Virus record (IMG/VR): IMGVR_UViG_3300044846_005100
Coordinates: 64,001 to 128,000 of that record
Source of the DNA: a virus
DNA: 64,000 nt
Strand: one strand, 5' to 3'
Within the stretch, counting starts at the first letter, position 1. Each line of letters starts with the position of its first letter. The notes beneath the pieces are model-generated. The model was not told where the DNA came from, did no database searches, and was given only the letters and a program-made list of their open reading frames with translations. Made by a program: the position numbers and the translations under genes. This document shows positions 1 through 64,000 of this stretch, piece after piece.

Positions 1-64
1 AGATAGAAAAATATCCTACGATAAGGGATAAAAGGGTTAGTGCTAAAAATTTGTTGGTTGTCAT
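1..64 (-). CDS. partial hypothetical membrane/secreted protein (runs off window)
   Basis: ATG at 64 gives MTTNKFLALTLLSLIVGYFS..., hydrophobic. Confidence 0.45.
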   Translation of the reverse strand, partial: MTTNKFLALTLLSLIVGYFSI

Positions 65-82
65 TTTTTATAAAATTTTAAG

Positions 83-394
83 TTAAAAATATCTTTTTCT
101 TCTTTTTATTTGTTCAGAAACGGATTCTAAATTATTTCTCAAAAATTCACTACCAATAATATCTGATGTGTTACTACGATTTTGCTCATCTTGATATATG
201 TAATCTAATATACTTTCTAAAGTTTGAGCGGACATATCTTTTCTTTCATTATTGGAAAGTGTTAAGTCTTTTAAATTATTACCTTGTCCAGATCCTGAAG
301 CACCTGATTCATTACCAGAATCACCTTGTTGAGGGTCTTGAGGAGGATTTACTCTTTTAAAGTAACTGCTGTCTATTGTTATACTTTTTGTCAT
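83..394 (-). CDS. hypothetical protein
   Basis: 103 aa ORF overlapping the stop of the upstream gene; G/S-rich linker. Confidence 0.7.
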   Translation of the reverse strand: MTKSITIDSSYFKRVNPPQDPQQGDSGNESGASGSGQGNNLKDLTLSNNERKDMSAQTLESILDYIYQDEQNRSNTSDIIGSEFLRNNLESVSEQIKRRKRYF

Positions 395-1290
395 AAATTT
401 GCTATTTTAATAATTCTTTGTACGGTGGAGTCTTCACTTAATTCTTTATTAACCATGTTACCTGAAATTATATCATATCTATCAGATAAATCTTCTATAA
501 TTTGGGATTCATAGATGAATGATTCTATACTGGAGTCTCTGCCTAAAGCTAAATAAGAGTTGAACAAAGTGTAGTGAAAAAATTCAGGGTGAGAAAAAGC
601 AAAAATATTAGTTAAATTAAGTTTACAACTAGATTTAGCAACATTTACAATGGTGTAACCCCATCCTCCTCCAAAAGCATTTGTGTCTGAATCAAAAACA
701 TCAATGTTTAAGCTGATATTTAAAGCTTGGCAAGAAAGAATTAGTTTTAAAATCTTTATAAAAGATGTTTCATAACATTCGTCTGCAAATGTTCCTACTT
801 GGAAAGCAATATTTAAAGTTTTGCTTTTTTTACCTTGTACTTGTTTATTAAATATTTTATCACTTTGTTTAGCGTATTCAACTATTGATAAGTTACCTGA
901 AAATTTATCTAAATTATACTTTCTTTTGGCACTTTTACCTTCATGTATAATTTTTAAAAAATCTTTGTCAGCATTTAACTGCTTTCTAGCTTTTTCAAGA
1001 ATTAATTTTTTGTTAGCAGTAATTTCACCTCTTTCTCGAAAATAAGAACGAGGAGTGTTTCCTATATTTTTGTATCCTGTACTTAGTAATACTTCAGGTA
1101 AATTTGCAGGATTATCATAAAAATATAAGTCATATAAATTTTCAAATCTTATTAATCCATTACCACTCGCTAATGTTTCTCTATGAAATTTAGGCTTGTA
1201 ATTTTCAGGATATTTTATATGTGGTTGTTTCTTGCAAAGATCTAGTCTAATTTCGTCTGCTGTAGAGAGCACCCTTGTTCCTAATGTCAT
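391..1290 (-). CDS. putative vWA-like partner of MoxR-type ATPase
   Basis: 299 aa, directly downstream of the AAA+ gene; alternating beta/alpha pattern (TLNIAFQVG, LNIDVFDS); MIDAS not canonical. Confidence 0.5.
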   Translation of the reverse strand: MTLGTRVLSTADEIRLDLCKKQPHIKYPENYKPKFHRETLASGNGLIRFENLYDLYFYDNPANLPEVLLSTGYKNIGNTPRSYFRERGEITANKKLILEKARKQLNADKDFLKIIHEGKSAKRKYNLDKFSGNLSIVEYAKQSDKIFNKQVQGKKSKTLNIAFQVGTFADECYETSFIKILKLILSCQALNISLNIDVFDSDTNAFGGGWGYTIVNVAKSSCKLNLTNIFAFSHPEFFHYTLFNSYLALGRDSSIESFIYESQIIEDLSDRYDIISGNMVNKELSEDSTVQRIIKIANL

Positions 1291-1302
1291 ATTAATATTG
1301 AT

Positions 1303-2634
1303 TTACATGTTAGATTTTACAGAATTTTTATCAGTTTCTTCTAATGAACTTAAAAGAGTATCTATACATTCTTCATAAGACTCTCCTGATTTTACCATAT
1401 TGGCTATATCTTCTATATTTCTAGTAGAAAGATATGAACCAATTTTTTGTAAACTCTCTCTTAATTTAGTTACTTTATAGTATTGAACTCCTGATTCATC
1501 ACATAATTTTCTCTCCAAAGGCTCATGGTAATCTACGAAGAATTTACACATTCTAAATCTATCCATTAATGCCATATCCTGAAAATCTCTTCCTGAAAAA
1601 TCTTGTGACCCATTTCCCCATGTATTACCACACATAATGATATAGAAATCTTTATGTTTAACGGCAATAGGATTAGAGTCTCTATGAGGAATAGAGATTG
1701 AAGTAGAGTTATCTGCTACACCATTAAAGAATAAAGACATATCTCCACTCATTGCATCGTACTCATCAACTAAGAATATACCTCCATTCTCATAGCAATT
1801 TAAAAATGTAGTATTCAAATACGTTTCAGATGCAGGTTGTTTGTATCCCATCAAATCATGTACTGAACTATCTCTTGAACAAGAATATTTATAGAATGGA
1901 AGCCCTAATGATTTTGCAAACTCTTGAGCCATAAAAGTCTTTCCTGTACCAGCAGGCCCTACTAACATTAATTTTTTAGAAAAAACTAAAGTTTTTAATG
2001 CTTTTTCATAAATAGGGTGGGCTAAATGGTCTACGTTAGCTGAAACAGTAGTATCTCCCACAGTAATATTAATAATGCTTCTGCCTTTATTAAACTCCTG
2101 TAATAAGTCTTCTTTTATGTTGCTAACTATTCTGGAAGTTTCTGTAAAATAAGCTTCTTTTAATTCCTCAGTCTTTTCTTCTAAAAGTTCTTGGTAAGAA
2201 GAAAGAATATTTGAAGAATTTTCAATGTACTTACCTTGTGTTTCTTGGAACACTTCATCAATTTCTTTAGCTAGTCTTTCCAAATCAAACTCTAAAGGTA
2301 ATTTAACTTCTCCTTGATTTTGATTGTCCATTTGTTGCTCTAAATTTTCTTGTTTTTCCATTTGTTTATTGTTTTTATTTAATGATTGATTTTCTTCTTT
2401 TAAAGAGTATTTTTTTATAAAATCTGTAAAGGTAATATTAGTTTTTGGTGCTGTATCATTCCAATCTGGTTGCAGAGCCCATTCACTACTAATTGATTGT
2501 GACCATGAAATGCAACACCATTTTTCATTATCAAAAGTAAGCTTATCAAAAACAATTTCACCTTTTTTTCTCAAGAACTCTATTATTTCTTTATACTCTT
2601 GTTCAGATCTTAATTGAATAATTTCTTTTCTCAT
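1303..2634 (-). CDS. MoxR/CbbQ/CobS-like AAA+ ATPase
   Basis: Walker A GPAGTGKT, Walker B FLVDEYD, sensor GNT, Arg finger MDRF; N-terminal coiled coil. Confidence 0.85.
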   Translation of the reverse strand: MRKEIIQLRSEQEYKEIIEFLRKKGEIVFDKLTFDNEKWCCISWSQSISSEWALQPDWNDTAPKTNITFTDFIKKYSLKEENQSLNKNNKQMEKQENLEQQMDNQNQGEVKLPLEFDLERLAKEIDEVFQETQGKYIENSSNILSSYQELLEEKTEELKEAYFTETSRIVSNIKEDLLQEFNKGRSIINITVGDTTVSANVDHLAHPIYEKALKTLVFSKKLMLVGPAGTGKTFMAQEFAKSLGLPFYKYSCSRDSSVHDLMGYKQPASETYLNTTFLNCYENGGIFLVDEYDAMSGDMSLFFNGVADNSTSISIPHRDSNPIAVKHKDFYIIMCGNTWGNGSQDFSGRDFQDMALMDRFRMCKFFVDYHEPLERKLCDESGVQYYKVTKLRESLQKIGSYLSTRNIEDIANMVKSGESYEECIDTLLSSLEETDKNSVKSNM

Positions 2635-3179
2635 TTTTTTATTTTTAATTTATCAAAATATTTCTTATCTTCAGCGTAACCTTTGAGAGATGTACCATTA
2701 TAAATTTCATAAATATATCTATCGAAAATACTAAAAATCCAATGGTCATAGTGTCTATAGTCATTTCTAGTTGACTTACATCCAGGTTGAGGTCTTTTAC
2801 CTGCGTTGCGCATTCCTAGCAAATTTTTATTAGTCATTACAAGTTTTGACTTTAAATTATCTGATTCCAATCTATATTGTTGTTTTATAAGATTTTTATC
2901 TTTAAAAGGAAGTTGGTCAATCAACCAATCTACTGTTTTTAAAGTTAGTGGTAAATCTTTAGATTTTGACAAGCTATCTAAATTTGATTTTAAGCACTTA
3001 ATTTCTTTAGCTTGATAACTAATCGTATCTTTTTGTTTCTGTGCATCAGCGTTAAAATAAAGCACCATTACAAGAAAAGTTATCACTACTCCTATGGTTG
3101 CTTTTTTGAAGAAATTGTATTTTATTTGTTTTTCTTCATCCAACTCCCACAAGAGAGTTTCTTTATTAAATTTGTACAT
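2631..3179 (-). CDS. membrane-anchored glucosaminidase (GH73/FlgJ-like) peptidoglycan hydrolase
   Basis: TM helix, then QYRLES, NLLGM and GYAEDKKY motifs. Confidence 0.7.
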   Translation of the reverse strand: MYKFNKETLLWELDEEKQIKYNFFKKATIGVVITFLVMVLYFNADAQKQKDTISYQAKEIKCLKSNLDSLSKSKDLPLTLKTVDWLIDQLPFKDKNLIKQQYRLESDNLKSKLVMTNKNLLGMRNAGKRPQPGCKSTRNDYRHYDHWIFSIFDRYIYEIYNGTSLKGYAEDKKYFDKLKIKK

Positions 3180-3202
3180 AATTTTAATTTTTAAATTTTT
3201 AA

Positions 3203-3293
3203 AAGAACTGTATAAACCCTACAATATACAATTTGTTAACTTTAGATTAATTTGATTTAATGTTCAAGGTTTGTAAGGTTTAAACATCTTCTT
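3203..3293 (-). terminator. long intergenic hairpin (terminator or processing site)
   Basis: Arms 3203-3224 and 3271-3293 are complementary; short T-run follows on the minus strand. Confidence 0.5.
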
Positions 3294-3301
3294 AAATAGA
3301 T

Positions 3302-3508
3302 TTAATTTTCAAATGGTGAATCATGTTTAGGTTGAACAAGTTTACTTTTCAATAATTTTTCACTCATATCTTTATTTTTACTTCGTTCCAATACAACAGC
3401 AACCCTACCATGATCCATAGTAGCTGTTACTGATTCAACTCTCCAACCATCATCTATATATTTTTGGATGATTTCTTGATTGTTACTTATTATAAATTTC
3501 TGTTCCAT
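3302..3508 (-). CDS. hypothetical protein
   Basis: 68 aa ORF with A-rich leader; DGWRVESV motif. Confidence 0.7.
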   Translation of the reverse strand: MEQKFIISNNQEIIQKYIDDGWRVESVTATMDHGRVAVVLERSKNKDMSEKLLKSKLVQPKHDSPFEN

Positions 3509-3532
3509 TTAATTTTAATTTAATTTTTTAAA

Positions 3533-3608
3533 AAGACTACACAAAGACTAAGTTGTTTATTTCAAATATAAGAATAGTGTTATTTGATTAGCCTTTGTGT
3601 ATCATCTT
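3533..3608 (-). terminator. long intergenic hairpin (terminator or processing site)
   Basis: Arms 3533-3551 and 3588-3608 are complementary; T-run follows on the minus strand. Confidence 0.5.
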
Positions 3609-3621
3609 GGGTTATTTCTTT

Positions 3622-4434
3622 TTAAATTGTTTTCCATTTCCAATCACAGCTTGATTCTGATTTTGTTTGGCAAGTAAATATATTATAAGATTCTCTCCAA
3701 TTTGCTAGATAAACAATACCCTCTGGACTTTTTACTAATAATTCAACGTGTATTGGGGGTGTTTCTTCGTAAACTGTTTTCCATCTATCTTGTTCTTGTT
3801 GCCATTTAGCACCTTTAATAAACATTAATTTTTCTCTATCACAATAAGGATGAGTTATACTTTGGCAGTTTAAAATAGCAGCTTCTTCATCTATCTCTTG
3901 TTTATCCCTTTTACTGTTCAACCAATCTGTTAATGATTCTTTAGTTTCTTTAGATAATGCATTGTCTAATTTAGATTCAAGTTTTTCAAGATTTAATGGT
4001 TCTTGTTTAGGTTCTTCTTGTTTACCACAAGCACATCCATATTTACTAATAGCTTGTTTACAATTTTCACAAATTTGTTTAGTTTCTTCTTGTGGGATGA
4101 TTATTTTTCTTTTTAAATTACCATAATATGGTGGAACATCTATATCTTCTTCAAATGTTCTATACATACCATAACGTGGCTCTAATTTAATCTCAACATA
4201 TTCACAACTTGGGTTTTTTACAAACCATTCTAAAAAAGTATCATCAATAGATTGTACGCCATCTTCAATTAGCAAATTATTAGTAGTAAGTATTACTTTA
4301 TAAGCATATTGACCATTTCTATTTTTTAAAATATCTCCTGTAAATGAGCATTTTGCCCATATTCCATTTTGATTAACTTTTTCATTGTTATCTATTATAT
4401 ATAACTCGTCTTGTATTTTGTATAAATTTTTCAT
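3622..4434 (-). CDS. conserved phage protein (LEWFVKNPSCE family), apparently missing its N-terminus
   Basis: KVILTT...DGVQSIDDTFLEWFVKNPSCEYVE; mosaic C-terminus (FIKGAKWQQEQ). Confidence 0.75.
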   Translation of the reverse strand: MKNLYKIQDELYIIDNNEKVNQNGIWAKCSFTGDILKNRNGQYAYKVILTTNNLLIEDGVQSIDDTFLEWFVKNPSCEYVEIKLEPRYGMYRTFEEDIDVPPYYGNLKRKIIIPQEETKQICENCKQAISKYGCACGKQEEPKQEPLNLEKLESKLDNALSKETKESLTDWLNSKRDKQEIDEEAAILNCQSITHPYCDREKLMFIKGAKWQQEQDRWKTVYEETPPIHVELLVKSPEGIVYLANWRESYNIFTCQTKSESSCDWKWKTI

Positions 4435-4994
4435 ATTTTAGGTAAATTAAGGTGTTTCCAATATCTATTTGTTCTAATACCATCTATTGTACTGTAAGAT
4501 ATGTTATAGCTTTCTGACAATTCTTTTGTTGTAGTTCCTCTTTGCAACAAAGAATGTATTTTAATAACATCTACATCTTTTAATTTAGAATTACGATTTT
4601 CTTCTCCTTTTAAGGTTAAATTGTTTTTAATAGCGTGGTCTAAATTCTCTCTATGAGAAACCCATTCTAAATTTTCAATAGCATTATCAGTTTTATCTCC
4701 ATTAATATGGTTTACTTGAAGTTTAGATTCAGTATTATCTATAAAATGTTCTGCTACAAGTCTATGAACAAGTACCATTTTTCTTGTTGCATTTTTTTGT
4801 AAAACAACAGTTAAATAACTTTTACTTTGAGGAGATAATTTAAGTAATCTTTCTTTTCTTGAAAATTCATTTCCTAAAGATTTTACATTTCCAAAATTAG
4901 AAACTTGATAAAATGTTTCATAACCTATAATATCTTTCCAAGTTTCTTTACTAGGTTTTTTCGTTGGTAAAACCCATATATTTTTTTCTTCCAT
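4431..4994 (-). CDS. NUMOD4-HNH homing endonuclease
   Basis: ETWKDIIGYETFYQVSNFGNVKS (NUMOD4); VHRLVA...VNHINGDKTDN...NLEW..H.EN (HNH_3); C-terminal HTH. Confidence 0.92.
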   Translation of the reverse strand: MEEKNIWVLPTKKPSKETWKDIIGYETFYQVSNFGNVKSLGNEFSRKERLLKLSPQSKSYLTVVLQKNATRKMVLVHRLVAEHFIDNTESKLQVNHINGDKTDNAIENLEWVSHRENLDHAIKNNLTLKGEENRNSKLKDVDVIKIHSLLQRGTTTKELSESYNISYSTIDGIRTNRYWKHLNLPKI

Positions 4995-4999
4995 AATTA

Positions 5000-5263
5000 T
5001 TATTTTAAAATAATTGTTGATTGATTATAATTACTTTTACCACTACTTTGATTTGTTACAATGACTTCAGGAGTTTCTGTATTAGAATCTAATGGAATCA
5101 TAATCCAAACAGCTTTACTATAATTAGATGGAGATATTTGTAAAAACTTATATTGTTTTCCATTAATTTCATATATAGAGTGAGGAGTACTTATTACTTC
5201 TCCTTCATCATAACAAGAAGTTAATAATGCAATTGATGCTAATACTAATAATAATTTTTTCAT
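5000..5263 (-). CDS. lipoprotein
   Basis: Start reassigned to MKKLLLVLASIALLTSC (lipobox Cys). Confidence 0.75.
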   Translation of the reverse strand: MKKLLLVLASIALLTSCYDEGEVISTPHSIYEINGKQYKFLQISPSNYSKAVWIMIPLDSNTETPEVIVTNQSSGKSNYNQSTIILK

Positions 5264-5273
5264 GATTTTAATT

Positions 5274-5618
5274 TTAATTTTTTTGAAAAATTCCAAATAC
5301 ATTATGTTGTGTTCTATCTAAAATAAGTGTATGTTTTAAAACTTTAAGTCCAACATCACTTGGTTCATATAATCTTACAGTATCTTTATGAGTAAAGTAT
5401 TCAAACTCCAATCCTGTAAATGATATATATCCACTTTCATAATCTCCTTCTTTAATACAAGGATACCAATTAAATCCACTCCAATATTGAATACCAAAAC
5501 TATTCTGATTGAATCTGAATTTTTTATTATTGGTTGAAATGTAATTTTCAATTGGGTTTTCATATACTTTACCACAACTAGACAAAGTAATAATTAAGAT
5601 AACTAATAGTTTTTTCAT
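5274..5618 (-). CDS. lipoprotein
   Basis: MKKLLVILIITLSSC lipobox. Confidence 0.75.
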   Translation of the reverse strand: MKKLLVILIITLSSCGKVYENPIENYISTNNKKFRFNQNSFGIQYWSGFNWYPCIKEGDYESGYISFTGLEFEYFTHKDTVRLYEPSDVGLKVLKHTLILDRTQHNVFGIFQKN

Positions 5619-5639
5619 GATTTTAATTTTTAATTAAAA

Positions 5640-6125
5640 AAAATACTCCAACCTATCTACTCGTCAGTAGCATCAGTTGGAGGGTTCTCCGCTTATTTTC
5701 TTCGTCAGAGTGCTAAGACCTATCCGCAGTGAGCATTGCTAAGAGGCTTGACAGGTACTATTCAATAAGAGGTTTCATTGTTTCTAAATAAACAATTACG
5801 TTATTGAAAAAATTCCCTTCCTTTATACGTTGTATAGGGATAACCACTCATTGCAATTTTAAAGAAATTATCTTTACAGCATTGCGAGTATCATTAAAAA
5901 CTTACATAGCCATCAAGACTTGGGATAAAATTTGGATTGTTTAACTGCCTTACTCAAGCTATTCTCACTCAATTGGGGATTCAGCTCCATTTTACCATAC
6001 TCAACAAACATAACACCTCTTGATAGTGTTGTAATGACACTGGGGACAATTTACAGGAATCGAACCATACCCATCTACCAATTCATACATTACTTGTTTG
6101 TCTTTCTCTATGTAAGTCTTTTTTT
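5640..6125 (-). ncRNA. candidate large structured RNA with tRNA-like loops
   Basis: No credible ORF; 14-bp helix AAAGACTTACATAG/CTATGTAAGTTTTT encloses nested stems and GGTTCGATTCC; ends in a hairpin plus T-run. Confidence 0.6.
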
Positions 6126-6128
6126 TTA

Positions 6129-6578
6129 TTACATCAACAATAAAAGATTGTTATTTGGGCTTACCAAAACAGATTTTGTAGGAATAACTTTGTCTTGATT
6201 ATTTTTCAAGTATGTTGAAAATTTGTTATTACCAAATAACATTTCTTCTGCATCTTGAGAGGAATTTGGGATACCTTTAACATAAGCATAAGGGTATCCT
6301 GAACAAATAGCCCCTTCAGAGTAAAAAGTAACTTTTGTTTTATAAAAACCTATTTCTCCACTTCCTCTTTTTTTATAAGCTAATATAACCTTATCTTGAT
6401 ATTCTGGAGGTATGCACGCTGAATAAATATTTCCTTCAAAATCAAATTTAGGTAAGATTACTACAACTATATCCGTTATAGGGTCAAGAGGAAGTTCCTC
6501 TATTCCATGTTCATTAAAAATATTTAGGACTTTTTCAGATGCATCCTGAGCAACTAAATTTACTCTTAATTTTCCCAT
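6129..6578 (-). CDS. hypothetical protein
   Basis: 149 aa ORF in operon. Confidence 0.75.
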   Translation of the reverse strand: MGKLRVNLVAQDASEKVLNIFNEHGIEELPLDPITDIVVVILPKFDFEGNIYSACIPPEYQDKVILAYKKRGSGEIGFYKTKVTFYSEGAICSGYPYAYVKGIPNSSQDAEEMLFGNNKFSTYLKNNQDKVIPTKSVLVSPNNNLLLLM

Positions 6579-6584
6579 ATCTTA

Positions 6585-6920
6585 TTATTTTGAAAAGTAT
6601 TTGTTAAAAGTTTCTTGTTTCACTTTTAATTCTACTTCCAAAAGAGCTTTTTGGTATTCAGCATTTATGATTTTTTCAAATCTTTCTTGACACTCCGCTT
6701 TGGTAATAGCTGACTTACCTGAATTTAAGTCTGTTTCTAAAGTAAAGTCTTCCAATTCAAAAATAGTGTCCTCAAGGGTCTCTATTTTAGTCTGAATAGT
6801 GTCTAATACTTCTTTTTGTAAGTCTCTTTTAATAGAGACTTCAAATTTACTTGCTCTTTCTTTTACTGATTTGTTTTGAGACATTAAAGTGTTTGCTCTG
6901 CTCATTATTTCTTTTGCCAT
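6585..6920 (-). CDS. hypothetical coiled-coil protein
   Basis: 111 aa helical ORF. Confidence 0.75.
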   Translation of the reverse strand: MAKEIMSRANTLMSQNKSVKERASKFEVSIKRDLQKEVLDTIQTKIETLEDTIFELEDFTLETDLNSGKSAITKAECQERFEKIINAEYQKALLEVELKVKQETFNKYFSK

Positions 6921-6947
6921 AAAAATTTGTTTTATTTTGTTAATAAA

Positions 6948-7340
6948 TTAAAGTTGTATTCCTAAGATTTCAAGGCTTATTTCATCCCATTTAGTGTCTG
7001 CTCTAAATCGTGTATCTGCTTCACCAGCAAAACATTCAATTTCTTCCTCTAATCCGTTTTCATAGGTTAAAATTAAAGTAGGAGTTGCCCAATTTGAAGA
7101 CAAATAAGTGTAATTATCATTAGTGGGCTTGCCTTTTTCAAAAATTTCACCACCTGTGAAATCCCAATCACCTTCTAAACCTGCCTCTGCTTCTAAAGTA
7201 GGATGCTCCTTAAATCTCTCTTTAATAATAGAGGCGGCTTTATCCCAATCAAAAGCTCTTTGAGGTCTACCTTGTCTCCCTGCAATCTTTGCATTATTTC
7301 CCATGAATCCTTCCGCAAAGGTAAAATTACTTTCTTTCAT
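6948..7340 (-). CDS. conserved phage hypothetical protein
   Basis: FDWDKAA..II...AEAGL..DW..TGG motif. Confidence 0.8.
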   Translation of the reverse strand: MKESNFTFAEGFMGNNAKIAGRQGRPQRAFDWDKAASIIKERFKEHPTLEAEAGLEGDWDFTGGEIFEKGKPTNDNYTYLSSNWATPTLILTYENGLEEEIECFAGEADTRFRADTKWDEISLEILGIQL

Positions 7341-7344
7341 TGTT

Positions 7345-7700
7345 TAAATTTTAATATGAATAATTAGCACCCTATTCTACTACTTGCGTTTGCTACCTCG
7401 ACCAGGTTTCCGTAATAGAATAGGGTCACAATAGTTGTGAGTGTGTAGTTTAATCTACCATTTAGTTTCATCTAACTATCTTGCTGATAACTCCCAATAC
7501 CATAGCATTTACATTCCGCTACATTAAACAAGCATATATCATGTATCTTGTGTGTATTCTGCATATTACTATGCAGTTTCAATCAGGGTTTAGATTATTT
7601 TAAGTTAATAATTTTTTTCTATGGGCTACTAAACCTTTTATAGTAGCAAATTTTTTCAAAAAAAAATGTCAATGAACGCTATTCCCCGAAGGGATTTTAT
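7345..7700 (-). ncRNA. structured non-coding leader or ncRNA
   Basis: Series of hairpins including CTGCATA-GTAA-TATGCAG and a 15-bp stem 7369-7426 capped by a junction. Confidence 0.5.
7666..7695 (-). promoter_or_regulatory. boxB/boxA-like antitermination element
   Basis: Minus strand ATCCC-TTCG-GGGAAT hairpin followed by AGCGTTCATTGACAT. Confidence 0.5.
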
Positions 7701-7710
7701 TTTGATTTGT

Positions 7711-7887
7711 TTAAGACTCTCTCAAACAAATTTCTTTTTTTCTTTCTTCTTGGTAATGATACCAATCTTTTTGTGTTTTTGTTAAAGGCTTTTCTTTTTT
7801 ATCTCTCTCGGAAGCTAAGTATCCTTCATCATAAATCCTTGCATATACTTTAGGAAAAACTTTTTCGATTATTTTTTTTACTACCAT
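7711..7887 (-). CDS. hypothetical protein
   Basis: Start reassigned to MVVKK, downstream of the promoter. Confidence 0.6.
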   Translation of the reverse strand: MVVKKIIEKVFPKVYARIYDEGYLASERDKKEKPLTKTQKDWYHYQEERKKEICLRES

Positions 7888-7906
7888 GATATATTTTTTA
7901 AGGGGT

Positions 7907-7937
7907 TGCAAAATTAATACTATTTTTTTTTAATCAA
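7907..7937 (-). promoter_or_regulatory. canonical Bacteroidetes sigma-A promoter
   Basis: TTG-N18-TAATTTTG on the minus strand. Confidence 0.7.
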
Positions 7938-7949
7938 CGTATTTTTTTT

Positions 7950-8333
7950 CTATTCCTGATAAAATTCAATATAAGTGTCCGAATGCCAAATTCTTATCAT
8001 ACTGATTTTTTTGAAAATTTGTACCTTAATCACTTTGTTCATCTCATCCAAATAACGCTGATAGGTATAAGGTGTTCCGTTTTCAGTAGTTCCTTCTTCA
8101 ATTTCTCCAAAAGGAGTGAATACTTCTGATGCTCCTCCAACTATAACCATCTTTATTTTAGGAGAGCAGTTATAATTCACATAAAACAAAACCTGCTTAT
8201 TTATCATTCTTTTCTCCTCTGTGAGCCTTTTTTGTGCTATAAGGGTAGTTGTGTTCATTAAATACTCATCGCATTGAGAGAAGGCATTAAATGAAGCCAA
8301 AATAGAGATTAATATTATTGTTATTTTTTTCAT
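7950..8333 (-). CDS. secreted hypothetical protein
   Basis: Signal peptide MKKITIILISILASFNAFSQ. Confidence 0.75.
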   Translation of the reverse strand: MKKITIILISILASFNAFSQCDEYLMNTTTLIAQKRLTEEKRMINKQVLFYVNYNCSPKIKMVIVGGASEVFTPFGEIEEGTTENGTPYTYQRYLDEMNKVIKVQIFKKISMIRIWHSDTYIEFYQE

Positions 8334-8337
8334 CTGA

Positions 8338-8709
8338 TTAGTTTTTAAAACTGATTGTTAAATTTTCTATTGAAACCATATTATTTTCAAAATACTTTGT
8401 TTCTTTGTAGAATCCTTCAAGAAATTCTTTTGTATCTAAAGGTAGAGAATCAAAATGTCTTCTGATTTTAGCCCTTGTCTTTGACTTTTTAAATTTATCC
8501 TTACAATACAAATATTTTTCGGTAAGTCTTTTGTACAAAAATATAGGCTCTACCATTGATAATAATTCTTTTATTGTTTCGGTTTCTTTCAGCTTAACAA
8601 TAAAATCTTTTGCCTGCTCAAAGGTATCAAAGATTTCAGTAGAATATACTACTATTTCTTCTCCGATTTTTTCCAATGCTATAAAGCCGATTGTTTTTAA
8701 TTTTAACAT
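8338..8709 (-). CDS. hypothetical protein
   Basis: 123 aa ORF in tight operon. Confidence 0.7.
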   Translation of the reverse strand: MLKLKTIGFIALEKIGEEIVVYSTEIFDTFEQAKDFIVKLKETETIKELLSMVEPIFLYKRLTEKYLYCKDKFKKSKTRAKIRRHFDSLPLDTKEFLEGFYKETKYFENNMVSIENLTISFKN

Positions 8710-8719
8710 AATTTTAAAT

Positions 8720-9268
8720 TTAAGAAATTATTGAATGAAACTTTTTTAAACTACACTCTGATAATAAAATATTTTTCTTGTTATTTGCTTCAATATTAAT
8801 GCCTGATGCTGATTCTATTATTAAATAGTCTGCTTCGGTTTGTTGTAAAATATTTTGAAAAGGAATATGTGAAGAACCCGAAGAGATTTCCACTATAAAA
8901 ATAGGTTCTTCATCTCCTTTATAAGAATTATTTTTAACTCTAAATCTTTTTATTGTAAAAGCACTATTGTTTTCTAACATAGTGTATAAGTCGGTAGCGG
9001 ATTTAGTAGTGGTAGCCAAAGGAATATTTAAAGTGAAAATAATTTCTATCTTTACTATTTCCTTATAAGAAGTAATTACAAAATCTAACATGGTGTTTTC
9101 TCCCTCTGCAATAGCTTCTTTCAAGTCAGTTTCACTCCAGCCATACTCGAATATTTCATCGTCAGCTTGTTCATCTTGTTCAGCATCGTCATACTCTTTA
9201 ACAATGTAACCATTAATCTCTGACTTATCATCTTTCCAATATCCTTCTATTTCAAAATACTTACTCAT
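8720..9268 (-). CDS. hypothetical protein with acidic N-domain
   Basis: YFEIEGYWKDDK...FVITSY. Confidence 0.75.
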   Translation of the reverse strand: MSKYFEIEGYWKDDKSEINGYIVKEYDDAEQDEQADDEIFEYGWSETDLKEAIAEGENTMLDFVITSYKEIVKIEIIFTLNIPLATTTKSATDLYTMLENNSAFTIKRFRVKNNSYKGDEEPIFIVEISSGSSHIPFQNILQQTEADYLIIESASGINIEANNKKNILLSECSLKKFHSIIS

Positions 9269-9275
9269 AATATTA

Positions 9276-9872
9276 TTATTTTATTTCAATTAATTCTCCA
9301 TTTTCATTTTCCATGTATTGAGCATCTTCGGGGTCTTCCCATTCTGTATAGTAATACACTTCGTTTTTGTAAGCCTCTTCAAGCAATTTTTTATCACTAA
9401 CATTGGCTGAATCGGGATTACTTTCTCTCAAATATTCTATCAAATATTTTTCTTCTGAAAAGTATTTTTCCCCATCCATAACACAATATCCCTCATTCAT
9501 ACCTTTACCTGTGGCATCACATTTTCTAGCGAAAAAAGTAGTAGAACCTACAACATCCTCGATAGATAACTCCACACTCTCAAAGTAATCTGAACTATCA
9601 TTTTTGTATTCGGTGTAAATGTAAATACTATTAGAATAAACTATCAATTGGATGATATTTGTTCTCCATTCAGTTTCTTCATCCTCATCATCAAAAAACT
9701 TAACATCCCCATCAATATCAACCCTCATATTACTGATAAAAGGATTTTGTTTTATAAGTTCTTGACAGACAGTTATTCTGCCTTTATCTACATCTGTAAA
9801 GTTGATTCCAATAGAGTGGACATCATAACTATTTCCGTTTTCGGTAGAATACCCTTTTAATACTTTTTTCAT
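9276..9872 (-). CDS. acidic two-domain hypothetical protein
   Basis: C-terminal ARKCDATGKGMNEGY...YYYTEWED. Confidence 0.75.
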   Translation of the reverse strand: MKKVLKGYSTENGNSYDVHSIGINFTDVDKGRITVCQELIKQNPFISNMRVDIDGDVKFFDDEDEETEWRTNIIQLIVYSNSIYIYTEYKNDSSDYFESVELSIEDVVGSTTFFARKCDATGKGMNEGYCVMDGEKYFSEEKYLIEYLRESNPDSANVSDKKLLEEAYKNEVYYYTEWEDPEDAQYMENENGELIEIK

Positions 9873-9881
9873 GGATGTATA

Positions 9882-10112
9882 TTATTTAGTTAATGTGAAA
9901 AATTCGTGTAAATCATAAATGTCAAATAAATGCTCATCTTCTTGGTCATCTATAATAATAATAGCTTCTTTAGCATAAGGATTTTCAGGTTCAAATCCTA
10001 TAATAGGATATGCTTTCCCTATGGTTAAGGCTTCTTCTCTTGTGCTGTGCATTACACATTTTTGTATTGCATACAAGTTAGTACCTATTTCTAAATCTCC
10101 TCTTTCTATCAT
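9882..10112 (-). CDS. small acidic SH3-like hypothetical protein
   Basis: LTIGKAYPI...IIDDQEDEH; first gene after a boxed promoter. Confidence 0.7.
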   Translation of the reverse strand: MIERGDLEIGTNLYAIQKCVMHSTREEALTIGKAYPIIGFEPENPYAKEAIIIIDDQEDEHLFDIYDLHEFFTLTK

Positions 10113-10145
10113 AACATTATTGTTTTTGTTGGTTAAAAAATATGA

Positions 10146-10214
10146 TGCAAAATTACTGCTTTTCGTGTTGGGTGTGTTAGCAATTTTGTTGCAAAAACTT
10201 TAAAAATTGTTGCA
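10146..10214 (-). promoter_or_regulatory. early promoter with tandem TGCAACAA boxes (copy 6)
   Basis: TAATTTTGCA at 10146-10155; boxes at 10186 and 10207. Confidence 0.8.
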
Positions 10215-10223
10215 AAAAAATAT

Positions 10224-10415
10224 TTATATATCTTTTGCAATTTTTACGAGTTCTGCAAATTCCCGATAAGACAATATTTTTCGCTCCATATTGGTTAATC
10301 CTAAATACTTGTAGTCAATATCCTCAAAGCTATACACAAACATTCTCCCGATGGCTTTATATGTAGTGGTTTTAACCAATCTATACCCAAATAATCCTAA
10401 AATAAATTTTATCAT
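10224..10415 (-). CDS. hypothetical protein
   Basis: 63 aa ORF in operon. Confidence 0.65.
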   Translation of the reverse strand: MIKFILGLFGYRLVKTTTYKAIGRMFVYSFEDIDYKYLGLTNMERKILSYREFAELVKIAKDI

Positions 10416-10422
10416 AATTTTT

Positions 10423-10776
10423 TTATTTGTTTTTTAATAATAAATTAATTTGTTCTAATTGTGCTTCTTTTACAAATTGATAATCTTCTGCACCAACTGC
10501 ATTTTCCAATACCTCTTCAATTCCGTCTTCAAATCTATTGTAGCCTACAATTTTTCCGTCTCCTGCATTAATTATTTTTGCACATTCAGCATAATCATCC
10601 TCCCAAAGAGCAAAACACAATTTCTTTCCAAAGGCAATGTTATACACATACTTCGGGCATCTTATTTCTTTTTCAAGGTCAAACAATGCTTGTCCTACTT
10701 CGTCATCGTGCTGAAATAGGTCATATAATTCCATTTTGTTTTTTAATGCTTCAAATTTTTCTTTAATGTTTTTCAT
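10423..10776 (-). CDS. hypothetical protein
   Basis: 117 aa acidic ORF. Confidence 0.7.
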   Translation of the reverse strand: MKNIKEKFEALKNKMELYDLFQHDDEVGQALFDLEKEIRCPKYVYNIAFGKKLCFALWEDDYAECAKIINAGDGKIVGYNRFEDGIEEVLENAVGAEDYQFVKEAQLEQINLLLKNK

Positions 10777-10782
10777 TTGCTT

Positions 10783-11016
10783 TTATCTATTTATTCTAAC
10801 GTGTCCAAAATAAGTTTCTTCTAAATTCTCTATAATTCGGTCATTCACTAAGTCCATAAATGTCGATATTTCATAATAGCCTAAATGCTCCTCTTCATCG
10901 CTTGTCATACCTAAGTTTTTCAACTCATCTATCATTTCGTGGGTATTATCAAATACTTGATTTTCGATTTCTTCTAAAATTCTTCTATTTTCTAATAATA
11001 ATACTATAATTTTCAT
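10783..11016 (-). CDS. small acidic hypothetical protein
   Basis: 77 aa; YEISTFMDLVND. Confidence 0.7.
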   Translation of the reverse strand: MKIIVLLLENRRILEEIENQVFDNTHEMIDELKNLGMTSDEEEHLGYYEISTFMDLVNDRIIENLEETYFGHVRINR

Positions 11017-11022
11017 AATTTT

Positions 11023-11253
11023 TTATTTAACTAATTCTTTAATTATATCTTCTACTTCTCCTTCTTCTAAAGCATCACAAATGGAATTAAACTCTCTTCC
11101 ATTTTCTTCTTTAGTTATTCCTCTTAGTCTTGCTATCTCATCAAGAAGTCCTATTATTTCCACGTTACTTTGTGGATTAGGAGATAAAAATCTTGATTCA
11201 GTTTCGTTATTTTGAGCTATATATTTTAACAGCTCTTTCCATTTGTCTTCCAT
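11023..11253 (-). CDS. small acidic hypothetical protein
   Basis: 76 aa ORF. Confidence 0.7.
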   Translation of the reverse strand: MEDKWKELLKYIAQNNETESRFLSPNPQSNVEIIGLLDEIARLRGITKEENGREFNSICDALEEGEVEDIIKELVK

Positions 11254-11256
11254 AAA

Positions 11257-11484
11257 CTATTGAATTTTACTTGTTTTTAAATTTTCTATTGTTATAAATC
11301 TAATTACATCAATGCTTGAATGTATTTCCTCTTCATTGAAAGCACGTTGGAATCCTTCTAAGGTATAAACTCTACCTTGTCTTTCACATTCATCCATCCA
11401 TTCTTTTTCTGTTAATTCCGTAAATCCTTTGTCGATTGAAATATCTTGACAATCTAAAACATATACTCTAATTTCTTTATTCAT
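11257..11484 (-). CDS. small hypothetical protein
   Basis: ECERQGRVYTLEGFQRAFN motif. Confidence 0.7.
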   Translation of the reverse strand: MNKEIRVYVLDCQDISIDKGFTELTEKEWMDECERQGRVYTLEGFQRAFNEEEIHSSIDVIRFITIENLKTSKIQ

Positions 11485-11506
11485 ATTTTTTTTATTTTAA
11501 TTGTTC

Positions 11507-11713
11507 TTAATAATTATCCTGCAATCCTTCATACCAAAAGTCAGGGAAGTCACAAGGCTCACTACTGAAACCACAAACACAATTAATTTCTTCATCATCT
11601 GTGTTGCAAAACATAACATCCCCACAACCACCACAATTAACTAAATTTACTCCTATTGCTTGTATTTTCTCTTGGAAGGCTATTTGGCTTATTGCAAACT
11701 CTCTTTTTGTCAT
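11507..11713 (-). CDS. small Zn-ribbon protein
   Basis: CxxC...CxC; paralog of the N-terminus of 11725-12243. Confidence 0.7.
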   Translation of the reverse strand: MTKREFAISQIAFQEKIQAIGVNLVNCGGCGDVMFCNTDDEEINCVCGFSSEPCDFPDFWYEGLQDNY

Positions 11714-11724
11714 AATTTTTAATT

Positions 11725-12243
11725 TTAATATAAACCACTTTCTTGTTCAAAAATACACTCTGCTATAATCCAATCCGAATCCTCTCCATAAATTTCAATG
11801 ATTTCCTCCACGCTATTATAATAAGAGGAAATGTGTTCTTCTATTTCTTCTTCTGTGTAATTGTCTAAGTTTATATAACTCTCAATAAATTCATCATCCT
11901 CATACTCTGGCAACTCTCTATTTTTTTCTTTAAACTGAAAATATCTTTTATCAAGTTGTCTTCCGTATTGTTGATTATCTAAATCTGTACATTTCCAACC
12001 TAGCTCCTCCATTATTTTTTCTGAATTAAATTCAGCACTATCTTCTAATCCTTCATACCAATAGTCTTGGCAATCGTTGAAATATACTTTTTCTCCACAA
12101 CCAAAACATTCAGTTTCTTCCTCGTTTATATCGTGCATTATGATTGCTGAACATTCATTACATTCTACAATATTTATATTGGCAAATTCTTGGATTCTTT
12201 TTTGCAATTCTATTTGTCTTATTGCTAATTCTCTTCTGTCCAT
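11725..12243 (-). CDS. Zn-ribbon fused to a highly acidic domain
   Basis: CNEC...CFGC then a D/E-rich C-domain. Confidence 0.75.
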   Translation of the reverse strand: MDRRELAIRQIELQKRIQEFANINIVECNECSAIIMHDINEEETECFGCGEKVYFNDCQDYWYEGLEDSAEFNSEKIMEELGWKCTDLDNQQYGRQLDKRYFQFKEKNRELPEYEDDEFIESYINLDNYTEEEIEEHISSYYNSVEEIIEIYGEDSDWIIAECIFEQESGLY

Positions 12244-12257
12244 TATTTGATAAGTTT

Positions 12258-12470
12258 TTAGTTAATACATCCTTTTACAAATTTCTCAATAGCTTCATCC
12301 CAATCTAAATCCTCGTCTTCCCATTTGTGGTCTTCGGGATATATGAAAATAAATCTTTCTGCGATTGTGATAGCGGTATCTATTTGTTGGAAAAAACTAC
12401 CATTAATTTTTTCTTCTAATAATTGGTTGTACATTATGTAACCTACCACTCTTGCTAATTCCTTATTCAT
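12258..12470 (-). CDS. small acidic hypothetical protein
   Basis: 70 aa; WEDEDLDWDE. Confidence 0.7.
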   Translation of the reverse strand: MNKELARVVGYIMYNQLLEEKINGSFFQQIDTAITIAERFIFIYPEDHKWEDEDLDWDEAIEKFVKGCIN

Positions 12471-12471
12471 A

Positions 12472-12684
12472 TTATTTGATATGTTTTAATGAATATAAAC
12501 TCGTCCAAATATGAGCAAATCCTTTCTCTACACAGAAGTTGTATAAATCTTTGTCTGACATTCCTTCAAAATCATGGTCATCAAACATAGTAGATAATTC
12601 TTCCTCACAATGTGTTCTTTCATCCTCTATATAAAAATTTACTACTGAAATTATTGAGGTACGTTCTTCTCTTCCTATGGTCAT
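12472..12684 (-). CDS. small acidic hypothetical protein
   Basis: 70 aa ORF. Confidence 0.7.
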   Translation of the reverse strand: MTIGREERTSIISVVNFYIEDERTHCEEELSTMFDDHDFEGMSDKDLYNFCVEKGFAHIWTSLYSLKHIK

Positions 12685-12688
12685 AATA

Positions 12689-12997
12689 CTATTGGTTTAA
12701 ATCGTTAAAAAATATTGAATAAATGAATTCGTAGATAGCCACCATATCATCGGTTTCTAAGTCTCCTAAATCCGTTTCTGTGTCATCGGATGTACGGATA
12801 ATAATCAAGTTTCTACGCATTTCTATTTCTTTCACTACTTCGGGGGAATAACAATCTCCCACTACTACAATAGACACATCGTCTTCCTTACTTACTGATA
12901 TGATACTATCTGTTTCAATAATTTCAGAGCAATCTTTTAAAATATTTGCTCTAAGCGTTTGGATAGTTTCATTATAATCTACAAATTGTTTTTTCAT
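12689..12997 (-). CDS. acidic hypothetical protein
   Basis: 102 aa; first gene after a boxed promoter. Confidence 0.7.
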   Translation of the reverse strand: MKKQFVDYNETIQTLRANILKDCSEIIETDSIISVSKEDDVSIVVVGDCYSPEVVKEIEMRRNLIIIRTSDDTETDLGDLETDDMVAIYEFIYSIFFNDLNQ

Positions 12998-13026
12998 ATT
13001 CTTTTTATTTTAAATAATTAATTTAC

Positions 13027-13116
13027 TGCAAAATTACTACCTTTTGGTGTTTGGGTGTTACAACTTTTGTTGCAATTTATTTAATTTTTGTTGCATTATT
13101 TTGATAATTTTGTTGA
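13027..13116 (-). promoter_or_regulatory. early promoter with tandem TGCAACAA boxes (copy 5)
   Basis: TAATTTTGCA 13027-13036; boxes at 13067 and 13088, degenerate third at 13110. Confidence 0.8.
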
Positions 13117-13157
13117 TACAAAGGCTATCAAGAATAATATGCCCATAATACAAACTC

Positions 13158-13736
13158 CTAACCACATACCACATTTTTTATATATCTTTTTTTCATTGAA
13201 ACAAATATTTCCAAAGTCTTAAATTTAGATACTAAACAATCTTCACTAAATTGTAACTTGCTACCCATGATAGGACTATCTCCATGTCCATTTGTAACTT
13301 TTTGGCAAATCTCTTCTGCTTTTTCAGAAGTGAATTGAGTAGGCTCAATAGACATTGTGGTACAAATTTGTTTATTATTATCCACTCCTAAAGAAATACA
13401 AGTTTCTTTATAATAAACAATAGTGTTACATCGTTCCAAACAAGGATATTTTTTGATATTATCAATTATTTTCTCTAATTGACTTATACTTTTTTCAGTA
13501 AATTCAATTATGGAAGACATTTCCTTGATATTGGTAGCAAAAGGGTCTGCTATATCATGGATGATGATTCCATTTTCAGTTTGTTGGGCAAACTTATTTT
13601 GATTTTCTAATAGTGAATAATATTCTTTTTTGTCCATTGTGTACCCTCCATTATTTGAATAGCCCATATTCTGTGGGAGTTGTCCTACATTTGTTTCTTG
13701 AATCGCATAATCTGCGTTTGTTACTAATTTGTGCAT
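13158..13736 (-). CDS. hypothetical protein (GYSNNGGYTM module fusion)
   Basis: N-terminus paralogous to 20022-20186. Confidence 0.75.
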   Translation of the reverse strand: MHKLVTNADYAIQETNVGQLPQNMGYSNNGGYTMDKKEYYSLLENQNKFAQQTENGIIIHDIADPFATNIKEMSSIIEFTEKSISQLEKIIDNIKKYPCLERCNTIVYYKETCISLGVDNNKQICTTMSIEPTQFTSEKAEEICQKVTNGHGDSPIMGSKLQFSEDCLVSKFKTLEIFVSMKKRYIKNVVCG

Positions 13737-13755
13737 AATATATAATTTAATTTTT

Positions 13756-14172
13756 TTAATCTAAAAATAATGATGTAATATCTTCTACATGAACAATATC
13801 CTCCTTGCTAAATAGTACTTGATAATCTCCTTCTAAATAATCCTTCACTTCAATTAATAATACTTTAAAATCATGATTGGTTAGCAAAAATTTCAACTCT
13901 TCCTTTATAATCCATTGGTAGAAACATTCAAGGTTTTTATAAGCACAAAATCTACCTTTCATTATTTTATCATCAAATACATCTCTATTTATATATTTTC
14001 CTCCATTAATTCCTGCATCCTTAAAAGGTGCTGGTAATTCCTCATGTAATTTAAGCATATTTTCTGTTTCAGAAGTTTTCCCTAAAACATATCTATCGGA
14101 ATCAATAGCTCTATTGGCTCTAAACATTCCATATCCGTCTGTGTGTTCTACTCTAACTATTTTCTTGTTCAT
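13756..14172 (-). CDS. conserved phage early protein, possible ADP-ribosyltransferase-like fold
   Basis: RVEH..G.G, H...P.P..D, FCAY, QW, QVLF motif pattern; the ORF is solid, the fold is speculative. Confidence 0.4.
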   Translation of the reverse strand: MNKKIVRVEHTDGYGMFRANRAIDSDRYVLGKTSETENMLKLHEELPAPFKDAGINGGKYINRDVFDDKIMKGRFCAYKNLECFYQWIIKEELKFLLTNHDFKVLLIEVKDYLEGDYQVLFSKEDIVHVEDITSLFLD

Positions 14173-14201
14173 ATTTTATTATTATTGGTTAAAAAATATA
14201 G

Positions 14202-14269
14202 TGCAAAATTATGATGTTTTGGGATTCTATCCTAACAATTTTGTTGCAATTAGTTTAAATTTTGTTGCA
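14202..14269 (-). promoter_or_regulatory. early promoter with tandem TGCAACAA boxes (copy 4)
   Basis: TAATTTTGCA 14202-14211; boxes at 14241 and 14262. Confidence 0.8.
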
Positions 14270-14429
14270 TTGTTTCTAACTTCGGGATTAACTCTTCAAG
14301 TAACTCTTTTTTACCTAAAAAAAATCCATAAGATTCCGTATCTTCATAATTCATTACATCGGGTGTATTATCTATTATGTTAGAATACTCCTCTAGTCTT
14401 TCTTTTAATTCTTTTATAAGATTTTCCAT
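14250..14429 (-). CDS. small hypothetical protein (59 aa, not in ORF track)
   Basis: MENLIKELKERLEEYSNII...MQQNLN*. Confidence 0.65.
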   Translation of the reverse strand: MENLIKELKERLEEYSNIIDNTPDVMNYEDTESYGFFLGKKELLEELIPKLETMQQNLN

Positions 14430-14460
14430 TTTTTATGCTTTTATTGTGAAATAATTTTGA

Positions 14461-14817
14461 TTATGCTTCTTTTGAGGAATTATACCATTGTACAAATTCA
14501 ACACAAGCGTTATAAACTGCTTCAATTTTAGTATTGCAATCATTTGAAAAAGCAAACCCATTCTCTATATATACATCAATAGCACAACCTTGTGGCGCAA
14601 ATAATACATTTGTAAATTCATTATAGTTTTCTATCTTCTCCACTACTTGCATAAGCCAATTCCAATCGGTGTCGTATTTTGTACAATCTAAAAATCTATC
14701 AGTATGCCATTTTTTATGATTAGGAGTATTTTCAAAACCCCAAAATCCTTCATTATTTTGGTAGCAACCCATAAACTCTGCTAATAACTTATTATTTTCT
14801 ATAATTTGTGTATTCAT
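14461..14817 (-). CDS. conserved phage protein (LLAEFMG...DWNWLM.VVEKI family)
   Basis: Paralog of the C-terminus of 15073-15642. Confidence 0.75.
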   Translation of the reverse strand: MNTQIIENNKLLAEFMGCYQNNEGFWGFENTPNHKKWHTDRFLDCTKYDTDWNWLMQVVEKIENYNEFTNVLFAPQGCAIDVYIENGFAFSNDCNTKIEAVYNACVEFVQWYNSSKEA

Positions 14818-14818
14818 T

Positions 14819-15064
14819 TTAACAATAATTTAGTATAAAATTTATTAATTTTTCATCAACTCCTTTAGCCTCCAATTCTCTATAAACATGGTCAGCATCT
14901 AAGCATTCACTTATCCACTTGTTACCATTTATATCTAAAAAGCCTATAACATATCCACTATTCATTTCTCCTTCAACTTCGGGAGTTTTCCAAAAGCCTG
15001 CCATTGAAATTTGTTCGTTTGGGGTGCTTATCGACACACATTTCTTAAAATCTATTTCTTGCAT
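14819..15064 (-). CDS. hypothetical protein
   Basis: 81 aa ORF in operon. Confidence 0.7.
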   Translation of the reverse strand: MQEIDFKKCVSISTPNEQISMAGFWKTPEVEGEMNSGYVIGFLDINGNKWISECLDADHVYRELEAKGVDEKLINFILNYC

Positions 15065-15072
15065 AATTTTAG

Positions 15073-15642
15073 TTATTTATTTTGATTATAATGTTCAACA
15101 AAAGAAACACAACCATTGAAAACTCCTTCGATATTCAAATCCGCCAATGAATAATAAATTTTTTCATAATCTTCCCCCATAAATTCACTTAATGAATAAC
15201 ATTTTTTTACCACTTCTACAAGCAAATTCCAATCCGAATCGTATTTTAAATATCTTGCAATATTCTCAATTATCTTTTCTTTTTCTATTTCTCGTGTGAA
15301 ATAATAAGGGCTATCACTCCATGAATAATGCCCTCCATGATATGAAAGATTATCAAATACTCCCATAAATTCTGCCAACAATTGTTTTTTTGCTACTATG
15401 TCCGTAATGGAAACTATTTCTTTTAACTCAATTTGAGATAAATCCATATCTATTGTAAATCCTAAGGTAACATCACAACTATTAAAAACATGATTTGCTT
15501 TTTCAAGATTATAAGTAATCTCTTTTTTTGCCATTTCTAAAGCCTCTTCTCTACTATCTGTATATACTACTCCATTATCGAAAGAAGTCCATATTGTGCT
15601 TGTAGTTAAGCTATATTCCCATTTTTTGTTTGATTGATTCAT
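15073..15642 (-). CDS. two-domain hypothetical protein
   Basis: C-terminal LLAEFMG...KYDSDWN. Confidence 0.75.
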   Translation of the reverse strand: MNQSNKKWEYSLTTSTIWTSFDNGVVYTDSREEALEMAKKEITYNLEKANHVFNSCDVTLGFTIDMDLSQIELKEIVSITDIVAKKQLLAEFMGVFDNLSYHGGHYSWSDSPYYFTREIEKEKIIENIARYLKYDSDWNLLVEVVKKCYSLSEFMGEDYEKIYYSLADLNIEGVFNGCVSFVEHYNQNK

Positions 15643-15653
15643 TTTTTTAATTT

Positions 15654-15989
15654 TTAATAAGTTAAACTATCTAAATAAGTGCTTGGAAATTCCCACGTTA
15701 TATCCTCATAAACTCGTTCTACAAATTCATTGATAAATTTATCATCTATTGTAGGCATAACTCCGTCATAGGATTCTAATAGATATTCCTTTGCTTCTTC
15801 TTTGTTAAGCCAATTAGTAACAACTTCTTTTATTCTATTCCTACTATAAACATCGTCTATATCCTCTGCATTTTCGGGAATATAACAAGGTGCATCGGGG
15901 TTATTTTTGAAATTTTCATCGTTATAATACCCTCCCTCCGCATTGGATTCTAAGCCGTATTTTTCTATTATTGTATTTAAATTTTCCAT
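15654..15989 (-). CDS. acidic hypothetical protein
   Basis: CYIPEN...WEFPSTYLD. Confidence 0.75.
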   Translation of the reverse strand: MENLNTIIEKYGLESNAEGGYYNDENFKNNPDAPCYIPENAEDIDDVYSRNRIKEVVTNWLNKEEAKEYLLESYDGVMPTIDDKFINEFVERVYEDITWEFPSTYLDSLTY

Positions 15990-16255
15990 TTTATATTTAA
16001 AATTGATAAAGATTTTAAAAAATTAATAACTTTTTCTTTTTCTTCTTGTGTAGCCTTCGGGAACATACCATAGTCAGAAGTAAAAAAGCTACTACCTACA
16101 AATCCTAAATTGTTTTCTTCCATTTCAAAAGATATATCTTGTATCTCGTAACAATCAATTGGCTCATCTCCCCAAAATAACTTATTTTCAGCATCCGCCA
16201 TAGTTACTATATGAATATTTCCATTAATGTTTAAAAATTCTATAATTTGCTCCAT
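15977..16255 (-). CDS. hypothetical protein
   Basis: 92 aa ORF. Confidence 0.7.
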   Translation of the reverse strand: MEQIIEFLNINGNIHIVTMADAENKLFWGDEPIDCYEIQDISFEMEENNLGFVGSSFFTSDYGMFPKATQEEKEKVINFLKSLSILNIKWKI

Positions 16256-16257
16256 AC

Positions 16258-16524
16258 TTATTTGTTTAAATGATTATTACCTAATAAAATTATATCTGTC
16301 TCTATTATATCTTCTTTGGTATTAAACTCTTGAAATCTTAAATCAAAATTAAGATTATTATCTACTAATAATTTTATATATTGATTCATTTCTTCAATTT
16401 GCCAAATTTCAAAAAATTCATCGGGTTTTACTCCTGCAATTCCATTTGTTTTATCGCACCAAATAGTATAATAAAATGTATTTTTATCTTTTACTGATTC
16501 TAATAAGTTTTTTAAATTTTCCAT
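16258..16524 (-). CDS. hypothetical protein
   Basis: 88 aa; first gene after a boxed promoter. Confidence 0.7.
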   Translation of the reverse strand: MENLKNLLESVKDKNTFYYTIWCDKTNGIAGVKPDEFFEIWQIEEMNQYIKLLVDNNLNFDLRFQEFNTKEDIIETDIILLGNNHLNK

Positions 16525-16557
16525 TTTTTATGATTTTTACTTGTTAAATAATTTTAC

Positions 16558-16626
16558 TGCAAAGTTACTGCGGATTCTATTCTCAATGTTAGCAATTTTG
16601 TTGCAATTTTATTAATTTTTGTTGCA
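16558..16626 (-). promoter_or_regulatory. early promoter with tandem TGCAACAA boxes (copy 3)
   Basis: TAACTTTGCA 16558-16567; boxes at 16598 and 16619. Confidence 0.8.
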
Positions 16627-16634
16627 ACTTTATT

Positions 16635-16952
16635 TTAATTATTTTTTATTGTGTTTGGTTTAGGCTCTGCCATACTATCCTTTGAGGCACTACCTCCTTC
16701 GGGAACAACAAAGTCTTTTTTATCACTATTATAATAATACTTTTCTGCTTCCTCTATCTCGTGTACATAGGCTAATTTCAAATCTATCTCTCCGTTTTCT
16801 ATGCACATGAGTCTAATTAGTTTATCGGGTGCATAGTCTTCGGGTATTACCTCCACTCCCATGATAGGAAAAATTATTTTGGTGCTTTCAGGTACATATA
16901 CCATTGGCGTACCTGCCTTGCAACACTTAATTAATTCTTTTATAGTCTTCAT
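16635..16952 (-). CDS. hypothetical protein
   Basis: 105 aa ORF. Confidence 0.7.
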   Translation of the reverse strand: MKTIKELIKCCKAGTPMVYVPESTKIIFPIMGVEVIPEDYAPDKLIRLMCIENGEIDLKLAYVHEIEEAEKYYYNSDKKDFVVPEGGSASKDSMAEPKPNTIKNN

Positions 16953-16955
16953 ATT

Positions 16956-17636
16956 CTATTGATTTTCTACTTTTTTATAGATACTCTCTCCGTTGCTAAA
17001 CGTTGCTAAACGTCCGTACTCTTCACTTGATTCTTTAAAGGCTTTTTCTACCATTTCAATTGCTTCTGCCTTTGTTTTTTCTACCCATTTAACTATGTTT
17101 TTAGCTTGCATAGCTTTTAAGCCTGCGTTCATTTCTGTAGTATATAAAAACTCCTCTTCCACTCTGTCCTCGTCTATTTCATAGCCGTTTATCATAACAT
17201 CATATTCCCAATCCAATGTAGCACCCTCGTAATAACCTGCCACGAGTTGCATTGTTATTTCAAAGGTACATTCTATATCCCCGAAATTTTTACTTTTTTG
17301 CATTTCAAAGAAATTTGTACAAGGATAATTTCTATCCATATCGCATTTATTTACGCAATAGCCATACCATTTTTTATACAAAGGATTTTCTTTTAATTTC
17401 TCGATAGTACAATCTTTTTGATGTTCTATATCATCTAAATCTATCTCTTCGGTTTCTACTCCCTCTGAAAGCATATTGTGTCCACAACTTTGGCACTCGT
17501 TTAATGTATCTAAATCATATTCCCAATCTCTATGTATTTCCTCACAATCTTGACAAACTTTTGTTTGAATCTCTTGGTTTGTAAGTACTACAAAGTAGTT
17601 GCTTGCGTTTGTTTTTGCGAAATTACTTGCACCCAT
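16956..17636 (-). CDS. conserved Bacteroidetes-phage early protein with Zn ribbon
   Basis: MGASNF, CxxC x2, GYYEGATLD, FSNGESIY. Confidence 0.75.
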   Translation of the reverse strand: MGASNFAKTNASNYFVVLTNQEIQTKVCQDCEEIHRDWEYDLDTLNECQSCGHNMLSEGVETEEIDLDDIEHQKDCTIEKLKENPLYKKWYGYCVNKCDMDRNYPCTNFFEMQKSKNFGDIECTFEITMQLVAGYYEGATLDWEYDVMINGYEIDEDRVEEEFLYTTEMNAGLKAMQAKNIVKWVEKTKAEAIEMVEKAFKESSEEYGRLATFSNGESIYKKVENQ

Positions 17637-17642
17637 ATTTTT

Positions 17643-17891
17643 TTATTTTTTAGTGTTATTTAATGTTTTTCTGAAATAATATTGTTCAATGTATCTCAAA
17701 GTATCTATAGCTTTAGATGATATTCTATCTTTGCCTATTTCAAACCCTATACTTTTAAGATAGGCTTTCTTTGTTTCTATACTATGAATATCTAAAAGAT
17801 TTTGACTATTTAGCCAATTAAAATAATGTGTATTTTCAATTGGAATACTTGTATCTATATCTTTAATTTTGAATAACGTATTTTTAGCCAT
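17643..17891 (-). CDS. hypothetical protein
   Basis: 82 aa ORF. Confidence 0.65.
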   Translation of the reverse strand: MAKNTLFKIKDIDTSIPIENTHYFNWLNSQNLLDIHSIETKKAYLKSIGFEIGKDRISSKAIDTLRYIEQYYFRKTLNNTKK

Positions 17892-17914
17892 TTTAAGCGT
17901 GTTTATTTTTGTTT

Positions 17915-17945
17915 TGAATAAGAACGCCCACTCAAGGACGTTCTG
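17915..17945 (-). terminator. hairpin, possible intrinsic terminator
   Basis: Minus strand AGAACGTCC-TTGAGT-GGGCGTTCT followed by TATT. Confidence 0.5.
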
Positions 17946-17970
17946 TTTAAATTTGCTATATTAGAGTAGC

Positions 17971-18381
17971 TTAATTGATAGTAGGTAGATAGTTTAAAAA
18001 ATAATCTTCATCAAACCATTGCATAGTACCTTTATAATTATCATTGTATATTAATACTCCATTTGATTCAATTGATTCATAGTGTACCAATACGGCTATG
18101 GACTCTTGAAACGTGTCCTTACAAAGTATTTTTGTAGTGTCAAACAATATAGTGGCTAATTCCTCTACAAAAAAGTCTACATAAATTTTAACCACAATTG
18201 TAGGTTCTATTTGTAGCACTCCATTGGATTCATATTTACCTTCTCGCAATTGGCACAATATTTCAGTATTGTTTGCTTTTAAGCCTCCATACAATTCAAT
18301 GATTCTGTCTTTTGTTTTTTCAAAATCTAATTTGCCTAACGTTCCAATATTCATACCAACGTTTAATTCTATTTTACGCAT
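17971..18381 (-). CDS. putative S-adenosylmethionine lyase (T3 SAMase-like anti-restriction protein)
   Basis: Start MRKIEL after the promoter; GKYE...EPTIVV...LC...QESIAV...GVLIY parallels T3 SAMase GCYRE...EKTVRV...AC...QDCVLV...GLVY. Confidence 0.6.
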   Translation of the reverse strand: MRKIELNVGMNIGTLGKLDFEKTKDRIIELYGGLKANNTEILCQLREGKYESNGVLQIEPTIVVKIYVDFFVEELATILFDTTKILCKDTFQESIAVLVHYESIESNGVLIYNDNYKGTMQWFDEDYFLNYLPTIN

Positions 18382-18414
18382 GTTTTTTTCTTTTTTAATG
18401 ATTAATAAATATGA

Positions 18415-18482
18415 TGCAAAATTACTACCTTTGTGTATTGTGTCCAACAAGTTTTGTTGCAAAAAACACAACTTTTGTTGCA
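18415..18482 (-). promoter_or_regulatory. early promoter with tandem TGCAACAA boxes (copy 2)
   Basis: TAATTTTGCA 18415-18424; boxes at 18454 and 18475. Confidence 0.8.
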
Positions 18483-18486
18483 ATTC

Positions 18487-18717
18487 TTAATAAGTTTTAT
18501 TTTTATATAGGCTTGAAATTCTTTGGTTACGCACCCTTGTATTTGTCTTTCTTACTGAAATTCTTATCATTTCAATAAAAGATACTACCAAAAATAAACA
18601 TCCATAAGATACAATAAAGATATAAATATCAAAGTGCAATATATCTAAAATCATTGCGTATGTACTTGATATTATTGTTATTGTGCTAATAGCCAGCACT
18701 AAAATTGTTTTTTTCAT
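18487..18717 (-). CDS. small two-TM membrane protein
   Basis: Two hydrophobic helices and a basic tail. Confidence 0.7.
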   Translation of the reverse strand: MKKTILVLAISTITIISSTYAMILDILHFDIYIFIVSYGCLFLVVSFIEMIRISVRKTNTRVRNQRISSLYKNKTY

Positions 18718-18864
18718 TTTACTTTAATTTAATTTTTTTTATTAATACACGTTTCACATTGGAGGCATAAACCTAATTTATGTTTTTCTACAAAAAATAC
18801 ATTTTTACACGTATTATTTATGCAAAGTATTGGATATTTTTTCATTTTACTTTAATTTAATTTT
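18709..18864. repeat. 28-bp direct repeat flanking a small ORF
   Basis: TTTTTTCATTTTACTTTAATTTAATTTT at 18709-18736 and 18837-18864. Confidence 0.8.
18729..18845 (-). CDS. tiny Cys-rich (Zn finger-like) protein, 38 aa
   Basis: MKKYPILCINNTCKNVFFVEKHKLGLCLQCETCINKKN*. Confidence 0.55.
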   Translation of the reverse strand: MKKYPILCINNTCKNVFFVEKHKLGLCLQCETCINKKN

Positions 18865-18975
18865 GTTAAGTTTTTCTAAAATTAATACTATAAAAACTAT
18901 AAATATATACACTAAACAAGGTATAGTTGCTATTTTTAAGTCTGTGAACAAAAGTTCTTTTAATTCTACTATCAT
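18847..18975 (-). CDS. tiny single-TM protein, 42 aa
   Basis: MIVELKELLFTDLKIATIPCLVYIFIVFIVLILEKLNKIKLK*. Confidence 0.55.
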   Translation of the reverse strand: MIVELKELLFTDLKIATIPCLVYIFIVFIVLILEKLNKIKLK

Positions 18976-18977
18976 TT

Positions 18978-19217
18978 TTAATCTATTATTTCATTACCAA
19001 ACGTGTCTAAATTTTTACCCTCAAGTATATATATCATTGCTTCAAGGCTTTCATCCCCCCCGAATCCTTCTTCTTTTTCATGTACCTGCTTATATCTTAT
19101 CTCTATAGCTTTTTTAGCTTGTTGTTTTGATAGGTATGCACCTAAAAGTAAGCCCACCCCGAAACATATAATAAACATCCCGAATAAATTGTAATAGTTT
19201 AAACTTGTCTTTTTCAT
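18978..19217 (-). CDS. small membrane protein
   Basis: N-terminal TM helix. Confidence 0.7.
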   Translation of the reverse strand: MKKTSLNYYNLFGMFIICFGVGLLLGAYLSKQQAKKAIEIRYKQVHEKEEGFGGDESLEAMIYILEGKNLDTFGNEIID

Positions 19218-19247
19218 TTTGATTATATTTTAAGTTGTTATTTAATA

Positions 19248-19496
19248 TTAATTTTCTACTATTTCATTTTCAAAAATAGATTGATACTTTTTTGGTAGTT
19301 TTTTATACTTTGTAATTTTGTGTCCACTACTCCATGAATTTATGAACGTCTCAAGGATAACAAACGAATTATTTAAGCCACTTAGCACCCAATGCCCCGA
19401 ACCCAAAACTCCCTCGTTAAATTGGTGCGCTATGCCCCCTTTATCAATATAATCATTGATTAATTTGTCCGCAGTTTGATAATTGTATAATTTCAT
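19248..19496 (-). CDS. conserved phage hypothetical protein
   Basis: EGVLGSG...E.FINSWSSGH...Y.KLPKKY. Confidence 0.75.
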   Translation of the reverse strand: MKLYNYQTADKLINDYIDKGGIAHQFNEGVLGSGHWVLSGLNNSFVILETFINSWSSGHKITKYKKLPKKYQSIFENEIVEN

Positions 19497-19533
19497 ATCT
19501 TTATAATTTTAAGTTGTTATTATTTTAAATTTT

Positions 19534-19941
19534 TTATATTGTACTTTTTGAATAATTATTTACCAATTCTTTTATCTGATTTTCACTATATTTTTTGCAA
19601 ACATACTCCAATGCTTCTGAAATACTTGTAGCGTTTGGTACTTTTATAGTGGCTTTTGTTTTTAAATGTAGTGTATTTAATTCGGGTGCATATTTATGTA
19701 CCTCCAATCCAATTACTTTATTTTCAATCAAAGATAGTTTTTTCAATTCAAACGCTAAATTTACCACCTCTATAGTGAAATTAAATTTTTGAATATTTTC
19801 GGACGTTAAAGCCTCTAATTTGTCTATATTTTGAGTATAATAGTCAATCCTTAGCTTTTTAGCTTTTAACCCGAATTTGCCCTTACAATTCACTTTGTAT
19901 ATGCAATTTTTTACTAATTCTAATTTGTGTAATTTATTCAT
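19534..19941 (-). CDS. hypothetical protein
   Basis: Start reassigned to MNKLHK. Confidence 0.65.
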   Translation of the reverse strand: MNKLHKLELVKNCIYKVNCKGKFGLKAKKLRIDYYTQNIDKLEALTSENIQKFNFTIEVVNLAFELKKLSLIENKVIGLEVHKYAPELNTLHLKTKATIKVPNATSISEALEYVCKKYSENQIKELVNNYSKSTI

Positions 19942-20021
19942 ATTTTTTATTTTTACTACTTGCACCCCGAAAGGTGCAACGCTTTTGGCTTAAAGTCTAT
20001 TTATAGTTGCCAAAACAACTT

Positions 20022-20186
20022 TTAGTGTATTATAACTCCATTCGGAGTACGTTCGATTTTTTTGCCTATAGATTCTAAATATCTATAGTATTCGGCTTTA
20101 TTCATAGTATATCCACCATTATTTGAATATCCTACACTACTTGGAACGTTTGACACTTGTGTTTCTTTTTTTTGATTTTGTACCAT
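20022..20186 (-). CDS. small protein, 54 aa (not in ORF track)
   Basis: MVQNQKKETQVSNVPSSVGYSNNGGYTMNKAEYY...NGVIIH*; paralog of the 13158 N-terminus. Confidence 0.75.
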   Translation of the reverse strand: MVQNQKKETQVSNVPSSVGYSNNGGYTMNKAEYYRYLESIGKKIERTPNGVIIH

Positions 20187-20219
20187 TTTGATTATAATTT
20201 AAATTTATGAATAATTTGT

Positions 20220-20528
20220 TTAATTTGATTGAATTTTGCCATTTTTTACATCTATAATACCTTTAGGTATTTCCCCCCCTCTAAACATTACTTTTTGCCA
20301 CATTGGATAAAAGCACCCCGAAAAATATCTTACCGCAAAACAAGTACTATCAATTGCAATTAGTTTGTAATAGTTAGCCGAAACTCCAATTTCATTATCC
20401 ATGAATTTTGTAGTATTTGAGAAACCGTTGCCAAACCCCCTGCTATTATCTACAAGTCCATTTTTTTCTAATTGTAGCCAATTTGCTTTTGTTAAATCGT
20501 AAAAAACTAAATTTTTGTTATCTATCAT
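20220..20528 (-). CDS. hypothetical protein
   Basis: VRYFSGCFYP motif. Confidence 0.7.
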   Translation of the reverse strand: MIDNKNLVFYDLTKANWLQLEKNGLVDNSRGFGNGFSNTTKFMDNEIGVSANYYKLIAIDSTCFAVRYFSGCFYPMWQKVMFRGGEIPKGIIDVKNGKIQSN

Positions 20529-20539
20529 TTTAATATAAT

Positions 20540-20707
20540 TTAATTTTGTGAATTTTGTTTTAATTCCTTAATAATAGTTTTAATACCACCTTGTAAATAT
20601 CCTATAGTATAGGCATGAGACACTTTTTTTTCAGTAAATTGTGTTTCACTATCTTGTAAAAGACTTTCCAAAGTTTTTAAAATTGCATTTTTTTGTTGAT
20701 TTTTCAT
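20540..20707 (-). CDS. small protein, 55 aa (not in ORF track)
   Basis: MKNQQKNAILKTLESLL...SHAYTIGYLQGGIK; preceded by the repeated leader motif. Confidence 0.65.
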   Translation of the reverse strand: MKNQQKNAILKTLESLLQDSETQFTEKKVSHAYTIGYLQGGIKTIIKELKQNSQN

Positions 20708-20734
20708 TTTGATTATATTTTAATTTGTGAATAA

Positions 20735-21070
20735 TTAGTTTAATGTTATTAAAAAGTGTCTATCAAATTTATACCCTAATTCCTTAGCTATGTTATTGCA
20801 CGCCTTTAGCCAAAGGCTTGTATATAGCACCATTTTTGGACTTGTAGGATATTGTGTACCTAAATACCACAATATAGTATCTTTATTATCTATTTGACTT
20901 TGCAAACATTTGTATTTGTGCATAGATTCGCTTAACTCGCTTTTTGCCTCGTTTAACGTTTCACAATCTTTGAAAATAACATCCCAAACACTTTGTTCTA
21001 AATTATCATTGCTTTTAATAGCACCGCTTTTAATCATTGCAAATTTTGCTTTTTTACTTAATTTTTTCAT
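20735..21070 (-). CDS. first early gene, hypothetical
   Basis: Start reassigned to MKKLSKKAK with the repeated A-rich leader. Confidence 0.65.
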   Translation of the reverse strand: MKKLSKKAKFAMIKSGAIKSNDNLEQSVWDVIFKDCETLNEAKSELSESMHKYKCLQSQIDNKDTILWYLGTQYPTSPKMVLYTSLWLKACNNIAKELGYKFDRHFLITLN

Positions 21071-21197
21071 TTTATATTTTTTTAAGTTTTTAAATATTGT
21101 GTTTAACAGGAAACATAGTACACCCATTCACTTTTTGACATACCTCTAGCAGTAGCCTTTTAGTGCTTATGTACCAATCCCTCCCGATTAATAACAA

Positions 21198-21266
21198 TGC
21201 AAATATACAACATTCCGCACCCCTATTCCTACAACTTTTGTTACACAAAATAGTAATTTTGTTGCA
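21198..21266 (-). promoter_or_regulatory. early promoter with tandem TG(C/T)AACAA boxes (copy 1)
   Basis: TATATTTGCA 21198-21207; boxes at 21238 and 21259. Confidence 0.75.
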
Positions 21267-22163
21267 AAAGTAAAATAATTTCACAAAGGCTTCTATCCCC
21301 TCCCTCCCGAATATTTGCTATAATGGATAATAGAGAGGCAATCCACAGAGAGGCTATAATGGATGAATATACGGAGTTTGTCCTATACCCAACTCTATAT
21401 TCTCCCACTCGATACAAAATCGTGGCTTAGAACGCAAATATGGAGGTCATTATATTTCATCCACTGAAATATTTACACAACTCCCCCGAATTTTCCCCGA
21501 ATCATATCATAATAAACTCCCCTCGATTGGGTTAAGTAATTACCGCCCCCACTTGTGTAGCGTACCGCCCGAACGTCCGCCCCTTGCCCTTTGTATATTG
21601 TACTAATGGAACGCACCGAGTACCCACGTCTATACATTGCCTTATATAACTACCGCCTTATATATGTATAAACTAACTCAAGCCTCCGCCACCACCACCC
21701 ACGCACCCGAACAAGTGCCACGAGTGCCACCCCCTCGTCTCGATTCGTCCGCCTCGATTCGTTCCGAGTGCCTCCGCCACGTCCTCCGCACCTCCTCCGA
21801 GTTATTTTTTTTTGGGTATGCAAAAACTCCACAGAACTTTTCTCAAGGGGGGATTTCAAAATTGGGCTTTGTATGGTGGGCTTCGTAGGGAGGATACCCC
21901 ATTTTTTATCCACACAAACCATTTCGGGTATGTGAGTAAAAAAAATAAAATGGTGATATGGGGGTGATGATTATTTTTTATCCTCATATATGATTTTGGG
22001 TAGAGGGTAAAAAAATTTTAGGGGGTGGGGGTATGGATCTTTTTTTTGGATTTTTTCTGGGTGATTTTTTAGGCTATTTTGGATATTCAAAAACTGCACA
22101 TAAATAAATAAAGAAGGGATAAAAAAAGTGCCCAGTAAAATCAAGGGTTCCGAGAGGGCAAAA

Positions 22164-22400
22164 GTACATTTTTGTACTTTTCGTGTACATTTTTGTACTT
22201 TTGACACGCTGAAACCCGCATTTCTTCGTTGAGGGGTTTTTAAAAAATGGGTGACTTAGGGGGTGACTTAGGGGGTTATAATTTGTAAAGTAAAATGCTT
22301 ATAATTTGTAAAATAATTCTTGCTATTTGTACAAAAGTTTGTATCTTTGTATTTTAAAAAATAGAAAAAATAATTATGTTCACAAAATAATTATGTTCAC
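22164..22400 (+). repeat. cluster of four duplicated motifs (iteron-like)
   Basis: GTACATTTTTGTACTTTT x2 (22164, 22185); GGGTGACTTAGG x2 (22249, 22261); TTATAATTTGTAAA x2 (22276, 22299); AAAATAATTATGTTCAC x2 (22367, 22384). Confidence 0.85.
22320..22349 (+). promoter_or_regulatory. canonical sigma-A promoter; -7 region duplicated near 22489
   Basis: TTG-N19-TATCTTTG; TTTGTATCTTTGTATTTTAAAA recurs near 22485. Confidence 0.7.
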
Positions 22401-22515
22401 AATCCGTGAACAATAAAGAAAAATGAACAAGTATTAAAAAATGGTTGAAATAATAAAAAATAATAAATAATTTTTATAAAAAAATTTGTATCTTTGTATT
22501 TTAAAATAATAAATA

Positions 22516-22899
22516 ATGAAAATAGCAATGTATGATTTGGAAGGAAACTTCCTAGATATTTTTGAAGTAAAGAGTTTCAAGGAATTGGAAACTTCTTTAG
22601 AGATTCCTAGTGGATCCTTGAGAGCATGTATAGTGGGTAAACAGTTGTCCACTATTAATAGACAATTCAGATTGGTGTCTGATAAAGGAAGATTGATTAA
22701 TAGAATTGGAGACATTTCCAGTCTTACTTCTGATTTTAATAAGCCAGTATTTAAGTTTTATAAGGGAAGGTATATTAATACATATTCTTCTGTGAGAAAT
22801 GCTTCAGAGATCAATGGTATAGATGAGGCAGCTATAAATAGATGCTGTAAAGGTAAGGGAAACTCTGCTGGAGGATTTGAATGGAAATATGCAAAATAA
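22516..22899 (+). CDS. NUMOD1-repeat DNA-binding protein
   Basis: MYDLEGNFLDIF and YSSVRNAS...INRCCKG..SAGGFEWKY; no nuclease domain visible. Confidence 0.75.
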   Translation: MKIAMYDLEGNFLDIFEVKSFKELETSLEIPSGSLRACIVGKQLSTINRQFRLVSDKGRLINRIGDISSLTSDFNKPVFKFYKGRYINTYSSVRNASEINGIDEAAINRCCKGKGNSAGGFEWKYAK

Positions 22900-22908
22900 A
22901 TAAGATAT

Positions 22909-23397
22909 ATGAATTATGTAACTTATCATGTTGGGGATGTTTTAGTGTTTGATCCAGAAAGCCCAAGGCCAATGAATGCAAACCCAGGATCTCAAGCAAG
23001 AGTAATACATCATAGTTCAAATTATGATAGTATGGTTGAGGTTGTATGGATTGATGGATTATCAAATGGCCAAGTAAATGGAAAATATTATAAACATAAT
23101 TTCAAAAAAGTTTGTAGTACTTTAGAAGAAAGTAATGGATGGCATTCTATGAGCATACCTAGCAATGGAGCATGGATAGAAGATTGTTCAGGTGTAGATA
23201 GACAAGGACCTTCTACATATTCTATCCCTGCTGACACTTTACCCTGGAATGAAAAAGAAGAAGAAGAAGAACCTGCTTCTAAAGAAGTAATAAAAGGCAG
23301 TTTAAAAAATATTTTAGATTGTATCAAAGAAGCTCCTGAGTTGGTAGATATTCTTGAAAGGATGGCAATCAATTACGTTAAAAACAAAAAGAAATAA
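22909..23397 (+). CDS. hypothetical protein
   Basis: 162 aa ORF; SH3-like N-terminus. Confidence 0.7.
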   Translation: MNYVTYHVGDVLVFDPESPRPMNANPGSQARVIHHSSNYDSMVEVVWIDGLSNGQVNGKYYKHNFKKVCSTLEESNGWHSMSIPSNGAWIEDCSGVDRQGPSTYSIPADTLPWNEKEEEEEPASKEVIKGSLKNILDCIKEAPELVDILERMAINYVKNKKK

Positions 23398-23398
23398 A

Positions 23399-23578
23399 AT
23401 GAAAAAGTATTTAATAAATTTATTAATAATAACAGCAATATTTGCTTGTATGAGATTCTGTATAGAATTTGTATTTGGTTTAACACCTAATGAAGGCTTA
23501 AAATGGTTTTTATTAGTATGTTGGTTTTTTTGTATAGGTTTTGCAACTGCATCCCATTTAATTAGTTTATATGAATAA
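23399..23578 (+). CDS. small two-TM membrane protein
   Basis: Start MKKYLINLL; hydrophobic. Confidence 0.65.
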   Translation: MKKYLINLLIITAIFACMRFCIEFVFGLTPNEGLKWFLLVCWFFCIGFATASHLISLYE

Positions 23579-23888
23579 TATGATAGAACAATTAAGAGAA
23601 TATTTTGAAAATACTCCAAGAGAAAAAGTGTTAGAAGACTGGGGTAAAAGTGCTCATTTAGATAATGTGGGACCTACAATGGATGAATTCATGGATAATA
23701 CCTATGAAAATTGCATTAAGCAAGAAGCTTCTATATATGCAGAGGATTGGGAAGAAATCAATCAATTAGATTGGGAAACAATGGTTCCTATTGAAGTTAG
23801 TAAGATTGATTTTATTACAGGAGCCAAATCAGATTCTGCAAAAGCTTATTGGTATAATCAATTTTTAAAAGAAAGGGGAGAGATTTAA
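23571..23888 (+). CDS. hypothetical protein
   Basis: LREYFENTPREKVLEDW...GPT. Confidence 0.75.
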   Translation: MNNMIEQLREYFENTPREKVLEDWGKSAHLDNVGPTMDEFMDNTYENCIKQEASIYAEDWEEINQLDWETMVPIEVSKIDFITGAKSDSAKAYWYNQFLKERGEI

Positions 23889-23910
23889 AGTATTTCAATA
23901 AAAATATATT

Positions 23911-24096
23911 ATGAAAAATATAGAATTTTATGAGAAACTTTCGGCCCCATGTGATATACATGTCTGTACATGTGAGCAATGTAGGGCTGTGAAGAGAAAA
24001 ACAAAAAACAGATCTTTAAAAAAGAGAATAAAAAGACTTTTAAACAAAAAAAGAAGGAAACAATTTGGTAAAAAGATATGTTATATGTGGGGATAA
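23911..24096 (+). CDS. small basic Cys/His protein
   Basis: HVCTCEQC plus K/R-rich tail. Confidence 0.65.
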   Translation: MKNIEFYEKLSAPCDIHVCTCEQCRAVKRKTKNRSLKKRIKRLLNKKRRKQFGKKICYMWG

Positions 24097-24107
24097 AGTA
24101 AAATTAT

Positions 24108-24629
24108 ATGTACGAGAAGGTAATTAAATTAAAACATCACGAGAAAGCAGCTAAAATTAATTTAGAAACTGGAGCAGTGGAAGAAATTGAGGGTAAAGAA
24201 AGGGTTGTTAAGAAGCCAAAAGACCCTACAATGAATTTTTTTATCAGTTCCGAGAGCTATTCTAGGTTTTTTACAAAAGCTTGGTTACTTTTAGAGACTC
24301 AAACTACAGATGTTGAGTTTAAAGTTGCTTATAAGATGTCTATGATGGCCCATGCCTACACAAATAGTCTGGAACCATTAAGACCAGAGAGTACTATGAA
24401 GGAATTAGCGGATTTTTTTAATGTAGACAGAAGAAAAATTCTCACTATAATAGAAAAATTATTTAAATTAGGAGTTATTGGGAAGTTTCAGGTGTATGAT
24501 CGGTTTGAAAATCACCATAACTACTGGGTATTCAACCCATATTTATCTTTTAACGGCAAAATTATTAAAAAAGATGTACAAGGATTATTTGATAAGACAC
24601 ATTATGCTGCTTTAGCAAAGGATTTTTAA
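24108..24629 (+). CDS. RepL-like winged-HTH replication/maintenance protein
   Basis: INLETG, TMKELADFFNVDRRKI HTH, VFNPYLSFNG. Confidence 0.7.
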   Translation: MYEKVIKLKHHEKAAKINLETGAVEEIEGKERVVKKPKDPTMNFFISSESYSRFFTKAWLLLETQTTDVEFKVAYKMSMMAHAYTNSLEPLRPESTMKELADFFNVDRRKILTIIEKLFKLGVIGKFQVYDRFENHHNYWVFNPYLSFNGKIIKKDVQGLFDKTHYAALAKDF

Positions 24630-24640
24630 AAAAAAATAAT

Positions 24641-24669
24641 TTGTATTTAAAAAAATAGTTGTATCTTTG
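24641..24669 (+). promoter_or_regulatory. sigma-A promoter
   Basis: TTG-N18-TATCTTTG. Confidence 0.7.
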
Positions 24670-24687
24670 CAAAATAAATATAAAAAT

Positions 24688-24897
24688 ATGTCAAATTCAA
24701 GTAAAAATTCAGGAGGAATAGGAATAGGTTTAATTATATTTCTCATATTCCTTACACTCAAATTAGCAAAAGTAGGAATAGTAGCTAATTGGTCATGGTG
24801 GACAGTAACAAGTCCGTTATGGGGGCCAATTGTAGCGGTGTTTTTGTTGGCTACTATCCTTAGCATTATCAATAAAGTATATGATATTGTAAGTTAA
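24688..24897 (+). CDS. small phage membrane protein (WSWW..SPLW family)
   Basis: GGIG...FLTLKL...WSWWTVTSPLW. Confidence 0.8.
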   Translation: MSNSSKNSGGIGIGLIIFLIFLTLKLAKVGIVANWSWWTVTSPLWGPIVAVFLLATILSIINKVYDIVS

Positions 24898-24960
24898 TTT
24901 ATTTAAGTTATCCAGGGAACTATAGCCTTGGCGGTTGGCAACTCCGTATAAGTTGTATTT

Positions 24961-25031
24961 GCCTCTATGACCGAGTGGCTAGGTGTAGGTCTGCAAAATC
25001 TATTACGGAGGTTCGATCCCTTCTGGAGACT
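24961..25031 (+). tRNA. tRNA-Cys(GCA)
   Basis: Cloverleaf: anticodon arm TAGGT-CTGCAAA-ATCTA, T arm GGAGG-TTCGATC-CCTTC, U73 discriminator; one acceptor mismatch; CCA not encoded. Confidence 0.85.
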
Positions 25032-25058
25032 CTTTTTAAAACAAAAAACATTAAAATT

Positions 25059-25340
25059 ATGTATCAAAAATGTCCAATATGTAATGGAGCAGGAAAAATT
25101 ACTGAATTAGGTGTTTCCTACACTACTTGTCCTTCATGTAAAGGAGAAAGAATAATTTCTGAGTTAACAGGGTTGCCGCCAAAAAAACCTACAGAAACAG
25201 CAGTAAATCAAAATACTGATTTTCCTTTTAAACCTTTTATTAAATACAGTTGTTCAGGAGCTTGTTTTTGTGATGGAAGTTGCAAGAAAAATTCAGATAT
25301 TGATATAGATGCTTTAAAACTATTTGCAGGAATATTATAA
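25059..25340 (+). CDS. DnaJ-type Zn-finger protein
   Basis: CPICNGAG...CPSCKGER; start reassigned downstream of the tRNA. Confidence 0.75.
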   Translation: MYQKCPICNGAGKITELGVSYTTCPSCKGERIISELTGLPPKKPTETAVNQNTDFPFKPFIKYSCSGACFCDGSCKKNSDIDIDALKLFAGIL

Positions 25341-25357
25341 AATAATAACAAAAAAAT

Positions 25358-25672
25358 ATGTGTAGATTAATATGCATCAATGATGCAAACAGACCGAAAG
25401 AAATTCCAAAGAAAAAATGGATTACCAAAGACCAAGAGTACACTTGTATTTGGATTACTATTCACCCCGATCAAGGTAATATCCAGGGTGTAATGCTGGC
25501 CGAAGTTACTTTAGATGAAACCTGTGCTCCTTATGAGACTTATAAGCTGAGTAGATTTGGTATTCATATAGATGATTTGGAAGACTTTATTGCTTTGGCA
25601 AAAGAATGTAGTGGGTTTAGTTCAGATACAATTAAAGAAATTATAGAACAAGAAAATCTAGTAATGGTATAA
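25358..25672 (+). CDS. conserved phage hypothetical protein
   Basis: ICINDANRPKEIP..KW...Y...PYE.Y..SRF. Confidence 0.75.
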   Translation: MCRLICINDANRPKEIPKKKWITKDQEYTCIWITIHPDQGNIQGVMLAEVTLDETCAPYETYKLSRFGIHIDDLEDFIALAKECSGFSSDTIKEIIEQENLVMV

Positions 25673-25673
25673 T

Positions 25674-25916
25674 ATGAATATAGAATATAGTAGTCCAGAA
25701 AAATACGCAGAACTTATCCTGAAGAATTATTTAAAAACACTTTCTTCTGGAGTTAGTAGAAACTTTGTTCAGCATTATGCAAAACAATGTGCTTTGAATG
25801 ATATTGAAAGCAGCATAAAATTATGGGAAAATATAGCTCCTCCTTATTTATCCTATGAGCCCTCATTAAACTTTTTAAAAGAAACAAAGAATTATATAGT
25901 TTCCTACCAATTTTAG
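25674..25916 (+). CDS. hypothetical protein
   Basis: SPEKYAELI...AKQCAL. Confidence 0.7.
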   Translation: MNIEYSSPEKYAELILKNYLKTLSSGVSRNFVQHYAKQCALNDIESSIKLWENIAPPYLSYEPSLNFLKETKNYIVSYQF

Positions 25917-25966
25917 TAGGAAACTTTTTTTTATTTATAAACGTTATATACAAAAACACAAAACAG

Positions 25967-26383
25967 ATGGGATTATATAAACAAACAATACAAAAAAGCA
26001 AGAAAGAATGCTTTATGGATAGGGCCAGAGTTTTGTTGGCCACAAAAGGATTATTACTATCCGACAAAACACTAGAAGTATTATATTGGGTACTATACTA
26101 TAAAATAGATTATCCTAAATTACATCCAAACAATGTAGATCAATTTAAGAACATGAATCAAATGCATGTAGTGATTGCAAAACACATGCAGGTATTTTCT
26201 TCTTATATCGGGGCCTATATAAATGATAGGATTGTTCCTTTTAAGATATTAAAAAAAGTAGTATCAAATCCAGTGGATAAGTTTTCTAAGCCAAGAGTAT
26301 TGGATTATGAGATACCAGAATGGCTTGAGAAAATGTACAAAGAAAAAACATTTAACATTAATATAAATTACGTTTATGAATAA
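25967..26383 (+). CDS. hypothetical protein
   Basis: 138 aa ORF. Confidence 0.7.
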   Translation: MGLYKQTIQKSKKECFMDRARVLLATKGLLLSDKTLEVLYWVLYYKIDYPKLHPNNVDQFKNMNQMHVVIAKHMQVFSSYIGAYINDRIVPFKILKKVVSNPVDKFSKPRVLDYEIPEWLEKMYKEKTFNININYVYE

Positions 26384-26567
26384 AAGCATAGTAGAAATAA
26401 TAAAAAATTTAAACTCTCCTTTCCGAAAGATTATGATTATGAATCAGGCTACTTACGAAGAATTAAAAAGAGAATTAGGAATGGAGTATTACGAAGAACT
26501 TGTTAAATACAAGAATCTAACCATAGCAATTAGCCTAGATGATAACTTAAAAATATTATTAGTATAA
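26376..26567 (+). CDS. hypothetical protein
   Basis: 63 aa coupled ORF. Confidence 0.65.
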   Translation: MNKSIVEIIKNLNSPFRKIMIMNQATYEELKRELGMEYYEELVKYKNLTIAISLDDNLKILLV

Positions 26568-26761
26568 TGGAGATCTTATTTAAACTTTTTTTTACCTGTA
26601 TATTGCTATCATCTATGATATTATTACATTTTAACTCTTTCAGAGAACATGGAAAGTTTCCATATTTGGAAACTAATAACAGTTTTTCTAAATATTTTTT
26701 TAAGATACTATACTTTATTTTCTTAGTATCATTAATCACAGTAATTATTTTAAACTCATAA
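26567..26761 (+). CDS. small membrane protein
   Basis: Two hydrophobic segments; TAATG coupling. Confidence 0.65.
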   Translation: MEILFKLFFTCILLSSMILLHFNSFREHGKFPYLETNNSFSKYFFKILYFIFLVSLITVIILNS

Positions 26762-27024
26762 TGACTATTTTTGAAGAAGTAGCTAAAAACCTTGGGAATA
26801 TTTCTCCAGAAGAAGTGCAAAAAATCTATCAAGACTATGTTAAAACAGTTTCAAAAGAAATGAGTGCTTCTCCTGCAAGAGAAATTTACTTTCCTAAATT
26901 TGGAAAATTTTCTCCGAGCGTTATAAAAATAAGAAAAAGACTTAGAATGTTTTTTAAACTACGAGAAGTAGAAAAAACAAAAAAAATGATAAATACTTTA
27001 CGAATATTAAAAAATAAAAAATAA
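26761..27024 (+). CDS. HU/IHF-like DNA-binding protein
   Basis: IFEEVAKNLG.ISPEEVQKI...EIYFPKFGKF. Confidence 0.7.
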   Translation: MTIFEEVAKNLGNISPEEVQKIYQDYVKTVSKEMSASPAREIYFPKFGKFSPSVIKIRKRLRMFFKLREVEKTKKMINTLRILKNKK

Positions 27025-27085
27025 AAATAAAAATTATTTTCGTATATTTGCAAAATATATTTTAAACACACAAAAAAAATTAATT

Positions 27086-27517
27086 ATGACAATTAAAGAA
27101 TTCAAAGATCAAGAAATCCCAAATTTTGGATTTGAGATCAAAAGAGAAAATCACATTTTAGTACAATGTTATGCTAAAAGAAGTGAATTAGCTTCTCAAT
27201 TAGTGGGTATGGAAAACCATAGAAACACTGAAATCAAAAATGCTTTTAAAGTATTAATGGCTAATGGTTCTAAAAACTTCACAGAAGGTGATATTATTTC
27301 TATTGGAGATAATCTAGTAGACAAACCAATTGTAAGTTACAAGCCACCTGTAGGAGGGGATCCTAATGGAGATGCTAGACCTGTATATGGTTTTTATTTA
27401 CAAGGATTGATGCCTTTTACATTCTATTGCCACAAACTAGAAGAAACAGAAAACCCTTTGGAGTTGACATTCTTGATTCCAGAAGATTTGATTACAGTAA
27501 AACACATAATAGACTAA
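27086..27517 (+). CDS. possible GroES-like co-chaperonin
   Basis: NHILV...KVLMA...FTEGDII...LIPEDLI pattern; own TATATTTG promoter at 27043. Confidence 0.35.
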   Translation: MTIKEFKDQEIPNFGFEIKRENHILVQCYAKRSELASQLVGMENHRNTEIKNAFKVLMANGSKNFTEGDIISIGDNLVDKPIVSYKPPVGGDPNGDARPVYGFYLQGLMPFTFYCHKLEETENPLELTFLIPEDLITVKHIID

Positions 27518-27526
27518 AAATATATC

Positions 27527-27799
27527 ATGAAAGAGAAAAATAATAAACAAAATAAGGTTTCTACACCAAAACAAAAGCCATCTACTCCTAAAAGTAAAAA
27601 AAGAACTAGCTCAGGAGTATCTAAAAAAGAAGAAAAAGCTTTCTTAGAAACAAATAAAATTGAGGATAATATTGTAAATGAAACTCCAGTAGTTTATGAG
27701 ACTCCTCAGTGTTCTTTTCCTACAAGAACCGTTCTTAAAAATAAACCAGCAAAATTATCTTTGTGGGAAAGATTTGTAGACTTTATTATTAACCTATAA
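27527..27799 (+). CDS. low-complexity basic hypothetical protein
   Basis: 90 aa ORF. Confidence 0.65.
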   Translation: MKEKNNKQNKVSTPKQKPSTPKSKKRTSSGVSKKEEKAFLETNKIEDNIVNETPVVYETPQCSFPTRTVLKNKPAKLSLWERFVDFIINL

Positions 27800-27809
27800 C
27801 TATAAAAAA

Positions 27810-28130
27810 ATGGAAACCAAAAAAAGCAAAATGACAATCAGTAAAGAGACAGGAGAAGATAGCGAAAAAGTTATTCTTTCTAAAAGAACTGATACTGAGG
27901 ACATTACAAAAACAATCGAAAAGATTTCAAATGGTTATTTACTTACTGTAGAGATTTGGAATTTTAAAGAAAACATGAAATCAAAAAACATGAAAAAGTT
28001 TTTTGAAAAAAACCCTCTTGAAATGGATGAAGAAAACGAAGAAGAAGATTCTGAAGATTCTTCTGAAAATTCAAAGATGAAGGGTACATCAGAATTTATG
28101 GAAAACTGGAATATATTAGAAATAAAATAA
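27810..28130 (+). CDS. hypothetical protein
   Basis: IEKISNGYLL; acidic tail. Confidence 0.7.
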   Translation: METKKSKMTISKETGEDSEKVILSKRTDTEDITKTIEKISNGYLLTVEIWNFKENMKSKNMKKFFEKNPLEMDEENEEEDSEDSSENSKMKGTSEFMENWNILEIK

Positions 28131-28134
28131 GACA

Positions 28135-28443
28135 ATGTTTGCAAATCCTGATGCAGCTAATCCTGCAAAAATAACTTTTAAAAATGTAAAGAACTACCTC
28201 TCTGCTCAAGTTAGAGAGGCAGGTTTTTTACCAGAATGGGAAAAAGAACAAGTGTTATGGAGAAATGAAGTAGCACAAGCTTGTTCTTTAAATGGAAGTT
28301 GCCTAGAATGTGGATGTGAAACTCCTGATCTTTACTATGGCACTGATGGTTGTAAAAGAAAAGAAAATCCTTGCTTTCCTGATATGATGAATAAAGAAGA
28401 TTGGGAAGCTTATAAAATACAAAACAATATAAAAATAGAATAA
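28135..28443 (+). CDS. Cys-rich Zn-binding protein
   Basis: CSLNGSCLECGC...C...CFPDMM..EDW. Confidence 0.75.
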   Translation: MFANPDAANPAKITFKNVKNYLSAQVREAGFLPEWEKEQVLWRNEVAQACSLNGSCLECGCETPDLYYGTDGCKRKENPCFPDMMNKEDWEAYKIQNNIKIE

Positions 28444-28444
28444 T

Positions 28445-28774
28445 ATGTCAGAAAATATAAATCCAAATTTAAAACTCACTACGGTGGTATTTGAACCAGA
28501 GATCATAGTTGTAGAGGGTAAAAGAGATCAAACAGTTGGAGGGTCCGTTATGGTAAAAAATATAGGAGATGAAACCTTTATATGTCAAAGTGTGGCTAAA
28601 AGTTGTGGATGTACAACTCCTTCAGGTGTAACTACTGGAACAATAATAGAACCAGGAGAAAGTAAAGAATTAAGTTTTACTATTAAACTCGGAACTCCTT
28701 CAGATAAGTTTATTTATGTTTACGGAAATGCTACGGCTATTTCTTTAAGAATAGCTAAACGCATATTGGAATAA
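28445..28774 (+). CDS. DUF1573-like Ig-fold protein
   Basis: KNIGD...SCGCTTP...IEPGESKEL. Confidence 0.75.
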   Translation: MSENINPNLKLTTVVFEPEIIVVEGKRDQTVGGSVMVKNIGDETFICQSVAKSCGCTTPSGVTTGTIIEPGESKELSFTIKLGTPSDKFIYVYGNATAISLRIAKRILE

Positions 28775-28776
28775 TT

Positions 28777-29301
28777 ATGATAGAAACTACAGAAATGGTT
28801 TTAGAACCAAAGAAAATAAATTATATTTTTGAAGGAGGATTTGATCTACAAAATATAAACGAAGCTCTTTCTTTTTTAAATGGAAATGATCTTCCTGTTA
28901 ATTTGTTTATTAACACTCCTGGGGGGTATGTAAGTTATGTACATCCTTTTAGTAAAGCCATAGAAGAATATGGAGATATTGTCCTCTATCCTATCGAGGA
29001 ATGTTCTAGTGCAGGATTCTTTTTATTATTAAATACTTCCGTACCTATTTGTCTATTAGACAGATCTATACGATGTTTGATTCATTTTCCTAGAATAGAT
29101 TCTATTTTGGATATGAATAAAAATCACATTTACGATAAAGTTGATTTTAAAAATAAAACAGAACAAAAAGGATTTTCAGAATTACTAAAAAGTCTTCCTT
29201 TACCAAATAAGCAAATGAAAAAATTATTAAAAGGAGAAGATATAGTCTTATACTATAATGATTTATTAGAAATATTTAAAACGAGAATAATACATGAGTA
29301 A
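28777..29301 (+). CDS. ClpP-like protease
   Basis: LFINTPGG, CSSAG (catalytic Ser), LIH (His). Confidence 0.7.
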   Translation: MIETTEMVLEPKKINYIFEGGFDLQNINEALSFLNGNDLPVNLFINTPGGYVSYVHPFSKAIEEYGDIVLYPIEECSSAGFFLLLNTSVPICLLDRSIRCLIHFPRIDSILDMNKNHIYDKVDFKNKTEQKGFSELLKSLPLPNKQMKKLLKGEDIVLYYNDLLEIFKTRIIHE

Positions 29302-29707
29302 TAATAATAATCATTTTGAAATTGTAAAAAACAAAAAATTTAAAGAAGTTATTTCAAATAAGGAATTTTTCACTGGTCAGACAGTCCTATTTATATGTTG
29401 TGAAGAATCTAAAACACCTACTCAACACACAATACAATTAGACACAAATTACCATGTATTAGATCCTATTGTAAAATACATAAAACATTCCTTCGATCCT
29501 AATGTTAGGGTTGAAGGACACTCTTTAGTGGCTATTAGAAAAATAAAGCCAGGAGATGAAATAAAGAGAAACTACTACGAAACAGAAGAGATTATAGTAA
29601 AAGAATTCACAGACAGAGAAACTGGAGAAAGAGTTAATACAAAAAATCTTTATTTATTCAATAATAAAAATACAGAAGATGGATTATTATTTGATGCAGA
29701 ATTTTGA
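29294..29707 (+). CDS. SET-domain protein
   Basis: YIKHSFDPN...LVAIRKIKPGDEIKRNY matches NHSCxPN...AxRDIxxGEELxxDY. Confidence 0.75.
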   Translation: MSNNNNHFEIVKNKKFKEVISNKEFFTGQTVLFICCEESKTPTQHTIQLDTNYHVLDPIVKYIKHSFDPNVRVEGHSLVAIRKIKPGDEIKRNYYETEEIIVKEFTDRETGERVNTKNLYLFNNKNTEDGLLFDAEF

Positions 29708-30233
29708 TTATGAGAAGAATAGATATTCTTTCTGGGATGTAAATCCTGAATTTAAATTCACAGAACCTTTTGATGATTATTACAATGCTACTGAAAATAA
29801 AGATTATTCTTCGGAAGTAATGTGGGCCATTTTTTTATTTTGCGATATTAAGTCTCCTAAAATAAGGCTTAGAAAAGACGAAAGAGATCTTGATATTAAG
29901 AAATATTTTCTTAAAGATGAGACTTTTAGTTTTGATTACCATGAAGATTTAGTAGATGCCTACCCAAAAGTAGTAATGACTAAAATACAGAGAGAACTTA
30001 AAGTATGGCAAGATAAGATAGAAGAAAGAAATAAGTTTTTAGAATCAGTTACTTATGATTTAAGTACTTATGAAGCCCTAGACAAGATGATGAAAGACTC
30101 TAAACTTATTTGGGAGTCTTTTGGAAAAATTTATAAAGAATATCAAGACGAAAATATAGAAACCAGAGCTAGAGGTGGAAGAGAAGAATCTTTCACCGAA
30201 AAGCTCGTAAGTAAAGCAAAAAAAGCAAATTAA
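29679..30233 (+). CDS. putative terminase small subunit
   Basis: Helical, ends in RARGGREES, lies upstream of TerL; FWDVNP motif. Confidence 0.5.
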   Translation: MDYYLMQNFDYEKNRYSFWDVNPEFKFTEPFDDYYNATENKDYSSEVMWAIFLFCDIKSPKIRLRKDERDLDIKKYFLKDETFSFDYHEDLVDAYPKVVMTKIQRELKVWQDKIEERNKFLESVTYDLSTYEALDKMMKDSKLIWESFGKIYKEYQDENIETRARGGREESFTEKLVSKAKKAN

Positions 30234-30258
30234 TTATTCACATACAAAACAATAAATT

Positions 30259-30474
30259 ATGTTCCCAGTAAACAAACCAAATCAATACAATCAACCTAAA
30301 GCTAAAGCAAATCCTTTAGAGTTAAAACACGGAAGTTACTTTTGGCTTTCAAGACTTCTTGGCACTTACTCCAAAGAAAGATTCAAAGAGATGCAAGATG
30401 CTTTAGAAAAAATTAAGCAAAATGCTTCAGAACAGCAAGATGCTCCTGAAAAAGCATTTGAACAAATAGACTAG
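30259..30474 (+). CDS. hypothetical protein
   Basis: 71 aa ORF. Confidence 0.65.
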   Translation: MFPVNKPNQYNQPKAKANPLELKHGSYFWLSRLLGTYSKERFKEMQDALEKIKQNASEQQDAPEKAFEQID

Positions 30475-30480
30475 AATATT

Positions 30481-30699
30481 ATGATAATAATGATTGACTT
30501 AAAAAACAACTATATTGAGATAGATGGTAATAAAGATCCTGATCTAAATATACAGAATGTTTTAGAAAAAATTTCTCAAAACATAGATAAGTATGATGTA
30601 AAACAAGTCAACATTAGGGAAGAATTAATAAAAATGCTTTCCAAAAAAATTATAATAAGAAACAAAGATATTATACCTAGAGCTCCTATACAAAAATGA
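30481..30699 (+). CDS. hypothetical protein
   Basis: 72 aa ORF coupled to TerL. Confidence 0.6.
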   Translation: MIIMIDLKNNYIEIDGNKDPDLNIQNVLEKISQNIDKYDVKQVNIREELIKMLSKKIIIRNKDIIPRAPIQK

Positions 30700-32999
30700 T
30701 AATTAATACAGAAAATATATTTCCAAAAATATATGATAACACCCCTTTTATAAAAAATCATCCTACCTTACACCCTCATAGTACAGCCTATGAGGAATAT
30801 TGGACTAGGGAATTAGAAGAGTTTATATTAGGGGTTTGGGGGGAGGAAGAAACTCCTGAAGGATTACGTTGGAGATATATGAATCCTCAGTTAAATTATT
30901 TCACTAATTATCACACTATTACCATTCAAGATGGTAAACAACGTATTAAATCAAGGCCAAGTTTATTGGATATAAACTGGACCATATTAAATTGTTGGTT
31001 TATTTGTAGAGGTTTTAGTGGATTTGAACAAGATGAAGAATACACTTGTAATTGGACAGTGAAACTAAAAGAGGATAAATTAAACAATCCTCTATCCCCT
31101 GACATTCCTTTAAAATTTTTAAATAACCTATCTGACCATTGTTATAAGCCTGACGGAACCTTTAAAACATATATTGATCCTTTAGAATACTTAAATAAGA
31201 CTCATGATAAGAATTTAGGCAATCCTATTTATGATAACAATGCTTTAAATTTATTTTTATTAGGATCTCGATCGGGAGGAAAATCCTTTATGGCTTCAGC
31301 ATTAATGGAACATGAATGGTTATCGGATGGTGCTAAAACTGTAGAAGATTATCTTTCAGGAAAAAATAAAGTGGAAATTTTTTGTGGATCGGCCAGTTCG
31401 GGAAAATCTTCTCAACTATTAGACAAATTCTCCAACTCTTTGAAAAACTTACCTGGAGAATATTTTGATAGAGAGTATTTCCCTTCTCCTTTTAGTAGAA
31501 CTTTTTCTGGTACACTTAAAGTAGGAAACTCTAAAAATCCTTATAGATTTGAGTATGAAAAGAAAATCGGGAATTCTAATGTAAAAGAAGGTACAGGATC
31601 TCTACTTATCCACGAGACCTACAAAGACAATAAACAAGCAGCCGTTGGAGGCCGTTACAATGTGTTAGTAGTGGAAGAGGTGGGATTGGAAGATAAAATT
31701 CTTACAGTGCATGGTGCCAACGAATCTACACAGGATATGGGGGCAGGTAAGTTTGGATCTTCATTCTACCTTGGAACAGGTGGAGACATGGAAAAAGTTA
31801 TTGAATCTGAGATTATATTTAGAGATCCTGAAGCTTATGACTTTTTAGGGTTTAAAGATATTTATGAAGGAAGAGGAGTAATAGGTTTTTTCCTACCAGC
31901 AATTTATACAAACTTAGCCTACAAAGATGATAATGGCAATACAGATGTAGAGACTGCTTTGAAGTATGAAATGGAGCGAAGAGAAGAGAAAAAACAAGCT
32001 AATAATACTTCGGCCTACGATGAGTATATCATGTCTCGTCCAATTAAACCTTCTGAAATGTTCTTGTCAAAAACAGGTAACAAATTCCCGATTGTAATGC
32101 TTAGAGAGCAACAAGCCAATAATGATAGGTATGAGTTTAAAAAACATTTAAGAACAGTAGGATCATTGGTAGAGGATAAAGATTATATTACAGGTGTAAA
32201 ATTCAAACCTAATCCAGATTTAAGGCCTATAGATAGATTTCCTCACGATTCTAAATCTGATTTGAGAAGTGCTTGGGAGATTTACGAACATCCTCCTGCT
32301 GGCATAATACCTAGAAATCTTTTTAAAATTGTATATGACCCGATTAGAGATGAAGGCGGAGGTACTTCATTGGCAGCAATATATGTTTATAAATCTAATA
32401 ATACTGTAGATGCTAATGGTAATGAATTAGTTGCATGGTGGGTAGGAAGATATGATATGCCTGAAGAAATACATTTACAATGTGTATTGGCCGCCAAGTA
32501 TTTTAATGCTGAAGTAATGTTTGAGAATAACATTATTGACTTTAAAAACTACTGTATGCGTACAGGTAACTATCATATATTAGCTCTCACCCCGAAACAA
32601 GTTATTGAAAAAGCAATAAAAGATCCTACTTTAAAATATGATGTGGGAATTCCGATGACAAATCCTTTAAAACAATATGCTTTAAGGTTGGCCCAACAAT
32701 GGCTATTAGAGGAAAAAAAGAAATATGTAGAGGAACTAGAAGATGGCACCAAAAGAGAAGTGGTAGTTAGGAATTTACATACATTAAAAGATGATTTGTT
32801 AATTGAAGAGCTTATACAATATAATGATAAAGGAAACTTTGACCGTGTATCGGCATTTTTACTTCTAATGTTGTGGCTAGAACAAGATAAAGAAATGATT
32901 GTAAAAGAAACTGAAGAAATGGTGCAAACTACTTCCAAAGATTTTTACACTGATTTGTATCGCAATCAATTAAAAAATACCAATTTACTCAAATACTAA
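30696..32999 (+). CDS. terL: terminase large subunit
   Basis: GSRSGGKS Walker A, VLVVEEVG Walker B, GTGGD, RNase H-like VYDP...FENN...NFDRVSA. Confidence 0.92.
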   Translation: MIINTENIFPKIYDNTPFIKNHPTLHPHSTAYEEYWTRELEEFILGVWGEEETPEGLRWRYMNPQLNYFTNYHTITIQDGKQRIKSRPSLLDINWTILNCWFICRGFSGFEQDEEYTCNWTVKLKEDKLNNPLSPDIPLKFLNNLSDHCYKPDGTFKTYIDPLEYLNKTHDKNLGNPIYDNNALNLFLLGSRSGGKSFMASALMEHEWLSDGAKTVEDYLSGKNKVEIFCGSASSGKSSQLLDKFSNSLKNLPGEYFDREYFPSPFSRTFSGTLKVGNSKNPYRFEYEKKIGNSNVKEGTGSLLIHETYKDNKQAAVGGRYNVLVVEEVGLEDKILTVHGANESTQDMGAGKFGSSFYLGTGGDMEKVIESEIIFRDPEAYDFLGFKDIYEGRGVIGFFLPAIYTNLAYKDDNGNTDVETALKYEMERREEKKQANNTSAYDEYIMSRPIKPSEMFLSKTGNKFPIVMLREQQANNDRYEFKKHLRTVGSLVEDKDYITGVKFKPNPDLRPIDRFPHDSKSDLRSAWEIYEHPPAGIIPRNLFKIVYDPIRDEGGGTSLAAIYVYKSNNTVDANGNELVAWWVGRYDMPEEIHLQCVLAAKYFNAEVMFENNIIDFKNYCMRTGNYHILALTPKQVIEKAIKDPTLKYDVGIPMTNPLKQYALRLAQQWLLEEKKKYVEELEDGTKREVVVRNLHTLKDDLLIEELIQYNDKGNFDRVSAFLLLMLWLEQDKEMIVKETEEMVQTTSKDFYTDLYRNQLKNTNLLKY

Positions 33000-33056
33000 A
33001 TTAAATTTTATAAAAAAATAATTTTTAATTAATTTTGTTTTTTTAAAAACTAAAGA

Positions 33057-35570
33057 ATGGTAATAAATAGTAGTTTAACTTCGCAATTCTTAAACGCTCC
33101 TGGAAGTGACAGGTTGAGTTATAAGAAAAAAATAGCAGACAACTATGCTTGGGCAAGGCAGAGAATGGATTACCTATGCAACCAATATAATTATTATAAC
33201 GAGAAAAAAGAAAAGTTTAAAATCAACTACGAGTTATACAACGGTAGAATGGATTTTAATAGTTATATAAATACAGGAAACACTATTCAAACCGAATTAG
33301 GTATGGATATTCCTGAAATGGAAATCAATCAAAGTGATTTTATACACTTTCCAATATTGCAAACAGTGCTTCACGACTTAGAAGGAGAGGAAATTAAAAG
33401 ACCTTTTAACTTAAGAGTGGTAAGTACTAACTCTACAAGTGAATCTATTAGACAAAAAACTCGTAGAGAGTTGTTAGTGGAAAATACTTCTAAAATTGTT
33501 AAACAAGATCTTTTGAATAAAGCTAAATTAGCTAATCAAAAGAGAATGGAGCAAATTAAAGCTCAGATGGATCCTTCTATGGACCCTGAGTATATGAATA
33601 AGTTACAGGAAATTTCTGATAGCCTTGATGCTCAATTGGAAGAAACTGTCAATAAAATGACTCCAATTGAAGTAGAAACTTATATGGCTAAAGGGTTTAA
33701 GCTTCCTGAAGAAAAACTTACAGATGAGCTTTTACAATATCATATCCGAACAGATAGAATTAAATTAGTATTTGATAAAGGCTGGAAAGATGTGATTATT
33801 ACTGGAGAAGAAGTTTATTGGACAGGAGAACTTAACGGAAAGCCTGTAATAAAAGCTTGTAATCCTTTGTATTTCAATTATGCTAAATCTAAAGATGTTG
33901 ATTTCTTAGATGAAGCAGATTGGTGTACTTACGATGAATATCTTTCTATTTATGAAATATACCAAAAATTTGGTAATATTATTACCGAAGAAGAAAGAGA
34001 AGTATTTGATAAATACGAATCTACATTAAATTCTCCAAGTGATTCTAAGATATGGGAAATTATTCCTAACGCTATTATGAATCCTACAGACTCAGAGGCA
34101 ACTCCTAGTTGGGTAGATCCTTGGGAAGACAATTATACAGATAATTTTAAAATTAGAAGACTTAGAGTTACACACGTTGTATGGAAGTCTTTGAAAAAAA
34201 TAAAATATATTTTTAGACTTAATGAAAATGGAACCTTAGAGAAAACTATTGCGGATGAAACGTATGTTTTCAACAAAGAAACAGATGTTAAGCAAGAAAT
34301 TATATTTATTCCTGAATTTTGGCATGGATATAAAATCTTCACAAATCCTAAAATTTATTTGAAAATTGAACCTATTCCTAATCAATACAGAGATATTGAT
34401 AATCCTTTTCAAATAAGGGGTCCTTATACAGGATCAGTATATTCTGCTAGAAACTCTGCTCCAATCGCTATTGCGGATTTAGGAAAACCTTGGCAATTCT
34501 TGTACAATGTAATTATCAATCAAATTATTGAATTGATGAAAACAGATATAGGAAGAGTATTGATGGGTATTTCTGAGCAGATTCCAAAAGAAATGACTCC
34601 AACACAATGGATGACTTATATTAAGAAATTCAAAGTGGCTTTAATTTCTGCTTCAAGAGAAGGAGATATGAGAAATGTAGGAGTAGATCCTCAGTATTGG
34701 AAATCTATAGATTTATCACACACTCAAGAAATTAGTCAAAAAATTGAACTATTAGAATATATTGAGAAAAAAATGGCTCAATCTATGAGTTATAACCCTG
34801 GACGTTTAGGCCAACAATCTCCTTATGAATCTATAGGTAATAACCAACAAAGTATTATACAGTCTTCTAACCAGACAGAGAAATGGTTTTACATGCATAA
34901 CTATGTAAAAGAAAGAACTGTAGAAAACTATATTGAGATCTGTAAAGTAATTTATAAGGACAATCCTTTAAAAGCTTCTTATATTCTTTCAGATTTAAGT
35001 GTTGCTACTTTAAATACAGAAGTTGCTAATTTTGCAAATTATAACTATAAAGTATTTATTACCAATACTTTAAGAGATACAGAAATCATAGGTCAATTAA
35101 AAAATCTTATTCAACCTATTATTCAAAACAGTAATGGAGATTTAAGAGTAGCTACAGAGATTCTTACTACAGAAAATGCTACCGAGGTAAAAAATATCAT
35201 AAATAGAATACAAGAGCAAAAAGAAGCAAAAGAAGAACAAATGCAAAAAGCTCAACAAGAGCAACAAATGCAAATACAACAAATGCAGATCCAAGCTGAA
35301 CAAGAAAGAATGAAAGTAGAAAAACAAATGGCAGATGATAAAAATGCTACTACTATAAAAGCTGCTGAGTTAAATACAGAACGTTTTGCTAGAGCTAATG
35401 ATATTAACCAAGACGGTACAAACGATTTGATTGAATTACAAATGATGAAAAACGAAAGTGAGTCCGCTACAGACCTTAATGATGCTAAGATAGAGCAAAT
35501 TATGCTTCAGAATAAAAAAATTGAAACAGAAATAAGCTTGATGAAGAAAAAAGGTAATGAAAAGAAATAG
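33057..35570 (+). CDS. portal protein
   Basis: 837 aa after TerL; NYELYNG, KPWQFLYN, RLGQ, Q-rich coiled barrel, DINQDGTND. Confidence 0.88.
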   Translation: MVINSSLTSQFLNAPGSDRLSYKKKIADNYAWARQRMDYLCNQYNYYNEKKEKFKINYELYNGRMDFNSYINTGNTIQTELGMDIPEMEINQSDFIHFPILQTVLHDLEGEEIKRPFNLRVVSTNSTSESIRQKTRRELLVENTSKIVKQDLLNKAKLANQKRMEQIKAQMDPSMDPEYMNKLQEISDSLDAQLEETVNKMTPIEVETYMAKGFKLPEEKLTDELLQYHIRTDRIKLVFDKGWKDVIITGEEVYWTGELNGKPVIKACNPLYFNYAKSKDVDFLDEADWCTYDEYLSIYEIYQKFGNIITEEEREVFDKYESTLNSPSDSKIWEIIPNAIMNPTDSEATPSWVDPWEDNYTDNFKIRRLRVTHVVWKSLKKIKYIFRLNENGTLEKTIADETYVFNKETDVKQEIIFIPEFWHGYKIFTNPKIYLKIEPIPNQYRDIDNPFQIRGPYTGSVYSARNSAPIAIADLGKPWQFLYNVIINQIIELMKTDIGRVLMGISEQIPKEMTPTQWMTYIKKFKVALISASREGDMRNVGVDPQYWKSIDLSHTQEISQKIELLEYIEKKMAQSMSYNPGRLGQQSPYESIGNNQQSIIQSSNQTEKWFYMHNYVKERTVENYIEICKVIYKDNPLKASYILSDLSVATLNTEVANFANYNYKVFITNTLRDTEIIGQLKNLIQPIIQNSNGDLRVATEILTTENATEVKNIINRIQEQKEAKEEQMQKAQQEQQMQIQQMQIQAEQERMKVEKQMADDKNATTIKAAELNTERFARANDINQDGTNDLIELQMMKNESESATDLNDAKIEQIMLQNKKIETEISLMKKKGNEKK

Positions 35571-35695
35571 CCCATAAATAAAGGATTTCAGAGTAAATTT
35601 TTTTATTATAAAAAAAAATAATTTACAAAAAAATAATTTTTTTTCAATTTTGTATCACAAAGCAATTATAATTCACACACACAAAAAAAAATAAT

Positions 35696-36829
35696 ATGTC
35701 AGAAAATAACTTAGATTTTGAAATCTTAGAGTTTAACGAAGAAATGCTTGATAGCAATAACTTATCAGACAAGATAGAAACTCTAAATGAAGAAGAACTT
35801 AATAATGAAGATGATGAAGAGCTTGATGATGATGCTTCTCTAGTTAACCAAGATTTAATAGATGAGGAAAACATAGATGAGCTTGAGTTATCAGAAGAAG
35901 AGAAAAAAATTATCTTAGAAAAAAAGAAAGAGAAAAAAGCTTCTGAAGAAGTAGCTGAAGAAGAGGAAGAAGAGTCAGAAGAAAATGATTTGGAGCCTTT
36001 AAAAGTGTTTGCAGCAGAGTTGCAAGAGAAAAATCTCTTAAATCTTCCAGAAGATTGGGATGGAAACGAAGAAACTTTGTTTGAAGCCTATGAGCAAACT
36101 CTTGAAGAAAGAGCTTTAAATATGGTGAAAAATGCTTATAAAGTAGAGGATCCAAAAGTAGACGGAGTTCTTAGATTTATTAAAGACGGTGGAAACATTG
36201 AAGACTACATTAACTTATATAGTGAAACTAATTGGGTGGATGTAGATATAGAAGATGAAGATAATGCAACAGCTTTAGTAAAAACATATCTAAGTTCTGT
36301 AAAAAATCTTGAAGACGATGAAGTAGATGCTTTAGTAGAAGGATATAAAGAAAAAGGAAAAATCTTTAATCAAGCTAGTAAAATACAAGCTGACTTGAAA
36401 GTTTTCAGAGAAAAACAAGAAGAAGAGCTTATTAAGTCTCAACAAGAATATGCTCGTATCCAAAGAGAAGAATACACTAAGAGTGTAAATAAAATTAGAG
36501 AAACTATCCAAAAAGGTAAAAGCGAAAACATTGTTATTGCTAAAAACCAAAAAAGTAATCTTGAAGACTTTATTTTTAGTCCTCAAGAGATAAAAAATGA
36601 TAAAGGAGAAGTAGTAGGAAGAGTTACAAAGTTTAAACAAGTATTGAATAACTACTTATCTGATCCTGAAAAAATGGTAGCATTAGCTTATAAGTTATAT
36701 GAAGGCCTTTCGGATAAATCAGACAAAATAGAAATAGCTAGTAAAGAAAAGAGCAAATTGGCAGAAAGTCTTAAAAGAGCTTCAGGTAAAACTAAGTCTG
36801 ATACAATAAAATTAGAATTCATAAATTAA
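35696..36829 (+). CDS. acidic scaffold/head assembly protein
   Basis: D/E-rich N-terminus, helical, between portal and MCP. Confidence 0.65.
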   Translation: MSENNLDFEILEFNEEMLDSNNLSDKIETLNEEELNNEDDEELDDDASLVNQDLIDEENIDELELSEEEKKIILEKKKEKKASEEVAEEEEEESEENDLEPLKVFAAELQEKNLLNLPEDWDGNEETLFEAYEQTLEERALNMVKNAYKVEDPKVDGVLRFIKDGGNIEDYINLYSETNWVDVDIEDEDNATALVKTYLSSVKNLEDDEVDALVEGYKEKGKIFNQASKIQADLKVFREKQEEELIKSQQEYARIQREEYTKSVNKIRETIQKGKSENIVIAKNQKSNLEDFIFSPQEIKNDKGEVVGRVTKFKQVLNNYLSDPEKMVALAYKLYEGLSDKSDKIEIASKEKSKLAESLKRASGKTKSDTIKLEFIN

Positions 36830-36854
36830 AATATTCAAATAAAATTAAATTAAC

Positions 36855-38432
36855 ATGAAATTATCACAAAGTAAATTCGGTATCATAAAAGCTCCTACGA
36901 TTACAGGTGATCGTAACTGGGGTATGAACTATACCAACCTAAACAACCTATATCAAGCAGGTTTGATCAAAACTGACGTTGATGCATTAGGTGGAATGGG
37001 TCAGTTGGCTTCTATGAAAACATTGTTCGATGGAACATCTCCATTGTTGGAGCTTGCACAAGGTTCTGACACTATCACTGTTGAAGGTGACAAAGTAGAA
37101 TGGGAATTCATGGTTTCAGGATACAGACCAGCTCTTATCGTTGAAGACGTTGAACCAGGAAACTTAACTAAAGGTATTGCTCAAAGAGAATTCAAAATCA
37201 AACTTGATTTGGGTACTTATGTTGAGGGTGATACATTGGTATTCACTGACAGCAAAAAATTCAACATGCGTGTAAGTAAATCTCCAGTTAAAGAAGGTTC
37301 TTTCACAGTGTACACAGTTAAATTGATGACTGACAGCCCTAATTTGTTCGTAGACAACAGTTTGTTTACACCAGGAACAAGGGTTATGAAATTGCACTCT
37401 ACTTATTCTGAGGCTTCTGTAAAAGGTGGTTCAATGAGTGTTGATGCTATCGGTAAAATTAAATTCCGTTCTGGATTGACAAGATTTAGAAAACAATACC
37501 AAATGACAGGAGATGCTGCTCAACGTAGATTGAATGGTAACTTGTCTGAGGCAGATTTGTTGATCTTGGCAGGTAGAAAAGCAGGAGAGAGCCAACAAGC
37601 TTTCCAAACAAGAATTGCTAATGCTTTGAACAAAAAGAATACAGGTAACATGTATATCACTTCAGTAGCAGAGGTTAAATTCAACAAAGAATTTGAAATG
37701 GAAAAAGAACTTCACTTGATGTATCAAAGAAGTACTTCTACAGTAATTGACGAATCTACAGGATACTTTGTAAATCAAGGTCCAGGTCTTCAAGAGATTT
37801 TGGAAGATGGATACAGAGAGTACTACAATACATTCTCTATCGGTCTTATCAAAGACTTCTTGCAAGATATTTTCTTCGGAAGAGTTGCTTACGATCAAAG
37901 AAATGTTGTAATGTGGACAGGAGAGATTGGATTGAGATTGTTTGATGAAGCTATCAACCAAATCACTCAAGGTTTCTTCAAAGACATGAAAGATTATTTC
38001 ATCAAAACTGACGGAACTTCATTAGTACCAGGTGGACCAAGTGGATTGTCTTACACTGAAACTCCTTGGACTCAATACAAATTGAAATTTGGTGGTTCAT
38101 TGACAGTTATGCACATGAAAGCTTACGATGACGTTACATTCAACACTATCTTAGATGAGAATGGTTATCCAGCAGAATCTTCAAGATTCACATTTGTAAA
38201 CTACGGATTGGGAGATGGTTTTGGTAAAAATATTTCTTACTTGAAATCTAAGAGAGATGTTGCTTACGGATTTGAAGGTGGATTGTCTAGCCCTTACGGA
38301 AACAACCAAGGTTCAATGATGTCTCACTCAGGTGACTTCTGGACTGTACATAGAATGGAATACGCAGGTATCATGGTAAAAGATGTTACAAAATGCGGTG
38401 AGTTGATTCCAGCAGTATTAAGAGGAAAATAA
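36855..38432 (+). CDS. major capsid protein
   Basis: 525 aa; high-expression codon usage; GPGLQE, VMWTGEIG; followed by a terminator. Confidence 0.88.
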   Translation: MKLSQSKFGIIKAPTITGDRNWGMNYTNLNNLYQAGLIKTDVDALGGMGQLASMKTLFDGTSPLLELAQGSDTITVEGDKVEWEFMVSGYRPALIVEDVEPGNLTKGIAQREFKIKLDLGTYVEGDTLVFTDSKKFNMRVSKSPVKEGSFTVYTVKLMTDSPNLFVDNSLFTPGTRVMKLHSTYSEASVKGGSMSVDAIGKIKFRSGLTRFRKQYQMTGDAAQRRLNGNLSEADLLILAGRKAGESQQAFQTRIANALNKKNTGNMYITSVAEVKFNKEFEMEKELHLMYQRSTSTVIDESTGYFVNQGPGLQEILEDGYREYYNTFSIGLIKDFLQDIFFGRVAYDQRNVVMWTGEIGLRLFDEAINQITQGFFKDMKDYFIKTDGTSLVPGGPSGLSYTETPWTQYKLKFGGSLTVMHMKAYDDVTFNTILDENGYPAESSRFTFVNYGLGDGFGKNISYLKSKRDVAYGFEGGLSSPYGNNQGSMMSHSGDFWTVHRMEYAGIMVKDVTKCGELIPAVLRGK

Positions 38433-38447
38433 AACCTTATAGGCTTT

Positions 38448-38478
38448 AAGGGGTGAGCCGCCTAATCACCCCTTTTTT
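38448..38478 (+). terminator. intrinsic terminator after MCP
   Basis: AAGGGGTGA/TCACCCCTT plus T-run. Confidence 0.8.
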
Positions 38479-38480
38479 AT

Positions 38481-38551
38481 AGCAGGAGGGAGGTATGGAT
38501 CTCTCTGGTCTCATAAGCCAGTTAAACCAGTTCGAGTCTGAGTCGTTGCTA
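38481..38551 (+). tRNA. degenerate tRNA with CAT anticodon (Met/Ile2-like)
   Basis: CTGGT-CTCATAA-GCCAG arm and TTCGAGT loop; lacks U8; bulged T and acceptor stems. Confidence 0.6.
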
Positions 38552-38583
38552 CTATTTTTTAAACACACAAACAAAAAAAAACA

Positions 38584-39495
38584 ATGAGCACATTAACAAA
38601 CAAAAAGGTAAAAATTTACCCAAACATTAAAAAAAATAAGCATTGGCAAGTAAATATTGACCCATCTTATAGACAAGCGTCAGAATCTTATGCTTTTTTA
38701 GCAAACGCTAATACAATTAGACCCCAATTTGACGAAAGTTCTTATAGATACCATTTGGGTCCAATTAATGAAAGATACACTGATGAACAAATTAATACAT
38801 TGGTTAGAAAACTAGCCTTAAATGATGAGATTACTAATCAAAAAATCACATCAGCCGATCCTTCTAATAGAAGAGATCCATTCTTTACACACTCAAAATG
38901 TAAAGCAAAACTAACTAGAGATATTCAAACTCTTGACCTAAACAAACCAACAGAAGAATTGGTTTATGGAATTATGTCTGCTGATCCAATGACAGTTATA
39001 GGAGAAACTTCTCTTTCAAAACATCCAACAGCAGAATGGATTATAGAAGACGAAGTAGCAGATGCTACAATAAGAGAATCTAAGCGTGAGAAAACAAGTA
39101 AATTGCACGAAAGATATAACAAGCTTACTTTGTCACAAAAAAGAGATATGAGTACCGCATTAGGTATTAAATTAACAGGAGACGAGAAAGAAATAATTAT
39201 TGAAGATTTATTGTACTCTAAGATTACAGAAAACGAAAATAAAGAAACTCTTTCAGCAATTCAAGATTTATTCATTGAATTGTCCGACCCTAAAAATAAA
39301 GCTAAATTGGAAGTTACTATTAACGTAGAAAAAATGTACCAATATGCTGTGTTAAGAAAAGAAAATATTAAAGTATTCTTTAACGGAGAACAACTTCAAA
39401 CAGATACTATCCATATTATTGATTTCTTACAAAAACCAGAAAATTCATCATTATATCTAAGCCTAGAAGAGGCTTTAAAAGCTAAAATGAAATAA
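38584..39495 (+). CDS. conserved crAss-like protein downstream of MCP
   Basis: 303 aa; LDLNKP.EEL.Y motif and synteny. Confidence 0.65.
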   Translation: MSTLTNKKVKIYPNIKKNKHWQVNIDPSYRQASESYAFLANANTIRPQFDESSYRYHLGPINERYTDEQINTLVRKLALNDEITNQKITSADPSNRRDPFFTHSKCKAKLTRDIQTLDLNKPTEELVYGIMSADPMTVIGETSLSKHPTAEWIIEDEVADATIRESKREKTSKLHERYNKLTLSQKRDMSTALGIKLTGDEKEIIIEDLLYSKITENENKETLSAIQDLFIELSDPKNKAKLEVTINVEKMYQYAVLRKENIKVFFNGEQLQTDTIHIIDFLQKPENSSLYLSLEEALKAKMK

Positions 39496-40199
39496 TGTTT
39501 TCAATAAAAGAAGCCCATTATAAATTTAAACAACATGCTAACAAAGTAGACGGTTTAAGAAATGCTAATTTCCTAATACCTCAGATTGATGAGTATTTGT
39601 GGGAAGCATATATAATTTGGCTAGAAAACATTTGTGAACAGCTAGAAATAAATCAAAAGAGAAGAGATGATATTAGAGAGTTGGAAATAAAAGACTTTCC
39701 TCTCACTGTAACTAAGATCAACGATGATTATTACACAGCAGATCTTCCTTTAGACTATTATAGATATTTAGAGTCTTACTCTGTATGCTTTACAGCTACT
39801 TGTCCAAAGAAAACAATTAAGAATTTTTTCATACAAAAGGATGATATTTATACAAATGATCCTATGTTTAATTCTTCTTATACTTTTGAAAGAGTAAACA
39901 TGGATATGTCTGGAAATAAATTATATCTATACTATGAAGGATTTAATATTGATAAAGTATTTCTCACTTATATAAGAAAACCTTTACGTCCAGGGAACCC
40001 TCAAGACTTTATTAATGGAGGAGGAACATATAAGCTTCCTAATGGTACTTTAGCTGTACAGAGAGATATAGAAGTAAATTCTACTTTCCAATCAAACAAA
40101 ATTATAGATATTGCAGTATTAATCGCAATGAGAGACGTAGGTAATACTATAGATTTTGAATCACAATTAAATAAAATATTAAATATATCAAAAATTTAA
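39495..40199 (+). CDS. head-tail ring/adaptor protein
   Basis: NKVD...ID.YL..A, LP.DY, YIRKP, IIDIAV. Confidence 0.65.
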   Translation: MFSIKEAHYKFKQHANKVDGLRNANFLIPQIDEYLWEAYIIWLENICEQLEINQKRRDDIRELEIKDFPLTVTKINDDYYTADLPLDYYRYLESYSVCFTATCPKKTIKNFFIQKDDIYTNDPMFNSSYTFERVNMDMSGNKLYLYYEGFNIDKVFLTYIRKPLRPGNPQDFINGGGTYKLPNGTLAVQRDIEVNSTFQSNKIIDIAVLIAMRDVGNTIDFESQLNKILNISKI

Positions 40200-40221
40200 C
40201 AAACTTTAAATAAAAATCAAA

Positions 40222-41397
40222 ATGAGATCAAGAATTCAAAAACAAATGTTCCTTCCTACTTCTGCAGTTGCAGGTAGTGCTACAGGATACGGTATTGTTG
40301 CAACTGGTACTGCATTTTACAATGCTACTTCTAAACAATATCTTTTAAGACCAGGTCAAATCGGGTTTTACAACGCTGAAACTAATACAGCAGTAGATGC
40401 TACTACTATTGTAGGAGTAAAATCAATTTATGTTGCTATTGGAGTTGACAAAAACGCTTCAAAAACCACTTCAGACGGAGTTAGATTAGCAGCAGGAGAA
40501 ACTTTAACTTCATGTTCAATGGACGATGCAAGTGTTAAAGCTCCTCAAGAAGGTGCTTCTAACAAAGCTAAGTTTAACTTCTCTTGTACAGATTGTGCTC
40601 AAAACTATTCAATCGGTATCAGAATTAACGACCCTACATTGAACTTTTTCTACCCAGAAAATAGATACCATGTAGAAACTATTTCAGTTCAATCTGAAGA
40701 TTGTCCTACATGTGATGGAGATTGCGACTACACACATGATTGTGAAGAAGTTGCTTTAAAATTCAAAGCTGCTATTGAGTCAAATGAGTTATTGTCAAAA
40801 TATGTTGACAATGTAAGAACTTCTGCAGACCCAGTTACTCCAATTACCCCTGCTCCAGGATTTTCTTGTGCAATTGAAGTTACTTTCAAAGTAAACACTG
40901 CAGATTGTGTATGTTTCCCTCCAGCAGAAGCTATCATTGATAGATATACTATTGGATCTATCCAAGTTATCTTGAATTCAGCATGGGCTCCAAATTCTAC
41001 AAGTGTTTCTGTAGATAATACAGGAATGCAATTGCCAGAAGGTCATGGTGCTAAATTGCAATGGGAAGAGTACAATGAAATGCCAGGTGGTACAGGTTTC
41101 GATGGTTTGAACAGTGAAGTTGAAACTACAGGAGCTCCTTACTACGCTCAATTGGGTGTATCAAGAACTAAAAACTTGTTAGTTGATTGTAATCAAACAT
41201 ATTGCCAATATGTATTGGGTTATCATACAGTATCTCCAAATGAGAATGCAAACGGTATGAATTGGAATCCAAACTTTATCACAACTATCTTAGTTCCAGA
41301 AGCACATACTACTACTCAAACTGCAGTAGAAGCTACTTTGAATGCTTTTGTTACAACAGGACCTTGTGGTAAAACAATTGACCTTGAGTGTCTATAA
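40222..41397 (+). CDS. auxiliary capsid/structural protein, Cys-rich
   Basis: 391 aa, high-expression codons, followed by a strong terminator; synteny. Confidence 0.6.
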   Translation: MRSRIQKQMFLPTSAVAGSATGYGIVATGTAFYNATSKQYLLRPGQIGFYNAETNTAVDATTIVGVKSIYVAIGVDKNASKTTSDGVRLAAGETLTSCSMDDASVKAPQEGASNKAKFNFSCTDCAQNYSIGIRINDPTLNFFYPENRYHVETISVQSEDCPTCDGDCDYTHDCEEVALKFKAAIESNELLSKYVDNVRTSADPVTPITPAPGFSCAIEVTFKVNTADCVCFPPAEAIIDRYTIGSIQVILNSAWAPNSTSVSVDNTGMQLPEGHGAKLQWEEYNEMPGGTGFDGLNSEVETTGAPYYAQLGVSRTKNLLVDCNQTYCQYVLGYHTVSPNENANGMNWNPNFITTILVPEAHTTTQTAVEATLNAFVTTGPCGKTIDLECL

Positions 41398-41446
41398 AAA
41401 TTAATATTATTAAGTAAAATTAATTAATATATTGTTTTGTGTGTGG

Positions 41447-41485
41447 AGTAGGTAGCAGAGATTTCTTTGCTACCTATTTTTTTTT
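41447..41485 (+). terminator. intrinsic terminator
   Basis: AGTAGGTAGCAGAG-ATTT-CTTTGCTACCTATT plus T-run. Confidence 0.85.
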
Positions 41486-41547
41486 ACATACTAAAAATTT
41501 TTTATAATATAAAAATTAATACTTATTTTTGTTGAAAATATAAATAC

Positions 41548-42363
41548 ATGAAAAAAATAAATATTATTTCAGAGGCAATTTATAAAGGCAAGCACAAACT
41601 TGTCAATCAAGGTGCCTTTATTAATATGTCAGACTTAGTGGGAGACATATTCTCTTGTTTTAACATTCAATGTTGTAATGGACTACTTGATAGTAAATCA
41701 GATTTTTTTATAAGAAAATCCTCTTTAATTTACAGCAGAAAAAAACCAGGAGCTAACTGGCAATCGCTTAACAAATTAGTTTTGGATGTTTATAACTGTT
41801 TTACAGGTACAACATTATGTCCAGGTTCAAGAAGTGCACAATGGTGGATTACTACTGATGTAATCAGACCTGCAAAAACTGTCGAAACGATTAATTTTAC
41901 CCCAATTATAGAAAAAGTATTGGAATGTTGTGGTATTATGAATAAATGCATTCCTTTAAATTTTAGAGCGTATGCAGATGGATGGATAACAGCAGGAATA
42001 ACCAGCAAATCTGATTTCTTAGCATTATTGAATGCTATGGGTAACGGATCCCCAGTTGTAAGTAATTTTGCAAAACAAGGAGATTATCTTGCAGCATCTA
42101 TTTCAGGAGCAGAAATACTAGACTTTAGATTTTTAGCTAGTCCTCGATTATTTTCAATTACTACTTTACCAGTAGAGACTACTTACATAGATATTTCTGG
42201 CCAAGGATTTAATACAGATAATTTAGACATTACAGCTGAAACATTATTAAATGGATTTTTGCCTAAAAGTTATTGGAATAGTTCAGCTCAACAAACTGGA
42301 GACCAACCTAGTGGAAGTGTTCAAGCAGATTTAACTACAAATGTAACAAGCGTTACTTTTTAA
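41548..42363 (+). CDS. putative virion fibre/decoration protein
   Basis: Cys-rich N-module paralogous to 42376. Confidence 0.55.
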   Translation: MKKINIISEAIYKGKHKLVNQGAFINMSDLVGDIFSCFNIQCCNGLLDSKSDFFIRKSSLIYSRKKPGANWQSLNKLVLDVYNCFTGTTLCPGSRSAQWWITTDVIRPAKTVETINFTPIIEKVLECCGIMNKCIPLNFRAYADGWITAGITSKSDFLALLNAMGNGSPVVSNFAKQGDYLAASISGAEILDFRFLASPRLFSITTLPVETTYIDISGQGFNTDNLDITAETLLNGFLPKSYWNSSAQQTGDQPSGSVQADLTTNVTSVTF

Positions 42364-42375
42364 TAAATAGACTAT

Positions 42376-42969
42376 ATGTACATAATATCAGAAGCAATTT
42401 TTAAAGGACAAAGTAAGCCTGCTAAATTAGCAGGTTATACTAGTTTTAGTAATATATTATGTGATATATTTAGTTGTTATAATTTAACATGTAATGCTAC
42501 AACAAATACTTACATAAAAAAAGCGTATTTAATTAAATCTAATAAAAAACCTAAAAATAAATTTATTTCACTTACAAAACTTATCCTAGATATTTATAAT
42601 TGTAAAAAAGGAACAAGTTTATGTATTCCAGAAGGAGCATATCAATGGTGGATAGATGGGGGTCAAATTAGACCAAAAGCTACAATAGAAACTTTAAATT
42701 TTAATAAGATAGTAGTAAATTTATTATCTTGTTGTGGATTAGTGTCTTGTGGAGGATGTAGTTTGGCAAATGCTACGGTAGATTTAACAGATTTAGCAGG
42801 TAATCATATTGCATATATATTCCCTAATAATACTATTTGTCCTGAAGCAACAGTTGTGTTAAATGATTTAGCAGGAAATTTACTAGGATATATACTTCCG
42901 TCTAACACAGATGGAACTACAGTTCAAATAACAGATTTAGCAGGTAATACCCTAGGATGGGCATATTAA
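42376..42969 (+). CDS. putative virion fibre/decoration protein
   Basis: Same N-module; three DLAGN repeats at the C-terminus. Confidence 0.55.
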   Translation: MYIISEAIFKGQSKPAKLAGYTSFSNILCDIFSCYNLTCNATTNTYIKKAYLIKSNKKPKNKFISLTKLILDIYNCKKGTSLCIPEGAYQWWIDGGQIRPKATIETLNFNKIVVNLLSCCGLVSCGGCSLANATVDLTDLAGNHIAYIFPNNTICPEATVVLNDLAGNLLGYILPSNTDGTTVQITDLAGNTLGWAY

Positions 42970-42997
42970 AAATTAAAATAATAAAATAAAAATATAA

Positions 42998-44296
42998 ATG
43001 GCAACAATAATAACAAGTACAGATATAGGAGCAAACTTAGGGTTTACAGGAAGTCCTTTAAAACTTGCAGCTAGAGAACAATTAAGAGGTAATAATTATA
43101 TAGTAGTTTATGGAAATAATAATACTACTCAACAAAATGGAATTGAATTATTTTCTAAATTAAATTTTGCAAAAATCTCTACTCCTAATGGGCTACCTTT
43201 ATCTGACAAAAACAGAATGACGGTAATAGTTGCTCCTGGAGTTTATATTTTACCTGTCTCTATAGACTGGTTAGATATGGATACTCCTTATATAAATTTA
43301 GTATCTTTAACAGGTGAAGCAGATGTATCTTTAATTTCTTTAAATAGTGCTACTGCTATAAAAGTTACTACTTCAGATATTAAAATAAAAGGATTTAATT
43401 TAACAGAACAAAGTAATAATATTATTATAGAAGGTGCATATAGTAATAATTATTTTGAAAATATAATTGGAGGAGATTATAACTTTTCTAATGGAACCTT
43501 TAGGGGTCAAGTTGCAGGAAATTTTAAAAATTGTGTAGGAGGAAATCAATGTTTTGCAGATATAAATAATGAAGAAATGTTAATAAGTTCTACATTAGAA
43601 AATTGCACTGCTTCAGATTTTTCATTTGGTCTTGAAATAGTGGAAAGTACTTTAATTAATTGTTTAGCTGGTGCTCAAAGTTTTGGATATAAGTCAATAA
43701 TTAGTAGTTATTTAACTGATTGTACTGCACGAGGAGAGTCTTTTGGATGTGCAAGTGGAATTTTTGGTTCTACATTAACAAATTGTACTGCTGGTGATTT
43801 TTCTTTTGGAAGAACTGATTTACTTGGACAACCAACTATTATAGAAAAATCTCAATTAAATAATTGCAAAGCAGGGGTAAATTCTTTTTCAGTTGGGAAT
43901 GTTGATGACAGTTCATTTATTAATTGTGTAGGAGGAGATGAATCCTTTGGTGCAAATATTGCTAATAGCATTTATAAAAACTGTAAAGGTGGAAATAATT
44001 CTTTTGGTGCAGGACAACTACTAAGTTGGCCAGATTTGACTGCAGGAGGTAATTTTTATAATTGTGAAGCAGGAGATGGCAGTTTTGGTATAAACATTTC
44101 AAATGGTAATTATTATTACTGTATAGCAGGAGGTGATAGTTTTACTGGAAGAACTCAAGGTGGTATGGGAGGTTATGCTGCTTATTGTAAAGGTATGAAT
44201 CCAACAAGTTCAGGTTCAAGTACAGCTATTTATTGTACAGATGCAACTAATAACCCTGTTAATTACGGATTAGGTTCAACAACAAATAATATATAA
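42998..44296 (+). CDS. beta-helix fibre/spike protein
   Basis: Many C-x-[AG]G-xx-SFG repeats; domain shared with 50669. Confidence 0.65.
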   Translation: MATIITSTDIGANLGFTGSPLKLAAREQLRGNNYIVVYGNNNTTQQNGIELFSKLNFAKISTPNGLPLSDKNRMTVIVAPGVYILPVSIDWLDMDTPYINLVSLTGEADVSLISLNSATAIKVTTSDIKIKGFNLTEQSNNIIIEGAYSNNYFENIIGGDYNFSNGTFRGQVAGNFKNCVGGNQCFADINNEEMLISSTLENCTASDFSFGLEIVESTLINCLAGAQSFGYKSIISSYLTDCTARGESFGCASGIFGSTLTNCTAGDFSFGRTDLLGQPTIIEKSQLNNCKAGVNSFSVGNVDDSSFINCVGGDESFGANIANSIYKNCKGGNNSFGAGQLLSWPDLTAGGNFYNCEAGDGSFGINISNGNYYYCIAGGDSFTGRTQGGMGGYAAYCKGMNPTSSGSSTAIYCTDATNNPVNYGLGSTTNNI

Positions 44297-44300
44297 GAAT

Positions 44301-44582
44301 ATGAAATATTTAAAATTAAAAAATAACAATTGGGTAGAAATTACTGCTACTAAAGTTGATACTAGAAATGAGGAAACTAATTTAGTTAAAACTACTATTG
44401 AAAATGTAGAAAGTAAGGCTCCAAAAGAAGAAGTTAAAAAAGCTCAAGATAAATTAAATACATTATCAGTTAAAGATAACAAAAACTTTGAATTGATTTC
44501 TGCTGTTTATATTGGAGGAGAAATAAATAAGCTCAATGTAGAATATAATTTATTGGGGGAATATAATCAAAATTTTATTTAG
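44301..44582 (+). CDS. small protein, possible fibre chaperone
   Basis: Follows a beta-helix gene, as does 51756. Confidence 0.45.
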   Translation: MKYLKLKNNNWVEITATKVDTRNEETNLVKTTIENVESKAPKEEVKKAQDKLNTLSVKDNKNFELISAVYIGGEINKLNVEYNLLGEYNQNFI

Positions 44583-44633
44583 TAAACTCAAAATTAATTC
44601 TCATATTTGCAATAGATAATTTAAAATTATTTT

Positions 44634-45302
44634 ATGGCAGATTTTTCAAATGAAAGAGAAAAAACAATAAGGTTCCAAATTAGTTTAAACGAGGAACAAA
44701 AGCAAGCAAAAGCAATTATATTAGATAATAGCATTACTTATATTTCAGGAAAGGCAGGGTCTGGTAAGACATTATTATGCTGCCAAGTTGCTTTAGATTT
44801 GTTTTTTAAGAAGCAAGTAAAACATATAATAATAACAAGACCTGCTGTAGAAGCAGGAGAGAAGCTTGGGTTTTTACCAGGTGGTTTAGAAGAAAAGCTT
44901 GACCCTTATGTTCAAGCAATTTATCAAAATTTTTATGCATTGTATAAAAAAGAAAAGGTAGATAAAATGATACAAGATGGTATTATACAAATAAGACCAT
45001 TTGCTTATATGAGAGGAAGTACTTTTTGTGATGCTGTAATTATTGTAGATGAAGTTCAAAATACTACAGAGTCTCAAGTAAAAATGGTTATGGAGAGATT
45101 AGGCAAGGGGAGTAAAATGATGTTATGTGGAGATGTTAATCAAATAGATTTAGCTCGTAATGTTACTTCAGGTATTAAATTTTTAGATTATTTAAAAGAA
45201 AATGGTTTAAATAAATTTGAAAAAGTAGTATTATTAACTAACCACAGAGACCCAATAGTAGAAGATATATTAAACTTATACGAGAGTTTTAAAAATAAAT
45301 AA
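44634..45302 (+). CDS. phoH: PhoH-like ATPase
   Basis: GKAGSGKT, ITRPAVE, LGFLPG, AYMRGSTF, DEVQN, RLG, GD..QID. Confidence 0.95.
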   Translation: MADFSNEREKTIRFQISLNEEQKQAKAIILDNSITYISGKAGSGKTLLCCQVALDLFFKKQVKHIIITRPAVEAGEKLGFLPGGLEEKLDPYVQAIYQNFYALYKKEKVDKMIQDGIIQIRPFAYMRGSTFCDAVIIVDEVQNTTESQVKMVMERLGKGSKMMLCGDVNQIDLARNVTSGIKFLDYLKENGLNKFEKVVLLTNHRDPIVEDILNLYESFKNK

Positions 45303-45304
45303 AA

Positions 45305-45871
45305 ATGAATTTAAACTTAGAATTTAGCCAACATAGTTGTACATATATTTATGTAAACAATACTTCAGAGTATGATTTAACATTAGGTGCAATTAAATCA
45401 ACATATATTAATGTATTGGTTCCTGGGCAAACTGTTACAAAAAAATTATTAATTCCTTTTGAAGGCCAACTTACTTTAAATGCTAAAAATTTAGGCCAAC
45501 AAACTAACCTTAGTAAATATTTGCAAGATATTACTGAAGGATATTACACTATGGAATTAGTTGTTGAACAACAATTAAATCCTAACAGTCCTTTAGTAGT
45601 AAACAAAGAAACTTTTTGTTACTTTAATACATGCCAATTAGATTGTACTATTGATAAGAAAACATTAGAGCTTTTACAAAACAAATGTTGTAATGAAAAT
45701 GATTGTACAGGAAAATTAACCCAAGAAACAAAAGATATTGAAACTCTAAAATTATATAGAGAAGGATTGAAGTCTTCAGCTAGTCTTTGTAAAAAAGAAA
45801 CTGCTATGGAAATATATCAATGTCTTCAATATAAATTAGGAGTCCTAAATATTGATTGTGGCTGCAAATAA
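45305..45871 (+). CDS. structural protein (tail hub/collar-like)
   Basis: 188 aa; DITEGYYT; ends in CGCK. Confidence 0.5.
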   Translation: MNLNLEFSQHSCTYIYVNNTSEYDLTLGAIKSTYINVLVPGQTVTKKLLIPFEGQLTLNAKNLGQQTNLSKYLQDITEGYYTMELVVEQQLNPNSPLVVNKETFCYFNTCQLDCTIDKKTLELLQNKCCNENDCTGKLTQETKDIETLKLYREGLKSSASLCKKETAMEIYQCLQYKLGVLNIDCGCK

Positions 45872-45879
45872 ATAGAAAA

Positions 45880-46488
45880 ATGAAGTTAAGTACTTATAAA
45901 GATTTATTGTGTGATTTAGATGCCCAGATTTCAAAACTGGTGCAATCTTTTTGTAGATCCGAAACTTACGGATATAAAGTTTGTAAAGATAAACTACAAA
46001 AACTAATTCATACAAAACAACTTTTAGAAAATAATTTTAATCTACCCGAAATGAGTAGATTGTTTTATAGTTGTACTAGCAATGAAGATGGCACCATTAA
46101 AACAATAAAAAGATTTAATAAAATTGTAGGAAATAAAGTAGAATTAATAGTAAAAACTATTACTAAAACATTAAATACTACTCGTCAATTTTATTTTGAA
46201 CTTCCAACTATTCCTCATACAGAAGGTTTTTATATTTATTCATTATGGATAAATTGTCAATTAAATTCTGTAGAAGATGTAGATAAAGTATTAGCAATTT
46301 TAGAAAAAGCAAATTATTTAGGATTTTATGGGTTTCAATATGATGCATTTAATAATGCTATTGGTGCTAATGAATCTTATGTATATGAAGAAGAATTTTC
46401 TTATGAATATGTAGATTTTGATGTATTAAATACTCTTCAGTGTTTAAATGAAAAGCCTATTATTTCATTAATAGAAAAAATTAACTAA
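45880..46488 (+). CDS. putative structural protein
   Basis: Start MKLSTYK; in the fibre operon. Confidence 0.55.
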   Translation: MKLSTYKDLLCDLDAQISKLVQSFCRSETYGYKVCKDKLQKLIHTKQLLENNFNLPEMSRLFYSCTSNEDGTIKTIKRFNKIVGNKVELIVKTITKTLNTTRQFYFELPTIPHTEGFYIYSLWINCQLNSVEDVDKVLAILEKANYLGFYGFQYDAFNNAIGANESYVYEEEFSYEYVDFDVLNTLQCLNEKPIISLIEKIN

Positions 46489-46535
46489 AAACTTAAAATT
46501 TATTTATAGTTTTGTAAACTATTAAAACAAAAAAT

Positions 46536-47552
46536 ATGTGTGAAGAATGTAATCCTATAGAAAGTAATACTGGAGTAATTCATTACTCTGGGCCAGACTT
46601 AGTTATATGTAATGGAAATACCATTACTAATGGAGAATTACTTACTTCTGTAATCGCAAAAATAGATAATTGTATTGGAGCATTACAGTTTGAATTAGAT
46701 TTTACAGGATTAGTTGAAAATAGTCCTTGTATTAATTTAACAAAAACTTCTTTACAAACAGTATTGCAAAGTATTTTAAACACTGAGTCTGCTTATTGTA
46801 CTCAATTGCAAACTTTAAATACTCAAATAACAAATTTACAAACTCAAGTAAATAATTTACTTTTAGCAAAACCTGTTGTAGTAACTGCTTGTGATCCTAG
46901 TAGAGTACAATTAACTCAGGGAAATGTAGTAAATACTTTTAAAGTAAATGGACTTGTTCCTCCTAAAACTATATTACCTTATTTTGGTTTACCTACCGAT
47001 TTTAGTCCTACAGGATTAGGTATAGCAGGTACACAAACTGCAGGATGGGCTATAGCAAATGGACAAAATGGAACTATTAAAGTTATAGATACTGCTAATT
47101 TAATTTTTCCTTTTATAAAATATGGTCCTTCAGCAATTACTACTTCAAGTGGAAGTAATACAGTAACTTTAGATGCTCCTAATATTCCAGAAGTATCTTT
47201 TACTACAAATGCTAACTTTGATTTAGATTTTACAGGAGAAACAGATTTAGATGGTAAACATAGACATAAGTTTCCAATTTCTGAAAATGATTGTGGAGAT
47301 TGTAATGATGGAATTCCTTCTGGAGATCCTACATCATGCCAAGGTGCAGGACTAAATCCAGAAAGCGGAGATATTCAATGTTATAGCGATGGATACTGTT
47401 CTGCGGCAGGAGAACATTCTCATACATTTACTATTAATTCAACTGCAACAGGATCTTTTAATGCTGTAGTAGGAAATCCTGAACCTGAATCTTTTAGTGT
47501 TGTCCCTGTTCATATACAAGCTATTCCTATACAATGGGTGGGTCTATGTTAA
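46536..47552 (+). CDS. tail-collar-domain fibre protein
   Basis: VPPKTILPY...GWAIANGQNGT, GKHRHKF and GEHSHTF repeats, coiled coil. Confidence 0.7.
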   Translation: MCEECNPIESNTGVIHYSGPDLVICNGNTITNGELLTSVIAKIDNCIGALQFELDFTGLVENSPCINLTKTSLQTVLQSILNTESAYCTQLQTLNTQITNLQTQVNNLLLAKPVVVTACDPSRVQLTQGNVVNTFKVNGLVPPKTILPYFGLPTDFSPTGLGIAGTQTAGWAIANGQNGTIKVIDTANLIFPFIKYGPSAITTSSGSNTVTLDAPNIPEVSFTTNANFDLDFTGETDLDGKHRHKFPISENDCGDCNDGIPSGDPTSCQGAGLNPESGDIQCYSDGYCSAAGEHSHTFTINSTATGSFNAVVGNPEPESFSVVPVHIQAIPIQWVGLC

Positions 47553-47581
47553 TAATAAATAATAAATAAAAAATAAATACT

Positions 47582-49360
47582 ATGTGTAATAATTATCCAA
47601 ATTGTAACTGTCCAAGTTGTACACAATGTCAAGATTGTACTCAAGTAACTCCTACTTGTAATTGTACAACAACTTGTACCTGTACTACTGAACAGTTTAC
47701 AGAAGAATGTCCTAATGGATTACAATCTACTGATTGTTTAGTATATACTGGAGACAACTTAAAAAATTGTCAAAATAATGATTTTTTACTTAGAGGTACA
47801 AATTTTAATACATTTTTATCCCAACTTTGGGAAACAGTTAAATGTGCTGCAACAGCAACTACAGATACAATAGATTATGTAGGTACAGATATTAAAGATT
47901 GTACTAATACTATAACTATTGTTACTACAAATACTCCTGTAACTACAGCTTTAAATAATATATGGAATTATATTAAATGTTGGAAAAATGATTTACAAAC
48001 TTTAATAACTAATAGACAACCTATTTGGACAGGAAGTAGTTCTATTACAGTAGGAAGTAGTCAACCTGCTCCTTATAATAATATAAATACTGCTTTAGCT
48101 GAATTAGCTAAATATCATTTTAATACTACATTTAGTATTTATTTAGAAGATGGTAATTATGGTACAAATAATGAAGTTATTTTTGATAGTTTTTTTAATG
48201 ATAAAAATACATTAATTGTAGAATCATTATCTGGTATTAAAGAAAATGTAATTATAAAATCAATTCCAGGAACAACTGCAATTGAACTAAAAAAAGGAAA
48301 TTTATTATTTAGAAGAATTAGTTTAGGTACTAATAATACAAATCCTGTTTTAAAAATAAAAGGATCAGGAACTAATGTAAATTTAGATGAAGTTAAATTA
48401 ATTACTAATCCTGGAGATAAAACTTTAATTGATGTTTCTGAAAGTGCATCTATAAATTTAAAAAATTGTACATTTGTAGATTCAAATACTGCAAATACAT
48501 CTCCTTTTATTTATGCTGAAAGACAAGGAAATGTTACTATTTCTGGAGGTACATATACAGTAAATAGAAATTTTTTTACAGGAAGAAATGCTAGTTTGTA
48601 TTTAACAGGAAGTTCTATTAATTTTACAAATCTTGTTGCTACATATTTATTTGTTTTTACAGCAAATAGTACTGGTAATATAATTAACACTACTATAATA
48701 AATTCAAATGTTTTAGGACCACAAAGTACCGCTTTTTATAGTGAACAAAGTACACTTTATGTATATAATGCTTTTAATGTTACTACATATTGTATTGAGG
48801 GATTTCAAACAGCATTTAATATTTTAGAAAATTCTTCGGTTTATATTTATAATCAAAATAATTACTCTAAATACAATAATACATATTTTTGCGTTACAAC
48901 TTCAAGTAATTTTAATATGTTTAGTGGACATATTGGATGTTTTGATTATACTATTCCTACACTTGGTGTTTATAATTTATCAAGTAAAGTAAGATTAAAT
49001 GGGGTATATTTAGAATCTAATAGAGTAATTAATAGTTGGAATAATGCAGATAGTACTTTTGAAAATTGTACTTTTGTATTTAATACAACTTGGGCTTTAG
49101 CAAATCCTACTCAAAATAAATTTTTTATTTGGGAAGATAATGGTTGTACTTCTACTTTTGCCAATTGTACTTTAGATTTAAATAATTTATCTACAGGAAT
49201 TAGAAGTTCTGTTAATGGTACACAATTTTGGATAGATTCTAGTAATTTTATAAATGTACCTGGTAATGCAAGACTTATTTCAGATTTTAATTCAATTGTA
49301 TATGCACCTTTAGTTACTGGAATTACAAAATTAGCTGGTACTAATAGTCTTATTTATTAG
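47582..49360 (+). CDS. tail spike/fibre with Cys-rich N-terminus and pectin-lyase-like beta-helix
   Basis: YNNINTAL..IYLEDGNY then N/T/S-rich beta repeats. Confidence 0.7.
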   Translation: MCNNYPNCNCPSCTQCQDCTQVTPTCNCTTTCTCTTEQFTEECPNGLQSTDCLVYTGDNLKNCQNNDFLLRGTNFNTFLSQLWETVKCAATATTDTIDYVGTDIKDCTNTITIVTTNTPVTTALNNIWNYIKCWKNDLQTLITNRQPIWTGSSSITVGSSQPAPYNNINTALAELAKYHFNTTFSIYLEDGNYGTNNEVIFDSFFNDKNTLIVESLSGIKENVIIKSIPGTTAIELKKGNLLFRRISLGTNNTNPVLKIKGSGTNVNLDEVKLITNPGDKTLIDVSESASINLKNCTFVDSNTANTSPFIYAERQGNVTISGGTYTVNRNFFTGRNASLYLTGSSINFTNLVATYLFVFTANSTGNIINTTIINSNVLGPQSTAFYSEQSTLYVYNAFNVTTYCIEGFQTAFNILENSSVYIYNQNNYSKYNNTYFCVTTSSNFNMFSGHIGCFDYTIPTLGVYNLSSKVRLNGVYLESNRVINSWNNADSTFENCTFVFNTTWALANPTQNKFFIWEDNGCTSTFANCTLDLNNLSTGIRSSVNGTQFWIDSSNFINVPGNARLISDFNSIVYAPLVTGITKLAGTNSLIY

Positions 49361-49391
49361 TAAATAATTAAATAAAATAAAATATAAAGAA

Positions 49392-49910
49392 ATGAATGAA
49401 TTTAGAGTAAAATATGTAAAATTAACTACAGATTATTTCGTAGATTTTTTATCTCAAGAAAATAAAACTTTTTTAGTTTTAGATAAAGATCAAACTGTAA
49501 TTTTTGATGCTTTTCAAGTTAAACCTGATAATAAATATAAATTTTTAGAGTGGGCACAAAAAGCTAGAATTAAATGGAACTTTCCTGCTTCTTGGAGTGG
49601 TAATCCTACTGATATGATTGTTACAGAAGATGTATATAAGTTTGGTGTATTAGAATCTGTAAATAGTAATTTATGGTTAAATGTTACAACTTTTCCTGGA
49701 ATTACTTTTCCTAATACTACAATAGTAGATAATGAAGGTAATACAATAGTTATTCCTGGGGGAGGAACACCTACAACTATTACTACTAGTAATAAAACAT
49801 TTGCAGAAATGTATGCAGAAGCAACTTTACAAGGAGTATTTTTTGGAGAAGTTTATTTACCAGAACTATATGTAGGAAAAGCTACAGCAGGAGGAGATTT
49901 ATTTGTATAA
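49392..49910 (+). CDS. putative structural protein
   Basis: 172 aa in the fibre operon. Confidence 0.55.
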   Translation: MNEFRVKYVKLTTDYFVDFLSQENKTFLVLDKDQTVIFDAFQVKPDNKYKFLEWAQKARIKWNFPASWSGNPTDMIVTEDVYKFGVLESVNSNLWLNVTTFPGITFPNTTIVDNEGNTIVIPGGGTPTTITTSNKTFAEMYAEATLQGVFFGEVYLPELYVGKATAGGDLFV

Positions 49911-49911
49911 T

Positions 49912-50658
49912 ATGACAAGAGAAGCAATTATAAAACTTTTTGGGTATAAAGGAGGAAGAAAATTATATAACTTATTATATAGTAGTTGTAATAATTTCTG
50001 CTGTATGGTTAAAGATTGTCTTGGAATAAGTTCTTCAGGAAGTGCAACATTGTATTTAAATCAACAAGGAGATTGGAGTGCTTCAACAGGACCTCAAGGA
50101 CCCCAGGGTCCACAGGGACCACAAGGTGTTCCAGGACCTGTAGGTATGCCAGGATTATTTGCACAAACAGCAAATAGTACACCTATTACGGGTACTACAG
50201 TAGAAACTACTTTAATAAATGGAGGAGTTGGTACCTTATCAGTCCCTGCTAATGGATTTCAAGTGGGAGATAGCTTTAGAGCTGTCTTTGGTGGTGTTAT
50301 GGATGCTGCAAATAATCAAACTATTAGAATTAAATTAAAAACAGGATCTGTTATTCTTCTAGATAGTGGAGTTCAAAACCTTGGAAGTGCTATTGTAGAT
50401 GATGTATGGAGTTTAAATGTTGATTTCACTATTAGACAAGTTGGAGCTGCTACTGTAGCTTCTATTGTATCATTAGGGTCTTTTCATTACACAAAAACTA
50501 ATAATGCTTCTGTTCAAGGATTTGGGTTTAATGTAATTAATAATACTACTTTTAATACTACTATAAATAATACACTAAATGTAACTGTACAATGGGGCTC
50601 CAATAATGCTTCAAATAATATATATAGTGATATTTTTATACTAAACAAAACATATTAA
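49912..50658 (+). CDS. fibre protein with a short collagen repeat
   Basis: GPQ x4-GVPGPVGMPG; N-module shared with 50669; start MTREA. Confidence 0.7.
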   Translation: MTREAIIKLFGYKGGRKLYNLLYSSCNNFCCMVKDCLGISSSGSATLYLNQQGDWSASTGPQGPQGPQGPQGVPGPVGMPGLFAQTANSTPITGTTVETTLINGGVGTLSVPANGFQVGDSFRAVFGGVMDAANNQTIRIKLKTGSVILLDSGVQNLGSAIVDDVWSLNVDFTIRQVGAATVASIVSLGSFHYTKTNNASVQGFGFNVINNTTFNTTINNTLNVTVQWGSNNASNNIYSDIFILNKTY

Positions 50659-50668
50659 AAAATAAATA

Positions 50669-51736
50669 ATGAACAAATTAAGTAGAGCAGATATTTTAAC
50701 AATGTTTGGTTACAAAGGAGGAACTAAACTATACAATTTATTATACAGTAGTTGTGCTAATTTTTGTTGCATGATTGAAAATTGTTTAGGAATTTCTAGT
50801 AGTGGTAATCCAAATTTAGTTTTAAATCAACAGGGTGATTGGTTAGATGTAATAAACGGTACTAATTTTTTAAGAGTAGCAGCTACCGAGAATAATGTAA
50901 ATAATGGTAATAATTTTTTAACATTATATAATTTAGCAAAAACTCTTACTCCAAATGGATTACCATTATCTTCCACTAATAGGTTGACATTAATAGTAGA
51001 CCCTGGATATTATTCTTTTTCAACTATGTTAAATATTGATGCTCAATATATTGACATTGTATCTAAAACGGGCAACACTGATTTATTTTTTGAATTTACA
51101 AGTCCTAATACTATATATGTAACAGCAAATGATGTTTATTTAAGAGGGATTAATGTAGGTACAACTTCCTTTAGAATAGCAACTAATTTAGCTTTACTTA
51201 AATGTGAAAAATGTAAAGGAGGAAATGTTTCATTTAATAGTTTAATTGAAACTGTTGTTGCTAGTGGTACTTTTATAGATTGTGAAGGTGGTAATAACTC
51301 TTTCGGTACTTGGAATGGTGTTATGGCCTTTCCAGTAAATGGTTCTACTACTGGAACATTTATAAGATGTAAGGGTGGTGCAGAATCTTTTGGTAGTAGA
51401 AATAGTTGTGGGGGATTATTTATAGATTGTGAAGGAACTAGTCAAAATGCATTTGGAAGAGGTTCAGTTATAACTGGAACTTTTATAAGATGTAGAGCTT
51501 TTGGTAATTTTTCTTTTGGTCAAGGAACTGGTTCAACATCTACAGGATTTTATTATTATTGTATAGGAGGAGTTAATAATTTTTCATCAGCTACAAATAA
51601 TGGATTTTATTATCATTGTGTATCAGGAAGTTCTTCTTTTACAGGATTATCTGGAGCTAGTACAGGAAAAGCTTTGTATTGTGTAAATAATAATAATCCA
51701 TTTAATTATGGATTTACTGCAACAAATATGATTTAA
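50669..51736 (+). CDS. beta-helix fibre/spike protein (mosaic)
   Basis: N-module of 49912 plus TPNGLPLS domain and C-x-GG-xx-SFG repeats of 42998. Confidence 0.7.
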   Translation: MNKLSRADILTMFGYKGGTKLYNLLYSSCANFCCMIENCLGISSSGNPNLVLNQQGDWLDVINGTNFLRVAATENNVNNGNNFLTLYNLAKTLTPNGLPLSSTNRLTLIVDPGYYSFSTMLNIDAQYIDIVSKTGNTDLFFEFTSPNTIYVTANDVYLRGINVGTTSFRIATNLALLKCEKCKGGNVSFNSLIETVVASGTFIDCEGGNNSFGTWNGVMAFPVNGSTTGTFIRCKGGAESFGSRNSCGGLFIDCEGTSQNAFGRGSVITGTFIRCRAFGNFSFGQGTGSTSTGFYYYCIGGVNNFSSATNNGFYYHCVSGSSSFTGLSGASTGKALYCVNNNNPFNYGFTATNMI

Positions 51737-51755
51737 CTTTTTAAATAAATTAAAT

Positions 51756-52079
51756 ATGATTTACTATAATTTAAAAGATATAAATAATTTTAAAGAAATT
51801 ATTTTACCAGAAGTACAAGAACCCACTGTATCATTAGATGATGATTTTGAAACTACAGATTCTGAAGAAATTTTAATTAAAACTTTTAAAGAAAAAATAA
51901 ATGAAAAATTTATTGATTTAAAAGATATAGAGTTTTGTTCAAAGCTGGTAGAAATTTTTATTGAAACATTTGAACCTGCAATATTAATATCAGTAGATAT
52001 ATCCATAGATGATAATTCTTTTTATGGCTTAATTAATTGCAGAAATATTAACTTACAATTACGTCAAATTAGATTTTAA
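51756..52079 (+). CDS. small acidic protein, possible fibre chaperone
   Basis: Follows a beta-helix gene. Confidence 0.5.
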   Translation: MIYYNLKDINNFKEIILPEVQEPTVSLDDDFETTDSEEILIKTFKEKINEKFIDLKDIEFCSKLVEIFIETFEPAILISVDISIDDNSFYGLINCRNINLQLRQIRF

Positions 52080-52234
52080 TGGGAAAGTATTTTAATGCAT
52101 TCATAATGGCCATAATTACGTTTTTTTCACCTATAGCTGGTTTATTATTAGCTGTAGGAGCTATGATTTTTACAGATACTATATTAGGTGTCACAATCCC
52201 TTTTGATCTTGGAGCAACTTATGAAATATCTTAA
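52079..52234 (+). pseudogene. truncated phage holin (51 aa)
   Basis: FFSPIAGLLLAVGAMIFTDTILG holin-type start, then unrelated TIPFDLGATYEIS and a stop. Confidence 0.5.
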
Positions 52235-52242
52235 AAACAATT

Positions 52243-52560
52243 ATGGAAAAATTTTTATTGACTTTTTTTGGAAACTCAGATTTAATTGAAATATCTTCAG
52301 GAGCCTTTTGGGCTGTGATATGTTCTTTATTTGTTAATCTTAACAAATTAAAGAAAATGAAAATAGAGGATTATATAAAAATATTATTAAGTATAATTAT
52401 TACATTGAGACTATACCCTGTAGCTTCATCATGGATTGGTATGGATTTAGATTTAGGAAATACCACTGCAGTATCGGCAGTTACTGGTGCTATTGCAGGA
52501 TTAGTTGGAGTGAAGTTTATAAATAAGATTACAACTTTTTTAAGCGATAAATTAAACTAA
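52243..52560 (+). CDS. holin-like membrane protein
   Basis: Three hydrophobic helices upstream of the endolysin. Confidence 0.55.
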   Translation: MEKFLLTFFGNSDLIEISSGAFWAVICSLFVNLNKLKKMKIEDYIKILLSIIITLRLYPVASSWIGMDLDLGNTTAVSAVTGAIAGLVGVKFINKITTFLSDKLN

Positions 52561-52561
52561 A

Positions 52562-52789
52562 ATGACAAAGACTACCTCAGAAGAAAAAGGGACTTTAATA
52601 CCTATAAAATATATTATAGCTATTATAGCTTTTTTATTGGTAATTATTTCTAAGACATTGGCAGACTATAGAGAAACTGCCAAACTTTGTGAATCTAAAT
52701 ATAGTGATTTACTAAAGGAAATTATTCTTAATAGTCAATTAAAAGAAAAAAACAAAGAACTGGTAAATATAAATTCTGATAAAAAATAA
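52562..52789 (+). CDS. single-TM protein (lysis module)
   Basis: TM plus coiled coil. Confidence 0.55.
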   Translation: MTKTTSEEKGTLIPIKYIIAIIAFLLVIISKTLADYRETAKLCESKYSDLLKEIILNSQLKEKNKELVNINSDKK

Positions 52790-52815
52790 TTTTTTAATTC
52801 AAAACTAAGATAGAA

Positions 52816-53211
52816 ATGTTTCATTTAAAACCATTATTTGTAGGAACTACAGGAATAGGATTAACTTTATTAACACTATTACCTTTTAATAAAAAAGAAG
52901 AGCCTATATGTTATGACTGTAGTATAGATATGATTAAAAAAAATAATGATAGCTTGAAAAAAGTAAATACTGTTTTGTATGCTAAAGTAAAAGATACTTT
53001 ACAAATTGGAAAATTAGCAATTAAAGAAGTAGCACAGTTAAAAGAAGAAGTAAAAGATTTACAACAAGATTTAGTAAAAAAACCTGAAGTAATATATGAC
53101 ACTATTCATGATACAGTATATTATGCAAAAGGAATTTTAGGAAAATATAAACAAATAGAAAAATCTCAATTATTTAAAATTGAAGATACAAAAATAGATA
53201 CAATAAATTAA
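52816..53211 (+). CDS. membrane-anchored coiled-coil protein (spanin-like)
   Basis: N-terminal TM, coiled coil, YDTIHDTVY. Confidence 0.5.
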   Translation: MFHLKPLFVGTTGIGLTLLTLLPFNKKEEPICYDCSIDMIKKNNDSLKKVNTVLYAKVKDTLQIGKLAIKEVAQLKEEVKDLQQDLVKKPEVIYDTIHDTVYYAKGILGKYKQIEKSQLFKIEDTKIDTIN

Positions 53212-53217
53212 TAAACC

Positions 53218-53682
53218 ATGCAATTATCAAAACATTTAGAATTAGCAGAAGTAATCAGATCTTCAACAGCTAAAAGATTAGGTATTAAAAATGAACCTAC
53301 AACAATTCATTTAGAAAATTTAAAAATATTAGCTTTACACATATTTGAGCCAATAAGAAATCACTTTGGAAGACCTATATTTATTTCTAGTGGATATAGA
53401 AGTGCAGCTTTAAATAAAGCAACACCAGGAGCTAGTACTACATCTCAACATTCTACAGGAGAAGCCATAGATATAGATATGGATGGTACAGAAATTACAA
53501 ATGCTCAAATATTTGAGTTTATAAAAAATAATTTAGAATTTGATCAATTGATTTGGGAATTTGGGACTAAATCTAATCCTGATTGGGTTCATGTTTCTTA
53601 TGAGTCTAAAGGAAAACAAAGAAAGCAGATATTAGTTGCTACTAAAATAAACGGCAAAACACATTATAGTCCTTTTAGTTAA
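53218..53682 (+). CDS. endolysin, peptidase M15A family
   Basis: ISSGYRS..LN, SQHSTGEAIDID, FDQLIWEFG, WVHVSY. Confidence 0.92.
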   Translation: MQLSKHLELAEVIRSSTAKRLGIKNEPTTIHLENLKILALHIFEPIRNHFGRPIFISSGYRSAALNKATPGASTTSQHSTGEAIDIDMDGTEITNAQIFEFIKNNLEFDQLIWEFGTKSNPDWVHVSYESKGKQRKQILVATKINGKTHYSPFS

Positions 53683-53691
53683 AAAAAAATT

Positions 53692-54165
53692 ATGAATACA
53701 TTTAGTAAAATATTAATACTTGTATTGAGTATTATTTGTGTATATCTCTGGTTTAATAAAAGCAGTAGTATTTCAGAGAAAGAAAGTATTATACAAAAAC
53801 TAGAAGATAGCTTATCAAAAAAAGTAGATACTTTTATAGTAATGAGAGATACTGCTAAACACAAATACAATCAATCTAAGAAATTTATAATTAAATATGA
53901 TACTATTTACAAGCCAGGAAAAGATACGATTTGTGACTCTTTAGTAAATGCACAAAGAATAGCATTGAATAATTGCGACACTGTTATAAATATTTCAGAT
54001 ACACTTATAAAAACATTAATAATAAGAGATACTGTTAGAACAGAACATATAAAGTATTTAAAAAATAAAAATCTTTTTTCTTTAGTAGGGGGAGGAGGAT
54101 ATGGTCTTACTCCTCTAGGGTTTCTGCCTCATTTAGGTATTACTTTTGGAATAAAAATAAAATAA
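53692..54165 (+). CDS. spanin-like protein
   Basis: N-terminal TM, coiled coil, C-terminal GGGYG...LGITFGI beta hairpin; follows the endolysin. Confidence 0.55.
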   Translation: MNTFSKILILVLSIICVYLWFNKSSSISEKESIIQKLEDSLSKKVDTFIVMRDTAKHKYNQSKKFIIKYDTIYKPGKDTICDSLVNAQRIALNNCDTVINISDTLIKTLIIRDTVRTEHIKYLKNKNLFSLVGGGGYGLTPLGFLPHLGITFGIKIK

Positions 54166-54170
54166 AACTA

Positions 54171-54200
54171 TTGACAAGTAAAATAAAGTTCGTATATTTG
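54171..54200 (+). promoter_or_regulatory. canonical sigma-A promoter with no downstream ORF
   Basis: TTG-N19-TATATTTG. Confidence 0.8.
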
Positions 54201-54204
54201 CGGA

Positions 54205-54535
54205 ATATTTATTTCACTGAAACAAATTTCTAGTGCCTGACGTTTGAGGGGAAACCCTGGTTCATAAGATTCCACTAGATAGTTTTAAATAAGTAAGGAC
54301 CTCCGAGGATTAACAATTTAGATACCTTCAGGGAAAGGAGAGGAAAAACAGGATCAATAGACGTAAGAGTTGGGCTTCCCAATTTCCTGTATAATATACG
54401 ATAGCAGATATATCCTAAGTATGGTGACATATATGGAATACTGTAACGAACTTACCAATAGAAACAAGATAAATAGTTTTTTTAACATTGTCTTTACCGA
54501 AAAATTTAACTTCGGGAGAACCCTTAATTTTTTTA
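54205..54535 (+). ncRNA. candidate large structured RNA with GAAA tetraloop and 11-nt receptor
   Basis: AGGG-GAAA-CCCT 54247-54258; CCTAAG-[TATG GTGA CATA]-TATGG 54414-54436; further stems. Confidence 0.72.
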
Positions 54536-54612
54536 ATATTACTTAATTCTAATACTAGTTTAATGGCCAGAACTATGCTTAAAAATTTTTTTCATAAAAA
54601 TGCATTTTTTTC

Positions 54613-54642
54613 TTGACATTTGCAAAAAAAGTATTATCTTTG
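54613..54642 (+). promoter_or_regulatory. canonical sigma-A promoter
   Basis: TTG-N19-TATCTTTG. Confidence 0.8.
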
Positions 54643-54645
54643 CAT

Positions 54646-54738
54646 TGTATTTCATAGATACAATATTTATTATTCAAACAAATAATTTTTTGTACCGTAA
54701 CCCTCGCTGAATTCCCTTTGGGCGAGGGTTATTTTTTT
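54646..54738 (+). ncRNA. candidate ~90-nt small RNA
   Basis: Promoter, no ATG ORF, terminator TAACCCTCGCT/GGCGAGGGTTA plus T7. Confidence 0.7.
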
Positions 54739-54841
54739 GTCTAAAAAGTAATAAAATCATAATTTTTTTTTAATTTTGTAAAAAAATTTTTATACATATA
54801 TAAAAAAACCTTTATATTTGCATAAAAAATAAAATTAATAT

Positions 54842-56104
54842 ATGATATTAACTCAGGAAAAAATCAATCTTTTTATTAATTGGACTAATAAAAATAAAGA
54901 ATATTTAAGTATTGTTAGGCCAAATAAAAGTAAACTTTTAAAAAAATTATTAAAAGAAAATATAAATATCTCTTTTGAAGAACTAGATATTTTATTAAAA
55001 CAATATGGAAGAAAAAGAAAAAGAAACATAGTAGAAGGTACTAATGTTTGGGTTCCTTTAGAAATGGTAGAAACAGTTAAAGAATTAAATGCTATTTACA
55101 AAGAAAGTTTAAGCATAGGTGTTCCTGTAAATGACATAAAGCATGGCTGGTTAAAAAATGATACAGCATCTATGTTTTTTACTAATCCTTTATATAAGGA
55201 TAAAGGGGATTTAGATTTAAGTGCTATTAATTTTAAAGAATTATTTGGAAATATTGAACCTATTGTTGTTAAAAAAATTGAAAATAATAAAAAAACAGCT
55301 TTATTTGATAGACTTGTTTTTACAGATGTACATGTAGGTATGGATGTTGCTAATTCTGGTTATTCTTTATATGATTTAAAGTGGGATAAAGAAGAATTAT
55401 TTAAGAGATTAAATATTATGGTAGAACATACTGTAGAACATCAAAAATCTAATACATTAATTATTAATGATTTAGGAGATTTTTTAGATGGATATAATGG
55501 TCAAACTACTAGAGGAGGACATAAGTTACCTCAAAATATGAGTACAAATGATGCTTTTGATACAGCTTTACATTTTAAAATAAAATTAGTTAAATCTCTT
55601 GCACCTTATTTTGACAAAATAAAATTTATAAATATTTGTAATGATAATCATGCAGGTAGTTTTGGTTATATTGTAAATTCAGCTTTTAAAATATATATTG
55701 AAGAAGCTATAAATAATGTAGAAGTAATTAACCAAAGAAAATTTATTGATTATTATATAATAGAAAATAGATGTTTTTGTTTAACCCATGGCAAAGATGA
55801 TGTAAATATGAAATTTGGATTTAAACCTAAAGCAGATCCTGCAACTGTAAATAAAGTATTAGGGTATTTAAACCAGATTGAAGTATTAAACAAAGGTTAT
55901 TTTGAAATAGAATTTGGTAAAGGAGATAGTCATCTGGCAGTATTAGATGATTCTAGTAGTGATATATTTAATTATTATTCTTATCCTGCATTCAGCCCTA
56001 GTTCAAATTGGGTACAATTAAATTTTAATAAGGGACGCAGTGGATTTGTTCATTTTAATTATATGGAAAACAGAAAAAATATTAATCCTTATTTTTTTAA
56101 TTAA
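54842..56104 (+). CDS. calcineurin-like metallophosphoesterase
   Basis: DVHVG, LGDFLDG, DNH, THG, GDSH; TATATTTG promoter at 54813. Confidence 0.85.
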   Translation: MILTQEKINLFINWTNKNKEYLSIVRPNKSKLLKKLLKENINISFEELDILLKQYGRKRKRNIVEGTNVWVPLEMVETVKELNAIYKESLSIGVPVNDIKHGWLKNDTASMFFTNPLYKDKGDLDLSAINFKELFGNIEPIVVKKIENNKKTALFDRLVFTDVHVGMDVANSGYSLYDLKWDKEELFKRLNIMVEHTVEHQKSNTLIINDLGDFLDGYNGQTTRGGHKLPQNMSTNDAFDTALHFKIKLVKSLAPYFDKIKFINICNDNHAGSFGYIVNSAFKIYIEEAINNVEVINQRKFIDYYIIENRCFCLTHGKDDVNMKFGFKPKADPATVNKVLGYLNQIEVLNKGYFEIEFGKGDSHLAVLDDSSSDIFNYYSYPAFSPSSNWVQLNFNKGRSGFVHFNYMENRKNINPYFFN

Positions 56105-56107
56105 GGT

Positions 56108-56743
56108 ATGGCATATATTTATAGGCATATTAGGATGGATAAAAACGAACCATTTTACATTGGTATTGGCACTGATAATTATTTTTATAGATCTAAAAGT
56201 AAAAAAAATAGAAATAAATATTGGGAAAATATAGTAAATAAAACAGATTATAAAGTTCAAATTTTATTAGAAGATTTAACTTGGGAAGAAGCTTGTGAAA
56301 AAGAAATGGAGTTTATTGCATTATATGGAAGAAAAGATTTAGGTAAAGGAACTTTATGTAATTTGACAGATGGAGGAGAAGGAATAAAAAAATGTATACA
56401 TAGTGAAGAGACTAAACAAAAAATTAGAAAAAAATTAATAGGTATTAAACTTTCAGAAGAACATAAAGCAAATATAGCTAAAGGACAAATTGGGTCTAAA
56501 AGAACTATTGATACTAAAATAAAAATGAGTAAAAAAATAAAAGAAGCTTATAAAAATGGAAAGCTTTGTAATAAAGGGAAAAATAATGGAAGATGCAAAC
56601 AAGTTATAGACTTAACTACAGGATTTTTTTATAATTATGCAGGAGAAGCTTTTAAATCTCAAAATCAATTTAAAAATCTTAGTTATTTTATGTCTATGTT
56701 AAATGGATACAGACCAAACAAATCAAATTTTAAATATATTTAA
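56108..56743 (+). CDS. GIY-YIG-like homing endonuclease with NUMOD3
   Basis: YIYRH...FYIGIG, E..FI, NLTDGGEG, HSEETKQKI. Confidence 0.8.
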   Translation: MAYIYRHIRMDKNEPFYIGIGTDNYFYRSKSKKNRNKYWENIVNKTDYKVQILLEDLTWEEACEKEMEFIALYGRKDLGKGTLCNLTDGGEGIKKCIHSEETKQKIRKKLIGIKLSEEHKANIAKGQIGSKRTIDTKIKMSKKIKEAYKNGKLCNKGKNNGRCKQVIDLTTGFFYNYAGEAFKSQNQFKNLSYFMSMLNGYRPNKSNFKYI

Positions 56744-56754
56744 TTTAAAGAATT

Positions 56755-56970
56755 ATGTTTATGTATAATAATCCTTATATGCAAGGGGGACAGGTCTGGC
56801 ACAACAACCAACAAAATCAACAAAATTTCATACAAAATAATGAAATAAGTGTTGATTTGAGGCAAATATATAATCATTATATTATGCACCCTTTTTGTAA
56901 ATATAGGGATATTCCGTATGCTATTTTTAGAGCTATATATACTGATTGGTTAAATAAACAATATAAATAA
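56755..56970 (+). CDS. small Q/N-rich hypothetical protein
   Basis: 71 aa ORF. Confidence 0.6.
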   Translation: MFMYNNPYMQGGQVWHNNQQNQQNFIQNNEISVDLRQIYNHYIMHPFCKYRDIPYAIFRAIYTDWLNKQYK

Positions 56971-56981
56971 AATAAAATATT

Positions 56982-57653
56982 ATGACAATACGAGAAATTA
57001 TTAGTGGGTATAGGGTGCCTATGGATCATGGTTTACCTACTGATGATACAGATTTTCCTACAAAATATATCTATCATTTAATGAAAATAGCTAGAGCTAA
57101 ATTATTGTATGATAGATTGAATGATCCTAGATTTAACTATAATCTAGCTTTACAGACTTTAGAGTGTGTAGAATTAGTATTAGCTGACACTAATGAATGT
57201 TGTGAAAAATTACCTTCAGGATGTAAATGGTTGAAGTCAAAAAAACCTATTCCAGAGACTATCAATAACATGATAAATAAAGTGTACAATGATAGAGGAG
57301 ATACTTATAATAGAGTGTTGTCGGAATCTTCAGGTTCTTTTAAAAGATATTCATTTATAGAAGAAAGTGATTTTAAATATTTGATAAAAAACAATTACTT
57401 ATTTGTACCAGACTTGAATAGCCCAAAATGGGTTAAAATAGAAGGATTATTCTATGATGATGAAATAGTAAAAATGACTTGTGGACCTGTATGTGATTTA
57501 TTAGATACAGAATTTCCTTTAGATAGCAGACTTATAACTGCAATGTATTCTATTATGAATGAAACAATATTGAAAGTATATCCTTATTTTAAGAAGGATG
57601 TTACAAATGATACTTCAACAGACGATACATTAAATGGCACGAAAGGTAAGTAA
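56982..57653 (+). CDS. crAss-like tail ring protein
   Basis: MTIREII, QTLECVEL, SKKPIP, YLIKNNYL, EFPLD; synteny. Confidence 0.65.
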   Translation: MTIREIISGYRVPMDHGLPTDDTDFPTKYIYHLMKIARAKLLYDRLNDPRFNYNLALQTLECVELVLADTNECCEKLPSGCKWLKSKKPIPETINNMINKVYNDRGDTYNRVLSESSGSFKRYSFIEESDFKYLIKNNYLFVPDLNSPKWVKIEGLFYDDEIVKMTCGPVCDLLDTEFPLDSRLITAMYSIMNETILKVYPYFKKDVTNDTSTDDTLNGTKGK

Positions 57654-58020
57654 TAAATCCGAGTCTTTTTTTTCTTTAGTAAAAGTTTTAGAAAGAAAAA
57701 AAGATATAGATAAAGCCACTTATAAAAAAGTGATTGAGGAGCTATTTAAGGTAGCCTCAGAGCGTTTAATTTATAAAAACAAGGTAAAGCTTCCAGGACT
57801 AGGACTTTTTTATTTAAAGGCCTATAAATCGGATAAAAAAATAGTTGATTTTGGTATGACAAGAAAGCTGGGTAAAACAGTTTATCATACTAATTTTCAT
57901 AGTAACAGAGTAAGATATAAAATTGCTTGGGGAAACAATATAAGGGTTAATTACTATTCATTTAAACCTTATAGATTTTTAAACAGAGAATTAGCTAAAA
58001 AAATAATAAACGATGATTAA
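57634..58020 (+). CDS. IHF/HU-like protein (crAss-type)
   Basis: KVKLPGLGLF, VDFGMT...YHTNFHS...Y...W. Confidence 0.75.
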   Translation: MARKVSNKSESFFSLVKVLERKKDIDKATYKKVIEELFKVASERLIYKNKVKLPGLGLFYLKAYKSDKKIVDFGMTRKLGKTVYHTNFHSNRVRYKIAWGNNIRVNYYSFKPYRFLNRELAKKIINDD

Positions 58021-58963
58021 TATAGAACTAGTACCAATTAGTACAGTTATAGAAAACTGGAAACAAATTGCCGTTTCAGAATTAAATTTTAATGAAGATT
58101 TACTTACTGAATGGATTTTAGATGCTTATAATGACATAGGCACCTATAAACAATACAAAGAGAGAGTACAGAAAATAAGTGTAAAAAATTACAAAGCTGA
58201 GTTGCCTTGTGGGTTTAGACAAACTTTATATGTATTAGCTCAACCTCGTCTTATTGAAGAAGACCCTTTCTTCTTGACAGAGTATGTTAGACAAGAACCT
58301 GGAAATGAAAATTGTACATGGGAGTTTAAAAGAATATGTAAATGTCCTGAAAATACTTCATGCAGTTGTGAGCAAAATTACATAGAAACCGCAGGGTATT
58401 TGTATATTAACAATTTAGAAAAAGCAAAAGGATTTAAGTTTGCTTCAGTACAAGACTTTACTCAATGGTATTCTACTAATCCTAAAAGATGGGTTATATT
58501 ACAACCACAAAAAAATCAAGTATCTTTATTAAACTACAGAGAACTAGGTTTTCATTTAAACCCTTCACATACTTTTAATATTGATAATGGATATATTATA
58601 ACAGATTTCAAAGAGGCAGAATTATTGATAGGATATTTAGGTATTCCTATTGGAACAGATGGATTGCCATTAGTTCCCAATATGGGAAGTTTTACTAATG
58701 CTTTGATTGCCGCCATAGAAAGAAAGTTTGCTTATATTCAATACAGAAAGAGTAGAAGTGGCCCAGATTTAAACTTTTTCCAATTAGCAGATAAAGAATA
58801 CTCTAAATGGAAATTAAAAGCAAGAGAAGATATGAATGCTCAAACATTTGATGAAATGTGGGCTATGGGTGAAGCTACTAATCAATTTTTAGTTCCTAAC
58901 TCATATCACGGATTAGATCAAAGAAAATCTCAGAAAATAAATAATGGTTTCACCCGATATTAA
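58013..58963 (+). CDS. tail tubular/ring protein
   Basis: VKNYKAELPC, IDNGYIITDF, Y..IP...DGLPLVP; precedes the muzzle gene. Confidence 0.7.
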   Translation: MINIELVPISTVIENWKQIAVSELNFNEDLLTEWILDAYNDIGTYKQYKERVQKISVKNYKAELPCGFRQTLYVLAQPRLIEEDPFFLTEYVRQEPGNENCTWEFKRICKCPENTSCSCEQNYIETAGYLYINNLEKAKGFKFASVQDFTQWYSTNPKRWVILQPQKNQVSLLNYRELGFHLNPSHTFNIDNGYIITDFKEAELLIGYLGIPIGTDGLPLVPNMGSFTNALIAAIERKFAYIQYRKSRSGPDLNFFQLADKEYSKWKLKAREDMNAQTFDEMWAMGEATNQFLVPNSYHGLDQRKSQKINNGFTRY

Positions 58964-58971
58964 TATAAAGT

Positions 58972-61900
58972 ATGGCCGATCAAAATAATATAAACAAAAC
59001 AAAGACTTTACAGGATGTTGCCAATTATACCTTTACTAAAGGTATGAATCAAGATGCATCTCCAGAAGCACAACCTAAAGATACTTATAGAGCAGCTTTA
59101 AATATGGTAAAAGAGTCTTCTGAAGGGGATGAAAACTTTTTAACCACAGAATACTCCAATACATTTAGAATAAAGTTGCCTGGAAAAGTATTACACTCTA
59201 ATTTGATTAAACAATTAAATCAAGTTGTAGTATTTTTACATACAAATGAAATAGGACTTTATGATCCTAATTTAAATACATACACTACTTTATATTCAGA
59301 CCCTGCATTAGATTTTTCTATATACCTAGAATCAGTGTCTTTTACAAAGACAGAGTGTGAAGATATTGTATTAATATTTTGGGATGGAGTTAATAGAGTG
59401 AGAAATATAAATGTAACTCAGTATTTGAAAGAGGGCCCTGGTTCAGGTAATATACAGGATTTGGAATTGTTTAAAACTGCTGAAACTTGTATTAAATTAG
59501 CAGATGTAAGTTTTATTGAAAATGCTGCTTATAATGTAGATGCTGGGGTTTATAGACCGTTTATTCAATATGAAGATGAAGATGGTAATACTACTAATAT
59601 TTATATTATAAATGAAAATATTCCATTAATTGAAGATAGTATAAATGGAACATTCCAATATATTGATGGTAATGCTTCAAAAACATTAAACAAAAGTATT
59701 GTACTTTTATTTGAAAATGTAGATACCAAATATCCTTATATGAATGTTGGATTCATAAAAACGGTTAATGGAGTATCTACTTCTTTTATATTTAAAAAGT
59801 TACAACCTGTTGCAGAAAGCCTTACAGTTACTTACGAAGGAGACACCACTTTTAATCAAGGAATAGATTTAGCAGAAATTTTGAACAAAAGAGCTTTTTA
59901 TGTTTCTGCAAAACATGGTTTGATTTATAATAACAAACTTTTACTTGCAGGAGTAAGAGGAATAAAAAACGTTGATTATCAGCATTATGCAAATAATATA
60001 AACGTAAAATATGTTACAGGAAAAATAAATTTAAGTAGAACAAAGGGATATAAAAATCCTGAACATATTATTCATCACAAATCTTGGATGAGAGATGAAA
60101 ACTATATGATTGGAGTTGTTTTGGAGTTTGAAGATATGTCAGAGTCTCCTGTATTTCCTTTGATTAATAAAAAATATACTCCTTTCCCTGACTTTACAGG
60201 TTCGGGAGGTCCTAGACCTGAGACAAATGATACAAAATTATGTTGTACAGATGATAGAGTTTATTGGAAAGAAGTTAATACAGCAAAAAGAACTGCATAT
60301 AATCATTTTGCAGGAGACCTTAGTGTAACAGATTTTTGTTCAGGAACTATAGATAATGATTCTAACAATATTAGATCTGAGGGTTATTTAGGTTATTTTG
60401 AATCGGAAGAAAGATACCCTATAATTCCTAGATGTGATGTAGGTCCATTTAACCCTAGTACTTATGATCCTGAGGATTATATGTATCCCACTGAAGTTAT
60501 TTTGGGTAAATTATATGGCAAACCTATTACTTTATTTAAAATGCCAGATTCTACCATTGAACCTTTTCATAATAACCTTACAGACACTTATGCTATTGAG
60601 GAAAATAAAAATAGATTTGATAGTAAATATGATAGCTTAGAAATTTATCCTTTGGGTATTAAATTAGAGGGGGTAGAGATGCCTACTCTTGAAGAAACAG
60701 GAGGAGTAAAAGTTACAGGGTATAGAGTAGTGTATGTTAGAAGAGATACTTTTAATAAATCAGTACAGGACAAAGGATGGTTTGTAGAAATGTTTAAAAA
60801 TAATTTCAATGGCCAAGATTATATTTACCCTAAACACAATGTTAATGCAGGTGCCAAATGGGATTATTTTTCAAATCTTAGAGATAATGCTATAGAAAAT
60901 CAAAGTCCTATTCAAGATTTTGTTAAAAATTGTGGATATGGTAAGCATTATGATAATGGTATTATGTTTTATGGAGGTAATACGCTATCCTCTCAACAAG
61001 GCTTAAATGTAAATTATGTTAAAATAGAGCAACAATATAATACAATAGGTTATTATATTGACTCTATAAATCAAATAAATACTACTCCTCCAGGTGTTGG
61101 AGCAGGTGTTATAGACCCTTCTACTTTTAAAGATAAAGATGGAAGACTAAGATCCACTGCTATTCAAATTTATAATTTCTATGATTATGGGTATATACAA
61201 AATTCCGATGGATCAATAGACAGAACAAATGGATATAAGAATAGATCTTTAAAGTATAACTTTAAAAATATTTGTACAGATAATTATTCTTATGTAAATG
61301 ACAATGTAATCTTAAATAAGATATTAAACTCTGATTATTCTTTAGTTAATTTTTACAGAGAAAGTGGAGTTTATTTGGATTATCAATTAAAGTCAGATTT
61401 ATCTTTTAATAAAAACTTACAGTTTTTTAATTCAGATACAAGTAGTAAGAAATGTGATATGTTTTCAGGTGGAGGAGGGGCTTCTCCTTTTGATTTTACT
61501 AATGTATCAAATTATTCTACATTACCAGGAAATCAAATAAGATTCAATGTACCCTCACCTAATACTATTACTATAGGAGACATTTATTTTGTTTGGAATG
61601 GAGGTCTTTTTTCTCCTTTAGACCCTGGAGATGAGTTTCAAGTAACTTCTATAGGTAGTGTTTCAGGGTTTCCTCCAACACAAACTGTTACTTTAACAAA
61701 AGTAAATTCAGGGACTTTTGCAGGGGGAAGTGCTTTCTCTTTTCTTATTTTACAAAAAATACCTAACTTTGCAGCAGAACAATCTTTTACAGTAGCTACT
61801 CCAAGTACTGTAACTTATAATAATAATTATCCTGTAGGTACTACAATTACTGTTAGTAATTCATTAGCTCCTACACAAATAGCCAACACAAATACATTTA

Positions 61901-63957
61901 TTGTAACAAATAGCACCACTTTAACTCTTACAGGAGGTCCTCCTCTTACTTCAGGCCCTCCTGTTGAGGTTTTTGTCACAGCTTCCGCACCTTTCACACC
62001 TTCAGGGGTATCTTATTTCCAAGATTATTTAGATAATACAACTGCCCCTAGCATATTGGATAGATGTAACAATGGTTATATTTATTATGGGTCTATAAAA
62101 AATAATTTGCCTAGACAATATGGAAGTATTGATGATATGTTTTTTATTGATACAGGATTAAAAGGATGTGCAGGTCAGAAAAACTTAACAGGGTTTTATG
62201 GGGATAGTTATATTAATACTTTTTCTTTTGTAAGGACAGGTGTGACAGGTATGTTAGAAGATTCTTATATAGATGATAATAGTGCTGCTTGGATGGATAG
62301 AGGGGATCCTACATATACAATTCAAGAGATAATTGGTAGAGACAAAAATTCTTGGTTATTAAATCTTTATTTAGCCCAAAAAGCAAATGTAACTCTTATC
62401 AATACTATTACAGAGTCCGATGTAAATTTAGATTTGAGATATGAAGGACCTAATTTTAATGAGGTATATTATCCTAAATTATCTAACGGTAAATACTATT
62501 TATTTTCTACTAGAAAAAATGAATATGCAGAAGACTCTTTTTTAAATGCTTATTTTTATGAGTTAATTTGTAGAAATGATCAAGATAATTGTACAAGTAC
62601 AAATTATGATGAGGTAGAATATAATGATGCATATAAAAATTTCCACAATAATAAAATTAATCTAAACAACGATTACAATGAGTTGAATGGAATGAGATTT
62701 AATTTCTTTAAACCTATAAACAAAAACTATAAAACTTGTGATTGTGATGCAGAATATGATAACAGAATTGCTATATCATCTGCTGATAATCAATCAGTTG
62801 GACGATTAAATTATAGTAAGTTTCTTAAAAATAGTTTTGTCACTCTTCCTCACAAAGAAGGAAAAATAACTAATTTGTTTAAAGAAAGTCAAGTTTTATA
62901 TGCACATACAACAGATAATATTTGGAAACTATTAACTTTAGAGTCTAAATTACAAGCAAATAATAATTTAGTGTATTTAGGAACAAATGATTTTCTAAGT
63001 GCACAACAATTAGAATTATTTGCTTCTAACGAAGGTTACATGGGATTACAAGATAAAAGATTTTCTTTCCAAAACAATACAGGATATTTCTTTGTTGACT
63101 TGAAAAATCAAAGTTTAAATTTAATGTCAGGAGGTAAATTAGATGCTATATCTACTTATGGTATGAATAGTTTCTTTAAAGATGTATTTAATAAATATTT
63201 CAACTCATACTCTCTTAATAAACCATTGTCAGAGGTTCAAATATACTTTGGGTATGATTATAGACATAAGAGACTTTTATTAACGGATATTGAGAATGAT
63301 TACACATTATCATACTATCCAGAAGATAAAGCCTTTTATTCTTTCCACTCGTATAAACCAATGGCTTATATTCAGAATAGAGATACATTCTTTACTCAAA
63401 GTCAAAACTATGATCTTTATTTACATGAAGATAATTTTAACTCATATAGAAACTTTTATGGAGTAAATTACCCTTCGATGGTAGATGCAGTGTTTACTTA
63501 CCATCCTTTGATATACACTACTTTACAAAACATAGGTATAAAAATGGATGCATATAAAAATGTAAACGATCAACTTATACTAATAGATGAACCGCCTACG
63601 AGTGTTTCTGTTTGGACAAGTAGACAACATAGTGGAGAAATTATGTTAAAGAAAACAGTGGATGCAGATTATATGCACAATATTGTATCGAGCACAGAAC
63701 CTTACACGTTTATAAATGGTACAATCTATTGTAATAATTTGTCTAATTATATTTTGGATAGTAGTATAAACTTTTTACAAGGAGGTATTTTTAAATACCC
63801 TACATCAAATGTTTCTTTTGCTAAAGATTGGACCCAAATAGACAGGCTTGAAAATAATTTCTTTAACTATAGAATCAATATAGATAATAAAGATTTAGAA
63901 AATTTAAAATTTATACTTAAATTTACACTTCTTAATTATAACATTTCAATGCGTTAA
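58972..63957 (+). CDS. tail stabilization/muzzle protein
   Basis: 1661 aa; FTKGMNQD...Y..ALN start, RDENY, GDSYIN, YSFHSYKP. Confidence 0.75.
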   Translation: MADQNNINKTKTLQDVANYTFTKGMNQDASPEAQPKDTYRAALNMVKESSEGDENFLTTEYSNTFRIKLPGKVLHSNLIKQLNQVVVFLHTNEIGLYDPNLNTYTTLYSDPALDFSIYLESVSFTKTECEDIVLIFWDGVNRVRNINVTQYLKEGPGSGNIQDLELFKTAETCIKLADVSFIENAAYNVDAGVYRPFIQYEDEDGNTTNIYIINENIPLIEDSINGTFQYIDGNASKTLNKSIVLLFENVDTKYPYMNVGFIKTVNGVSTSFIFKKLQPVAESLTVTYEGDTTFNQGIDLAEILNKRAFYVSAKHGLIYNNKLLLAGVRGIKNVDYQHYANNINVKYVTGKINLSRTKGYKNPEHIIHHKSWMRDENYMIGVVLEFEDMSESPVFPLINKKYTPFPDFTGSGGPRPETNDTKLCCTDDRVYWKEVNTAKRTAYNHFAGDLSVTDFCSGTIDNDSNNIRSEGYLGYFESEERYPIIPRCDVGPFNPSTYDPEDYMYPTEVILGKLYGKPITLFKMPDSTIEPFHNNLTDTYAIEENKNRFDSKYDSLEIYPLGIKLEGVEMPTLEETGGVKVTGYRVVYVRRDTFNKSVQDKGWFVEMFKNNFNGQDYIYPKHNVNAGAKWDYFSNLRDNAIENQSPIQDFVKNCGYGKHYDNGIMFYGGNTLSSQQGLNVNYVKIEQQYNTIGYYIDSINQINTTPPGVGAGVIDPSTFKDKDGRLRSTAIQIYNFYDYGYIQNSDGSIDRTNGYKNRSLKYNFKNICTDNYSYVNDNVILNKILNSDYSLVNFYRESGVYLDYQLKSDLSFNKNLQFFNSDTSSKKCDMFSGGGGASPFDFTNVSNYSTLPGNQIRFNVPSPNTITIGDIYFVWNGGLFSPLDPGDEFQVTSIGSVSGFPPTQTVTLTKVNSGTFAGGSAFSFLILQKIPNFAAEQSFTVATPSTVTYNNNYPVGTTITVSNSLAPTQIANTNTFIVTNSTTLTLTGGPPLTSGPPVEVFVTASAPFTPSGVSYFQDYLDNTTAPSILDRCNNGYIYYGSIKNNLPRQYGSIDDMFFIDTGLKGCAGQKNLTGFYGDSYINTFSFVRTGVTGMLEDSYIDDNSAAWMDRGDPTYTIQEIIGRDKNSWLLNLYLAQKANVTLINTITESDVNLDLRYEGPNFNEVYYPKLSNGKYYLFSTRKNEYAEDSFLNAYFYELICRNDQDNCTSTNYDEVEYNDAYKNFHNNKINLNNDYNELNGMRFNFFKPINKNYKTCDCDAEYDNRIAISSADNQSVGRLNYSKFLKNSFVTLPHKEGKITNLFKESQVLYAHTTDNIWKLLTLESKLQANNNLVYLGTNDFLSAQQLELFASNEGYMGLQDKRFSFQNNTGYFFVDLKNQSLNLMSGGKLDAISTYGMNSFFKDVFNKYFNSYSLNKPLSEVQIYFGYDYRHKRLLLTDIENDYTLSYYPEDKAFYSFHSYKPMAYIQNRDTFFTQSQNYDLYLHEDNFNSYRNFYGVNYPSMVDAVFTYHPLIYTTLQNIGIKMDAYKNVNDQLILIDEPPTSVSVWTSRQHSGEIMLKKTVDADYMHNIVSSTEPYTFINGTIYCNNLSNYILDSSINFLQGGIFKYPTSNVSFAKDWTQIDRLENNFFNYRINIDNKDLENLKFILKFTLLNYNISMR

Positions 63958-64000
63958 TGGCTAAAAAGAAAGCTAACTTTAATAAACCAAATTCTTCAGG
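63957..64000 (+). CDS. partial gene start
   Basis: TAATG-coupled ATG; MAKKKANFNKPNSS... Confidence 0.5.
   Translation, partial: MAKKKANFNKPNSS

Follow-up and report, generated by a model that had tools for sequence, protein, structure and literature searches.

A cassette of structured RNA modules in a crAss-like phage: an uncatalogued RNA family and an abiF-like hairpin

As judged from its homologues, the 510-nt gene-free gap described in this study is a cassette of non-coding RNA modules, each evolving separately, which have the minus-strand orientation of the flanking genes and share one terminator. Comparative analysis showed that the 5' unit, module A, represents an uncatalogued family of phage structured RNAs with a covarying closing helix (P1), nested three-way junctions, a 31-nt core and a possible pseudoknot. 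Comparison likewise showed that the 3' unit, module C, carries the core of the abiF motif in a phage without an AbiF gene. Taken together, and with slightly better than even confidence, these data point to a joint reading in which module C would be a decoy antitoxin directed against the AbiF of the host and module A a trans-acting RNA, both within the modular cassette.

Genome setting and modular architecture

The window, which is the whole 64,000-nt stretch of DNA that was analyzed, corresponds to positions 64001-128000 of a 140-kb IMG/VR virus record rated complete by CheckV (GC content of approximately 29%). The ORF at 36855-38432 matched the Crassvirus major capsid family, and the portal (33057-35570) was approximately 30% identical to the portals of crAss-like phages; judged by its genes, the phage is crAss-like. 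The 128 matching phage records included Bacteroides, Flavobacterium and Cellulophaga phages. Given the crAss-like capsid and portal and the relatives on these three genera, a host in the phylum Bacteroidota fits. In the same genome, 26 tRNA genes and a freshwater-1 RNA are located outside the window; from the latter RNA, the phage looks like a freshwater virus. The only tRNA that ARAGORN found in the window lies at 24961-25032. The phage also carries a pistol ribozyme (Rfam, gathering thresholds).

The gap lies between the minus-strand genes 6129-6578 and 5274-5618, neither of which matched Pfam or PHROG, and it sits in the early arm of the genome. No match to the whole gap was obtained among the INPHARED phages (blastn, distant setting), and a sigma-70 promoter scan remained at chance level. 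The protein encoded by the upstream flanking gene (149 aa) had no relatives among the viral contigs searched and two relatives in the protein database, which led to contigs L123-L125. In the JGI metagenome contig L123, the relative is 66% identical and its gene is followed by a gap of 757 nt.

At least three units were distinguished in the gap, namely module A (6121-5896), the lineage-specific hairpins B and C0 (5892-5760) and module C (5758-5636). In the L123 gap, the initial 214 nt align with window positions 6121-5896 as blocks of near-100% identity split by diverged or deleted stretches. Beyond modules A and B, L123 contains extra sequence, a tRNA-Met, an HNH endonuclease gene and then the counterpart of window positions 5850-5612, which is approximately 95% identical by eye and includes the abiF-like hairpin and the terminator. 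Moreover, two viral contigs, L063 and L098, contain the 3' 145 nt of the gap at 82% identity, placed immediately after an unrelated ORF. These contigs lack the 5' part of the gap, and elsewhere the 5' part occurs in phages without the abiF-like module. Since modules A and C are thus separate in other phages, the gap is not one RNA of about 480 nt, as the original prediction had described it; the observation behind that prediction is real but was mis-parsed.

The central claim of a structured non-coding RNA on the minus strand was borne out by the lack of any ORF of 40 aa or more on that strand, by conserved G-U pairs and by strand-biased z-scores. Every helix that had been named was present on the minus strand at its place and was recovered in the minimum free energy fold, and compensatory changes in related phages backed most of the listed stems. 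The minus strand folded with -115.4 kcal/mol (z = -2.05 versus shuffled sequences), compared with z = -0.76 for the plus strand. Single-sequence folding is therefore only weakly better than chance, and the real support comes from the homologues. The non-coding blocks are nearly 100% identical between the window and L123 though the adjacent protein has diverged to the extent given above; recent transfer, instead of selection, could partly explain this high identity.

The lineage-specific part of the gap consists of two modules on the minus strand. The small hairpin of module B (5845-5892) has a counterpart at approximately 6870-6930 in L123, which follows an insertion of about 190 nt and whose inner stem differs in sequence and still pairs. 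This counterpart was read by eye from the sequence, and the automatic alignment left the segment unaligned. The hairpins of module C0 (5760-5844), which include an 8-bp stem (5801-5808 with 5761-5768), are about 95% identical by eye to L123:7640-7725, versus 66% for the flanking protein. No other viral contig was matched by a 21-nt probe from module C0.

Module A: structure, distribution and possible roles

Module A (5896-6121, minus strand) is a 226-nt structured RNA composed of P1, P2, P3, P4, P5 and a candidate pseudoknot. Five further distinct sequences belong to the family (L123:6453-6666, L135:1320-1525, L138:1583-1787, L136:42-281 and L157:6751-6957), and the alignment used here comprises six distinct sequences, an earlier version having comprised five. 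The homologues beyond L123 (L135-L138, L157 and L160) were obtained from pattern scans, and the chance matches L158 and L161-L163 were set aside. The covariance model of the family, R1, scored 206 bits at module A of the window, with one copy per genome.

The 14-bp closing helix named in the original prediction is P1, whose 5' strand (6108-6121) pairs with the 3' strand (5896-5909), which is followed by a short U run. Six of its 14 pairs are changed on both sides and pairing is 100% in the six sequences; the helix is 12-14 bp long across the family. A short, purine-rich junction leads from P1 to P2 (6095-6102 with 6003-6010), in which all eight pairs are kept and the changes are of the G-U type only. 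One G-U pair of P2 is present in all six sequences and marks the minus strand as RNA; because the G-U pairs found in all members of the family occur on the minus strand, this strand is taken as the RNA strand. P2 encloses the variable hairpin P3 (6031-6093) and the conserved hairpin P4 (6012-6030). The stem base of P3 is conserved with compensatory changes, and its interior, which in the window holds a T-loop-like string (6056-6066), ranges from 40 to 95 nt and is unrelated in sequence among the members. The invariant loop of P4 (6018-6024) is complementary to 5912-5918, so that a 7-bp pseudoknot may form. All seven pairs are kept in the rows with letters at both positions, with one row lacking one column, and the variation is limited to one A-U to G-U change. 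Following the invariant P2-P5 junction (5997-6002), the hairpin P5 (5923-5996) has conserved base pairs and an interior that is swapped between members. By reading of the sequence, the junctions 5997-6002 and 6103-6107 could form a loop-E or sarcin-ricin-like motif.

The 31-nt core consists of the 3' strands of P4 and P2, the junction and the 5' strand of P5; it is identical in five of the six members and has one loop substitution in L157. With respect to the other stems listed in the original prediction, GTAATG/CATTAC showed compensatory changes, and ACAAACA/TGTTTGT and AACAC/GTGTT were found to be conserved with changes of the G-U type only. The GGTAA.../...TTATCC stem held at its base, and its interior proved variable. 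Across the six sequences, 99.5% of the pair cells are standard-paired, versus 33-46% when the partners are slid by one to three columns. Of the seven module A pairs in which both partners have changed, six belong to P1, and the observed covariation score was not reached by any shuffle of the six-sequence alignment. The pseudoknot and the core lie beyond the reach of the covariation test because they are invariant or nearly so.

The carriers of module A are crAss-like phages (G000 and G159) and a 430-kb jumbo phage. L135/L137 represents an 80-kb contig and L136 a 68-kb contig; L138 lies in the complete 430-kb phage, which has terminal repeats and lacks a crAss capsid. L157 and L160 are on contigs of 32 and 43 kb, respectively, and the former has a crAss-type capsid gene. 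By this comparison, the family was shown to occur in unrelated phage lineages and beside unrelated genes. In the jumbo-phage lineage, module A is followed after about 25 nt by the start of an RNA ligase gene. The next gene in L136 encodes a small membrane protein, and a permuted tmRNA and a tRNA lie 1.2 kb beyond; in L157, L123 and the window the downstream sequence is further ORF-poor RNA. A clear Bacteroidota-type -7 box ends 10 nt before P1 in L141, and a box with one mismatch lies at the same distance from P1 in the window and L123.

The pattern of module A was not found in the genome contigs scanned, and R1 had no match under strict filters in four Bacteroidales genomes and 151 sampled Bacteroidota genomes. 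Furthermore, Rfam 15 gave no match over 5896-6121 at E values up to 10, including the models for GOLLD, ROOL, HEARO and self-cleaving ribozymes. The same was true of the homologues L123, L136 and L138 (E up to 5) and of L157, L140 and L141 (E up to 0.1). On these searches module A appears new.

Three narrower ideas about module A were set aside. Linkage to RNA ligase was rejected, the ligase being directly downstream only in the jumbo lineage and the window genome having a weak ligase-like match elsewhere. A retron-like reading of P1 was put aside on the variety of the downstream genes, with no reverse transcriptase among those checked. A hammerhead-like fold at the junctions was rejected, as the conserved strings come in an order that does not suit it.

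Several explanations of the non-coding gap and of module A were weighed. The original prediction had suggested a possible tRNA-elbow mimic; in this reading, a single RNA of about 480 nt would show a D-loop and a T-loop to tRNA-binding host factors or defence nucleases, and the heavy investment of this phage in tRNA genes and the T-loop string at 6056-6066 are in keeping with it. The L123 string does fold into a canonical arm-like hairpin, with 7 nt in the loop. In the window fold, by contrast, the adjoining stem is degenerate and the arm is not canonical; the string lies inside the hypervariable hairpin and is absent from four of the six members (L135, L138, L136 and L157). The D-loop-like string already differs in L123, the nearest relative, ARAGORN found neither tRNA nor tmRNA at the gap, and the Rfam models for tRNA, tmRNA and Y-RNA/YrlA had no match in 5300-6500 at E values up to 10. 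Together with the separation of modules A and C in other phages, these results largely refute the tRNA mimic as a property of the family; it is very unlikely, and the T-loop in P3 would instead be a lineage-specific ornament outside the functional core. A pattern joining the T-loop to the P4 loop was also tried and discarded, its matches being only tRNAs with ribosome-binding sites after them. That the gap encodes small proteins is hardly credible. Two short ORFs do exist on the minus strand, one of 32 aa (5913-6011) and one of 29 aa (6001-6090) that overlaps P3-P4 and has zinc-ribbon-like cysteines (CxxC...CxxC). In L123, however, the latter is interrupted and in another frame, with the first cysteine pair lost by deletion, the indels among the homologues are not multiples of three, and conservation tracks helices instead of codons. 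Almost as improbable is a role of the conserved blocks at the DNA level, whether as promoter, origin, packaging site or injection-stop site. A TAnnTTTG-type box (6005-6012) does lie inside the invariant core, in a region belonging to the early arm, but the density of this motif in the window is that of chance (136 observed versus 117 expected), and it is the single-stranded fold of a minus-strand transcript on which selection acts, to judge from the compensatory changes and the strand-specific G-U pairs.

A cis-acting or catalytic role for module A, as a self-cleaving or processing ribozyme, a 5' stabilizing cap or a riboswitch-like leader, is unlikely but deserves more weight than the preceding explanations. 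Its architecture is typical of aptamers and ribozymes, with junctions that do not vary, a pseudoknot between loop and junction and hairpins that vary at the periphery; module A always stands 5' of the next unit (the RNA ligase gene, the small membrane-protein gene or further RNAs), and the phage also carries the pistol ribozyme. On the other hand, no ribozyme or riboswitch model matched, the unrelated functions of the downstream genes argue against a metabolite riboswitch, and neither an expression platform nor an alternative pairing is evident. Most likely, module A would act in trans by binding a conserved factor of the host or the phage; we favour a further decoy or sponge, aimed at some RNA-directed function of the host. 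This assignment as a trans-acting decoy or binder is tentative, and our confidence in it falls clearly short of even.

Whatever its role, module A is a well-supported structured RNA family without a catalogue entry that is common to crAss-like and jumbo phages. Its nearly invariant 31-nt core with the possible pseudoknot offers a tractable entry to the roles of the abundant non-coding RNAs of large Bacteroidota phages, a question raised by the phi14:2 transcriptome.

Module C and the AbiF decoy reading

Module C (5636-5758, minus strand) contains an abiF-motif-like hairpin, a second conserved hairpin and a terminator. The first of these (5718-5755), an orphan AbiF antitoxin-like RNA, matched RF03085 with 31.6 bits, which is below the gathering cut-off of 37 (E = 0.0019 when the region was searched and 5.3e-5 over the genome). 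The match came from a permissive Rfam search, and gathering thresholds give none in the gap. An Infernal search against Rfam had been suggested together with the original prediction, a match to a known family being regarded as evidence against it. Such a match, although sub-threshold, was thus obtained for module C, and module A had none. The hairpin follows the plan of the abiF motif: a conserved loop is carried on an inner stem of 3 bp and an outer stem of 6 bp, the latter being the CCTGTC/GATAGG stem that the original prediction had recognized. An atypical 3' linker and a weak outer stem rich in A/U cost the phage copy part of its score; among viral copies, linkers of a similar type are in the minority.

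The 20-nt core of this hairpin is identical in L148, L149 (Parabacteroides faecalis) and L154, which are copies located 25-30 nt upstream of Abi_2 genes. These copies, from Parabacteroides faecalis and Bacteroidales MAGs, lie behind Bacteroidota promoters and score 43-56 bits, and the adjacent Abi_2 proteins are 297-300 aa long (E = 1e-50 to 1e-53). The copies linked to Abi_2 come from gut Bacteroidales, whereas the phage looks like a freshwater one.

The second hairpin (5687-5710), which has a 5-bp stem and an invariant 14-nt loop, accompanies the abiF-like hairpin in the window, L123, L063/L098/L168, L173, L165 and L170. It is followed by a bipartite intrinsic terminator (5636-5682) consisting of a lower stem, an upper stem with a tetraloop and a U run (5636-5643). 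This is the final CTCCAAC/GTTGGAG hairpin with T-run of the original prediction, and its upper stem covaries, with two compensatory pairs; the automatic terminator scan had missed it because of the long loop. The start codon of the next gene lies at 5618, 17 nt past the terminator. The three-hairpin unit is common to six distinct viral sequences and is 98.7% paired, with four compensatory pairs. Within the abiF stems, compensatory changes were found in both the outer and the inner stem, the latter as a swap from A-U to G-C (six phage copies). No tandem repeats were detected beyond a trivial 7-nt A/T unit at 5621-5635.

AbiF is the type III toxin-antitoxin system regarded as the probable ancestor of Cas13; characterization of its RNA antitoxin dates only from 2025. 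Previous studies have demonstrated that AbiF (Abi_2) is a HEPN RNase toxin and that the cis-encoded abiF-motif RNA binds and blocks it, also in trans (PMC12373285, PMC12737573, PMC13064643). In this study, no Abi_2 gene was found in the CheckV-complete 140-kb phage genome, the gene downstream of module C had no Pfam match, and the related contigs with module C (G003 and G004) were also without Abi_2. A degenerate pattern of the core matched at least 119 viral contigs, in which the outer stems covary, and Abi_2 was encoded by only one of 71 downstream ORFs. Among the Bacteroidota genomes sampled, 31 of 301 carried Abi_2, and a recognizable abiF motif was present at one of the six best Bacteroidota Abi_2 loci inspected. 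An abiF sRNA has been mentioned in passing, and left unexplained, in the cyanophage S-CREM1 (PMC12197685). Our literature search found no paper proposing toxin-less abiF RNAs of phages as counter-defence or as anti-AbiF decoys.

These observations suggest a mechanism in which the phage would produce module C during infection as a surrogate antitoxin. Once the labile antitoxin RNA of the host runs down, module C would occupy the host AbiF and the abortive-infection RNase would stay inhibited, following the logic of the pseudo-ToxI of phage PhiTE. Antitoxin mimicry, as shown for this pseudo-ToxI, would be the most economical mechanism for module C. By our analysis, there is about an even chance that module C acts against AbiF. 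The original prediction had also offered a decoy for host defence. That idea fits the 3' module, which is a toxin-less RNA of the abiF type, and it does so for a reason other than the one proposed; the tRNA-mimic basis and the single 480-nt RNA did not survive.

It is also conceivable, though improbable, that the abiF-like hairpin has no anti-AbiF role and is a relic, or else a generic structural element (a piece of a terminator or attenuator, for example) acquired through recombination. The sub-threshold Rfam score, the atypical 3' linker and the lack of a known AbiF partner in the host are what such an element would lead one to expect. Relic status is harder to reconcile with a three-hairpin unit that six distinct viral sequences have kept and whose abiF stems show compensatory changes, with the approximately 95% identity (by eye) to L123 while the neighbouring proteins diverged, with the 20-nt core shared with copies in a functional context and with the separate, complete terminator after the hairpin. 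A bolder view, which we regard as rather unlikely, would make the whole cassette an anti-defence RNA operon, in which module A is a second RNA effector of an entirely new kind, either a decoy or inhibitor of another RNA-directed host system or a new class of self-processing ribozyme, spread horizontally between unrelated Bacteroidota phages. As variants of this view, module A might target a defence RNase, a ribosome-rescue factor or an RNA-repair factor, or might be a ribozyme that releases the downstream decoys. If such an operon exists, large phages would counter abortive-infection nucleases with arrays of structured RNAs and not with proteins.

Returning to the decoy antitoxin, if module C neutralizes AbiF, the mimicry of antitoxin RNA, for which PhiTE and ToxIN provide the experimental case, would be widespread as a strategy in nature. 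The occurrence of the core in at least 119 viral contigs, almost none of them with the toxin, gives the scale of this possible mimicry.

Comparison with known systems

Bacterial and phage YrlA and other Y-RNA-like, tRNA-like modules combine a long closing stem with a tRNA-like domain that carries a T-arm. Module A resembles them in the closing helix formed from both ends and in the T-loop hairpin of the window and L123. It differs from them in that it has no Rfam match and no equivalent of the acceptor or the D-arm, and the T-loop is not a feature of the family.

The crAss-like Cellulophaga phage phi14:2 produces abundant early and persistent lncRNAs at g004-g005 and g005-g006 around a tmRNA, and these two long intergenic RNAs exceed most mRNAs in abundance (bioRxiv 10.1101/2020.03.07.982082). 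Both that phage and the present one are Crassvirales on Bacteroidota (for the latter, by the host assignment above) with long, ORF-free, structured intergenic regions in a neighbourhood of RNA genes. No homologue of module A was found in phi14:2 (NC_021806, 1200-6000) with R1 and filters off, the best score being 11.7 bits, and the phi14:2 region matched no module A by nhmmer. By nhmmer, a phi14:2-like piece nevertheless lies near module A in two contigs, L157 (about 200 nt downstream) and L123 (1.3 kb upstream), and it is missing from the syntenic gap of the window. With this piece close to module A in L157 and L123, these phages therefore maintain islands of several unrelated structured RNAs.

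Module C and the abiF motif RF03085 have in common the hairpin plan and the identical 20-nt core found upstream of Abi_2 in Bacteroidales, but module C scores below the cut-off, has a different 3' linker and stands in a phage without an AbiF gene. At abiF loci the toxin ORF follows, whereas module C has instead an extra conserved hairpin and a separate terminator, and it forms a phage subfamily of its own. The closest functional precedent is the pseudo-ToxI of the Pectobacterium phage PhiTE, an RNA mimic of the ToxI antitoxin with which the phage escapes ToxIN, as shown by genetics (PMC3475682). The toxin is ToxN for PhiTE and would be the AbiF HEPN RNase for module C, whose effect is inferred, and ToxI is a tandem repeat array whereas module C is a single hairpin without a tandem repeat of a 30-40-nt unit. 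Nevertheless, both are phage-borne, toxin-less look-alikes of type III RNA antitoxins, and the mechanism proposed for module C is the one that they would share.

Identity and RNA genes of the phage

The window encodes a major capsid protein of the Crassvirus type (36855-38432, plus strand; family match) and a portal protein (33057-35570, plus strand) with approximately 30% identity to crAss-like phage portals, and other matching records include phages of Bacteroides, Flavobacterium and Cellulophaga. Based on the capsid type and portal identity, the phage is assigned by sequence to the Crassvirales as an environmental member of approximately 140 kb. A pistol self-cleaving ribozyme was found at 19954-20020 on the minus strand (65.1 bits; gathering score, 34.5), and both this ribozyme and the RNA cassette lie in the leftward arm of the phage. 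Outside the window, the phage's own genome (stretch L144) harbors a cluster of 26 tRNA genes (L144:10682-18540; 30.7-38.5 kb of the genome) together with a freshwater-1 RNA (RF02979; L144:18023-18084; 86 bits).

The abiF core in viral contigs

A degenerate abiF core pattern was present in at least 119 viral contigs (L002-L120) with covarying outer stems, and only one of the 71 ORFs downstream of these viral copies encoded Abi_2, the AbiF toxin. Because many of these contigs also have additional flanking strings in common, the sequences suggest that the abiF hairpin forms the center of several larger subfamilies of phage RNA. Moreover, a 106-kb viral contig (L165) carries a divergent copy of module C at 4274-4399 on the minus strand. 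Its abiF core contains several substitutions and a 2-nt insertion with pairing retained (in the inner stem, an A-U pair is replaced by G-C), and its hairpin 2 and terminator are unchanged.

Insertions and neighbors of the cassette

Compared with the window, the RNA cassette of the nearest relative, the metagenome contig L123, holds inserted sequence (6667-7640). Approximately 190 nt are inserted after module A and approximately 130 nt further on, followed by a tRNA-Met at 7073-7148 and a gene for an HNH_3 endonuclease at 7204-7617. These insertions suggest that homing endonucleases drive the shuffling of RNA modules. Two genes downstream of its own cassette, the window likewise encodes an HNH endonuclease (4431-4994, minus strand; PHROG 59, E = 1e-48), a parallel to the HNH gene inserted within the L123 cassette. 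In the 68-kb viral contig L136, the module A homologue is followed 1.2 kb downstream by a match to the permuted (two-piece type) tmRNA (RF04321; 1518-1779; 51 bits; cut-off, 47) and then by a tRNA (1811-1884).

Relation to the lncRNA region of phi14:2

In L123, positions 4889-5104 are homologous to part of the lncRNA region of the crAss-like Cellulophaga phage phi14:2 (nhmmer E = 1e-12). The syntenic gap of the window (7330-7724) retains the flanks of this L123 region alone, and L144:17398-17723 gave a weak nhmmer match to the L123 intergenic region containing this piece. A second piece, in the viral contig L157 (7150-7301; nhmmer E = 3e-5), lies approximately 200 nt downstream of module A. 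The part of phi14:2 matched by both contigs is NC_021806 ~3030-3215, a region of abundant early lncRNA (bioRxiv 10.1101/2020.03.07.982082).

Follow-up and report, generated by a model that had tools for sequence, protein, structure and literature searches.

Excess of the word CCCGA in the early arm of a crAss-like phage as a probable escape spelling after a purge of short words

Introduction

Avoidance of restriction targets in leading DNA has been described for the first-step-transfer region of phage T5 and for the early region of T7-like Autographiviridae (PMC12455610; bioRxiv 10.1101/866236), and the loss of motifs from the region injected first decides sensitivity to restriction (PMC12455610). 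The phage analyzed in the current work is crAss-like, and the avoidance observed in it appears to be of the kind already known from T5 and T7-like phages: a single uninterrupted and hypervariable block of small early genes, heading an arm, lacks short nuclease-type words on both strands, and the remainder of the genome retains them. It differs from these systems in that stepwise entry would apply to this phage by analogy only, in that about ten words (including the asymmetric pentamer CCWGA) are purged together, and in that the purge shows itself as a striking surplus of CCCGA and extends to the protein level (no Pro-Gly).

The general layout resembles that of the crAss-like phage phi14:2, whose replicative arm represents the early class (bioRxiv 10.1101/2020.03.07.982082), both phages having two divergent arms, an early arm containing the replication genes and long non-coding stretches near its start. 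A promoter motif shared by the early genes was not found in phi14:2, whereas the block of the present phage is headed by six repeated units with paired boxes and a -7 element of Bacteroidetes type; a word purge, present here, has not been reported for phi14:2. In the literature searched, no description of an early-arm word purge was encountered for crAss-like phages.

Phages also avoid palindromes and restriction sites genome-wide. In line with this, AAGCTT, TGATCA and ATGCAT are lost from the block, and AGCT, GATC and CCGG are likewise below the codon-aware expectation, but CCGG is the only word avoided across the whole phage part of the record (0 versus 28.5 expected), the avoidance of the other words extending over 14 of 100 kb. 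CCCGA resembles polar DNA words of the Chi and KOPS type in that it is short, is over-represented and flips its orientation at one point; unlike in these, the excess is limited to 14 kb and the flip tracks the dipeptide content of genes located on one strand.

Results

Counts of CCCGA/TCGGG under four null models

The window, being the whole stretch of 64,000 nucleotides analyzed here, was subjected to an exact count of CCCGA/TCGGG on both strands. This retrieved 35 sites in the first interval of Table 1, 27 of which are CCCGAA/TTCGGG, none at 1-7684 and 13 at 21929-64000, in agreement with the first-pass annotation, which had reported about 35 sites in 14 kb, none in the first 7.6 kb and roughly a dozen in the right arm. 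The word is the top 5-mer of the interval, with 35 occurrences against 3.9 expected from its frequency elsewhere in the phage. For the 30 sites situated in coding sequence, 1.2 were expected when the same proteins were re-encoded with rest-of-phage codon usage, 6.3 +- 2.2 in a pooled synonymous shuffle (the highest of 1000 shuffles reaching 14) and 14.5 +- 2.5 in a gene-wise synonymous shuffle (0/300 reaching the observed number), the latter being the most conservative null, which keeps each gene's own codon counts. In the spacer (21130-21930), 7 sites were present compared to 1.75 in a dinucleotide-preserving shuffle (0/1000), and 6 CCCGAA compared to 0.53 expected. The enrichment thus outlasts the codon-preserving and dinucleotide shuffles, and the excess in the early genes is genuine, being far above chance under every null applied.

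The sites are spelled through rare codons (CCC GAA or CCC GAT, TTC GGG and TCG GGG), and the codon readings of the first-pass annotation are correct. No longer motif was found around the sites, the flanks adding at most 0.33 bit of information to CCCGA[A/T], and the sites are irregularly spaced, at intervals ranging from 11 to 1779 nt. A terminator scan returned nothing above chance.

Layout of the early arm

The features of the arm are collected in Table 1. In block A, 12 of the 16 sites are of the prevailing type, Pro-Glu or Pro-Asp written as CCC GAA or CCC GAT, and three read xxC CCG AAG; in block B, escape accounts for Ser-Gly written as TCG GGG but not for Phe-Gly written as TTC GGG, of which solid genes contain 5. 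The spacer contains two open reading frames (21473-21637 and 21650-21922) which look spurious, and its position between divergent arms is conserved in three relatives (G001, G002 and G004). The six promoter units together cover the same stretch as the word desert, and paired TTGCAACAAAA boxes are, within this arm of the phage part, confined to 10184-21257, with single matches elsewhere in the record. The site at 19966 falls within a hairpin of the pistol ribozyme; association of sites with hairpins is not general, this stem-loop being the only one apart, perhaps, from another at 7685.

Neither an informative Pfam or PHROG match nor a known anti-restriction family was retrieved for the ten largest block proteins, a megablast search of GenBank phages with the block returned no match, and a SAM-lyase candidate at 17971-18381 has no sequence support. 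A search of the record for physical genome ends found no end repeats.

Table 1 Coordinates (window numbering), strand and evidence for the features of the early arm
Feature	Position	Strand	Evidence or description
Stretch with 35 CCCGA/TCGGG sites	7685..21928	.	Exact count; enrichment under four null models
Word desert	8000..22036	.	2-kb profile; observed versus re-encoding expectation; both orientations depleted
Block A, small ORFan genes, sites reading CCCGA on the coding strand	9276..16952	-	Codon readings; dipeptide spellings
Block B, small ORFan genes, sites reading TCGGG on the coding strand	16956..21127	-	Codon readings
Non-coding spacer between divergent arms	21130..22300	.	C-rich on plus; 41-44% G+C; 7 sites
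Pistol ribozyme	19954..20020	-	Rfam RF02679, 65.1 bits (gathering 34.5), E 3.5e-10
Repeated promoter unit, first of six	10123..10215	-	Paired TTGCAACAAAA boxes and TAnnTTTG-type -7 element; repeat families D1-D4
Other five promoter units	13000-13114, 14174-14288, 16535-16645, 18387-18501, 21227-21285		Repeat families D1-D4

A desert of short words

The same part of the arm is a desert for a set of short words: CCWGA, CTGAAG, AAGCTT, GGTGA, CTCAG, ACWGT, CCNGG, GATC and CTAG are absent or almost so, and AGCT is reduced to half. In 2-kb profiles both edges are sharp, the right one at the point of divergence (~22 kb) and the left one at ~8 kb, with the GATC void that had been noted in the first-pass annotation being borne out and reaching further left (3412-22036). 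When compared to the re-encoding expectation, the block contains 6 CCWGA (27.1 expected), 0 GATC (16.2), 3 CTAG (23.0), 0 CTGAAG (11.1) and 0 GGTGA (11.5), and AAGCTT is absent from the pooled early blocks of all four phages compared (16.8 expected). On the coding strand, the observed/expected ratios are 0.16 for CCWGA and 0.33 for TCWGG, 0.09 for CTGAAG and 0.0 for CTTCAG, and 0.22 for CTCAG and 0.34 for CTGAG; both orientations being depleted, the target is therefore DNA and not RNA. Avoidance reaches the protein level, where Pro-Gly, which always yields CCNGG, is avoided in the block. Most of the purged words match well-known enzyme sites; CCWGA is not known to match one, and we know of no enzyme that reads it.

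Spelling of Pro-Glu, Pro-Asp and Ser-Gly

With CCWGA purged and CCGG absent, CCC GAN is the sole spelling left for Pro-Glu and Pro-Asp, and under the same purge Ser-Gly is written as TCG GGN or AGY GGN. The codon choice in the block corresponds to this: before G, proline is encoded 13 times by CCC and 5 times by CCT/CCA, whereas before a base other than G the numbers are 2 and 49 (Fisher 2e-8), a coupling which becomes p = 3e-11 when pooled over four phages and has no equivalent in the rest of any genome. Of the 35 Pro-Glu/Asp pairs in the four early blocks, 30 are written as CCC GAN, compared to 19 of 400 elsewhere (p = 2.5e-28), and Ser-Gly is written as TCW GGN in 4 of 29 cases in early blocks and in 80 of 118 elsewhere. 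The observed/expected ratio of CCWGA is 0.22 in the present phage (G000), 0.33 in G002, 0.26 in G001 and 0.08 in G004, with ACWGA, GCWGA and TCWGA near 1. The deficit of CCWGA is approximately equal to the excess of CCCGA in the three relatives (10/9 in G002, 9/7 in G001 and 11/8.5 in G004), compared to 21/29 in G000; CCHGA occurs at 2.85/kb in the block, compared to 3.26/kb outside it, and the bases 3' of CCCGA have the same spectrum as those 3' of CCWGA elsewhere.

Loss of the other spellings accounts for about 20 of the 30 coding sites in G000. The CCCGA excess appears to be, to the extent of about two thirds, a footprint of target avoidance and not a planted DNA mark, and we judge it probable that, in the promoter-proximal ~14 kb of the early (replicative) arm, it represents mainly an escape spelling following a short-word purge. 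The first-pass annotation had named avoidance of CCWGA/CCWGG-type words as a possible full explanation; this largely holds, in so far as CCWGA/TCWGG is purged on both strands in four phages and deficit equals excess in three, and fails for some 10 coding sites and for the spacer sites of G000, which are not escape spellings.

The purge would have to be distinguished from a mere difference in codon usage, in which the early genes are tuned to the host tRNA pool before phage tRNAs are made. GC3 is indeed somewhat higher in the block (about 0.2-0.3 versus 0.1-0.2), the 27 phage tRNAs all match A/T-ending codons, none of them reading CCC, GGG or CGG, and codon adaptation has been observed in the leading regions of plasmids (PMC13478746). 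However, the choice of codon is tied to the base that follows, CCC preceding G in 13 of 15 cases, the excess persists in shuffles which hold each gene's codon counts, two codon pairs (CCC GAN and TCG GGN) make one double-stranded word in a strand-symmetric purge, and palindromes are lost. Codon usage as the sole cause is already contradicted by the next-base dependence, the gene-wise shuffle and the strand symmetry, and as a reading of the block it is extremely unlikely.

Comparison with relatives

A purge confined to one block was seen in G000, G001, G002, G004 and L078, and was absent in G003. L078, a closer relative represented by a single 5.8-kb sequence from one metagenome scan, writes Pro-Glu (4/4) and Pro-Asp (1/1) with CCC and contains 0 GATC and 0 CCWGA. 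Between G000 and L078, 4 of 4 escape sites and 1 of 4 other sites are kept, which at 80-96% identity is consistent with neutrality, so that site conservation does not discriminate between readings. For the genes at 16956-17636, 18978-19217 and 19534-19941, no usable close relatives were present in the viral collection.

The relatives bear on the suggestion that the block is foreign DNA, recently acquired with the word usage of its donor, or DNA with a local mutation bias. The block is hypervariable, only patches of it aligning between relatives with 90% identical terminase, every block protein tested is an ORFan, and CpG is less depleted (rho 0.55-0.77 versus 0.12-0.46 outside), all of which would suit such an origin. 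Nevertheless, the same signature recurs among four phages in genes that are not homologous, its sharp edges lying at an equivalent architectural position, and G+C is 29%, the same as in the rest, while a mutation bias leaves unexplained both the loss of unrelated words (GATC, AAGCTT and GGTGA) and that of the Pro-Gly dipeptide. This origin is considered very improbable.

Orientation switch and residual sites

The orientation switch reported in the first-pass annotation was confirmed: on plus, TCGGG is the reading of all 12 sites at 12334-16840 and CCCGA that of 14 of the 15 at 17280-21706. Orientation is associated with block (Fisher p = 1.3e-4, for a break point picked after the data were seen), Pro-Glu/Asp is rare in block B (1) and Ser-Gly in block A, and G002 has a similar proximal/distal pattern. 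The switch arises because all genes are located on the minus strand, the distal ones being rich in Pro-Glu/Asp and the proximal ones containing Ser-Gly and Phe-Gly.

About one third of the sites in G000 (TTC GGG, C CCG AAG and the spacer sites) is outside the escape explanation. Ten coding sites lie in frames without a synonymous escape (class 3) against 1.07 expected (0/500); they include five TTC GGG and three xxC CCG AAG, which place two or three rare codons consecutively, and TTC and GGG are coupled in G000 (p = 0.005). Three sources for this residue were considered and set aside. Rare codons do not cluster as such, adjacent G/C-ending codons numbering 148 against 152.7 expected, and TTCGGG is not an escape from a purged synonym, TTTGGN and TTCGGH words not being depleted; derivation of class-3 sites from CCWGA through amino-acid-changing substitutions is judged unlikely because the supposed ancestors themselves need rare codons.

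The class-3 and spacer residue therefore leaves room for selection on the word itself, in addition to the by-product. In the fullest form of this reading, CCCGAA/TTCGGG would itself be a selected, oriented word (a site for an early or injected protein, Chi-like or orienting a translocase), running in one direction in 9-17 kb and in the opposite one in 17-22 kb, with CCWGA loss being secondary or separate. The class-3 and spacer surpluses, the association of orientation with block, the scarcity of Pro-Glu/Asp in one block and of Ser-Gly in the other, and the pattern of G002 all count in its favor. We nonetheless regard it as unlikely: no class-3 surplus was found in G002 (2/0.9), G001 (1/0.65), G004 (0/0.66) or L078, where the orthologue of site 17280 is TTC GGA; the spacers of G001 and G004 hold CCCGCCC-type words in place of CCCGA; consensus past CCCGA[A/T] and regular intervals are lacking; some two thirds of the coding sites have no other spelling once CCWGA and CCGG are barred; and the break point was set post hoc. 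That, in addition to the escape spelling, CCCGAA(G) was recruited in this lineage as an oriented leading-segment word, written with two or three rare codons in series, repeated in the spacer, flipping near 17 kb and read by a protein, injected or made very early, which protects or pulls in the entering DNA, is more doubtful still.

The selected DNA mark proposed in the first-pass annotation is partly supported, in that the word is truly over-represented and part of it is not escape, most of it being a by-product of CCWGA avoidance. An array of protein-binding or marking sites is not supported by a wider consensus, by regular spacing or by recurrence of the non-escape sites in relatives. As to self-methylation sites, no match to the three main DNA methyltransferase families (PF00145, PF01555 and PF02086) was found in the 140-kb record.

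Discussion

The word purge and the CCCGA excess together indicate that the block is under special selection, probably linked to defence, as had been suggested previously. Purging of short words from the block would leave CCC GAN and TCG GGN as remaining spellings, and these would generate the CCCGA/TCGGG surplus. As to what drives the purge, we infer nuclease avoidance, the pattern being that known from T5 and T7-like phages for the DNA which enters first; by this analogy, the block may enter or act first in the cell, and DNA-cutting enzymes, being either restriction systems of the host or a phage-encoded nuclease, would meet it before it is protected.

An over-represented word can thus mirror the avoidance of another, and the main signal is the sharply bounded desert of about ten words heading the early arm in a clade of crAss-like phages. 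If nuclease pressure on first-exposed DNA is the cause, stepwise or polar entry into the host would be predicted for this clade, the purged words, including CCWGA, would represent a read-out of host nuclease specificities, and the purge would delimit the block likeliest to hold counter-defence genes.

Excess and orientation of CCCGA sites

Thirty-five CCCGA/TCGGG sites lie at 7685-21928 of the window, whereas 1-7684 is devoid of them and the right arm has 13, exactly as counted in the first-pass annotation, whose codon readings and orientation pattern were likewise found to be correct. CCCGA is the top-enriched 5-mer of this block, and 27 of the 35 sites are CCCGAA/TTCGGG. The excess is apparent relative to the remainder of the phage (35 observed, 3.9 expected from the rate there) and to re-encoding with rest-of-phage codon usage (30 observed, 1.2 expected). 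It also survives the codon-preserving shuffle suggested by that annotation, 30 sites being observed against 6.3 ± 2.2 expected from a pooled synonymous shuffle and 14.5 ± 2.5 from a gene-wise one (0/300 shuffles). The genes of the two parts of the block (A and B in the table) are all located on the minus strand, and it is owing to dipeptide content that block A reads CCCGA on the coding strand (TCGGG on plus) and block B the reverse. The association of orientation with block has p = 1.3e-4, for a break point picked after data inspection; the tendency is similar in the related phage G002 and absent in another relative, G004.

Features of the early block and its surroundings (window coordinates)
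Feature	Position	Strand	Description
Word desert	~8 to 22.0 kb		Sharp edges
Block A	9.3-17.0 kb	-	Pro-Glu/Asp 16, Ser-Gly 4, Phe-Gly 5
Block B	17.0-21.2 kb	-	Pro-Glu/Asp 1, Ser-Gly 6, Phe-Gly 8
Six repeated promoter units	10123-21285	-	Paired TTGCAACAAAA boxes 21 bp apart plus -7 element
Gene searched for SAM-lyase identity	17971-18381	-	Identity unsupported by Pfam, PHROGs or PDB sequence search
79-codon gene	18978-19217		Three TTC GGG sites
Pistol self-cleaving ribozyme	19954-20020	-	RF02679, 65.1 bits, E 3.5e-10; between two early genes
CCCGA site of the ribozyme	19966		Within its UUCG-capped hairpin
Non-coding spacer, 1.1 kb	21130-22300		Between divergent arms; C-rich on plus
Single tRNA-Cys(GCA)	24961-25032	+	Plus arm, distant from main tRNA array

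CCCGA as mainly the probable escape spelling of a purged word

The block is distinct in word usage, CpG words being increased, CAG/CTG words decreased, and GATC and CCWGG absent. Within it, CCC codons occur 13 times before G and twice before another base, and CCT/CCA codons 5 and 49 times, respectively (p = 2e-8). Pro-Glu is spelled CCC GAA in 8/11 cases and Pro-Asp CCC GAT in 5/6 (rest of the phage, 7/118), while Ser-Gly is encoded as TCA/TCT GGN in 1/10 cases versus 80/118 elsewhere. CCW GAN and TCW GGN are opposite strands of one word, CCWGA, and CCWGA/TCWGG is present at 0.22 of the expectation obtained by re-encoding the same proteins; for ACWGA, GCWGA and TCWGA the values are 0.64-0.89. 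The depletion affects both orientations on the coding strand, which points to double-stranded DNA, rather than messenger, as the target of the purge.

CCGG is missing from the 100-kb phage part of the record (40-140 kb; 0 versus 28.5 expected) and from the whole of G002 (likewise about 100 kb; 0 versus 38.1), and occurs 6 times in the relative G001 (43 expected); this avoidance is genome-wide, in contrast to the block-limited purges. Because CCG GAN is thereby barred too, CCC GAN is the sole remaining spelling, and the visible CCCGA signal is mostly an escape spelling. Plain replacement fits both the CCHGA density (2.85/kb in the block, 3.26/kb outside) and the bases following CCCGA, whose spectrum is that found after CCWGA elsewhere, AG preference included. 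The first-pass annotation had interpreted CCCGA as a selected DNA mark on the first-entering segment, to be refuted by a full explanation through avoidance of CCWGA/CCWGG-type sites; the excess is largely explained in this way, and the mark is mostly unsupported.

Recurrence in related phages and extent of the purge

Four related records were taken whole, with terminase identities of 92% (G002), 90% (G001), 90% (G004) and 73% (G003). The signature of reduced CCWGA and increased CCCGA is present in the first three and absent from G003, which has no such purged block. The early blocks of these three share sequence with the window in patches only, yet CCWGA stands at 0.33 (G002), 0.26 (G001) and 0.08 (G004) of expectation, CCCGA is 12- to 17-fold up, and the CCWGA deficit comes close to the CCCGA excess in size (10/9, 9/7 and 11/8.5, respectively). 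Pro-Glu/Asp is written CCC GAN in 17/18 cases in these three blocks and, with the four phages pooled, in 30/35 cases in early blocks versus 19/400 elsewhere (p = 2.5e-28). Metagenome contig Ga0208463_1000992 (L078; 5771 bp, 80-96% identity over patches), to which the early block is most closely related, spells Pro-Glu (4/4) and Pro-Asp (1/1) with CCC. Between this contig and the present phage, whole genes are exchanged between conserved promoter units.

Each of the four early blocks has lost, or almost lost, CTGAAG, AAGCTT, TGATCA, ATGCAT, GGTGA, CTCAG and ACWGT, while AGCT is reduced by half. Loss of GATC and CTAG is confined to the present phage and L078, which, with 0 GATC and 0 CCWGA in 5.8 kb, has the same GATC/CTAG/CCWGA-free state. 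Most purged words are recognition sequences of well-known restriction enzymes; we know of no enzyme for CCWGA. Every spelling of Pro-Gly results in CCNGG, and this dipeptide is almost absent from the early blocks (none at 7600-22000 of the window or in G002, one each in G001 and G004, versus 28-73 per genome elsewhere), so that avoidance extends to protein sequence. In the present phage, the word desert, the boxed promoters and the excess of CCCGA all cover one span.

Sites beyond the escape spelling

Ten coding sites of the present phage lie in frames where CCCGA is no synonymous escape, 1.07 being expected from the pooled shuffle (0/500): five TTC GGG, three xxC CCG AAG, one TAT CGG GAA and one ATC GGG AGA. 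TTC tends to precede GGG, and TTT the remaining glycine codons (p = 0.005); TTCGGG has no purged synonym, and a general clustering of G/C-ending codons was not found. The non-coding spacer (21130-21930) holds 7 sites versus 1.75 expected from a dinucleotide-preserving shuffle. These excesses would suit an additional role for which the word itself is favoured in this single lineage; however, neither excess recurs in the relatives, the L078 orthologue of site 17280 reads TTC GGA, and the sites share no consensus beyond CCCGA[A/T]. Such a function is therefore considered possible but unproven, and rather unlikely.

Genome layout and contents of the block

The virus record (140,223 bp), of which the window makes up bases 64001-128000, is rated complete by CheckV and has no end repeats. 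Its terminase resembles those of Cellulophaga phage phi14:2 and gut crAss-like phage cr10_1, a similarity by which the phage is classed as crAss-like. Record bases 40-140 kb are 29% G+C with strong CpG depletion. Bases 1-40000, left of the window, are 40% G+C, CpG-normal and GATC-rich, with few long ORFs under code 11, 26 of 27 tRNA genes and CCGG at the expected rate (50 versus 55), and represent either a module acquired from another source or a chimeric join. Within the window, the minus strand carries the genes as far as ~22.0 kb, and the plus strand those beyond ~22.3 kb. In phi14:2 the replication-gene arm belongs to the early class (bioRxiv 10.1101/2020.03.07.982082), and by analogy the minus arm would be early, the present finding concerning its promoter-proximal 14 kb.

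This stretch is headed by the six promoter units, whose -7 element is of TAATTTTG or TAnnTTTG type, and contains 38 solid small genes, with two further doubtful ORFs in the spacer. No informative family match was obtained for its ten largest proteins, none of which could be assigned to a counter-defence family. On the minus arm of the phage part, paired TTGCAACAAAA boxes occur only at 10.18-21.26 kb, i.e. in the purged block, with single matches elsewhere in the record; G002, G001 and G004 have similar pairs in their early blocks. The spacer carries short repeats (GTACATTTTTGTACTTTT and GGGTGACTTAGGGG, twice each); these three relatives match its right part at 82% identity, and of its C-rich part the architecture alone is conserved. 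It may be an origin, or may give rise to an early non-coding RNA of the sort described for phi14:2.

Probable target avoidance in the early block

Depletion relative to a codon-aware null, strand symmetry, confinement to one block and recurrence in relatives are features of target avoidance, and all are found here, together with the arithmetic link between the purge and the excess of CCCGA, in support of the defence-related selection on the block sensed in the first-pass annotation. The best-supported cause, which we infer, would be selection exerted by DNA-cutting enzymes on the part of the genome exposed before protection takes effect. None of the three main families of DNA methyltransferase is represented in the phage, so self-methylation of those kinds is no option for it. 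In T7-like phages, loss of a type I motif from the first-injected region alone leads to escape (PMC12455610). EcoRI cuts T5 only at sites in first-step-transfer DNA, which a phage nuclease has also been proposed to spare. The phenomenon described here would work as target avoidance does in the DNA that leads entry in T5 and T7-like phages, first entry of the present block being suggested by analogy. The case is probably one of target avoidance of a known kind, with a new member here in a crAss-like clade, with the instructive twist that what meets the eye, CCCGA, is the escape spelling of the avoided word.

Follow-up and report, generated by a model that had tools for sequence, protein, structure and literature searches.

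The question raised by this locus is what a phage promoter serves when no protein-coding gene lies behind it. The locus belongs to a 64-kb stretch of DNA (hereafter the window, i.e. the whole of the sequence analysed), which is contained in a complete 140-kb virus from IMG/VR, and it consists of a 676-nt gap (54166-54841) without any ORF of at least 60 aa. The gap is bounded upstream by the gene of a 157-aa membrane protein (orf157, which follows the gene of an M15 endolysin and ends at 54165) and downstream by that of a 420-aa exonuclease-like protein of the metallophosphoesterase type (54842-56104). As Pfam identified an HU/IHF-like protein together with crAss tail ring proteins 1 and 2 just downstream, we regard the phage as crAss-like; such phages rank among the most abundant ones that infect Bacteroidota. 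A first-pass annotation, made from the sequence alone, had noticed in the gap a promoter followed by a set of stems and tertiary motifs, all of which we recovered at the positions that it gave, and had proposed a novel phage ncRNA or ribozyme that interrupts no gene. In line with the last point, the C-terminus of the upstream ORF and its own stop at 54165 are the same in relatives that lack the RNA, and the downstream gene begins 300 nt past the RNA, behind a promoter of its own. The RNA stretch (34% G+C, with 36-40% over 54200-54400) is richer in G+C than the window on average (29%) and than the remaining gap (20%). Nothing in the window at large hints at a recoding of stop codons (under table 11, an ORF of 1661 aa is uninterrupted), and a tRNA-Cys (GCA; 24961-25032, plus strand) was the single phage tRNA.

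The promoter (54171..54200; this and all features of the gap described below lie on the plus strand) comprises a -33 element TTGACA (54171-76) and a -7 element TATATTTG (54193-54200), with a 19-nt gap after the TTG. In a sigma-70 scan TTGACA (54171-76) and TATATT (54193-98) scored 11/12, which bears out the initial description of a perfect promoter with no ORF behind it (none of at least 60 aa, and none that is conserved), and a still better fit was given by the form TTG-19 nt-TATATTTG, which is that of Bacteroidota primary-sigma promoters. The pattern TTGAC-N14-18-TAnnTTTG occurs at two sites in the 64-kb window (chance expectation 0.48), one belonging to the RNA and the other to a companion small RNA (sRNA) further downstream, and both promoter boxes are kept in 11/11 variants of the RNA (as TTTACA in L010 and as TAAATTTG in L033). 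Judged by these boxes, the promoter is of the host type, i.e. one for the Bacteroidota primary sigma factor (sigma-A). The transcript limits, as predicted from sequence, would be 54205 (from the promoter geometry) and 54535 (from a hairpin, P6, the motif GGGAGAACC and a U run at 54528-34), and would delimit an RNA of ~330 nt. The terminator scan called no terminator at the 3' end, where P6 and the U-rich end do not form a textbook one, and the variable tail (54477..54535) is probably the 3' end of the RNA or its terminator.

Homologues of the RNA were sought with patterns of decreasing dependence on its most recognizable motifs: the exact receptor hairpin retrieved 2 homologous contigs, GGGGAAACCC combined with a generic receptor with a GNRA cap retrieved 15, and two patterns that require neither motif (run on viral contigs and on 241 million metagenome records) returned the same set together with L025, L030, L032 and L033. 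Three independent patterns recover one and the same homologue set, which amounts to ~20 contigs of uncultured viruses and metagenomes, drawn from different samples, and to 11 distinct RNA sequences; the sample is shallow, with two main clades. A covariance model of the RNA core (R1; 231 positions, 49 pairs) found one copy per genome in three complete phage genomes, and gave no match when applied to three Bacteroidota genomes and to a phylum-wide sample of 151 genomes. A looser structure-aware pattern, applied to viral contigs and to 185,579 prokaryote species genomes (one each), yielded the known set and chance matches only (the latter were discarded, as they failed to match the covariance model), while an exact 20-mer was not found in the cellular genomes of the same 185,579 species. 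Searches of a phage collection with blastn and megablast gave no match to the RNA, and no relevant description of an equivalent RNA was found in the literature. We consider, on the strength of these searches, that the RNA family is real but narrow, and that it belongs to a small group of lake-water (freshwater) crAss-like phages.

The place that the RNA occupies, with the lysis genes on one side and the exonuclease-like gene on the other, varies among relatives (as seen in loci found via the downstream protein). In the window its cargo is a two-RNA module, made up of the ~330-nt RNA and the companion sRNA; in L008 and L009 the slot measures only ~120 nt (L008 3878-4000) and the RNA is absent; and in L002 and L005-7 it holds the gene of a membrane-anchored protein of 371 aa that contains two PAS-like repeats (L005 2774-3889; L002 2-1012). 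A synteny search through the flanking proteins recovered only relatives without the RNA. In L019 (3860-5572) the lysis genes stand in the opposite order, with the orf157 homologue ahead of the endolysin, so that the RNA promoter stands directly after the endolysin and not after orf157, and the downstream order is unchanged. These comparisons of gene order indicate that the slot is a cargo site, and, because related phages hold other content or nothing at the same place, that the ~330-nt RNA is an accessory element. The neighboring exonuclease-like protein is itself variable: its first ~120 residues are kept (~70% identical) and the rest is replaced in some relatives (a 405-aa form), as seen on comparing the window gene with L005 4001-5218 and L002 1125-2387, which looks like domain or module shuffling. 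Directly after its gene the window carries a GIY-YIG homing-endonuclease-like gene (phrog_314; 56108-56743, plus strand), and L002 has a GIY-YIG-like ORF as well, though a different one, which overlaps the end of the exonuclease-like gene.

The alignment of the homologues (A3, 11 sequences) was used to test a nested secondary-structure model of 66 pairs, in which 95.6% of the cells were found to be paired. Two-sided pair changes were observed at 10 pairs (25 cells), in comparison to 0-1 pairs when the 3' partners were slid by 1-3 columns; the covariation score was reached by 0/500 shuffles, and RNAalifold, run independently on the core, gave the same helices. Covariation among homologues, which had been put forward as a check on the fold, thus speaks for it. 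Seven helices are kept through two-sided compensatory changes, and the changes in the 3' half are mainly compensatory substitutions. Seven of the 10 two-sided changes trace to the single split between the two main clades, and those in P2 and P4 are independent of it. Furthermore, the alignment contains ~47 G-U cells that would be A-C mismatches on the opposite strand, and this abundance of G-U pairs identifies the plus strand as the RNA strand. The minimum-energy fold of the single sequence is no more stable than those of shuffles (z = 0.01), which holds for either strand, and since Rfam, the single-sequence fold and the chance rate of the receptor motif are all unimpressive, the case rests on the relatives.

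At the 5' end of the model lies a terminal hairpin, P0 (54207..54227; AUUUAUUUC / GAAACAAAU, loop ACU), with one pair that changes from U-A to C-G, and it is followed by a 5' domain (54229..54279) made up of P1 (54229-35 / 54273-79, TCTAGTG / CACTAGA), P2 (54247-50 / 54255-58, with a GAAA loop at 54251-54) and the large invariant internal loops CCUGACGUUUG and GGUUCAUAAGAUUC. P2 changes in two sequences only, from AGGG/CCCU to AGAG/CUCU in L030 and to AGAG/CUUU in L033. The most conserved stretch (54280..54348; 5/69 columns variable) contains the purine tract GGGAAAGGAGAGGAAAAA, the 5' strand of an invariant long-range helix, PL (GUAAG 54293-97 / CUUAC 54451-55), and a tentative, likewise invariant hairpin in the purine-rich part (GAGG 54305-08 / CCUU 54325-28); both were also predicted by RNAalifold, and the A-C opposition adjoining PL (54292/54456) becomes G-U in L030. 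The pairing in the invariant 5' half, PL and the P7 hairpin are to be read as predictions of the model. Downstream, P3 (54349-53 / 54385-89, CAGGA/TCCTG; with a change from C-G to U-A) encloses the invariant joint UCAAUAGACGUAAGA and the hairpin P4 (54368-74 / 54378-84, with a 3-nt loop and TTGGG/CCCAA at 54370-82), which shows U-A, U-G and C-G in three groups of sequences. The receptor hairpin, P5 (outer helix 54404-13 / 54437-44, inner helix 54420-23 / 54428-31), has five pairs that changed on both sides, and is followed by a conserved 3' joint (AACGAACUUACCAAUAGAAACA..., 54445..54476) that holds the 3' strand of PL. The variable tail (54477..54535) carries P6 (CCGAA 54497-501 / UUCGG 54511-15; an A-U pair is replaced once by G-C, and the other clade has a single mismatch), the U-rich end and GGGAGAACC (54514-22), which is invariant. 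The five stems proposed at the outset are all present in this model, and four of them gained compensatory support from the relatives, the first (P1) showing only an A-U to G-U change (in 4/11 sequences). Of the pseudoknot that had been suggested as well, a pairing of 5 bp (ACGUU 54240-44 / GACGU 54360-64) is possible; it is invariant in 11/11 sequences, hence uninformative.

Among the features noted at the outset is an exact 11-nt tetraloop receptor (CCUAAG 54414-19 / UAUGG 54432-36), here confirmed at 54414-54436, that encloses a 4-bp stem capped by the GNRA loop GUGA (54424-27). Chance alone would produce the pattern CCTAAG-N8-30-TATGG 0.58 times per window, so a lone occurrence proves little, and it is the invariance among relatives that gives the receptor evidence its weight. 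Within P5, receptor positions are variable in 0/11 cases versus 16/30 for the other positions (Fisher one-sided p = 0.0014), and the cap is GUGA, GAAA or GAGA, i.e. a GNRA loop in all sequences. The prospective partner, the GAAA loop of P2, is likewise found in 11/11 sequences, and L030 and L033, which were retrieved by a pattern without either motif, keep both the GAAA loop and the receptor. The alignment accordingly indicates that every homologue found conserves the GAAA tetraloop together with the 11-nt receptor, as the first-pass annotation had expected of a genuine contact.

We then asked whether an RNA of this description is already catalogued. No match to Rfam 15 was found in the RNA, either at the gathering score (whole window) or at E up to 10 (the gap, and L017 as a member of the other clade), and the only signal in the gap was terminator-like noise in the companion sRNA; the Pistol ribozyme and the tRNA-Cys elsewhere in the window were found and served as positive controls. 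A group I intron was rejected, as a search with RF00028 at E up to 10 was negative for the window region and for L017 alike and flanking exons are missing, and the covariance models of group II introns and RNase P RNA gave no match at E up to 10 either. Searches at the gathering score and at E up to 10 were equally negative for GOLLD, ROOL, OLE, raiA, HEARO, LOOT and further large motifs of Rfam, and nothing within 54050-54900 matched the models of pistol, twister, hammerhead, hatchet and HDV-like ribozymes. The attributes that were found are those of a structured ncRNA gene, namely its own promoter, no conserved ORF, compensatory helices and strand-specific G-U pairs, and we judge from the alignments that we are dealing with a genuine family of structured ncRNAs that had not been catalogued before and that has a conserved tetraloop-receptor motif.

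Taken together, these observations make it fairly probable, in our estimation, that the locus is a stand-alone gene for a compactly folded ~330-nt RNA, which is carried as accessory cargo by a small freshwater clade of crAss-like phages and acts in trans. The RNA would be transcribed by the host RNA polymerase, and the GAAA loop of P2 would dock into the receptor of P5, whereby the P1-P2 domain may be clamped onto the junction of PL, P3-P4 and P5. Such a clamp could hold the invariant joints (CCUGACGUUUG, GGUUCAUAAGA, GACGUAAGA, AACGAACUUACC and the purine tract) as a fixed three-dimensional surface or pocket, through which the RNA, acting in trans in the infected cell, would most likely bind a conserved macromolecule of the host or the phage. 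Its role might then be that of a decoy or a scaffold, and it would represent dispensable cargo rather than core machinery.

The main rival to a trans-acting decoy or scaffold is a ribozyme, in which the tetraloop-receptor fold would shape the invariant joints into an active site (for self-cleavage, RNA processing, ligation or similar). Nearly invariant single-stranded joints within a covariation-supported scaffold are what such an RNA would present, pairs of GAAA loop and 11-nt receptor are typical of large ribozymes (group I and group II introns, RNase P), and the same phage already carries a Pistol self-cleaving ribozyme (19954-20020, minus strand; 65.1 bits against RF02679, gathering score 34.5, full length). 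However, in neither clade did any model of a catalytic RNA match at E up to 10, the sequence shows neither a cleavage-site signature nor a processing product, and many tetraloop-receptor RNAs are not catalytic, so that we hold this reading to be unlikely. Of the initial proposal of a novel ncRNA or ribozyme, the free-standing structured ncRNA has thus stood, while its catalytic half has found no counterpart among the known models. The other alternatives, namely a cis-acting leader, an element that works as DNA and a small protein, are considered less likely than a ribozyme.

The case for a leader turns on what lies between the RNA and the next gene. The companion sRNA unit (54613..54739) has a consensus promoter (TTGACA...TATCTTTG; 54613-42), situated 440 nt downstream of that of the RNA, and ends in a strong terminator stem (54698-707 / 54722-31) followed by a U run. 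The sequence of its 5' hairpin is entirely different between the clades; the terminator stem covaries (AACCCUCGC/GCGAGGGUU versus UACCCCUUGC/GCAAGGGGUA) and the terminator loop (UGAUUCCCUUU) is unusually large and conserved. The sRNA is found 3' of the RNA in all homologous loci that reach far enough, and is absent where the RNA is absent; as a matter of co-occurrence, the link between the two is real in the loci compared. RNAduplex identified no site of pairing between the two RNAs that is consistent across variants, and a 5-6-bp match of the sRNA terminator loop to AGGGAA was dropped as too weak. Between the sRNA and the exonuclease-like gene lies a further promoter (~54789-820). Of the partners that had been envisaged for the RNA, the sRNA shares its distribution. 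Joint action with the metallophosphoesterase or the endonuclease gained no support: close relatives of the phosphoesterase gene are present where the RNA is not (L002, L008), and its alleles in RNA-bearing phages share 34-58% of their amino acids.

A cis-acting leader would be a riboswitch-like sensor in which P6 and the U-rich end form a conditional terminator that controls read-through into the sRNA and the exonuclease-like gene. It would account for the constant position of the RNA ahead of the exonuclease-like gene, always the same distance away, and for a terminal hairpin and U-rich tract that are weaker than a normal terminator. Yet the RNA is separated from the next ORF by the second promoter (54613-42), by the sRNA with its strong terminator (54698-739) and by the third promoter (~54789-820), an arrangement that led us to reject a riboswitch or leader position; close relatives of the exonuclease-like gene (L002, L008) do without the RNA, its 330 nt exceed known aptamers, and there is no Rfam riboswitch match. 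We regard such a leader as decidedly unlikely, and retain the trans-acting RNA as the preferred reading.

A different kind of explanation would place the function, or the mere similarity, at the level of DNA: the module could have spread recently by horizontal transfer, or it could be a DNA site (an origin or a binding array), and RNA function would not enter into it. The flanking genes are indeed mosaic, the exonuclease alleles differ widely while the whole gap (including its promoters) is similar, and the position of the module is different in L019. Relative to the window, RNA-bearing loci show an amino-acid identity of 47-67% for the orf157 protein and of 34-58% for the exonuclease-like protein, and across RNA-bearing phages the flanking proteins are 34-63% identical. 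At the DNA level, identity to the window is 73-78% for the orf157 coding sequence and, in the other clade, ~85% for the coding sequence of the ring proteins (~90% at the amino-acid level), in comparison to 96% for the 5' half of the RNA, 85-89% for its 3' half and 72-75% (between clades) for its tail. It follows, as far as these identities can be read, that the RNA is far more constrained than the adjoining genes, and that recent transfer alone can hardly account for so steep a gradient within 330 nt; some of the RNA's high identity could nevertheless stem from recent exchange of the module between phages. Conservation is thus strongly uneven within the module (96% versus 72%), the compensatory helix changes with G-U intermediates are sensible on one RNA strand only, and, apart from A/T-rich low-complexity noise, no inverted or direct repeats mark the ends of the module, which makes a purely DNA-level account improbable.

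There is no conserved ORF among the 11 variants of the RNA, as single-base indels are scattered through the alignment and the frames differ. One frame (NELTNRNKI..., 54433-54546 on the plus strand in the window, readable from ~54445) is open in 11/11 variants, over 21-37 codons, and we consider this openness to be probably a by-product of constraint at the nucleotide level. A small protein or a dual-function RNA based on that frame can be set aside as very improbable, in spite of its being open in every variant, since the in-frame start codon (AUG) is placed differently in the two clades, past ~13 codons the frame in which the invariant GGGAGAACC is read differs between variants, five contigs cut the frame to 21 codons, 4/5 substitutions in the shared part alter the residue (by our reading of the alignment), and two ORFs of 58 aa (plus strand) and 51 aa (minus strand) are limited to the window's clade.

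The position of the RNA in an accessory slot, its use of the region's best host-type promoter and its travel with a second small RNA point, within the limits of comparative evidence, to an adaptive RNA 'moron'. To our knowledge, RNA-only accessory cargo is poorly understood in phages, and if a partner or an activity were found for this RNA, it would show what such RNAs do in infection. A bolder proposition, which we put forward tentatively and hold to be rather doubtful, is that the RNA is the working part of a new RNA-only phage function (a new class of ribozyme, or a decoy for a host defence or translation factor), delivered as a two-RNA module that recombines between crAss-like phages independently of the protein genes. 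In either case, a compact (~330 nt), strongly constrained and covariation-supported RNA with a textbook tetraloop-receptor motif is added to the repertoire of crAss-like phages, and its size and architecture are suited to chemical probing, cryo-EM and ribozyme assays.

Among known systems, the closest structural likeness is to the P4-P6 domain of Tetrahymena-type group I introns (GAAA in L5b, receptor in J6a/6b), with which the RNA shares identical receptor letters (CCUAAG / UAUGG), a receptor that encloses a short capped helix, and a GAAA loop placed on a G-rich stem elsewhere in the molecule. The folding device, to judge from these motifs, is that of the group I P4-P6 domain, whereas the RNA differs from group I introns in having no match to the P3-P7-P8 core or to the G-binding site, in having no exons and in possessing its own promoter. 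In its general character the RNA resembles GOLLD, ROOL, OLE and raiA, which are likewise free-standing, elaborately folded and rich in tertiary-contact motifs; GOLLD and ROOL are reported to be often phage-borne, and in contrast to these two the present RNA is much smaller (~330 nt) and occurs, as found here, in one small crAss-like clade only. The four belong to the large 'ornate' ncRNAs of bacteria and phages, whose function is unknown (Kretsch et al. 2025, PMC12286853). In the crAss-like Cellulophaga phage phi14:2, abundant and stable intergenic long non-coding RNAs of unknown function have been described, and the host RNA polymerase reads sigma-70-like promoters of middle and late genes (bioRxiv 10.1101/2020.03.07.982082). 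Homology to these lncRNAs (g004-g006 intergenic regions) was rejected, as R1 reached at most 9.1 bits on NC_021806 1-9000 with filters off and blastn gave no match. The phi14:2 RNAs lie at the early left end of the genome, whereas the RNA described here lies between the lysis and exonuclease-like genes, and its promoter is of the host type, the host polymerase in phi14:2 serving middle and late genes. Both are nonetheless ORF-free stretches in crAss-like phages of Bacteroidota, with high transcription shown for phi14:2, and by analogy we consider the intergenic RNAs of phi14:2 to be the nearest biological precedent for the RNA of this freshwater clade.
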